40,207 nt of DNA from Corallochytrium limacisporum Hawaii (GCA_002811645.1 PDIP01000190.1:1-40207); one strand, 5' to 3'. Shown: positions 1-40,207, numbered from the stretch's first letter. Notes: generated from the letters alone by a model not told the origin. Numbers and translations: made by a program.

Positions 1-3000
1 GGGGCCCGCGGGGAGGCCCAACATACACCCCCGCTTTCCTAAATTAAAACGAAGTGTCCACCCCCCCCCCCTCTCCTTCGCAATCCCTTCCCGTCCTGGG
101 GTTGTGATCTGCGAAGTTGGATAGATTTTTCTCTGACGCTCTCACACTGGTGGTGGCACCCAGGGGTCAAAGATTCCAATAAAAGTTTTTGTTGTATGGA
201 CCCTGTTGTTTTTGTTTTGGGCCGAGCAACGATATTGTCCATGTTTTCACTATGAAATTGTCCGGCAGGGTTCCGCCATGTTCATCATTTACTTCTACCA
301 ATGAGCACTCCGTCGCCACCGGAAGTATTGGCGCAATTTCACCAAAACACAAGAATAGCCACAACGACTCCCAATGTGTTTCTCCGACATGGCCTTTCTA
401 TTGTTTTTGTATGTGAAAAGCAAGAGGCAAGCAAGCAAAAAAGAAAGGAACGGAAGGAAAGGTGGGTGACGGATCGGACGACGGTACTGTGGCTTGGCCG
501 CAACGCACGGAGGTTGCTAATCTGATGAACCCTGTCGTATTGGATACCCCATTCTAGTCTGTGTTACTGATCTGTACATTGTAGTCTGCTCACGGACCCG
601 AACGACCACGGTGTTGGCTCGTATTCCATCGTCTCTAATAGTGTGCTGTAGGTATAGAGATCGGACCACGGAACCCGGAAGAATGTGCATCACCTCGCAT
701 TATGGATCCGCTCAACTTTGCCGGAACTGCGCATCCGCAATCATGTTTACGTGTGTTGTGCCACGCAAACCCATGACCATCACTTTGCGTCACCAACACT
801 ATCTGAATACTCTATGCTGTCACACATGCGGCATCATAGAAAGACGTTGTGATTAGGTAATCAACTGTCTTGGGTACGCATCCCGTGGACAAGATACTTA
901 CCAGAAGGGGATAATCTCCCCACCAAGGAAGGCAACCATAACTAACTGAAGCCTGCCCACTCCGGTTTAACTCCCCTGTTTGCAATTTTTCCATTCCTCT
1001 TTTTGTTTTTGCTATTCATTATGTACCGCCGGAGTGGGCATTCTGAAACTGGCTGGGAATTTTTGGGGGTGTGTTTTTTTCTTTGTTTCGTGGTGGTGGG
1101 CCGGTTGGCCGACAGACACGTAAACATGGCTGCACACCTGAGAACCCAAACAACCGGCACCAGGGAGACTTCTGTAAACTCTGTATTTCCTGAGCGCAAG
1201 AACAGTGCAAGAACAACCGCATCGAAGAAGCCAACTGACGCTATAAGGACATTTTGGCCCCTCTCTCTCGGTGTTTTGTGTGTTTTGTGTGTGCTTGTGT
1301 GTGTGTGCAATTCTCTTTTTGGTTGTGTGCTTTGGGCGGTGGGGGCCCGTGCGGACCGACCGCTCGACTGGTGGCCGGCCCCGCCGATTTCAAGACCTTA
1401 TCTTTTTTTGTTTAGTGACGATTCATGAAATTCATAAAAAAAAAGAGAGGGGTGGGGGTTGATTGTACATAACAAATGGAATATTAGTTACACCGTATAT
1501 TTCTCGTGTCACAAAGAAGCAAAAACAAGAAAACAACGAAAAAAAATTTGCGAGGGGCCGCGAGAGAGGGAGAGACAGACAGACACAGACACAGAGAGAG
1601 TGTGAGAGAGAGAGAGCAGGAAAGCAAAAAACTCGTGTGTGGGGATAGAAGGGTGGATGGGGGTTTGTTTTGAATTCATCTTCGCTATTATTATTACCAC
1701 TAAAGGGTGTCAATGAGGAAGGGAAGCCTAAGAGGAGGGGGGGGGTGTTGGACTGGCTGTCACGATCACCGCATCTACCAACACTGCGGCGGCGGCCGCG
1801 GTTCGCTGGGTACCATGGACATCACACGGGAGTGCACGACCTTTACTCCAAATGGGAAATGCGCCACGAATCCACATCGTCCATACCACGAGATACATGG
1901 TGGACAAGGTTTCAGGATGGCGCCATAGCAACTTCAATTCAGTACTCAAACTATGGTATTCGCGAATGCACGATATCACTGATGGGCCCGTTGGCGCCAG
2001 AAGTTTTCAAGCGCACCACCAGCGCCGCAGGTGGTGTCAGTTTTTCAGTGTGTGCGATTTCTTAGGGAGTTCCTGCCGGAAGGAAATTATGCAAGAGTGG
2101 CTCTCGGACTATTCAGCTTCTGGGAGTGGTCGCGGACACAAATGCGTACTTGCTTTGTTTGCAAATAAAAGTCAGTACAAAATGTACTGTATCCGTACCG
2201 GATATTTTATATTCAGATGTCCGTTCCTGTCCTGACTATTTTTATTCATGCTTTGTTTTGGTCCTTTGTTTTCTCTCCAGCGCGAACCAGCCTTCCGGTC
2301 CGTTCCTTTGAAATTCGGAAGCGCGACGGGAGAAGGAAGGAGGGGGAGGGGGAGGGGGAGGGGGAAGTAATGGCTCGAGCAGGGAGTGACTGTTGTTGTT
2401 TTTTCTTTTGGCGTTTCTTTTTCTTTTTTTTTTTTGCTCGGGCCAGACACGGACAACCGCCGCACCGCCCGGCGGAAGGAAGTGGAGGGGCCCAAGTGGC
2501 GTATACATAAGAAATGTTTCTGTGGGATCCTTTTCCATTTTTCTTCTTTCGTTTTTTAATTGTTTTGATCTTTTGTTAGATCCTGCATTTTTTGGCGGCG
2601 ATGCTTGTGCATTCTTTGTTTCAGTTTCATTTATTGTTCGTTTATAACAATACAGAAAATATAGAGGGAAGTGAGATAGACCAACAATTGCGGTAGATTT
2701 AATACCCCCTACCTGCGCTCCATCTCAAGACGAACAGATGAATGCTTGTAAGACTAATACAAGAGGGATATACAAATACGCCCGGTCCGCCCCCTCCCCC
2801 GGCGGGAGGGGAGGGGCGATGGCGATCTTTGGTATTGTTGTCCGGGTAGGGCGATACGATATAGTCCCTCCCGCTTGGTATGTACAATACGTTCATTATA
2901 TGGACGTGGGATATTGGAAACCCAAGCCCCCTCCTTCTCCGATCCCACAGGCAACACACACAAAGAAAAAGCAGGGAGTGGTTAAAACTAAATGGAATTC

Positions 3001-4195
3001 TGGGATCGCACTCAATCTCTCCGCACCTCCACCCCCCCCAAAAAAAAAATAGGAAAAAGAAAAAGAGAAGAAAATAGCCAGTAGTACAAAAAGAAAACAA
3101 ACGAAAACGTCTCCATTCTTTTTTGCCCTGGAACTGCCAGTTCAAGCACACACACACACACCCCCCGGGAAGGACCCGTGTAAAGTGTCGCACAGGTTAC
3201 GGGCCTTTTGGCCACGGCCTCTGCGCGGTGAAAGAGGATGAGATCCCTCTTTGGAAATGGAAAATAAACAAATAACACCAAAAAGGATCAAAAAACGAAG
3301 GAGAAAATAAGTTACTGGCACCCAAAAAAAATTACACGGTCGGGTCATATTGCATCTGCGCTGGCAAAAATGTAAAAACTGCAAAATTCTGGGGAGGAGT
3401 AGGGCTGCCGCGCACGGTTGGGTGGTTGGGTTTGGGCGGTCGGTGGGGTCTTGAGTTGGTTGGTGGGCTGGACGCGGAGCACCAGAACCCCGTACTTAAC
3501 CTAAGAAGCACCAGCAGGGAAGGCACAGAGAGCGAGGGAGAGTGCTTAAACGCAAGCAAAAAAAAAGGAAATTGGAATCAAACCGTTCGGGAGGAGGAGT
3601 CGGGGAGACGTGTGAGTGTTGTGTGCGTTGTGTACTTTGAGACTGCAAAGGCGGGAAGGGGAGTGAGAGGAGGAGAGGGGGGGGGGAGNNNNNNNNNNNN
3701 NNNNNNNNNNNNNNNNNNNNNNNNNNNNNNNNNNNNNNNNNNNNNNNNNNNNNNNNNNNNNNNNNNNNNNNNNNNNNNNNNNNNNNNNNNNNNNNNNNNN
3801 NNNNNNNNNNNNNNNNNNNNNNNNNNNNNNNNNNNNNNNNNNNNNNNNNNNNNNNNNNNNNNNNNNNNNNNNNNNNNNNNNNNNNNNNNNNNNNNNNNNN
3901 NNNNNNNNNNNNNNNNNNNNNNNNNNNNNNNNNNNNNNNNNNNNNNNNNNNNNNNGGGAAAGGGGAGAAGGGGGGAAGGGACGAAAGGGGGGGGGGCTGG
4001 TGTGTATGATTGTCCGTTGGAGACCTGCTGCGGTCTCGGTCTCCCATTTACTTTTTTGCTAACAAACCCACTGGAATGGTTGGTCAATGGTCGCGGAACC
4101 TCCCCCCGGGAGGGGGGAGGCGGATTTGGGGATGGGTCCAAGGATGCTGCTGCTCAACCATGGGAAAAGCAGATTACGTGCAGTGGTCATCGGAA

Positions 4196-4213
4196 CATTG
4201 ATGGTTGTCTGAT
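4196..4213 (+). promoter_or_regulatory. Upstream element CATTGATGGTTGTCTGAT (copies also at 10674, 16492, 22388, 26222, 30657)
   Basis: 18-mer at -208 to -214 in six of seven A genes, with one mismatch in total. Confidence 0.7.
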
Positions 4214-4302
4214 CTGACTCCTTGTCGGGACGGGAAGCTAGCAATGTCTGCGGTGTCAGAGTTGAAAGAGTCTGCTACGCCTGTGTGCTTTTGGAGCCCG
4301 TG

Positions 4303-4313
4303 CTCGTATTTAA
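4303..4313 (+). promoter_or_regulatory. TATA-like box CTCGTATTTAA of A1
   Basis: Same 11-mer at -100 to -103 in all seven A genes. Confidence 0.75.
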
Positions 4314-4408
4314 GCGCTCCATAACCGTGATCACCAAGATACGGGACCTTGATCGACAAGGCTGGACCATATTGTCTGCACAAATTATATCACTGCTAGT
4401 TTGCAAAA

Positions 4409-5071
4409 ATGAACTTCAAGATTGCTGCCCTTGCCGCTGGCGCGGCTGTCGCCTCTGCTGGTTCTGTTGAAACCATCCCTGAGATTGTTCGCCAGACCAT
4501 TGCCTCCCAATCTGATCTGTTCACTAGCGAGGCTGCTCGCCAGCAGTTCCTCGAGGGCGAAGATCCCGTTGAAAGGCATACCGACATGTTCATTGGAAAG
4601 CAAACCAACTTTGGAAAGACCGATTGCACAGAAGCCGACACTGTCAAGAGCCCTGCCGTCGCTTGCGCTGTTTTCAGGCTTGAAGGCGACAATAAAGAGA
4701 TCATCGTGGACAAGGACGCCCGGATCGGTGGCACCTTCACTATTGGAGACCAGGAAACCGAGCTAAACTACAAGCTAGCTAACAACAAATATGCATGGAC
4801 CTGGAACATGAACGGCAATCACGCTCTACCCGACGATGACGCGACTTTCAGTTTCCAGATTGGTAAGGAAGGTGAAACAGCAGTCCTTGATGTCACGAAC
4901 GACTGGATCGATCCTTTGTTTGTGCTCCAGCTCCCCAACGACTGGCTCTTCAACGGCCAGCGCCTCTTCTGGTACCGCTCTGCCGGCGGCCATGTTAAAC
5001 TGGATAGCGTGGACGGTGAGGATCGGTTCTTGTGGTGCGGTGTGCTTGCCGAACCCAAGTGCCTCGCGTGA
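4409..5071 (+). CDS. Family A secreted protein A1 (220 aa, uncharacterised; subtype shared with A5)
   Basis: ATG-initiated ORF with signal peptide MNFKIAALAAGAAVASA; family motifs SEAARQQFL, FIGKQTNFG, C-x12-C, RLFWYR, WC-x7-C; CTCGTATTTAA box at -103 and AATAAA at 5112. Confidence 0.93.
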   Translation: MNFKIAALAAGAAVASAGSVETIPEIVRQTIASQSDLFTSEAARQQFLEGEDPVERHTDMFIGKQTNFGKTDCTEADTVKSPAVACAVFRLEGDNKEIIVDKDARIGGTFTIGDQETELNYKLANNKYAWTWNMNGNHALPDDDATFSFQIGKEGETAVLDVTNDWIDPLFVLQLPNDWLFNGQRLFWYRSAGGHVKLDSVDGEDRFLWCGVLAEPKCLA

Positions 5072-5111
5072 TGAAAATTCTTTACTTTTCATCCACAAAA
5101 CGCTATACCGT

Positions 5112-5117
5112 AATAAA
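5112..5117 (+). terminator. Polyadenylation signal AATAAA of A1 (also 11617, 12788, 17424, 23290, 31588)
   Basis: AATAAA 36-47 nt after the stop codon in six of seven A genes. Confidence 0.65.
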
Positions 5118-5321
5118 ACACATCACATTGACTACCCTCCAATGGGTTAATCTAGTTTGCATATAATATGGAGTAGTTCACCACATCCGCGTTCTAGATG
5201 CAAACGGGAAGATGACATGGTCCGGCGAGCATGGATGCCACTGGCCACCGATGATGACAAAAAAAAGGGTTCGGCCTCATGGCCTCGATTTCGCTTTACC
5301 CTTGGCCACAGCGTAGTAGGA

Positions 5322-5575
5322 GCAAGAGGCCCTTTGGATGTCGTCAACCTGTACTCGATTCCAAGAAAAAAGTTGCACCGTTCGAGTGTCGGCACCAAAG
5401 TGCTCTGCAACGACGCCGCAGATGCTAATCCATCCTTTCCCCTCGCTGTTTTTGGGGCTAGCACTTCTTGAAACGAAACGTTTGCTTGGCTGACGGACAG
5501 CAAAGTTACGCGTAATTGCTTGGTAAACCACCAAGACTCATGGTCGTCTAATAAGCAATGGTGGATCCGATAGGT
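5322..5575 (-). pseudogene. Internally deleted remnant of a B4-type family B gene with its 5' flank
   Basis: 5481-5500 TTTGCTTGGCTGACGGACAG is identical to 24551-24570 (B4 5' flank) and similarity continues to ~5570. 5341-5400 resembles B4 3' coding pieces (TCGTCAAxCTGTAC, AAGAAAAA, GGCACCAAA). Start codon and TATA-like box are lost. Confidence 0.7.
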
Positions 5576-5959
5576 CTGAACGCGGCCAGAAACAATATGA
5601 ACTTAGTGCGGCAGGTTTATGTTTGGGAAGGCTACAAAACTCCTTAGCCAACTTCGGAGACCACAGCACAATTAAAGTGCATGGAAAGGACATGCTCTCA
5701 TTTGATCACCCTTTAGAGGTTTAGTTTGAGTGGATAGAGAGCAGTGAATGGGTATGCCTGTGAACAACGACGGGCGTAGACACGGAGTCTGTACAAACCA
5801 CATCAATCTCTCCTTTTTTCAAACATTACACACATAAACACGTACTACAAACTCGTTACCACAATCGTCTATTAGACAAATAGTCAGGGTTCTAGGCCGC
5901 AAATATCAACGGCCGTCAAACACCTCTTATTTCGAACGGAAGTGCTTCATTCGTGACCA

Positions 5960-6154
5960 CTAGGCAGCCAGAGCCGCAAAATCTCTACTCAGTTGAAAAT
6001 AAGCCACATTCAACATCATAACTTGCTCGCCCATACCCGCAAGATCTGCGGACAGAACTTCCGGCCCCACTGGCTGTTGCGGCGGAATCGCAGGCGCGCC
6101 GGCGATCGCCTGGACGGCAGCAAACGCGAACACAATGGTCTTGATAAATTGCAT
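5960..6154 (-). CDS. Small secreted peptide precursor (64 aa, uncharacterised)
   Basis: Signal peptide MQFIKTIVFAFAAVQAIAG, Pro-rich linker, helical-looking C-terminus; GTATTTAA box at -102, the same spacing as in A and B genes. Confidence 0.72.
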   Translation of the reverse strand: MQFIKTIVFAFAAVQAIAGAPAIPPQQPVGPEVLSADLAGMGEQVMMLNVAYFQLSRDFAALAA

Positions 6155-6248
6155 GACTGAATATTCTCTTACTTTGTTGCTTGCACCCTTTGAACTTGGA
6201 TACTGATCAACTCCAAAGGATCCTCACAACCCAGCACGGCATGGCCAT

Positions 6249-6256
6249 TTAAATAC
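6249..6256 (-). promoter_or_regulatory. TATA-like box GTATTTAA of the small peptide gene
   Basis: At -102 from ATG 6154. Confidence 0.62.
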
Positions 6257-7551
6257 CTCACCAGGGCCCCTGACGGCCAGCTCAGAAAGGTAGGTGCAAA
6301 ATTTTGGCCAGAATAGAACAAATCTTGGTGACCACATCGTGGTTAATATCCGAAACCCCTCTTGCAAGCGTGACAGCCATGTAGCTCCCCCGGGAACAGT
6401 ACTGGGTCCTCCTCCCCCTCCCCCCCGCAGGGGGGAGGGCGGGGCGAGCTGGGGCGGCCCGCCGTACGGACGTTTCTGCGCCCTGCCCCACCTTTGGCCA
6501 TCTTCCGAATCCGTTCCAATGCGGTAGAATTTACTCGCCTGTTCTTTGACTGGAAGAATTTGTGTACACCAAGGCCCCCCCAAGGCAAGAGATCTGACGA
6601 GTGCGTTAAGTCTGCGCAAGAATTGCGTCAACCAGACCCGTCATTGGCGTATCCGGGCAGTCAATTGGGGAAGGTGAAAGAGTTTTTCCGGTCGGTTCCG
6701 TCTGAAGCATTGCTTGGGCCTGGTTACCACACCCAGATAGATTTTACAGGTGACTTCCATAAGTGCTGCGCAAAGCCAGCCAACATAGAAGTTTACACAT
6801 TTTGAATGTTTACAGTAAACAACGCTTGAAACTCGGCGTGACCAGATCGCTCGCTTTTTCCGTGGCGAGGAATGTCCCCCCTTTACGTAGACTTTCCAAT
6901 TGGGTAAAAAGCTTCCCAATATTTTGCCATCTAAAGTAAGGGATGTGCTCCCGTGTCCTGTGGTCCAACAAGATGACAACCAATCTATACTGAGCATGTG
7001 GCGAATTTTATTGGATTGCTCCGGCGGCAGTTGCTCTCTTAGGGCCTCTCTTGGTCCCTAAGAGGACAGCTTGCCCCGACCCCTTGTTGTTGTGTGGTGG
7101 TTGGAATCGCTCTGCTTCGTAGACAACGGTGACATACGGGGATCCTGGTCCGCTCGATCACCTACTCTACAGCGCGCGTGCGTCGTGCTTAAGTCATGGG
7201 TGAGTCCTCGTCGTTTCGCACCGAATTCAAGAAGCTGTGGTGTAGTTTTGTTGGAAATACGCCCCATTCACCTAAAGGATCCACACAGTACAGTACAGAA
7301 TATTCTATTCCCAATTTTAGCTTTGTTCCGGCTTTTCTGCCCAGCTCCGACTATGTGTGCGCAGACTACAAACAAAAAGACGTGGATCCATTGGGGCTCA
7401 ATTGTTTGCATAGTAGATCCGACACATGCAAGCAGGATGTCCATGCTACTTCACTGAGAGATGAATTGAATGTCTAGTACATATATGTATATGTATGCTG
7501 GGCGTAGTTGATGACCGTCTTGTAGTTGGAACATGTAGTGCACATGTTTAC

Positions 7552-8157
7552 TTAGCACTGAGGAATAGCGACATAGACGCAGATCATGTCGTAGATCTCG
7601 TTATATTTGAGTGGACCGAAGTTGTACGCAGTTGCTCGCTCACCCGAGCTGTAGACTTCGCCCGCGACTACGCTGTGCTTGTAATGGTGGTCCACAACTT
7701 CAAGTCCATCCGTACCCTCACCAGTAAGGGTGAGTGAGAATGTGTTCGCCTCATTGATATTCATAGGTTCCATGTTGTTCCAAGACAGGTCTCGATTACG
7801 ATCGTCGTGTTTGATTTCCCACACGTTCTCTCCACTCGTGAGCTTACCATGCAAGAGTTTAGGATTGCCCTCTACGTACATCATTCTGTTGTTGTCATCG
7901 TGATCAATAGAGTAGAGAGCACAGGCGAGACCTTGTTCCGAAACGGACTTTGCGTGAAGGCCGCAATAGTAGCTCTTCTGGTCCCCGATGAAAACATCCT
8001 GGCCTTCTCCACTGACGACAGAAGAGATGGGAGACATCCCAGTGAGTGCCAGCATACGCTGATTCAGAAGGGAGGTGGCGAGTTCGTTAGCGCGAGGGGT
8101 TGGATGCGCGGCCACAGCGGCAACGAGACCGGTGAGGATGATTTGCTTGAACAACAT
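7552..8157 (-). CDS. Family B secreted protein B1 (201 aa, uncharacterised)
   Basis: Signal peptide MLFKQIILTGLVAAVAA; motifs DVFIGDQ, C-x13-C, PMNINE, FGP, C-x7-C; four other intact paralogues in the window. Confidence 0.93.
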   Translation of the reverse strand: MLFKQIILTGLVAAVAAHPTPRANELATSLLNQRMLALTGMSPISSVVSGEGQDVFIGDQKSYYCGLHAKSVSEQGLACALYSIDHDDNNRMMYVEGNPKLLHGKLTSGENVWEIKHDDRNRDLSWNNMEPMNINEANTFSLTLTGEGTDGLEVVDHHYKHSVVAGEVYSSGERATAYNFGPLKYNEIYDMICVYVAIPQC

Positions 8158-8245
8158 TGTTTCTTGGTTAAGAAATAGGAAGCTTTCACGTAACTCCTTG
8201 GTATGCGACTACGATTCAAGGTCGCTTGATCAGTACAGTGGCACT

Positions 8246-8254
8246 AATAAATAC
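8246..8254 (-). promoter_or_regulatory. TATA-like box GTATTTATT of B1
   Basis: Same 9-mer at -96 to -98 in all five B genes. Confidence 0.72.
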
Positions 8255-8335
8255 CAGCCATACCACCTTCTTCCTATACTATGCTTACAGCTCCAGAAAA
8301 CTTTGCACATATTGCTGTTGCACTTGGATCCTCTG

Positions 8336-8414
8336 CATTAAGGTTGTCAAATGAGCATGTAGGCTCTAGATTAGAAACAGGAGTTAAATTTGGGCCAGAT
8401 TGACAACCTTAATG
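8336..8414. repeat. Perfect 15-bp inverted repeat with 49-bp spacer upstream of B1
   Basis: CATTAAGGTTGTCAA (8336-8350) and TTGACAACCTTAATG (8400-8414). Confidence 0.85.
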
Positions 8415-10783
8415 GCTTGATCGTCACACGCCAACGGACGTCTTCCACCCTTTCCCGGGCTCCGCATCCCTTTCCCTCCCCCTCCCCCCTCCCACCCCCT
8501 CCGGGGACGGGGCCCTTTGTGTGTCAGCCGGTTTGTTCCCTCCTTCCGGTAACCTGTCTCAATACCGGGACCCTCTCATGTTTTGCTGCACTCGCTAAGG
8601 CGGGACTTGTTCTGGCCCGTTTCGTGGGCGGCTGTTGGAGGGAGGTGGGGAAGGGGGGGGGGGGACCGAAAGAGATGGTCGGGGATTCGCACCCCACAAG
8701 GAGGGGAATGCCTCGGCTCTCACACACTCTGCCTAAGAAAGAGGCACCGAGACGGAAGGAAACACGAGTCAAAGGGGGAGGGATGCACACCATCCGAGGG
8801 TAGCGTTGTTCGTCCAATCCTTACAGGGTTGGTTTTGGATGCCACATGACACATGGGGAGAATGTCGATGGTCGATGCTATCAAATACCATGGAACGACT
8901 GAATGTAAATGGGTGTCAAGGATGGCCGTGTCATTCTATACAGGAAATCTAATCCGAGGGACCCTGTCGCATTGGATGCACCAAGAATATGAATAGCTTC
9001 ACAAGCGCTCCATAGTAGTTTACATAATGGAATCCCAACCGAATGTACTCAACGACCGGGAGATCATGTGCGGCTGGCGTCCTTCACTAATTTATGAAGG
9101 AAACTGGATTCCAAAGCAGATGGTGGTACGACACCTAGTGCAGCATACCCTTTCGTCACCGTTTGTCCAGATAGGCAAGTGGGAGTATACTCGAAAGCGA
9201 AGGGTGTATTTACAGTGTATAATGAGTTCGGTGTGTAGGACTTGTCTTCTCTCGCCCTGATGGGCAAGTGCTCTACAGTCAGAGATGAATAAAATGGTGA
9301 TCGCACCACATATTGCAAAAGAGAGTCCGTTTTTGTGTTTGTTTTGGCATTGCCCCGGAAGAAAAGGTACCACCATTTGGGTTCCTAAACATATGCGAGC
9401 CAGTCAGAGGACGCCTTATTTAGTGTCCGCTTGGAAGGGGAACTGGTTTCTTCACTTTCCCCATCCCCCTGTCCGACCGATGGTTGAGTGATTGGACCCG
9501 ACCCAGGGCAGAGCCCACCTCCATTAATTTTGGCAGATCTCCTTACTCCGTTAGGAAATATAGACCTTGCTCGAACGGTAAAACAAGAGAATATTTTTTT
9601 GGGGGGGGGGACCCTTATCTCTGCCTCAGTACTCAAGGACGAAGCAAACACATTCGTCACGCGACCGCTATCTTTTGGCTTTGGACAACCTTCGTGCAAT
9701 ATCAGATCCCGCATAACGGTGAGGACTATGGTTTTTTCGGATAAAGTACATACAACCGGATCCCGAGAACAACACTATGTTTAATAAGTTTGCAACTTGT
9801 TCCAGGATGGCCCCATGGCAACGGCAACGCGGTACTCACTCAATGGCAAACTGCCTGAAACGGGGCCTGGTCCTGTGGGTGTGTCCATAGTAAACAGCTG
9901 GCTTTTTTTTTCCTTCTTTCTTTCTGAAGAGAAAAACTGTTCTTAGGTTGTCGTTCCCTCCCCTCCGGAGATTAATAAATGCACGCAAGGATAGAATGCA
10001 CGTACTACGGCATCTTCCATCGCCAGCCTTGACATGTATTCCAAAGTTTTGGGTTCCGATCGTCTTGGGTATATGTTTGGTGAGCGTCTTCGAGGACATT
10101 GGAGAGCCCCGTTATGGTTCGGTGCTGCTTTCCCAACCCCGGTCCACAGCATCGAAACACGTGGTGCATTGGATGCTATATCGTAAGCAAACAATCCTTG
10201 GATGCTAGATGAGCCTCTCACAATATGGTGCAGTCGGTAATTGACAAGATATATTGTTACCATAGGATGGCTGCAGAAAAACACTATCATCGTCTCGTTA
10301 TCTGGCTAGCCTGCCGCCCAAAGTCAGGGGCGTTTTCAACAAGCAAAACAACGCAATGTGAGAGCATGATACCTAACATAAGGCGGAACACCTGAGCTAA
10401 TTGATGTCGAAGGGCGGTGGTGAAGTGTGACTCACCTGAAACGAAATGGCTAGTTTCTGGCTGCATGGCTCACCAACACGGTGCGCAGGCAGGTGGTACC
10501 CCGATGTCAAGATGATGTAATTCAAGACAGGGAACGGGAGGGGAGAAACGTTCGACCCCGGGGGAGGGGGGGGGGAAAGGACCTTTGGCAGTCGTTGTGT
10601 GTGTGGGACTGTTGGTGGGCGAGGTTCTCATCGGCACCTGGGAAAAGCTAGTAGCACACTATGGTCATCGGGACATTGATGGTTGTCTGATTCACCACCA
10701 TTGCGGTACAGTGGCAAGCAATGTGTGCAGCTGCAAAGTTAAAGAAACAGAGATTGCTCTGTTGCGTGCTATAGGTCACTGTG

Positions 10784-10794
10784 CTCGTATTTAA
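10784..10794 (+). promoter_or_regulatory. TATA-like box of A2
   Basis: CTCGTATTTAA at -100. Confidence 0.75.
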
Positions 10795-10886
10795 GCTCAT
10801 CCACTTGGTTGATCACCAAGAGTAGATCTTGATCGACAAGATTGGACCACATTGTCTGGATCAATTCTATCATTGCTAGTAGCACA

Positions 10887-11570
10887 ATGAACTTTAAAAT
10901 CGCTGCCCTGGCTGCTGCGGCCGCCGTTGCTTCTGCTGATCCTTTCGATGGTAATGCTCCTCAGGGCATCCCCCAGATTCTGCGCGATGCCCTCGCCCAG
11001 AACCAGGAAGCATTCGCGAGTGAGGAAGCTCGCCAGAAATTCTTGGCAGGTGAAGCTGATGGTGTTAAGGCGAGCAACTGGTACTTCGGCACTCAAACAA
11101 CGTTCGGAGACGGTGACTGTACTGACGCTTATAAGGTCAACTGGATGAGTGTCTTTTGCGCAGCCTACAAATTGGAAGGTGAAAACAATGAAGTTGTCTT
11201 GTACGATGACTTCGAAGTCGGTGGCCATATCGAGTTCGCAGAGGACAAGATCGTTGAGATCGACTACAAGCCCTCAGGAAATAATAACGGATGGGAATGG
11301 AACTTCAAGGAAAGGACCGTCAAGCTTGAAGGGAAGCAGGACTTTAAGTTCGTTATTCGTGTGAAAGATGCGGAAGATAACACAACGACTATCTACGACG
11401 AAACCAAAAATTGGCACGACCCTCTGTTTGCTTACCAACTTCAAGGGGGTTGGATTCTTGCAAGACAGCGTGCTTTCTGGTATCGTTACGGACCTAAGCC
11501 CATGGAAGACAGCGAAGACTTGAACATGTGGTGCGCCCTTCTGGCACAACCCAAGTGCGAAGGGATTTAG
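10887..11570 (+). CDS. Family A secreted protein A2 (227 aa; subtype shared with A4 and A7)
   Basis: Start moved from the ORF-track 10842 to ATG 10887 (MNFKIAAL), matching paralogues; box at -100; AATAAA at 11617. Confidence 0.93.
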   Translation: MNFKIAALAAAAAVASADPFDGNAPQGIPQILRDALAQNQEAFASEEARQKFLAGEADGVKASNWYFGTQTTFGDGDCTDAYKVNWMSVFCAAYKLEGENNEVVLYDDFEVGGHIEFAEDKIVEIDYKPSGNNNGWEWNFKERTVKLEGKQDFKFVIRVKDAEDNTTTIYDETKNWHDPLFAYQLQGGWILARQRAFWYRYGPKPMEDSEDLNMWCALLAQPKCEGI

Positions 11571-11988
11571 AAGTGATTCAGCGTGGCTTTCGTGTGATGG
11601 CTTCTACACAAATATGAATAAAAACACAATAAGAGAACTCCGCCGGCAATCCCCCTCGCGGAGACGGAGGGAAATGGATCGCAGTGTCCGCCTCAAAATC
11701 CTCCGCTTGTCGTGAGTCGCGGCAACCGGGAGCTTGGGGAGGGGGACCCAAGGGAGGGCGGGGGAAAAGGGGACAAGAAACGGGAGAAACACGGGGATGC
11801 TCGGTAAGAGGACTTGAAGCGGCCAGGAGGTTTCATCAGCCCTGGGAAATCCAGGTCTACGGACTACTGTCATAACAACCTCGGCAGTGGTGTGATCTGT
11901 CAACATTGTGGTATGGTAAGTTTTAACGTGTTGAGCGTTGTAATTGAGACAAGGTGCAGGGCCTGCTGCCGTACTTTGCGACTCCGAG

Positions 11989-11999
11989 CTCGTATTTAA
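11989..11999 (+). promoter_or_regulatory. TATA-like box of A3
   Basis: CTCGTATTTAA at -103. Confidence 0.75.
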
Positions 12000-12094
12000 G
12001 ATGTTGTACAGGTCTCATCACTCAGAGGAGGATCTTGATCAATAAGACTAGACCACACGGGATAAAAAAATTCTGTCGTCTCTAGTGTACAAAC

Positions 12095-12745
12095 ATGAAC
12101 TTCAAGCTTTCTGTCCTTTCCGCTGTCATGGCAGTTGCCACTGCTGGTTCTTCAGGCGACCATGCGTCTCCTGTCATCCCACAGCTCATTCGTAACCTCA
12201 TTGCCAGTGACCCCCACAGGTTCACCAGCGAGACTGCTCGCCAGCAGTTCCTCAACGGCGAAACGGACGACATTCATGCCACTGATCTTTATCTTGGCAC
12301 TCAAACTACTTTCGGGAAAGGCGGCTGCGAGGAGGCTGCTAAGGTCAAAGAGCCCGGAATCGGCTGCGCCGTCTTCAGCTTGGATGGTGACGACAAGGAG
12401 CTCGTCTTGCACGAGGATACAAGACTTGGTGGCTTCCTTACTATTGGAGAAGCATCGCTGGAGTTGAAGTACAAGACTGCGAGAAACTACGAGTACCATT
12501 GGTACATCAACGAGACCTTCCAGCTCGAGGCCGACCAGTCCTGGACCATCGAAATCGGAGAGGAAGGAGGGGAACCCATTACGATTCAGAAAGATTGGAA
12601 CGAAGCTCTGGTCACTCTCCATGTGAAAAAGACCAGCATGTGGCCGGAAACGCGCCTTTTCTGGTATCGCTTGGGAGGCTACCATCAACTCGCTGACAGT
12701 GACAGATACATGTGGTGCGCAATGATTGCGGAGCCTAAGTGCTAA
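12095..12745 (+). CDS. Family A secreted protein A3 (216 aa; divergent, unpaired copy)
   Basis: Signal peptide, SETARQQFL, C-x12-C, RLFWYR, MWCAMIAEPKC; box at -103; AATAAA at 12788. Confidence 0.92.
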   Translation: MNFKLSVLSAVMAVATAGSSGDHASPVIPQLIRNLIASDPHRFTSETARQQFLNGETDDIHATDLYLGTQTTFGKGGCEEAAKVKEPGIGCAVFSLDGDDKELVLHEDTRLGGFLTIGEASLELKYKTARNYEYHWYINETFQLEADQSWTIEIGEEGGEPITIQKDWNEALVTLHVKKTSMWPETRLFWYRLGGYHQLADSDRYMWCAMIAEPKC

Positions 12746-13000
12746 AGACTAGATTTTCCTTTTCGCCGAATGGATTGGACACCGTAGAATAAACAACCTT
12801 GCCAATGTTTTGCTACGTTTAAACGGGGACCAGTCCAGCTCTCGCTTCATGTACAAGTGATGTACGAGTTTCGAGGCAATACGCAGGACGTCATTGGTTG
12901 ACGATTGAAGTTCTGTGAACTGGCGGCCAATGGGTTACAATAATTCTTCGATAGTCTGGATCGTCCGACAATGCACCGTCCCTCCCGAAAGACTGGATGG

Positions 13001-13134
13001 CTGAGCTCACCGAATATGGTTCGCGATGTCGAAAAGAGGCGCGCATTTTCTGGTACCGCTTGGGTGAACCTAAACTCTTACCTGACAACAAAAACTATTT
13101 GTGGTGCGGTTTTTTTGCACAGCCTAAGTGTTAA
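13001..13134 (+). pseudogene. Internally deleted copy of family A gene A6
   Basis: 13001-13030 matches A6 26496-26525 (29/30) and 13040-13134 matches A6 26992-27086 (RIFWYRLGEPK...QPKC*). About 466 bp between them is replaced by 9 nt; no start codon or promoter box. Confidence 0.9.
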
Positions 13135-13395
13135 GATGTAGCTGTGGTGTAGTTTTGAGGGAAATACGTCGCGTTCCTACTAACAAATCTACACAGTATA
13201 ATACAGAACATTCTATACCCGCTTTGCTTTATTCCGACATTTTCCCCCAGCTCCGACTACAGCGTTAGAATCCGACACCTGCAAGCAGGATGTCGACTGC
13301 TACTTCGCCGACTGACGAAATTGAATGTCTAGCATGTATTATTTGCTGAGCGTCGTTGATGACTGCCGTGCAGTTGGATCATGTTGTGCAAATGC

Positions 13396-14013
13396 TTAGT
13401 CACACTGAGGAACAGCGACATAGGCGCAGACGATGTCGTAAGTGTTGTCATATGCGACAGGACCGAAGAAGTAGCCAGCTGCCCGATCGTCCCTGTCCTT
13501 AATTTTGGATGTGACAACGCTGTCAAGGTAGCTGTGGCCCGTAACTGTGATGCCAGGTGTGTCACTGTCACCATCACCGGTAAGGGTCAAAGTGAAAGTG
13601 TTTTCCTCGTTGATATTCATAGGGTCACTGTTATCCCAGGTCAGCTCCTTCCACTTCTGGTCGGGTGGAAGTACCCACTCGTTATCTCCGCTCGTGAGCG
13701 TGCCTTGCACGTATAGAGCATTGTGTTCTACGTTCATCATTTGGTGGTTGCCATCGGGTTTGATATAGTAGATAGCACACATAAGACCCTGTTCTGAAAC
13801 GTAAGTTGCCTTGTCGCCACAATAGTAGGTCTTCTGAGTCCCGATGAAAACATCCTGGGCTGTTCCATCTGCAACGGAAGCGATGGGAGACATCCCGGTG
13901 ATTGCCTGCAGACGCTGATCCAGCATGGACCTGGTGATTTCCTTAGCGCGAGGGGCTGGATTGGCCGCCGCAGCGGCAACCAGACCAGTAAGGATGATTT
14001 GCTTGAATGACAT
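13396..14013 (-). CDS. Family B secreted protein B2 (205 aa; close paralogue of B5)
   Basis: Signal peptide MSFKQIILTGLVAAAAA, four conserved Cys, family motifs; box at -97. Confidence 0.93.
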   Translation of the reverse strand: MSFKQIILTGLVAAAAANPAPRAKEITRSMLDQRLQAITGMSPIASVADGTAQDVFIGTQKTYYCGDKATYVSEQGLMCAIYYIKPDGNHQMMNVEHNALYVQGTLTSGDNEWVLPPDQKWKELTWDNSDPMNINEENTFTLTLTGDGDSDTPGITVTGHSYLDSVVTSKIKDRDDRAAGYFFGPVAYDNTYDIVCAYVAVPQCD

Positions 14014-14101
14014 TGTCGCTTGGGTAAGAAATAGGCCACTTTCTTTTCACTTCTTGGCATAAGACTACGATTCAAGGTCGCTTGATCAGTACAGTGGATC
14101 C

Positions 14102-14110
14102 AATAAATAC
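14102..14110 (-). promoter_or_regulatory. TATA-like box of B2
   Basis: GTATTTATT at -97. Confidence 0.72.
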
Positions 14111-16602
14111 CAGCAAACCCTCCTTCTTCCCATAGTATGTTTACAGCCCCAGCAAACCCTGAACATATTACCGTTGCACTTGGATCCCTGTATGAAGGTC
14201 ATCAAATGAGCATGTAGACACTAAATCGTCAACAGGTGTTCAATTTGTGCCCAGATCGACAACTTCAATGGCTTGATCGTCACACGCCACCCGTTACCTC
14301 CCCCAGTGTCCTGGGTCCGCGCCCGTCTTTCCCCCCTCTGCCGGAGCGGCCTGTTCCCTCACAAATGGCAATTAAACCCAGTACGGAACCGGTTGCTGTT
14401 CTCACAGGCGCGTGACTTTTTCGGTTGCCCGTTCGTCGGCGGTTGGGGCGGGCTTTGCATCATGAACCCCACGATAGGGCAGGAAAGAAGTGTAAGAAGG
14501 GATGGATGCACACGCACATGACCACGGACCATCCGAGGGTAGCGCTGCTTGTCCAATCTGTACAGGGTTAGTGTGGATGCAACATGACACACAAAGAAAA
14601 TGTCCATGGTCGATCCGATCCTTGCCAATGGGCCCACGGTAGAAGAATAAAATTGAAACTGCGCTGAGTCAGTTTGGCCTAGATCTCTAATCTGATGGAC
14701 CTATTGTTTTCGATACCAGCAATATATGATTAGGTTCAGGAGCGCTCTACGGTAGTCCTCCATCGCGGTACCATGGACATCACACGGGAGTGACAAACGA
14801 TACTCGAAATGGGAAATGCACCACGAATGCACATCGTCCATACCGTGGGCTACATGGTCGACAAGGCTTCAGGAAGGCGCCATAGCAACCTCAATTCAGT
14901 ACTCACGCAATGGTATTTTCGAATGCGCCATCTCAATGATGGCCCATTTGCGCCAGGAGTCCTCAGCGCTCCGGGTATCAATTTTTTAGTGTGTGCGATT
15001 TCTGACGGAGTTCCAGCCGGAAGGAAATTTTGCAAGGTTGTTGGACTATTAGGGAGTGGTCGGAAACACGTAAGCATATGTGTTTCGTTGCAAATTGGGT
15101 ACAAATATACTGCATCTGTACCGGTCATTTTATATTTAGCCGTCCACGGGCTGTCCCGTGTTCCGGTTGCATTCCTGTCCTGTTTCTTTTGCTCATGCTT
15201 GTTTAGTCCCTTGCTTTCTTCCTAATTTTTTCCAGCGTGAACCTTCCGGTCCATTCGTTTGAAATTCGGAGGCGACGGGACAAGGGTGTGGACAGCTCGA
15301 ACAGGAGTGACTGTTGTTTTTTTGGCGTTTCTTGTCGGGGCCAACGGACAACCCCGCCCGCCAAGGGAGGAAGTGAAGGCAGAGCCCACGATCTACTTGG
15401 CCGCTCCGCCTACTTCTTTTGGAATGAAAAATGCTGCGCAAAATGCAAAACATACCTTATTTCTGTGCCATACCTTAACCGCTCTACACAAGGACAGGTG
15501 AAGGACACATCGTCACAGTCCCATTGTCTCGTCCGGGGGTAGGTTTACGAAATATCAGATCCGGCAAATCGGACAGAGGATGCATGCTCTTTTTGGATAT
15601 ACCAACAACTGGATACCACCAACAAACTGGCGCTTATAAAGCTTACCACCGTTTCAGGATGGCCCCAAGGCATACTGCAATTTAATACTCAAGCAATGGC
15701 CAGCTGCCGCGAAGGTACACTTGCGCCGCGGTTGTTTTCAGAGGACCCAGTTGTCGGTGTTTGTTTTAAAACGCAATGTCTTAGGACGATCCGCCCACCG
15801 GAAATAATCTGTTCGCGCGGGCAAATGCCCTGACTGTGATTTTTTCAGTCCCATTCTTTCTATGGATTCCAAGTGTCTGGATTCCAGTCGTTCTGGGTAT
15901 GTTGAGTGGTTGTTTTCGAGCACACTTGGCGGCGGCCATGGTTCGGTGTCGAGTACCCCACCCCGATGCACAGCATCGGACAACACGTGGTACATTGTAT
16001 TTGATCGTATGCAAGCAATCCCTGAATCGTAGACGTGCCTGCCTTTCACATTATGGTGCAGCCGATAGTTGACTCGAATTATTGTTGTCATAGAATGGCG
16101 TTGCAGAAATACTTGGCATCGTCTCGCTATCTGGGATGGCCTGCCGCCAAAAGTAAAGGCGGCTTCAACGAGCAAGCAATGCCACACTAGAGCAGGAAAA
16201 CTAACATAAAGCAGAACACTTGCGGCGGTTAAATTGATGCGGAGGTGGGTAGGTGACATGTACAGCACCTGGTACAGGGAGGTTGTTCACTGGCGCCCTG
16301 GTTCCCCAGCACTGTGCTCAGGTGACTGATACCGATGTCAAGTACGATTGTAATTAAGATCGAGTACGGAAATGGGGAAAGGTTGGTCGGGGGAAAGGAT
16401 CTTTTGGCGATGGTTGTGTGCGGGAACTGTTGGTGGGTGAGGTTCTCATCGGCCCCTGGGAAAAATGAGTTGCATACTATGGTCATCGGGACATTGATGG
16501 TAGTCTGATTCGCCGCCATCACGGTACAGGTGGCAAGCAATGTGTGCAGCTGCAAAGGTAAAGAAACAGGGATAGTAGTGTTGCGTGCTATCGTTGCCTG
16601 TG

Positions 16603-16613
16603 CTCGTATTTAA
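16603..16613 (+). promoter_or_regulatory. TATA-like box of A4
   Basis: CTCGTATTTAA at -100. Confidence 0.75.
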
Positions 16614-16705
16614 GCTCATCCACTTGCTTGATCACCAAGAGTAGATCTTGATCCACAAGGCTGGACCACGTTGTCTGGAACAATTCTATCATTTCTAGTT
16701 GCACC

Positions 16706-17386
16706 ATGAACTTCAAAATCGCTGTCCTAGCTGCTGCGGCAGCCGTTGCTACTGCTGATCCTTCCGAAAATAGTGCTCCTCTGCGCATCCCCAAGATCAT
16801 GCGCGACGCCATCGCCCAGAACACCGAAGCATTTGTGAGCGAGGAAGCTCGCCAGGAATTTTTGGCAGGTGAAGGAGATGTGGCTTCCGCAAGCAACGTC
16901 TACGTCGGCGAGCAAGCCACATTTGGAGAGTATGGCTGCACTGAGGCTGATAAGGTCAACTGGATGAATGTCTTCTGTGGTGTCTACACATTAGAAGGTG
17001 ACAACCACGAACTTAATTTGTACACTGATCTCAAAATCGGTGGCTATGTCAAAATGGGAGACGAGACCCTTGAGGTGCCATACAAAAAGGCAGGAAATGA
17101 TGACCGGTACGAATGGCACTTCAAGGATAAGACGATCCATCTTGACGGGATCACGGACTTTACCTTCGCTATTGGTGAGGAAGGACAGGCGTTTACGTTC
17201 GACGAAACCAAAGAATGGAACGAACCTTTGTTTGCTTATCAGGTCCAGGGCAGTGTGTCGTTCGACAGACAGCGCTTTTTCTGGTACCGCTACGGTTCTA
17301 AGAACTTGCGCGGTCATGTGACAGAAACAGACAAGAAGCAGTTGTGGTGCGCCTTTATGGCACAACCCAAGTGCAACAAAGTGTAA
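16706..17386 (+). CDS. Family A secreted protein A4 (226 aa; close paralogue of A7)
   Basis: Signal peptide and family motifs; box at -100; AATAAA at 17424. Confidence 0.93.
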   Translation: MNFKIAVLAAAAAVATADPSENSAPLRIPKIMRDAIAQNTEAFVSEEARQEFLAGEGDVASASNVYVGEQATFGEYGCTEADKVNWMNVFCGVYTLEGDNHELNLYTDLKIGGYVKMGDETLEVPYKKAGNDDRYEWHFKDKTIHLDGITDFTFAIGEEGQAFTFDETKEWNEPLFAYQVQGSVSFDRQRFFWYRYGSKNLRGHVTETDKKQLWCAFMAQPKCNKV

Positions 17387-17613
17387 CTCGGTGCGGCTTG
17401 TGTGATGGACACTATAACGCAAAAATAAATACACTTTTCGTTTTGACTACCCTCAAAGGGACCAATACGTTTCGTGCATCATGTGGTCGAATATGATTTC
17501 AGGTTTAAAGCACGATGGAAGTTACTGCTACTTCGCAGAGGCGTTTAAGATTGCCTATTGATGTGTGTACCGCACTTTTCTTAAATGATTAATTCGCAAA
17601 TTGCTCAGAATAC

Positions 17614-18249
17614 TTATTCGCACATAGGGGAAACGGCATAGCCACACAGGAGGCTATACTCCTCGTCGAACTTCTTGGGGCCGAAGTAGTAGAGAGGTGA
17701 ACGGCCAAAGGGGGTATTTTCTGAGAGAGTGCTGTCAAGGAAGCTCTTGGTTACTTCAATGGTAGGCCAGAAACCCGAATCATCATCATTACCAATGGTG
17801 AAAGTAAAGATATTATCCTCGTTGATGTCCATGGAATCAGGCAGGTACCAATCCAGAGTCTGGTTGAAGTACCTATCAGAAAATTCCCATACATTACCGT
17901 CTCCGCTCTTGATGGAGCCGTACAGCATTTTAGGGTTGCCCTGAACGACCATGAGTTCGTTGTTGTTGGTCGTGTCAAGTTTGAAGAGCATGCATGCAAT
18001 GGCCTGTTCTATAACGGCGACGGCCTTCCTGCATCTCTTTCCATTTTCATCTTCATAGCCATGCTGGGGCCCGACGTAGACGCCGGAGCGCTTAGAATCT
18101 GAACCAAAGGCGAAGACGACGGGATCAAGGCCGGCGATAGCCATGACGCGCTGCTCCAATGCGGTCCGGACGACTTCCCGGGCGGAAGGGGCAGGGTTGG
18201 CGGCGACAGCGGCAACCAGACCGGTGAGGGCGATTTGCTTGAACGACAT
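17614..18249 (-). CDS. Family B secreted protein B3 (211 aa)
   Basis: Start moved from the ORF-track 18312 to ATG 18249 (MSFKQIALTGLVAAVAA), matching paralogues and putting the box at -98; C-x12-C and C-x7-C. Confidence 0.92.
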   Translation of the reverse strand: MSFKQIALTGLVAAVAANPAPSAREVVRTALEQRVMAIAGLDPVVFAFGSDSKRSGVYVGPQHGYEDENGKRCRKAVAVIEQAIACMLFKLDTTNNNELMVVQGNPKMLYGSIKSGDGNVWEFSDRYFNQTLDWYLPDSMDINEDNIFTFTIGNDDDSGFWPTIEVTKSFLDSTLSENTPFGRSPLYYFGPKKFDEEYSLLCGYAVSPMCE

Positions 18250-18338
18250 GTTTGCTTGTATAAGAAAGGAATGAGAAGCGCTAATTTTGCTTGACACAAG
18301 ATCATGACTCAATGTCTCTTGAGCAGTCCGGTGGATCT

Positions 18339-18347
18339 AATAAATAC
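18339..18347 (-). promoter_or_regulatory. TATA-like box of B3
   Basis: GTATTTATT at -98. Confidence 0.72.
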
Positions 18348-21300
18348 CAGCAGCGCCCTGCCGGGTCTCCCACTATGCTCAAAACTTCATCTTGACTGCA
18401 AACAATCACCACTGCTGCCGGTTAATCCCTACACCAGCGCCGAAGCATGAAGCGTGTAGCCTCCACCGCTAACCACTTAAACTTGCTTCTAAAGTTCACC
18501 TCCTTATCCCGCGGTACTTGACTTAAAAAGGCCCAAGCGGGATGTGCTGCCCGCTGCATCATCGCACACCACACGCGCCACCGTTACCTGCGCTCCGAGC
18601 AGGACCGTCCAAAACCTTCCCCCCCTCCCTCCAGCTCCTCCTCTCCTTTCCCCCCCCCCTGCCCCTTCCAACCATCTCTCCAAATTCGATACTGTCCAAC
18701 CAACCAACCAATCCCTCTCTCCCCCCCTCCCCCCTTCCTTCCCCCCTGGCCTGTAACCCCCGTCCTGGGGTTGTGATTGCAAAAGCTGGATAGATTTTTC
18801 TCCGACGCACTCTCACACGCTGCTGGGGACCGAAGGTGTCACGAAGGTCTTTTTTCGTAGTTTCTCTTTGTTTTGGCCCCCATTACTTTCTCTATATTTT
18901 CACTGTTAAATTGGCCCCTGAGATTACGCGTTCGTTTTGCTTTGTTGGCTTCCACCAAAAAATGAAAACAAAGTGTGCCAGAAAGGAGGGGAGACCTGAA
19001 ATGCTCCGTCCCCACCGGAAGTATTTTGCCAGTGTTTCTTGTTCCCCCCCCCCCAAAACGCAATTCACAGCCGTAAGGAAGGGTTCACTGTGTAGCTCCG
19101 ATATTGTATTTCTATGGCTTTCGTATGTGAAATGCAAGGGACAACCCGAAAGACGAAAGGGATCCTCCCCCCGGGGGGGGAGGCCGCCGGGGGGAGTTGG
19201 CCGCGACGTGGTGGGGTTGCTAATTCGATGGACCCTGTCGTATTGGATACCCCATTCTATTCTGGTACCTGATCCGAACACTGAGGATGTGGGCCGTATT
19301 CCATTGTCTCTAGTGGAGGGCACACATACAGAGATTGAACCTCGGAAGCCGGAAGAATGGGCATCATCTTCTGGAACCATGGCACATCATGGATTGGTCA
19401 ACTTTGCCGGAAATTGCGCGCCCGACATCACTTTTGTGTTTGTTGTGCCACGGGGTGCGTAATCATCTCTTGCGTCACTGGAACTATCTGCATACCTTAT
19501 AATCATGCGGCATCATAGGAAACCTTAAACTAAGCAATCTTGGGTCTTGGTTATGTCCCGCATGAATGATGCTTACTCCGCACCAGGGGACAGTCTCCAA
19601 TCCACCGGGAAACGCAACCAGGCCTTCCCTCCTCCCTCCGCTTCCCCATTTTCTTTCCTTTGGGTGGAGTTTTTGCTATTCATTCTGTACTGCCAGAGGC
19701 AAACTGTGTTTTCGTAGACTCCCGATTTGTGGCGATGGGGAGTGGGGCCCGGTGGGCACACACACACGCACATCGCACCACACCCCTGAAGATAAGAACA
19801 CCGGCAAGGGGGACCTTATACTTCCTGGCTGCCAGAACAGAGTCCAAACAACCACATCGAAGGCGACAATTGACGCTTTAAGGACATTTTAGTGGGATCG
19901 TGTACCCAAATCCCGATGGTTTTCTTGGTTGGGGCGTATGTAGAGACCTCCCCCGTGTGAGGGCGTCGCCGGGACAGGGAGCGGACAAGGAAGTAAATGT
20001 TTGTGTTGGGCATGAATCATCTTCGCGCGCGTGTGTGTGTTTGTCTGCTGTACCGCCTATTTGTACCCAGAGCAAACGTTAAAAGAAAGGGAACAGAGCA
20101 CAGAGGCGATGTGTACGAGAAGACAGACGAGATATATATATATATTATCACGATCACTGGCTGCCACCAACGCCTGTAGCGGCGGCATCTGGGAGCCATG
20201 GACATCACATGCGACGGACAACGATCGTTGATATCGGACATGCACCACGCTTACACACCGTACAGATCGCAAGTGACATGTTCCGTATGGGTTCAGGATG
20301 GCGCCATAGCAACTCCAATTCAGCACTCAAACAATGGATTCTCGAATGCACGATATCATTGAAGGCCTTTTGCGCCGGAACTTCCCCGCGCACAACCAGC
20401 ACCGGTGTCAGTTTTTCAGTGTGTGCGATTTCTTAGTAGTTGCTTCTGGAAGGAAATTTTGTGAAGGGTAGCTCGAGCCGGAGGGGTGGTGGTGGGCTAT
20501 GAACGCACGGGACGTGGCGCGGAGAGCGGTTTACTGGTTTCGGAAACCGTGGCACGCCATTTGTGTGTGCGCATCATGTCCATTTCCCGTACAAAACGCA
20601 CTGTCTCCTTCCTGCGCGTCTAGGTCAGTTGTCCGTTTGTGTGTGTGTGTGTGTGTGTCCATTTTGTCGAATGACGCGTTCCTCGGTTGATCTCCCTTTT
20701 ATGTGTCCTTTCTTTGCTTGACCCTGTGTGGGGGGGGGGAGGGTCTGGTCCTTTGTTTCTGTTTGGCCCCCCCCCCGGGGGGGGGGGGGTGGGCAGGAGA
20801 AAGAGAGGGGAAGGGGCGGCGGGGGGTCGGNNNNNNNNNNNNNNNNNNNNNNNNNNNNNNNNNNNNNNNNNNNNNNNNNNNNNNNNNNNNNNNNNNNNNN
20901 NNNNNNNNNNNNNNNNNNNNNNNNNNNNNNNNNNNNNNNNNNNNNNNNNNNNNNNNNNNNNNNNNNNNNNNNNNNNNNNNNNNNNNNNNNNNNNNGGGGG
21001 GGAGGGTGGGCCAGAAGAAAGAGAGGGGAAGGGGCGGCGGGGGTTCGGGTGGAGAGAGAGACACAGACAGACACTTGAAAAGAAAGGGACAAAACAAAAG
21101 CGGTGTATTTAGTATACTACCATCGCTCCATGTCGAGACGAGAGATGAGCAAAAGCAAAGCAGCCTCCCCTTCCCTGCCGAGGCGGGAGTGCCCGGGGGC
21201 ATGGAGGGTGGTGGTGGTTTGGATTAAAAACAAGAAAAAAAAACAAAAAGCTTTGCGCAGCTGCGTTAATTTCGTCCCGGACTGGTGGTGATCTTGCACT

Positions 21301-22493
21301 TCCTTCCCGGGCCAGGAATATATACCGTGCGCTGCTGCGCTGGGAATCTGGGATGCGTTCTTTACATGGGCGTGGGGTATTGGATACCCCGCCCGCCTTC
21401 CCTGCCCCCCGGCGTACCGCCGAAGAAGGAGTCAAGGTTTCTTGGGGATTTCATTCGGGTTCCTTGCCCAAGCGCTGCGCTCCAGGGCCACTACCGCACA
21501 CCAAAGAAGAAAGAAAGAAAAATAATAGCCAATTTTGTTTAAAACATAAAAGAAAAAAAAAGCCACCATTTCTTCCTCCCTCTTTTAGCCGCGCCACGTT
21601 CCCCGTCCCGGTAGTCTTGTGTCAGCAAGGGTGGTTCGCCTCCACGGTACGCGGGTGAGGAAGACGATCGCGGTGTACTTAAATGCCCCAAAGCAACAAA
21701 AGGTAATGACAGCAACATTGCAACATTGCCCAAGGTTTGCATCACCGCCGGAAGTGCAGCAGCACAGGAATGCGGAGGGTGGTGGTGAGGGGGGAGGAGA
21801 TTGGCGAGCAACGGGAAAGGAACTTGGCCCTTTTCCCTTCTTCTCCAGCGAAAATGGGCACCCTTTGGTTTTTCGGCCGGTCGCGGTTGGTCGTGGTAGG
21901 GTGACCCGCAGACCAGCAAGCCCGCCATACATACTAACTAAGAGCGTCACCAGCGGGAGAAGAATATAGTAACAGAAAAAAGAAAACTAAACAAGAAAAA
22001 CCAAAATTTGGGTGTGTGTGCGCGGGCCCCTGCGACGAAAGGCGCGTGGGGGGGGGGGGGGGGGGCAGGGAAGAGAGAGCGGGGGGGGGGGGGGGGGAAG
22101 GGAGGCAGGGAAGAGAGAGCGGGAAACTCAGAGTCGAGAAAAGACAAGAAAAGAGTGGTGGTTATGGCAAAGCGGGGAGGGTTAAAGTGGGGAAAGGGGG
22201 AGAAAGGACGGGGGAAAAGAGCTGGGGAGGGGGGCTCATTTTTTGGCCAAGAAAAGGAACCCACTTGGTTGGTGGTTGGCCAGTGGTCGCCGAACCTTCC
22301 CGCGGGGGGAGGCGGATTTGGGGATGGGTCCAAGGATGCTGCTGTTCAACCATGGGAAAAGCAGACTACGTGCAGTGGTCATCGGAACATTGATGGTTGT
22401 CTGATCTGACTCCTTGTTGGGACGGGAAGCCAGCAGGGTCTGCGCGTCTGAGTTGAAAGAGTCTGCTATGCCTGTATGCTTGATGAGCCCGTG

Positions 22494-22504
22494 CTCGTAT
22501 TTAA
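22494..22504 (+). promoter_or_regulatory. TATA-like box of A5
   Basis: CTCGTATTTAA at -101. Confidence 0.75.
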
Positions 22505-22597
22505 TGCCCAACAAGACAGATCACCAGGATGCGGACCTTGACCGACAAGGCTGGACCATATTGTCTGTACAAATTCTATCACTACTAGTTTGGAAAC

Positions 22598-23254
22598 ATG
22601 CACTTTAAGATTGTTGCCCTTGCCGCTGGCACGGCTGTCGCCTCTGCTGGTTCTGCTCCTGTGAACCTCCCCGAGATTATTCGCCAGACCATTGCCTCCA
22701 ACCCTGAGCTGTTCACCAGCGAGGCTGCTCGTCAGCAGTTCCTCGAAGGCGACGATCCGGTTGAAACGTCTACTGACATTTTCATCGGAAAGCAAACCAA
22801 TTTCGGAAGCTCGGAATGCACTGTAGTCAACAAGGTCGTGAACCCTGCCGTCGCTTGTGGTGTTTTCACGCTTGACGGCGAAAACAATGAGGTCGTCGTG
22901 GAGAAGGACGTTTCTATCGGAGGCACCTTCACTGTTGGAGAACAGACACCGCTTGAGCTGAAGTACATGCAAGCAAACTTCCCATACTCATGGACTTGGA
23001 ACAAACTTGGCAGCCTGGAACTCTCCGCCAACGATCAGTCGTTCTCTTTCTCCATTGGTCAGGAAGGCCAAGACCCAGTCCTTAACGTCTCGAACGAATG
23101 GATCGACCCTCTGTTTGTGATCCAGCTCCCCTCTCACGGTTGGTGGAATGGGAACCGCCTCTTCTGGTACCGCTCTGCGGGCGGCTATGTAGAGCTGGAG
23201 GAAGACAAGTACTTGTGGTGCGGTGTGCTTGCCGAACCCAAGTGTGTGGAATGA
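22598..23254 (+). CDS. Family A secreted protein A5 (218 aa; subtype shared with A1)
   Basis: Signal peptide and family motifs; box at -101; AATAAA at 23290. Confidence 0.93.
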   Translation: MHFKIVALAAGTAVASAGSAPVNLPEIIRQTIASNPELFTSEAARQQFLEGDDPVETSTDIFIGKQTNFGSSECTVVNKVVNPAVACGVFTLDGENNEVVVEKDVSIGGTFTVGEQTPLELKYMQANFPYSWTWNKLGSLELSANDQSFSFSIGQEGQDPVLNVSNEWIDPLFVIQLPSHGWWNGNRLFWYRSAGGYVELEEDKYLWCGVLAEPKCVE

Positions 23255-23934
23255 AAATTCTTTACTTTCATCCGAAAAACTACACAAGAAATAAAACACA
23301 TCATATTGACTCTGGTTCGCACATAATATGAAGCAGTTCACCACATCCGTTCTAGATGCAAACGGGAAGATGACATGATCGGCCAGTATGGATGCTGCTG
23401 GCCACGATGATGACATAAAGTGTTCGTCGTCATGGCCCCGAATTTGTGCAGTCAATTGGGGGAAGATGAAAAGGTTTCCGGATCCGTCTGAAGCATTGCG
23501 TGGGGCCCAGTTACCACCCCCTGGTATAATTTCGATTAATTCTATGAGTTTTGCGGGAAGCACACGCAAAGAGTTCGCCCATTCTGGATGTTTTCAGTAA
23601 AACACTGGAAAAATCAGCGTGACCAGGTGGTTAGAGGATGGGAATGCCCCCCTTAGCCTTTCCAATTGTGCAGTCAGCTTCGTTTGAACAGAAACGTGCT
23701 AGATAAAAAATGTTCTCTCAGAAGCCTCCATGTGAACCAAAATAGACCATACACAGCAACGCTCGTATGCATGTTCAGAACACCACAAAGAACTGGTAAG
23801 GAAAAGCTAAATGAGGTAGGTCACTACATCCGTGCAGTGAGGAAGTAGGCTTGATGGGTGGACATGATGGCCACTGGCCACAGAAGTTGACGCTGCTTCG
23901 TCATCATGACCTTACAAAACATCACGCAAGCGGC

Positions 23935-24549
23935 CTAGTCACACGAGGTGACAATGGTGTATATGCAAGAGAGCATGTAAGTCTCGTCAAACTGTACAGG
24001 TTCCATGAAGAAAAATGAAAGCCGCTCGCCGTCATAGTCTTCGGTAACAACGCTGTCAAGGAAGCTCATGTTTTCAACATGAATAAAGGGCTGGAAACCA
24101 TTACAAGTGTCATCGGCACCAAAACTGAAATCAAAAGTGTTCGCGTCATTGACATCCATGGGCTCGTCATTAAACCACATCAGGTCTTTTACGTAGTACT
24201 GGTTCTCGTCAGTCAAGTCCCACGGGTTGTCTCCGCTACTGACTTTCCCGTACAAGCCTGCCGGGTTGCCCATAACATAAAACAGTCGGCCGTCGTCGTT
24301 GGCGTCAAGGAAGTAGAGAAGACAGCCTACAGCCTGCCTATTAACGTACTTTATCTTGTCTTGCCCACAGATGTAAGTCGTCTGAGGACCGATGTGGATG
24401 CGCCCCAAGGCCGAAGAGACAGCAGGCATGCCGGTGAGTGCCCTCAGATGCTGATCCTTCGACATCTGGATGAGTTTCACATCCCCATTGTGTGGGCTGG
24501 CAGCCACAGCCGCAACCACACCGGTCAAAAAGAAGTTTTTAAACAACAT
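23935..24549 (-). CDS. Family B secreted protein B4 (204 aa; 5 Cys)
   Basis: Signal peptide MLFKNFFLTGVVAAVAA, IHIGPQ, C-x14-C, PMDVND, C-x7-C; box at -97. Confidence 0.92.
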   Translation of the reverse strand: MLFKNFFLTGVVAAVAASPHNGDVKLIQMSKDQHLRALTGMPAVSSALGRIHIGPQTTYICGQDKIKYVNRQAVGCLLYFLDANDDGRLFYVMGNPAGLYGKVSSGDNPWDLTDENQYYVKDLMWFNDEPMDVNDANTFDFSFGADDTCNGFQPFIHVENMSFLDSVVTEDYDGERLSFFFMEPVQFDETYMLSCIYTIVTSCD

Positions 24550-24637
24550 TTTTGCTTGGCTGACGGACAGGAAAGCTGTGCGTAGCTGATCGGTAAACCA
24601 GCACGACTCTTGGTCGCCTGATTAACACAACCGATCC

Positions 24638-24646
24638 AATAAATAC
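24638..24646 (-). promoter_or_regulatory. TATA-like box of B4
   Basis: GTATTTATT at -97. Confidence 0.72.
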
Positions 24647-26325
24647 CACCTTTATCCGCTTGGTTTCTTGTCGTTGGCATTGATTCCTGGGCACATCCTT
24701 CTATCAGTACTTTTAGTTACCGATTGGCCTGATGTATGAGCCCGCTACGGAGGCGACGGGGCACTGTCTGATCGCCACAAGCTACATTTCTCTTGTCGAC
24801 CTCCAAGGTACGAGAACACTAGACTCATTTAGTTGAGACGTTTGCTTTTCCCCTGATCCTTCGTATGGGCGAGTTACCAGTCTCACACAGTAGTACAACA
24901 GCACTTCTTTCATTATTCGAATGGCCCAGGATGCAAATGCGCCAGGAGCGTGAGCAAGATACCAATCCTTTGCGTTTGAGCCATGCGAATCATGTCCATG
25001 GGATACGAGTGGCCCTCTCGCCACACCGAACACATCGTGTGCTGTAGGTCGTCTGACGGTTTCCAACACGGTTTCCAAGCCGAAAAATAGCACACTGCCA
25101 ACCTCATCCAGTGTACGGTGTTGGGCAGCAGTAGGAAGCGGACACAAAGTCGTGCATAACCCTTTCACTTCTCAGCCAATTGATGTTTGGCATTTTCATC
25201 CACACCTCCCGCTGACCCCGAAACACCCTCCGGCCGGCGCCTCTCCCCGCGGGGGTGTGGCACCCTCCCCTCCCCCTTCTCCCCCACGTTCTTCTTGGAA
25301 TCAGGGACCATACGACAAACTCTCAAAGAGAACGGGGTGATTGGACTGGACCAGAGTTGCGTTTGGGATGTACGGTGGCGATCTTAGCAATCGAACACGG
25401 GGGAGGGGGGAGTTCGGTGGCGTATCAGATCCGGTCAGATGACCAAACCCCTGTGTGGAAGAGACCAGTGTCTGCACTTGTTTCAGGATGGCACCAAGGC
25501 AAACACTTTCAATATTCCAAGGGTGACACTCTGCAACGAGGGACTTCTTGCTGTGTACTCGGATTCCCGGGGAATCTCTGCTGGGAACGGAGATTACGTT
25601 AGGCTTGGCTCGGACTAGAGACCGTGTGGGCAACATGCAGCGGGCAGGCTACTTCCCTTCGCTGTCTCTTTGTCTGTTGTTCCTGTTGGATATTAAAGAC
25701 AATTGGAATATCGTATACTCTAAGGTCTTGTTAGGAAAGAGCTATCGATTTCTTGTATTTAATCACATTGAAGATGATCTGTGACGCATTGCGATGTCGG
25801 CTTTGCCTAGAATTAGATGGGGCTGTTGGATGCGCCCGGTCAGCTTCGCCAAACGAACAAGGGTGAATGTCAGAGCAAATAGAACCGCATTGCAACACAA
25901 TGGCGTGGCAACGTACGTTAAATCACCTACGAAAGCTCAGAGGGAATCCATGATCCTTGGGCAGATTGGTGGACACTCTACGCTGCCGAGTCGGTCATTA
26001 ACAACACGACAAGGGAGGGGCGGGCGAGAGGAGGTCCCCTACTACCTCCAAGGCCCCCTCCCCAGTGCCCCCACCCGCGGGGGGGAGGGGGGAAGTCCCG
26101 GAAGTCGGTCAAACTCCTGTGGTTTGACCGAAAGGTAACGGGCAGAGAGGGGAGCGGATGGATGATTGGCAAGGGCCCGCAAAACTTTGGAAAGCACGCT
26201 ACGTGCTATTGCCATCGGCGACATTGATGGTTGTCTGATATCGTGGTCTGACCAGTAAGCACTGTTTGGATCAGCATGGCTTAACATCAAGGCTTGTTTC
26301 AGCTCGTTTGCTTCGGATCCCCATA

Positions 26326-26336
26326 CTCGTATTTAA
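26326..26336 (+). promoter_or_regulatory. TATA-like box of A6
   Basis: CTCGTATTTAA at -101. Confidence 0.75.
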
Positions 26337-26429
26337 GCCAATTCGTATCTCCGTGGCTATGTGACTGATCTCATACAATAAGGCTGAACCGTACTGTCTG
26401 AACGATTCAATCATTGCTAGTTCGCGAAA

Positions 26430-27086
26430 ATGAACATCAAGATTGCTGTCCTTACTGCCGGTGCGGCTCTCTTCTCTGTTGTGTCGTCGACACCTCTGAG
26501 CTCACCGAAGATGGTTCGCGATGTCATTCTCAACACACCAGGCATTTTCAAGAACGACGCTGCTCGGCAGCAGTTCCTTGCCGGCGAGAATGATGACCTT
26601 TTCGAGACTAATTTGCTCTTGCTCGAACAAACCACTTTTGGAGTCGGTGGCTGCACTACGGCTAAGAAAGCCACGAATCCTTGTGCCACTTGCATGGTCT
26701 TCAGCCTGGAAGGAGAGAACAATGAGGTTGTCTTCAACAATGAAATAAAAATTGGTGGTGAATTCACTATTGCAGGAAAGACCACTGCTCTGCGCTACAA
26801 GGTACCAACACATGGCATAAGCCTAGACGACTACGACTGGTGCCCAGGCGGTGGTGGAAACCTCGATGGCGACATGGAATTCTCTATTTCCCTTGGTGAG
26901 GAACAAAAGGACCCTACCTTCAAGGTGACTAAAGATTTTCACGATTCGTTATGGGCGTTCCAGATCAATGAGACGGCGTTTTGGTATGGGACGCGCATTT
27001 TCTGGTACCGCTTGGGTGAACCTAAACTCTTACCTGACAACAAAAACTATTTGTGGTGCGGTTTTTTTGCACAGCCTAAGTGTTAA
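26430..27086 (+). CDS. Family A secreted protein A6 (218 aa; 6 Cys)
   Basis: Signal peptide, AARQQFL, QTTFG, C-x12-C, RIFWYR, LWCGFFAQPKC; box at -101. Confidence 0.92.
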   Translation: MNIKIAVLTAGAALFSVVSSTPLSSPKMVRDVILNTPGIFKNDAARQQFLAGENDDLFETNLLLLEQTTFGVGGCTTAKKATNPCATCMVFSLEGENNEVVFNNEIKIGGEFTIAGKTTALRYKVPTHGISLDDYDWCPGGGGNLDGDMEFSISLGEEQKDPTFKVTKDFHDSLWAFQINETAFWYGTRIFWYRLGEPKLLPDNKNYLWCGFFAQPKC

Positions 27087-27347
27087 GATGTAGCTGTGGT
27101 GTAGTTTCGAGGGAAATACGTCGCGTTCCTACTAACAAATCTACACAGTATAATACAGAATATTCTATACCCGCTTTGCTTCATCCCGACATTTTCGCCC
27201 AGCTCCGACTACAGCGTTAGAATCCGACACCTGCAAGCAGGATGTCGACTGCTACTTCGCCGACTGATGAAATTGAATGTCTAGCATGTATTATTTGCTG
27301 AGCGTAGTTGATGACTGCCGCGCAGTTGGATCATGTTGTGCAAATGC

Positions 27348-27971
27348 TTAGTCACACTGAGGAATAGCGGCGTAGACGCAGATGATGTCGTAATTGTTGT
27401 CATATGCGACAGGACCGAAGAAGTAACCAGCTGCCCGATCGTCTGCGCCGTAATTTTTGCCTGCGACAATGCTGCCAAGGTAACTGTGGTCCGTAACTGT
27501 GATGCCAGGTGCGCCACTGTCAACGTCACCCTCACCGGTAAGGGTCAAATTGAAAGTGTTTTCCTCGTTGATATTCATAGGGTCCATGCTATTCCAGTGC
27601 AAATCCACCCCGTTGTGGTTGGGTGGAAGTACCCACTCGTTATCTCCGCTCGTGAGCGTGCCTTGCACGTTTAGAGCATTGCGTTCTACGTACATCATTT
27701 GGTGGTTGCCATCGGGTTTGATATAGTAGATAGCACACTCAAGACCCTGTTCTGAAATGTAAGTTGCCTTGTCGCCACAATAGTAGGTCTTCTGGGTCCC
27801 GATAAAAACATCCTGGGCTTCTCCACCAACGACGGAAGCGATGGGAGACATCCCGGTGATTGCCTGCAGACGCTGATCCAGCATAGACCTGGCGAGTTCC
27901 TTAGCGCGAGGGGCTGGATTGGCCGCCACAGCGGCAACCAGACCAGTAAGGATGATTTGCTTGAATGACAT
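27348..27971 (-). CDS. Family B secreted protein B5 (207 aa; close paralogue of B2)
   Basis: Start set to ATG 27971 (MSFKQ); family motifs; box at -96. Confidence 0.93.
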   Translation of the reverse strand: MSFKQIILTGLVAAVAANPAPRAKELARSMLDQRLQAITGMSPIASVVGGEAQDVFIGTQKTYYCGDKATYISEQGLECAIYYIKPDGNHQMMYVERNALNVQGTLTSGDNEWVLPPNHNGVDLHWNSMDPMNINEENTFNLTLTGEGDVDSGAPGITVTDHSYLGSIVAGKNYGADDRAAGYFFGPVAYDNNYDIICVYAAIPQCD

Positions 27972-28058
27972 TGTCACTTGGGTAAGAAATAGGCCACTTT
28001 TTTTAACTTCTTGGCATAAGACTACGATTCAAGATCGCTTGATCAGTACAGTGGATCC

Positions 28059-28067
28059 AATAAATAC
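28059..28067 (-). promoter_or_regulatory. TATA-like box of B5
   Basis: GTATTTATT at -96. Confidence 0.72.
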
Positions 28068-29326
28068 CAGCAAACCCTCCTTCTTCCCATAGTATGTTTA
28101 CAGCCCCAGCAAACCCTGAACATATTACCGTTGCACTTGGATCCCTGTATGAAGGTCATCAAATGAGCATGTAGACACTAAATCGTCAACAGGTGTTCAA
28201 TCTGTGCCCAGATCGACAACTTCAATGGCTTGATCGTCACACGCCACCCGTTACCTTCCCCAGTGTCCTGGGTCCGCGCCCGTCTTTTCCCCCTCTGCCG
28301 GAGCGGCCTGTTCCCTCACAAGTGGCAATTAAACCCAGTACGGAACCGGTTGCTGTTCTCACAGGCGCGGGACTTTTTCGGTTGCCCGTTCGTCGGCGGT
28401 TGGGGCGGGCTTTGCATTCCCCGAAGGAGAAACACCAAGGCTCTTTTCTACCGGGAGAGCAGGTCATGAACCCCACGATAGGGAAGGAAAGAAGTGTAAG
28501 AAGGGATGGATGCACACGCACATGACCACGGACCATCCGAGGGTAGCGCTGCTTGTCCAATCTGTACAGGGTTGGTGTGGATGCAACATGACACACAAGG
28601 AAAATGTCCATGGTCGATCCGATCCTATGCCAATGGGCCCACTGTAGACAAACAATAATGAAACTGCGCTGAGTCAGTTTGGCCCAGATCTCTAATCTGA
28701 TGGACCCTATCGTTTTCGATACCAGCAGTATATGATTAGGTTCAGGAGCGCTCAACAGTAGTCCCCCATCGCGGTACCGTATCGAATTCCAATCGATTGT
28801 GTTCTAACGACCGGAAGAATGTCTGCACTGGCGTCCTTCACTCATTGTTGAAGGAAGCGGACTCCAAAGCAGATTGTGGTACCACACCTTGCGCAGCAAA
28901 TTGTTGCGTCACCGTTCGTCCGTCCCCTCACGTAGAGGTGAAGAGTGTCTTTTACCGCTATATCTTGGCTGTGTAGGACATATCTGCAGAGCATTTGCGT
29001 ACGAGCGCGAGAGCAGGTTATGGGGCACAAACAAAAAACTCGCCAGCTATTGCGAAGTCGTCCGTCTTGTTTTACATATGCGAGGCAAGAAAAGATACGT
29101 TTTTGGTCAACTACACATGATAGCCAGTCACCAGGACCTATTTTATTGGCCGCTCCGGAGAGGGAAGAGCGCTATTTTGGGAGGACTCGACCTGAGCAGA
29201 GCCCACGATCTATTTGGCCGCTCCGTCTACTTTGTTTGTAATAAAAAATGCTGCGCAAAATGCTAAACATACCTTATTTCTTTGCCATACCTCCGCCGCC
29301 CTACACAAGGACAGGTGGAGGACACA

Positions 29327-29950
29327 TCGTCACAGTCCCATTGTCTCGTCCGGGGGTAGGTTTACGAAATATCAGATCCGGCAAATCGGACAGAGGATGC
29401 ATGCTCTTTNNNNNNNNNNNNNNNNNNNNNNNNNNNNNNNNNNNNNGGTACTCGTCACAGTCCCATTGTCTCGTCCGGGGGTAGGTTTACGAAATATCAG
29501 ATCCGGCAAATCGGACAGAGGATGCATGCTCTTTTGGGATATACCAACAACTGGATACCACCAACAAACTGGCGCTTATAAAGCTTACCACTGTTTCAGG
29601 ATGGCCCAAAGGCATACTGCAATTTAATACTGAAGCAATGGCCAGCTGCCGCGAAGGTACACTTGCGCCGCGGTTGTTTTCAGAGGACCCAGTTGTCGGT
29701 TTTTTTTTTTGAAACGCAAGGTCATAGAACGATCCGCCCACCGGAGATAATCTGTNNNNNNNNNNNNNNNNNNNNNNNNNNNNNNNNNNNNNNNNNNNNN
29801 NNNNNNNNNNNNNNNNNNNNNNNNNNNNNNNNNNNNNNNNNNNNNNNNNNNNNNNNNNNNNNCCGCGGTTGTTTTCAGAGGACCCAGTTGTCGGTTTTTT
29901 TTTTTGAAACGCAAGGTCATAGAACGATCCGCCCACCGGAGATAATCTGT
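29327..29950. other. Gap-flanking duplicated contig ends (probable assembly artefact)
   Basis: 29327-29409 = 29452-29534 and 29668-29755 = 29863-29950, each across an N-gap; single copy in the paralogous 15510-15811. Confidence 0.85.
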
Positions 29951-30767
29951 TCGCGCGGGCAAATGCCCTGACTGTGATTTTTTTCAGTTCCATTCTTTCT
30001 TTGGATTCCAAGTGTCTGGATTCCAGTCGTTCTGGGTATGTTGAGTGGTTGTTTTCGAGTACATTGGGCGGCGGCCATGGTTCGGTGTCGAGTACCCCAC
30101 CCCGATGCACAGCATCGGACAACACGTGGTACATTGTATATTTGATCGTATGCAAGCAATCCCTGAATCGTAGACGTGCCTGCCTTTCACATTATGGNNN
30201 NNNNNNNNNNNNNNNNNNNNNNNNNNNNNNNNNNNNNNNNNNNNNNNNNNNNNNNNNNNNNNNNNNNNNNNNNNNNNNNNNNNNNNNNNNNNNNNNNNNN
30301 NNNNNNNNNNNNNNNNNNNNNNNNNNNNNNNNNNNNNNNNNNNNNAGAGCAGGAAAACTAACATAAAGCAGAACACTTGCGGCGGTTAAATTGATGCGGA
30401 GGTGGGTAGTTGACATGTACAGCACCTGGTACAGGGAGGCTGTTCTCTGGCTCCCTGGCTCCCTGGCTCCCCAGCACTGTGCGCAGGTGACTGATACAGA
30501 TGTCAAGTACGATTGTAATTAAGATCGAGAACGGAAATGGGGAAAGGTTGGTCGGGGGAAAGGACCTTTTGGCGATGGTCGTGCGCGGGAACTGTTGGTG
30601 GGTGAGGTTCTCATCGGCCCCTGGGAAAAGTGAGTTGCATACTATGGTCATCGGGACATTGATGGTTGTCTGATTCGCCGCCATCACGGTACGGGTGGCA
30701 AGCAATGTGTGCAGCTGCAAAGTTAAAGAAACAGGGATAGTGGTGTTGCGTGCTATCGTTGCCTGTG

Positions 30768-30778
30768 CTCGTATTTAA
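30768..30778 (+). promoter_or_regulatory. TATA-like box of A7
   Basis: CTCGTATTTAA at -100. Confidence 0.75.
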
Positions 30779-30870
30779 GCTCATCCACTTGTTTGATCAC
30801 CAAGAGTAGATCTTGATCCACAAGGCTGGGCTACGTTGTCTGGAACAATTCTATCATTTCTAGTTGCACC

Positions 30871-31548
30871 ATGAACTTCAAAATCGCTGTCCTAGCTGCT
30901 GCGGCAGCCGTTGCTTCTGCTGATCCTTCCGAAAATAGTGCTCCCCTGCGCATCCCCAAGATCATGCGCGACGCCATCGCCCAGAACACCGAAGCATTCG
31001 TGAGCGAGGAAGCTCGCCAGGAATTTTTGGCAGGTGAAGGAGATGAGGCTTCTGCGACCAACTTCTACTTCGGCGAGCAAGCCACATTTGGACAATATGG
31101 CTGCACTGAGGCTGATAAGGTCGATTGGATGAATGTCTTCTGTGGTGTCTACACATTAGAAGGTGACAACCAAGAACTTATTTTGTACAATGAATTCAAA
31201 ATCGGTGGCTATCTCAAAATGGGAGGCACGACTCTTGAGGTGCCGTACATGAAGACACGAGATAATTACTACGAATGGAACTTCAAAGAGACGATGATCC
31301 CACTTGACTGGGTCACGGACTTTACCTTCGCTATTGGTGAGGAAGGAAAGGCGCTTACGTTCGACGAAACCAAAGAATGGAACGAATCTTTGTTCGCTTA
31401 CCAGTTCCCAGGCAAATGGATATTTGAGAAACAGCGCATTTTCTGGTACCGCTACGGCTCTAAGACCTTGCGCGGACATGAGACAGAGGAAGACCAGCCG
31501 CAGTTGTGGTGCGCCTTTATGGCACAACCTAAGTGCAACAAAGTGTAA
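30871..31548 (+). CDS. Family A secreted protein A7 (225 aa; close paralogue of A4)
   Basis: Signal peptide and family motifs; box at -100; AATAAA at 31588. Confidence 0.93.
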   Translation: MNFKIAVLAAAAAVASADPSENSAPLRIPKIMRDAIAQNTEAFVSEEARQEFLAGEGDEASATNFYFGEQATFGQYGCTEADKVDWMNVFCGVYTLEGDNQELILYNEFKIGGYLKMGGTTLEVPYMKTRDNYYEWNFKETMIPLDWVTDFTFAIGEEGKALTFDETKEWNESLFAYQFPGKWIFEKQRIFWYRYGSKTLRGHETEEDQPQLWCAFMAQPKCNKV

Positions 31549-32240
31549 CTCGGCGTGGCTTTCGTGTGATGGACACAATAGCTCAAAAATAAATACACTT
31601 TTCGTTTTGACTACCCTCGAAGGGAGTAATACGTTTCGTCCATCATGTGGTCGAATATGATTTCAGGTTTAGAGCACGATGTAATATCACTTTGGTGATT
31701 CACACTTTGATTTGGTTTTGGGTGACTATTTGCCCTTCTCATAGTCGCGGTGTGCTCCATGAACTGACTGTACACGATACCCGCTGTGTAGCTCTGGGGG
31801 CTGAACAGTGATGGCAATTGAGGAGAAAGAAATAAGGGTGCTACCAAAACCTTTGGCCTCAAAACCACGAGTACACAAGTACAAGTCTCTATCTTAATAG
31901 CAGCAAAGATTTCTGCACTCGATACGTGAACGAGGCCGCCGGAACCGAAAAAGAGGTTCCGGTAACTCATAGCAGAACCAAACTCGTGTACAGCAACCAG
32001 GAAGGGGAGGAGAATGTAATCATTTCCGTTGGGCTGGATCCAGGCATGAACGCCTCGCACGGTTCAGATCTCAGATGATCTCGCCTGTGAACCAAGAATC
32101 GACGGCTGCTGGTTGACGACTACCTTTGGGTAAGTGAGTGCTAGCCTGCACCAAAACTTGTTAACGACTCTCAATGAATCGGCAATATGATGAGGAGTAG
32201 AAACATCCTGTGTAGTATGGTATCTGCGAATCGAGAGCCC

Positions 32241-33335
32241 TTACAATCCACTGGGGGACAGCTGCTCCAGGTCAGGCACCTTACCGTCGTCCGTATTACG
32301 AACCATTGCACGCATGGCCCTGAAAATGTGTTGCCTAAAAGTCATGGGCTCGTACTTGAGTTCTTCTCCGGGGTTCAATAACTTTTCTATGGGCTTGCCA
32401 ATGACATTGAAGTTTGGGTTGAAGAACATCGGGAAACTGACACGTTCCTTTCCGTCAGGGTTTTGCACGCGGTGGACAGTAGAACGATATCTTCCGTTGG
32501 TGATACGTTCGACGAAGTCACCCTGGTTGATAACGATCATGTCTTTGGTCACATTCTTGGGCATGAACCAAGTACCGTCTGCACGCCGGATCTCTAGTCC
32601 TGGCTTACCATCAAAGGCGAGGAAAGTAAGCCATCCGGCGTCTGTATGTTGTCCCAAGCCGAAGGTGCCCCTCTCGGAATTGGAGTGTAAGTTCTCTGGA
32701 TAAAAGTTCAGGCGCACAAGCTCATTGCCGAAGCCAATACCGTTCCAGAACAGTTCTCGGTTGAAGTACTCTTCGTCTAAACCAAGTGACAGGGCCATAA
32801 GCCGATTTACCTTCAAGCCAGCGCCGCGGACACTGTCCATGTAATTTAGGAGAGTTGGCTTGAAGGCGGGGACCTCTTTGACCCAAAGCTCCTGAAGATC
32901 ATCGGCCCAAAGGGGAGGCACAAAGCCTTCCCTGACATCTTTATACTGTCCTTCACCGACCGCTTCGTAGAAAAGCCTACCCCATCCACGGGGCCACTGC
33001 TTGTCGGCGTATTGCTCCTTGACATCGGTTGGGAGGTGGAAGAACTTACGAGCGATCGTCTCCACCTGTTCCTTGAGAACGAGGTCAATGCCGTGGTTCT
33101 TTAGGCACATGAAACCGATGTCCCGCATGACCATGTGCAATTCTTGAGCTGCTCGGATCTTGTTTGCCTCTGAAGCGAAGGCCCATTCGAGATCCAGGCA
33201 TGGGATTGCGTCGATCTGTGCACCACTCAGATTTTCGAAGGCGCTGGTTTTCCCCATCGTGTCTAAGGCGTTAATACCCTGTAGAGAGAGCCGGGTGGTG
33301 GGGTCATTGCTCACAAACCTGTCCTCAACATTCAT
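32241..33335 (-). CDS. 2-oxoglutarate/Fe(II)-dependent dioxygenase, isopenicillin N synthase-like (DIOX_N + 2OG-FeII_Oxy)
   Basis: IPCLDL...GFMCLKNHGI N-domain; RLNFYP; H-x-D (QHTDAGWLT); distal His (STVHRV); R-x-S (ERVSFPMF). Confidence 0.92.
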   Translation of the reverse strand: MNVEDRFVSNDPTTRLSLQGINALDTMGKTSAFENLSGAQIDAIPCLDLEWAFASEANKIRAAQELHMVMRDIGFMCLKNHGIDLVLKEQVETIARKFFHLPTDVKEQYADKQWPRGWGRLFYEAVGEGQYKDVREGFVPPLWADDLQELWVKEVPAFKPTLLNYMDSVRGAGLKVNRLMALSLGLDEEYFNRELFWNGIGFGNELVRLNFYPENLHSNSERGTFGLGQHTDAGWLTFLAFDGKPGLEIRRADGTWFMPKNVTKDMIVINQGDFVERITNGRYRSTVHRVQNPDGKERVSFPMFFNPNFNVIGKPIEKLLNPGEELKYEPMTFRQHIFRAMRAMVRNTDDGKVPDLEQLSPSGL

Positions 33336-34797
33336 GTTTGAGTTTCTAATGTGGTGTGGTTTTGTAACAAAATGTTGTGATCCTGCTGGACTGGCTATTT
33401 GTGGAAAACTATGACTTCACCAGCGATTATGTCCTTAAATAAATATGTAGTTCACAATTCATGGATACCAACATGTCCATGGGTCATGTATGCATTGCTT
33501 GTGACCCTATTTACACTCTTTGTAGAACGAAGTAGCTCGTTGGGCGCAAGTCAATCAATGATAAATGACGTGAACAACGAAAATCCCGCCCCCAAGTCTC
33601 GTATTGTCATATCTGAGACCCTCGTCCTGACTCCCGAAAGAAGGACCCCTGCACTGCTGAACAAAGGTCTGCAATGAGCCCCGTTGACTAGTTCCAGGTA
33701 CATAGGGGCAATAGGGGGAAAGTGGGCGTGGTTTTCCAATCCATGTACACCGCACAAAATGGTTGATGCACAGAGTCTACACGCACACAGCGACCGCGAC
33801 CCACTGTGTCGGTCGCGTTCGCTTTCCCTCAACCCTGCCAACCCCCCCCCCGGGAGGGGAGGGTGTTTCCCTAAGAAAGGACCAAGGATTTTTTTAAGGC
33901 CGGGAACTATAGACAGCCCATTATTAATACGTTTCTGCCCCAATCCCAGTCACCAGTATATACTGAAACTACCGGTGAGGAACAAAAAGTGCGGCAAGGA
34001 CGTAGAATATGACATCAGAGACGACACCCGCAAGAAGAAACCGAGTGGAAACAGGGGACCGAGAAAAAATCCGCGAAGAGATTGCACGGACACACCACTG
34101 GCAGTTTGCACATTGCGCAATCGCGTTCCCGCTTTCTGCATGCAAAATACGATTTGGGAGCGGACAGCATCAGACTAGGCATGAAATGATTGGAGGTCTA
34201 CAAACAAAATATTGGATGTGACTCAGAGATGGAAATTCTCATTCTTGCATCTGTTCGTCGGAGGTCATCGTGTACCTGCGTTCAACAATCACCTTTACGA
34301 GCGAAAGTGTTGCTATCAGGACGACAAATGTCGACATAACGCAGAGTAACCTGAACGCACGTCCTCAGCTCTGCCCATGATGGCCCAAAGAAAGGAAGGT
34401 GTGCTTTGTTTCCTATTGCCATACAGTAACCACTGCTTCCACCAGCCTGGGTTCATTCTGTACCAAACTCATGCATCCTGATTTTCACACTAATGATAGT
34501 GAGTATCAACCGTACCCTAAATCAGGTTAATGTCGTTGTACAAAACGGGTTTGTCGCAAGAAGTCTCAACCTGACATGCTCATCATTATCCAAAGTTCAG
34601 CGGCTGCTCAGCTCCCGTTAGTTGCCTTTGTAGCAATGCTTATAGAGTATATTAGCAGTCCATGTGAGTGAAGGACACCTCAAACTCTGCTGTTGGCACA
34701 GAAACTTCGTGCACCCGCACATGTGAATTCACGGAATATGTTTGTTTGTGGGAATGGGCAGCGGAAAGGTTGCCTTTTCACGCACAATGATAGTGAT

Positions 34798-35910
34798 TCA
34801 GCGGCTGTCAAGCCGTTGATGGGGCACATCTTCGGATGCAATCTCAGAATCTTTAAGCTTATTCTTATACTCCTCGAGCCATTCAAGCGGTACCTTCGGT
34901 GAACCCAAATTTCTTTGGATCCATCCGTGCTTTTCCTTAAACTCTGTGCGATAGAAACAAAAGTTTACCAGAGAAGACCCACGAAACAGCGTGTAGTGGG
35001 GATCCGACCAGAATGGAGCAAACCCTACCTCCTTCAGCATGCCCACGACTTGATGAATCATCTTTGAATGTATACGGCCTTGGAATTCGTCTTTCATGTC
35101 ATAATTATGAAACTCAAAACATAAATGATTCACACAATCCAGCAGATGGTGCAAAATGAATTGCTCCAGTAAAAGATGCTCATGGCCCTCAATATCTACC
35201 TTCAACATATCGAGACACTTTACCTTCAGAAAGCGCATAAAGGTTTTTAAAGTATAGGCCGGAAATGACTCGGCGCTTCCTTTGTTCAGATATCTCACTG
35301 AATTAAATTCGCTCGAGTACTGTACATCACCTTCCTTCTCTGGAATGAATAGCTCGATGGGCTCGTCTGTCAAACTCAGGCCAAAGTCGTAGAATAGCAT
35401 TTTCTCGTGGTTCCAGGTTGGTTTCTGACGGGCCAAGCTGATAAACGCAAGAGACATGGGTGTTGGATCGAACATGTATACAACCTGCTTATGTTCAAAA
35501 GCCATGGCCCGGTCAAAGGAAGTGTCTGTGCCGATACCGAAGGACATGCTCTTGTAGTGCTCCCAGGGAACGTTAGGACAATACATCCAATTGCCTACTG
35601 GGACCCTGTTCTTGCAATCTACCCGCCACCAGTCCAATGGTTCTTTGTCATAAGTGTAGTTGAGATATATCTTGATATTGTGCAGTGCTTCTTCCTCCGG
35701 CGTTGTCCCGGTTCCCTCAACATAATTGCTCCATTGATCAACGTGTTTTGTTACTTTTTCTATGTGTTCTGAAAATGTCTCAGGGTGGAGGCTCCTTTCT
35801 CGTACGAAGTGTACCATCGTTAACACCGAGAGTAAGGCGCATAACCCAAGGATAACCCACCGTCCTAGGTGACGGTGGTTCAGTGCCCAGGAAAAGTATT
35901 TACTGGTCAT
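34798..35910 (-). CDS. Type II membrane SAM-dependent methyltransferase, FkbM/METTL24-like (Methyltransf_21/22)
   Basis: N-terminal TM (WVILGLCALLSVLTMVHFV); SFGIGTDTSFD, VYMFDPT, LDMLKVDIEGHE, LCFEFH motifs. Confidence 0.85.
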   Translation of the reverse strand: MTSKYFSWALNHRHLGRWVILGLCALLSVLTMVHFVRERSLHPETFSEHIEKVTKHVDQWSNYVEGTGTTPEEEALHNIKIYLNYTYDKEPLDWWRVDCKNRVPVGNWMYCPNVPWEHYKSMSFGIGTDTSFDRAMAFEHKQVVYMFDPTPMSLAFISLARQKPTWNHEKMLFYDFGLSLTDEPIELFIPEKEGDVQYSSEFNSVRYLNKGSAESFPAYTLKTFMRFLKVKCLDMLKVDIEGHEHLLLEQFILHHLLDCVNHLCFEFHNYDMKDEFQGRIHSKMIHQVVGMLKEVGFAPFWSDPHYTLFRGSSLVNFCFYRTEFKEKHGWIQRNLGSPKVPLEWLEEYKNKLKDSEIASEDVPHQRLDSR

Positions 35911-36857
35911 TATGTTATAGCCCCCGAATACAATCTATGCCTTCAGATTACTGTTCTTATAACAACAGGCCTTTTTTACGTTCACATGATAACTGTTTCT
36001 GTGAATCTAAATGTTCACGCGACTACTTCGCTCCTTGCAATTGCGACTTCTCCTAGAGCCGCTCAGTGGGCGGCCAGTTTTCGACAGCGTCCATCGTATG
36101 TGGGGGTATATTTCCTACGGACCGAGCTTGCTCACTGGCTGTTTTACGGGGTGTCACATAATGGTCCTTGCTGGGTCTCGAGACTTCCCCGCCACAGCTC
36201 AGAATATAATCTGCATAGTCGGGCCTCGTGTGCCGAACACCCCCCCGCCCATTCCTCCCTTGCAAACACTGACACATGGCGGAAAGCGTGTTGGAGGCGT
36301 CTGTGCCTAGGCGCTATAATCTACCCGCGTATAAATTCAGTGGTTTCGATTTTCCAAAACAAAATTAGGAATCGCTCATCAAAACAGTCAGTCTGCCATT
36401 TTGCCCTGAACGTAGGTTTCGATCCTGGTTTGTCAGTGCCAAAATTTCATTATTGCAGTGCGCGCCCTAACGTCGAATGCAGTAGATATGGAACGGTACA
36501 TCGCACTTTTAACTATGCAGCGCGCCGCTTTTACGGAAGTTTGTCCGTTTGGGGGGGCCTTGCCACAGTGAGGGCCTGGCTATCAATCAGGCTTCGTCAC
36601 GAAATCAAGATTATCGGTCCGCTCGCGGGAGAAGTTTCGTCTTCGAATAGTGCCCTAATCGCCCCTTCTCCTGTCCAACCGCTGCATTACTCAACGCACC
36701 ATCTATGTCAGTATCAGGCGTACAGTTACCAAGCGACTCAGAGACAGCAATTGAAAGACACTATAGACTGGAATGAAGAAATAATACAATGTGTATGCTA
36801 ATGGAACTCTTTACGACAGTGATGATGATAAAGATGATGATTGTGAGCACAGGTACG

Positions 36858-39023
36858 TTACACAACCAAGTGGCGAACAGTCATGCTCTGTTGAGCAGCT
36901 TTTTGATATGCCCGAGACACCCAGATGTAGAAATGATCTACGGGACCGTATGGGATATGTGTATCAGTCCAGATGCGGTGCTTCGCAATGCTCATGGTCT
37001 GATCTACAATTTGAGCATCGCTTGTATCGTCCCATTGTACGGCATCAGTTATGACCGGTACCTTTGAGAAGAAAGATGCGGTGTTCTGAACCTCTCCGTC
37101 AACGGGGTCCAGCAAATCCCACAGTCCAGCAGGCATCGAATCCAGCAACAAGTGGACCTGCCTCTCAAGCCCCACGTCCCCCATAAGTTTGGGCATGTGG
37201 AATGACTTGCGGCGTAGGACCACTTGCCCAATGCGTATTCCTTGGGTCCGTAGGGTCGCCAATCGCTCTGTGAACAGCTCGGCATAGCTGCCATGGGGTC
37301 TACCCCAGATGACGATCTGATTGAAGCCAAGCCAGCGCAACAGATCCATGACAAATATTCTCATATCTTTGCTATTGTACGCCTGAAAATGAGAGTTAAC
37401 GTGCTTGAGAGAACTTTCCTCATTGCACATCCACATTATGCCTTTCCGACGCTTCACGTACGTCCACACTGGATTAACCTTGTCATCGTCGGCATAGCAC
37501 GGCAGGAACGAGAACAGGCTTCGCCGTGTCGCTGTACGAGCGAGCCTTTCAATTTTCTCACGAGACAAGGATGGACTCATGACGTAGAACGTGGCTTTGA
37601 GGCCAGCTCCACTACTAACCCTTGAATAGAAGTCGTCTACGGCGACCCAATTGACACTTGACAGGATGTGTAAAGGGTACATGTCCAGGTCTTGGTATCC
37701 CAATACCGCTGATCCCTTCTTCTTCCGGTAGCTGTCCTTCATGTTTGTCCACCAGTCGGTCTGCTCCTCCCAATTTACAGGCTCCAGAGCATTTTCTAAC
37801 CGGTTGAGGTACACCTTCACGGGTGTGCGGTCGGCAACGGGCACGTTGTATGGACTAATGTCATGCGGGCTTACGCTGACGCAGGCTTGCAGCTGTTGAA
37901 TCACGGTCTTCATAAAAGAGTCAGGCCATGCATAGAAGGTCTCCTCTGGCCTGATGAGTCCCACCCTAAGGAAAGACAAGGATCGGAACCATTCAATATT
38001 TGGGATTACTTCCTTCGGCGGAGTGATCCTTGCCAAATCATCCCAGTTCATAAACTTCTGGGCCTGCACCACTCTTGTGTCCTCCTCCTTTGTTTCCTGT
38101 TTCAGTATCTTGCTGCTCTGCCGCAAGGCACTCATGTGGATGGGACTAGATTGGAAAATCGTGAGCAGCTCATCGCTTTCGAGGATATCGAACTCGTCCA
38201 GTCTGGCATATACCAAGTGACGCTTTTTGAAGGTCCAAAAGATGGCCTCTAGTTTGTGCATCCACAGTGATGCCGTAATGTCTTCCGATACATACTCGTC
38301 AGGATCCTCTAATTCAGTCACCTCTTTCGCAAGTTCATAGGAGAACCCATACAGGCCGCCCTGCATCCAAGCAGGCCACATCTCACCCGGATAGTGCCAT
38401 TCAAAGTACTTGTCAGTCCGGACGTGTTTTGTTTTGTCTAGGTTGGGGTTCGCAACTGGCGCTGGGTCGTGCTGCCAGCCGAAGTAGATTCTGGGAATCA
38501 TGCACATGGTGTTGCGCATGAGCTCCTTTAAGCGGTCCAGAAAGACAATCGTGTCATCATCCGTTTTCACGAAAAACTCAAATTCAAAGTTCTCTTCAAC
38601 AAAGTAGTCCACACAGTACTTTGTCTTCTTCGCCAAATGGCTATAGTTCTCCTCCACTCCATCCACGATGAGAATGTCCTGGAAATACGCTGCTTCCGCT
38701 TGTAGGGTTTCGACCTCTTCCTCGGTCATTAACCCATCCAAGCCCACTACAAACGCATATACCACTTGCTCGTAGTCTTGATCCTCTGAACTTAGCCAGA
38801 ACTGCCGCCAGACATTTCGTTTGAAGTGATTCGACCACGTTGAGTGGACACACACAGCAGCCAGATATTCAGCGCCTCTACAGTATGATTTGTGCGTTTC
38901 TAAGCCGCCCGACAACTGTTTCAACGCCAAGACGATGCATAAAAGAACGAAAAATTGACGGGCAAGCTTGATCCATTTTCGAGTGGGACGAACAACCTTC
39001 AGTTTTAAGCGTACCTGCTGCAT
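36858..39023 (-). CDS. GT31 (beta-1,3-galactosyltransferase-like) type II membrane glycosyltransferase with an additional C-terminal domain (721 aa)
   Basis: N-terminal TM; KRNVWRQFW, FVVG, EAAYFQDI, ENYSHLAKKT, FFVKTDDD (DxD), WPAWMQGGLY, SEDI motifs of the Galactosyl_T family. Confidence 0.88.
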   Translation of the reverse strand: MQQVRLKLKVVRPTRKWIKLARQFFVLLCIVLALKQLSGGLETHKSYCRGAEYLAAVCVHSTWSNHFKRNVWRQFWLSSEDQDYEQVVYAFVVGLDGLMTEEEVETLQAEAAYFQDILIVDGVEENYSHLAKKTKYCVDYFVEENFEFEFFVKTDDDTIVFLDRLKELMRNTMCMIPRIYFGWQHDPAPVANPNLDKTKHVRTDKYFEWHYPGEMWPAWMQGGLYGFSYELAKEVTELEDPDEYVSEDITASLWMHKLEAIFWTFKKRHLVYARLDEFDILESDELLTIFQSSPIHMSALRQSSKILKQETKEEDTRVVQAQKFMNWDDLARITPPKEVIPNIEWFRSLSFLRVGLIRPEETFYAWPDSFMKTVIQQLQACVSVSPHDISPYNVPVADRTPVKVYLNRLENALEPVNWEEQTDWWTNMKDSYRKKKGSAVLGYQDLDMYPLHILSSVNWVAVDDFYSRVSSGAGLKATFYVMSPSLSREKIERLARTATRRSLFSFLPCYADDDKVNPVWTYVKRRKGIMWMCNEESSLKHVNSHFQAYNSKDMRIFVMDLLRWLGFNQIVIWGRPHGSYAELFTERLATLRTQGIRIGQVVLRRKSFHMPKLMGDVGLERQVHLLLDSMPAGLWDLLDPVDGEVQNTASFFSKVPVITDAVQWDDTSDAQIVDQTMSIAKHRIWTDTHIPYGPVDHFYIWVSRAYQKAAQQSMTVRHLVV

Positions 39024-39533
39024 GATCTCATTTTTGGTGGTCTGTTCGATTAAACAAGTAGTTCAACCACAATCCTTGCTTTATGTACTCGATCGACACA
39101 GTATGCGGTAAGCGCAGTGATAGATGTTTGCCACTTGTTCAGGGTACTAAACTCCCAAGCTACCAAATACCTGGTGCTGTTGAAGCTAAACAAATGGAGA
39201 AACCACTCTTGCTTTCGCCCGTTACGAAAACCTTAGTTTCAGATACACAACGTCTCCGGGCAAGTGGGCACGGCAACGCCCCTGTCGTGTCCGCAAGCAG
39301 CACCAGTCCCCCTGATTGCTGTTTGCAGACATGCGTCGAATGAGTTAGTATTTATCAAAATAGACTGGGTAACTGCATACATCTACTAGCAATCTGTTCA
39401 TGTGGTCCCCCCCCGGGGGTGGGGGGGGGGGACAATGGCGGAGGAGGGGGTGCGGTTCAGGAGGCCCCTATCAACACAGTACCTGTGCATAGTTTCCGTC
39501 GTCTTGTTCCGGTAAAGTGAAACCTAGAGCATC

Positions 39534-39552
39534 CTCTCTCTCTCTCTTCCCC

Positions 39553-39608
<56 letters not shown>

Positions 39609-39668
39609 NNNNNNNNNNNNNNNNNNNNNNNNNNNNNNNNNNNNNNNNNNNNNNNNNNNNNNNCTCTC

Positions 39669-39706
<38 letters not shown>
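39534..39706. repeat. (CT)n microsatellite spanning an assembly gap
   Basis: CT dinucleotide runs on both sides of the N-run 39609-39663. Confidence 0.95.
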
Positions 39707-39710
<4 letters not shown>

Positions 39711-40207
39711 CGGCCCCTACGGTTCCCAAGCGCTTTGCTCTAATCTCGTTTTTCTTTTTCCATTCTTCTCCTCCCTGCCCAAGAGCCCACGACACCTGTT
39801 CTACAATTTTCCTTTTATGAATACCTGTGTGGCTCCGCCTGCTTTGCACCGGAGGCTAGGCCCGCCGATGCACACTCACCAACACCCCACGACCGCCAAC
39901 ATGCCTATCCTGAAACCCTTGGCCTAAATCACCCGAAGATTGACGACTGAAACACATACTGTGATCACGGGTGTCTGGGAAAGGTCAATTCTCCGAAAAC
40001 ACCGATCGGGTGGCTTGACTTGGCTCGGTCGCGCAGGTCAAAGTTTTTTTTTGCAACCGAGGCATTGACCGCTAATCAAACAGCAATTAGTCTCGTCGCG
40101 AAAGAAAAGGACGTGTTGATTCTACCAACTACATAGCCAAAGCTTCCAAAGGCACCAGCAGCAAAGGAGCGGTGGATGTCAAGAGGCCCCAGCCGCCCCG
40201 GGGGGGG

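Follow-up and report, generated by a model that had tools for sequence, protein, structure and literature searches.

A lineage-specific family of secreted proteins organised as co-duplicating, fast-diversifying two-gene cassettes in Corallochytrium limacisporum

Introduction

Corallochytrium limacisporum is a single-celled marine relative of animals. Contig C100 of this species, a stretch of 40,207 nucleotides analysed here as a whole and called the window below, carries two types of genes, A and B, that face each other in pairs. Do the two products of a pair act together outside the cell, or are A and B independent paralogues that simply sit side by side? We addressed this question in one genome, following up a preliminary description of the locus.

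An array of opposing A and B genes

ORF calls in the window agree with the seven A genes on the plus strand and five B genes on the minus strand that had been described, and with their largely alternating arrangement, the order read being A1 B1 A2 A3 B2 A4 B3 A5 B4 A6 B5 A7 (Table 1). All 12 genes are intact single ORFs of 201–227 aa. Each of the five B genes faces an A gene head-to-head, as the preliminary description had claimed, and the same pairing was found at other loci: nine pairs were seen whole, five in the window and four on contigs C91 (two), C143 and C11. A tenth pair (the sixth for the window) is probably divided between contig C224 and the window start, the B partner of A1 likely lying on C224 just outside the window. 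Pairs are retained down to ~30% identity, at four or more separate loci. Singletons also occur, namely A3, whose nearest relative is the A gene of pair C91a, and the B gene on contig C33.

Table 1. Genes, spacers and promoter elements of the window; genes run from ATG to stop.
Feature	Position	Strand	Remarks
A promoter module (example)	4200..4314	+	before A1; element + TATA box
A-specific upstream element GATGGTTGTCTGAT	4200-4213	+	before A1
TATA box GTATTTAAG	4306-4314	+	~95 nt before A1 ATG
A1	4409-5071	+	220 aa; nearest relative A5
Small ORF	5960..6254	-	64 aa; signal-peptide-like start
B1	7552-8157	-	201 aa; head-to-head with A2
B1/A2 spacer	8158..10886	.	2729 bp; 71-82% to B2/A4 and B5/A7 spacers
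B TATA box, B1/A2 spacer	8246-8254	-	
A TATA box, B1/A2 spacer	10787-10795	+	
A2	10887-11570	+	227 aa
A3	12095-12745	+	216 aa; sole A without partner in window
A6-type gene relic	13039..13134	+	last ~30 codons including stop; protein identical to A6 C-terminus
B2	13396-14013	-	205 aa; recent B5 duplicate, 81% aa identity
B2/A4 spacer	14014..16705	.	2692 bp; no gaps; 94-100% identical to B5/A7 spacer outside swapped block
A4	16706-17386	+	226 aa; recent A7 duplicate, 81% aa identity
B3	17614-18249	-	211 aa counted from family-type ATG; faces A5; sister of C224 B
B3/A5 spacer			4348 bp
A5	22598-23254	+	218 aa
B4	23935-24549	-	204 aa, 5 Cys; faces A6
B4/A6 spacer			1880 bp
A6	26430-27086	+	218 aa, 6 Cys
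B5	27348-27971	-	207 aa
B5/A7 spacer	27972..30870	.	2899 bp; three N gaps, all in non-coding DNA
A7	30871-31548	+	225 aa

The spacers between partners had been described as homologous. This stands for B1/A2, B2/A4 and B5/A7, over most of their length. For B4/A6 it applies to the promoter-proximal blocks and not to the remainder, and the B3/A5 spacer matches the DNA upstream of A1. Relative to the B5/A7 spacer, the B2/A4 spacer contains a non-homologous swapped block at ~14770-15380.

An orphan family of secreted proteins with a C2-like predicted fold

The family comprises 29 genes plus fragments in C. limacisporum's own genome, most of the genes being arranged in head-to-head couples, and falls into clades A, B and C, with near equal numbers of A and B genes (12 and 11) and some solitary clade-C members. 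Homology between A and B extends over the full length of the proteins, which have one fold in common. They are old paralogues within a single orphan family. That the family is unrecognised, as first proposed, was borne out by every search: Pfam gave no family match, a profile search of PDB sequences gave nothing at E <= 10, and 1.84 billion cluster representatives held no credible relative from another organism. Among these representatives were 22 family-type matches; three were checked by name, and all are C. limacisporum gene models (EukProt Clim_evm*, an identifier style confirmed for this species; 10.1101/2020.11.12.379420), while those compared with the window or the genome match the genome's own genes. 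The family is therefore a new, lineage-specific secreted one, known from C. limacisporum only among the organisms searched.

Several protein features that had been read from the sequence also hold. A signal-peptide-like start is present in 12/12 A and B proteins of the window, and these proteins are acidic, with pI 4.2-4.9; for the mature chains the pI is 4.05-4.93. Four Cys are conserved family-wide, with additional ones in B4 and A6 (Table 1), and presumably form two disulfides. The chains stop 0-3 residues past the last Cys with no hydrophobic tail, and therefore lack a transmembrane or GPI tail. The conserved N-terminal segment is helical and specific to each clade.

What fold does the mature domain adopt? 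AF2 models of A1 (pLDDT 83, pTM 0.72) and B2 (pLDDT 82.6, pTM 0.78) predict an acidic beta-sandwich of ~145 residues with a C2-like fold. In VIA-align, the perforin C2 domain 4y1s ranked first independently for the A and B models, and the top 50 structural matches were nearly all C2 domains for both. The scores against 4y1s (A model, Z 8.2-8.5, rmsd 3.4, 105-107 residues aligned; B model, Z 7.0, rmsd 3.5, 107 residues) are borderline: the tool itself regards Z ~7-8.5 as commonplace where a model has no true counterpart, Z below 8 being common for unmatched models. Foldseek gave E >= 2.5e-3 and TM scores of 0.3-0.48. The predicted eight-stranded sandwiches of ~140 residues in A and B align with perforin C2 domains (4y1s, 3nsj) over 100-117 residues (rmsd 3.1-3.5, Z 7.0-8.5), and A and B resemble the perforin C2 domain in being acidic and exported. 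However, they show no sequence or profile similarity to C2 domains (PF00168, the Pfam C2 family, matched 0/28 members even at E <= 10). Each is a stand-alone protein that combines a helical N-terminal segment with four conserved Cys, whereas the perforin C2 is part of a multidomain protein. A cluster of Asp residues in the tip loops that binds Ca2+ is typical of C2 domains, although not universal. In the A and B sequences, an acidic loop (D/E)-G-(D/E)-N-N-E is conserved after the long second strand.

Every gene carries its own promoter

Without exception, the A and B genes have an invariant TATA box ~95 nt upstream, and the window contains 15 such boxes against 0.66 expected. The promoter module found before A1 also precedes A2, A4, A5, A6 and A7, and a degenerate copy precedes A3. 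The B box CTGGTATTTATTRG has just six copies in the genome, always at a B gene. A and B have no compact shared bidirectional promoter, only separate TATA-type core promoters 2-4 kb apart. Downstream, AATAAA is found 36-47 nt past the stop in 8/12 A genes. In the public run X2, whose contigs are probably RNA, an 822-nt contig (word depth 107) carries the B5 letter at 36/40 listed sites that differ from B2. Because of the TATA boxes, the B box, the AATAAA signals and this contig, we conclude that the A and B genes are real transcription units. At 90% likeness, a threshold for which A7 is too diverged, the two small public run assemblies showed B5 only, and not B2, A4 or B3.

Pairs are copied together and their mature domains diverge rapidly

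A recent 4.5-kb duplication (13050-17520 and 27000-31690) covers exactly one pair. Its left breakpoint is marked by the relic of an A6-type gene; such relics show that family genes do get lost. Distances between head-to-head partners are strongly correlated (Mantel r 0.87-0.88, p <= 1e-4, 10 pairs), whereas those between tail-to-tail neighbours are not (r -0.18). The partner trees mirror one another: (B1,(B2,B5)) and (A2,(A4,A7)); (B3,Bc224) and (A5,A1); (Bc143,Bc11) and (Ac143,Ac11). Along the DNA, genes of the B1/B2/B5 clade face genes of the A2/A4/A7 clade in every case, just as had been noticed. The head-to-head pair is the evolutionary unit of the family, as judged from its recurrence on three further contigs, from the mirrored distances of partners and from the duplication that copied one pair.

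The proposal of a diversifying variant repertoire was strengthened by the recent duplicate, in which coding DNA has diverged by 9.8% versus 3.8% for non-coding DNA (odds ratio 2.7, p 1.5e-12). The excess is marked in the mature domains, where pN is 0.12-0.13, 3.5 times the non-coding value of 0.038 (p 4e-9 and 4e-11), and where dN/dS reaches 2.05 for B2/B5; the signal and N-terminal segments remained almost unchanged. In older pairs, gene-wide dN/dS is 0.45-0.66. Because A4/A7 synonymous sites are also highly diverged (6 times non-coding DNA), gene conversion or homogenised flanks, and not selection on amino acids, may lie behind part of this pattern. We searched for a donor paralogue of the divergent patches and found none. 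The family is organised as co-duplicating, fast-diversifying two-gene cassettes.

Do A and B act together?

How did such cassettes arise, and what might they do? An old inverted duplication gave the two paralogous types, which have since multiplied as cassettes. A cassette consists of 3' flank, B, a spacer of 0.7-4.3 kb, A and 3' flank, and both of its genes have a homologous TATA promoter of their own. Cassettes are copied as units, in tandem and to other loci, and the mature domains of the copies then diverge at several times the rate of the non-coding DNA around them. As to function, we tentatively prefer an explanation in which A and B act together, and place its chances a little short of even. 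The A and B of one cassette would be produced together and act jointly in the extracellular space as a two-part binding module. Its target may be a membrane or another surface, bound in a Ca2+-dependent manner if the secreted C2 domain of perforin and others like it are a guide, and the cassette set may constitute a repertoire of specificities toward other cells, whether prey, competitors or kin.

Alternatively, A and B may be independent paralogues, products of an ordinary lineage-specific expansion that act alone or as homo-oligomers, for example as wall or matrix components or in binding nutrients or ions. On this view, the opposed orientation would be an accident frozen in by one old inverted duplication, surviving only because later duplications span several kilobases. 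This reading is plausible, if somewhat doubtful. Tracts of ~4.5 kb automatically carry both genes; the Mantel correlation can be explained by common duplication history alone, 10 pairs being too few for residue covariation, and mirrored trees and balanced clade numbers are equally expected from neighbours that were simply copied together. Segmental duplication thus co-copies neighbours without any functional link, and therefore the cognate heterodimer subunits of the preliminary description are something that we infer. Full-length homology with one fold, a complete promoter for each gene, and the existence of A3, the B gene on C33 and solitary clade-C members also fit independence, as does the dN/dS of older pairs, which is compatible with relaxed constraint. 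A complex prediction for A4 + B2 gave no answer on the interface, the partner itself being poorly folded there, and so lent no support to association. However, pairs have persisted to ~30% identity at no fewer than four loci, with clades of almost equal size, despite gene loss. Moreover, A and B have each kept distinct, clade-specific N-terminal segments and promoter boxes, suggesting different, non-redundant roles.

Within the explanation by joint action, a bolder version can be formulated, which we regard as unlikely: cassette-specific heteromers of soluble C2-like A and B proteins would form an unrecognised extracellular recognition system, diversified in the mature domains by a local process and used in kin, mate or prey discrimination. 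Such a process would be targeted hypermutation or conversion, with the DNA on either side spared. If true, this would be an extracellular recognition system hitherto not known, in a unicellular organism closely related to animals.

Could the array instead be a self/non-self or mating-type-like locus, each cassette encoding a matched signal and detector and the cassettes or alleles defining identities? In favour are the array of head-to-head paralogous pairs, the mirrored phylogeny of the partners and the rapid change of the mature domains. Two different genes in an adjacent, divergently oriented pair are also a trait of MTA/MTB- and tgr-type loci. The Tetrahymena MTA/MTB genes are co-evolving head-to-head pairs from one ancestral gene (PMC7786109, PMC3608545), arranged in a tandem array with pair-specific variable regions, and thus share both layout and common partner ancestry with A and B. 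The tgrB1/tgrC1 genes are likewise adjacent and paired, in an expanded family with beta-sandwich ectodomains, a fast-changing recognition part and a reported hypermutable hotspot (PMC11088635, PMC12745789); hypermutability of a local kind has been proposed for the Dictyostelium tgr genes. Yet MTA/MTB are large membrane proteins and TgrB1/C1 polymorphic transmembrane adhesion proteins with Ig-like (IPT/TIG) repeats, whereas the proteins described here are ~200 aa long, predicted soluble, and without a membrane anchor in any family member. In addition, the ciliate germline array is resolved by programmed DNA rearrangement, whereas each pair here is intact with its own promoters, and inter-strain polymorphism is the defining property of the Tgr system, whereas one genome was read here. 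No account of sex or of kin recognition in Corallochytrium turned up in the literature searched, and we consider this reading quite improbable.

It seems very improbable that A and B serve against prey or competitors as secreted factors, possibly a binary agent, that target membranes or cause lysis. A perforin-like C2 domain would dock on foreign membranes, in this case in Ca2+-rich sea water, which suits the top structural match of A and B, their acidity and signal peptides, and their fast evolution, typical of conflict genes; but that match is borderline and a pore-forming or enzymatic domain is absent. More generally, small secreted proteins that contain Cys form lineage-specific tandem families, effector-like or surface-antigen-like, in many protists and fungi. 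Orphan status, tandem arrays, a signal peptide, a conserved leader, a conserved set of Cys as scaffold and high dN/dS are features that they share with the present family. In contrast, the A/B genes form strict two-type cassettes with mirrored phylogenies, and their host is a holozoan described as free-living, not a parasite.

Assembly gaps and a small secreted ORF

Runs of N (3689-3955, 20831-20995, 29410-29446, 29756-29862, 30198-30345 and 39609-39663) are all intergenic and touch no A or B ORF. Overlaps duplicated exactly over 83 and 88 nt border the gaps at 29410 and 29756, which look like scaffolding artefacts when judged against the gap-free paralogous B2/A4 spacer, while the gap at 30198 represents ~132 nt. 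It is nevertheless barely credible that the array is partly an artefact, with two haplotypes of one polymorphic locus placed in tandem: these three gaps do lie in the second unit of the recent duplication, and the family is spread over several short contigs (C91, C224, C100), but the first unit lies inside gap-free DNA (3956 to 20830) with sharp homology breakpoints (on the left within the truncated relic, on the right 136 nt past the A stop), the second is contiguous with its neighbours at both junctions, and the run X2 contig matches B5, not B2.

The window also holds a 64-aa ORF between A1 and B1 with a family-type promoter, consisting of a GGTATTTAA box ~95 nt upstream followed by a TGATCA..CAAG block. 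This ORF may encode a shortened family member or a distinct small secreted peptide.

Head-to-Head A/B Pairs Duplicate as Units

The window, contig C100 of its genome, carries two paralogous types of secreted-protein gene, seven A genes (A1–A7) on the forward strand and five B genes (B1–B5) on the reverse strand, an arrangement proposed in the preliminary description and confirmed here by listing the ORFs and extracting them again with the first family-type ATG as start. All 12 genes are uninterrupted single ORFs of 201–227 aa. As also proposed, each B gene faces an A gene (B1/A2, B2/A4, B3/A5, B4/A6 and B5/A7), across 1.9–4.3 kb; the tail-to-tail gaps measure 0.2–2.5 kb. Divergent A/B pairs were likewise found at other loci of the genome, on contigs C91 (two), C143 (one) and C11 (one).

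Upstream of A1, 4.4 kb of sequence show homology to the B3/A5 spacer throughout, and a contig of 2,974 bp, C224, carries a B3-like B gene (Bc224) whose 402 nt of upstream sequence matches the B3 upstream region. The start of the window (positions 1–150) is equivalent to a point about 421 nt from the B3 ATG, and the upstream length expected on C224 is about 420 nt. Judging from the spacer homology and this agreement in length, the partner of A1 is most likely the B gene on C224, just across the contig break, with C224 probably abutting the left end of the window.

Do the two genes of a pair have a common history? The trees of head-to-head partners mirror each other: (B1,(B2,B5)) against (A2,(A4,A7)), (B3,Bc224) against (A5,A1) and, for the genes on C143 and C11, (Bc143,Bc11) against (Ac143,Ac11). 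In a Mantel test on protein distances, head-to-head partners correlated with r 0.87–0.88 (p <= 1e-4), as against r -0.18 for tail-to-tail neighbours. Moreover, a recent 4.5-kb duplication contains exactly one pair, its left breakpoint lying within the 3' end of an A6-type gene (Table). The head-to-head pair is the unit, and the family is organised in co-duplicating divergent A/B cassettes. Unpaired members are A3, a B gene on contig C33 and several genes of a third clade, C. Two other clade-C members stand head-to-head across about 2.1 kb on contig C111, so divergent pairing may predate the split of A from B, or may have two origins.

The spacers of the recent duplicate (B2/A4 and B5/A7) are 94–100% identical apart from a non-homologous block of about 600 nt. 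The B2/A4 version of this block is 72–74% related to two other stretches of the window (Table), which indicates that the spacers are mosaics. We rejected a transposon as the source of the spacer, since an 811-nt spacer block is confined to three related spacers of the window's contig.

A and B Belong to One Orphan Family with a Predicted Beta-Sandwich Fold

In an alignment of 27–28 members, homology between A and B extends over the whole protein; both types have a signal-type hydrophobic start, a conserved Trp, four conserved Cys and a Cys-x7-Cys at the C-terminal end. The mature proteins are acidic (pI 4.05–4.93) and stop right after the last Cys, in keeping with the lack of an anchor noted earlier. 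A profile search of the genome itself (24.1 Mb, 286 contigs) returned 29 full or nearly full family genes and a few fragments, and a maximum-likelihood tree resolved clades A (12 genes) and B (11) and the more distant clade C (5), each with good support. In one A-clade member, located on C91 at 519 nt from the end of that contig, Trp replaces the third conserved Cys, leaving 3 Cys in total; this gene may be decaying.

The family had not been recognised from its sequence, and the searches run here found no relative outside Corallochytrium limacisporum. Neither Pfam at permissive thresholds nor PDB sequences gave a match. When 1.84 billion cluster representatives were searched exhaustively with a HMMER profile, the 22 family-type matches looked like the organism's own proteins: the three names looked up are Clim_evm models (EukProt), and those compared match genes of this genome. 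Gene IDs of the Clim_evm style are used in a C. limacisporum paper (10.1101/2020.11.12.379420). Long bacterial repeat proteins (InlB B-repeat, fn3 and similar) also scored, with E 5e-21 to 8e-4 summed over many short stretches; we rejected them as motif-level, repeat-summed matches because hhalign gave only 12–24% probability over 48–82 columns. With A1 as query, a word-indexed protein search recovered no proteins but those of the window itself. The best ESM Atlas score by features was 0.81, to phage proteins and under any useful level, and by shape TM was 0.29–0.42 depending on the query. A metagenome scan with A-clade patterns yielded 93 pattern matches, 0 of them confirmed; Rfam had no match in the window, and literature searches found no publication on the family. 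In sequence terms, the family is new.

AlphaFold2 with the family alignment produced confident models of A1 (pLDDT 83, pTM 0.72) and B2 (pLDDT 82.6, pTM 0.78), both with a disordered leader, one to three helices (residues ~23–49) and an all-beta domain that takes up the rest of the chain from about residue 60. Foldseek returned no match below E 1e-3, its best rows being C2 domains. A structure search independent of Foldseek placed a perforin C2 domain first for the A model (Z 8.2, rmsd 3.4, 105 residues aligned) and for the B model (Z 7.0, rmsd 3.5, 107 residues aligned), and nearly all of the top 50 matches of both were C2 domains; in a second-look search, perforin entries made up four of the top five matches (Z 8.1–8.5). 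Because Z values at this level are called common by the search tool, we describe the fold as a probable C2-like sandwich, short of membership of the C2 family.

A and B Have Separate but Homologous Promoters

A and B genes have no compact bidirectional promoter in common. Each gene is preceded by a TATA-type box of its own, about 95 nt from the ATG: GTATTTAAG for A (nearly invariant in 12 genes) and TGGTATTTAT for B (invariant in 11). A similar TGATCA..CAAG block then follows both boxes, which shows that the two promoters are homologous. We counted 15 copies of the TATA-type box in the window, where 0.66 would be expected; 12 of them stand before the 12 genes. The longer B box has just six copies genome-wide, each at a B gene. 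An A-specific element lies about 200 nt upstream of 6/7 A genes in the window, and AATAAA is found 36–47 nt 3' of the stop in 8/12 A genes. Together, these signals indicate that the A and B genes are genuine transcription units built on a similar plan.

A 64-aa ORF with a signal-peptide-like start, in the A1/B1 tail-to-tail spacer, has a family-type promoter, with a GGTATTTAA box about 95 nt upstream followed by the TGATCA..CAAG block. It could represent either a shortened B-like gene or a small secreted peptide in its own right.

Among the public runs listed, none is recorded as containing the window as RNA; expression was examined in two small public contig sets bearing the same species label. 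One of them, X2 (probably RNA), holds an 822-nt contig (word depth 107) with the B5 letter at 36 of the 40 listed positions at which B2 differs, plus a 6-nt insertion, which identify it as B5. A second contig of X2, 300 nt long and of low depth, comes from the region upstream of A7. B2, A4 and B3 had no match in the two sets. The 822-nt contig thus confirms B5 from outside the assembly, and the gene is probably transcribed.

Mature Domains Diverge Faster Than Their Surroundings

The genes had been described as a diversifying repertoire, and the recent duplicate bears this out. Of its 2,346 aligned non-coding sites 3.8% differ, whereas in its two coding regions 9.8% of 1,296 sites do (odds ratio 2.7, p 1.5e-12). 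There is almost no change in the first 60 codons; the differences lie in the mature domains, with a pN of 0.120 for B and 0.128 for A, compared with 0.038 in the non-coding DNA (p 4e-9 and 4e-11). In the B2/B5 mature domain dN/dS is about 2; in A4/A7, synonymous sites are likewise raised sixfold. Older pairs have gene-wide dN/dS of 0.45–0.66, with 1.15 for B3/Bc224.

The data are compatible with three readings: the mature domain is under positive selection; a mutational or conversion process acts locally; or the flanks were homogenised and selection opposed homogenisation of the coding part. As the origin of the divergent patches, conversion by an assembled paralogue was rejected, a search among these paralogues having turned up no donor. 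Confinement of the variable residues to loops at one tip was also unsupported: enrichment in predicted loops is modest in A4/A7 (odds ratio 2.7, p 0.01) and absent in B2/B5 and over whole clades.

Possible Function of the Cassettes

What might a cassette do? Taking pairing, divergence and predicted fold jointly, we infer, at slightly short of an even chance, that its A and B proteins would cooperate extracellularly as a two-part binding module, possibly with Ca2+-dependent membrane docking like that of secreted C2 domains, and that the set of cassettes would form a repertoire. The main rival is that pairing is a mere by-product of cassette-sized duplication, A and B acting independently; we regard this as possible, with the balance tilted against it. 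A complex prediction for the single pair of mature A4 and B2 gave no answer, the partner being poorly folded, and counts neither way. In its organisation the family resembles the paired recognition loci of ciliates (Tetrahymena MTA/MTB; PMC7786109, PMC3608545) and social amoebae (Dictyostelium tgrB1/tgrC1; PMC11088635, PMC12745789). A mating-type- or allorecognition-like system finds little support, and the absence of a membrane anchor is a tested difference from known paired recognition loci. The Corallochytrium proteins differ from those of known paired or diversifying loci in being soluble and, by prediction, C2-like. A membrane-attacking factor also finds little support. That the cassettes are a truly new recognition system has a modest chance.

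Corallochytrium is a unicellular holozoan, among the few cultured lineages branching near the origin of animals. Because of this position, its secreted and cell-surface toolkits bear on the origin of cell-cell recognition. If A and B are partners, the cassettes would give a compact new model for diversifying extracellular systems of two components; if they are not, the family would be a clean case of an orphan family born and expanded in one lineage, with cassette-wise duplication. Stable transfection is established in C. limacisporum (10.1101/2020.11.12.379420), which makes the partner idea directly testable.

Assembly Gaps and Neighbouring Genes

All N runs of the window are intergenic. Comparison with the gap-free paralogous B2/A4 spacer identifies two gaps in the B5/A7 spacer as overlaps left unmerged by the scaffolder, with no sequence missing; a third gap in this spacer is equivalent to about 132 nt. 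The gaps therefore leave the description of the array unaffected. Long G-rich/purine-rich low-complexity tracts of the GGGGAGGGG type lie in the spacers beside several N gaps and probably caused the assembly breaks. Three genes unrelated to the family lie 3' of the array (Table).

Table. Coordinates of features in the window and on other contigs of the genome.
Feature	Position	Strand	Remark
Stretches related to swapped block	1809-2336; 20196-20461		
64-aa ORF	5960-6254	-	
Low-complexity tracts	8450-8500; 20700-21100		also in other stretches
A6-type relic	13039-13134	+	last ~30 codons and stop; protein identical to A6 C-terminus; marks left breakpoint
Recent duplication (approximate)	13050-17520; 27000-31690		
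Swapped spacer block	14770-15380; 28790-29195		B2/A4; B5/A7
Unmerged gaps, B5/A7 spacer	29410-29446; 29756-29862		in 29327-29534 and 29668-29950; exact 83- and 88-nt repeats on flanks
Unrelated genes, whole stretch	32241-39023	-	
2OG-Fe(II) oxygenase	32241-33335	-	
FkbM-type methyltransferase-domain protein	34798-35910	-	
GT31 galactosyltransferase-domain protein	36858-39023	-	721 aa
A-clade member with Trp for Cys	C91:15815-16459	-	
Family fragment	C111:258647-258823		
Clade-C head-to-head pair	C111:259011-262306
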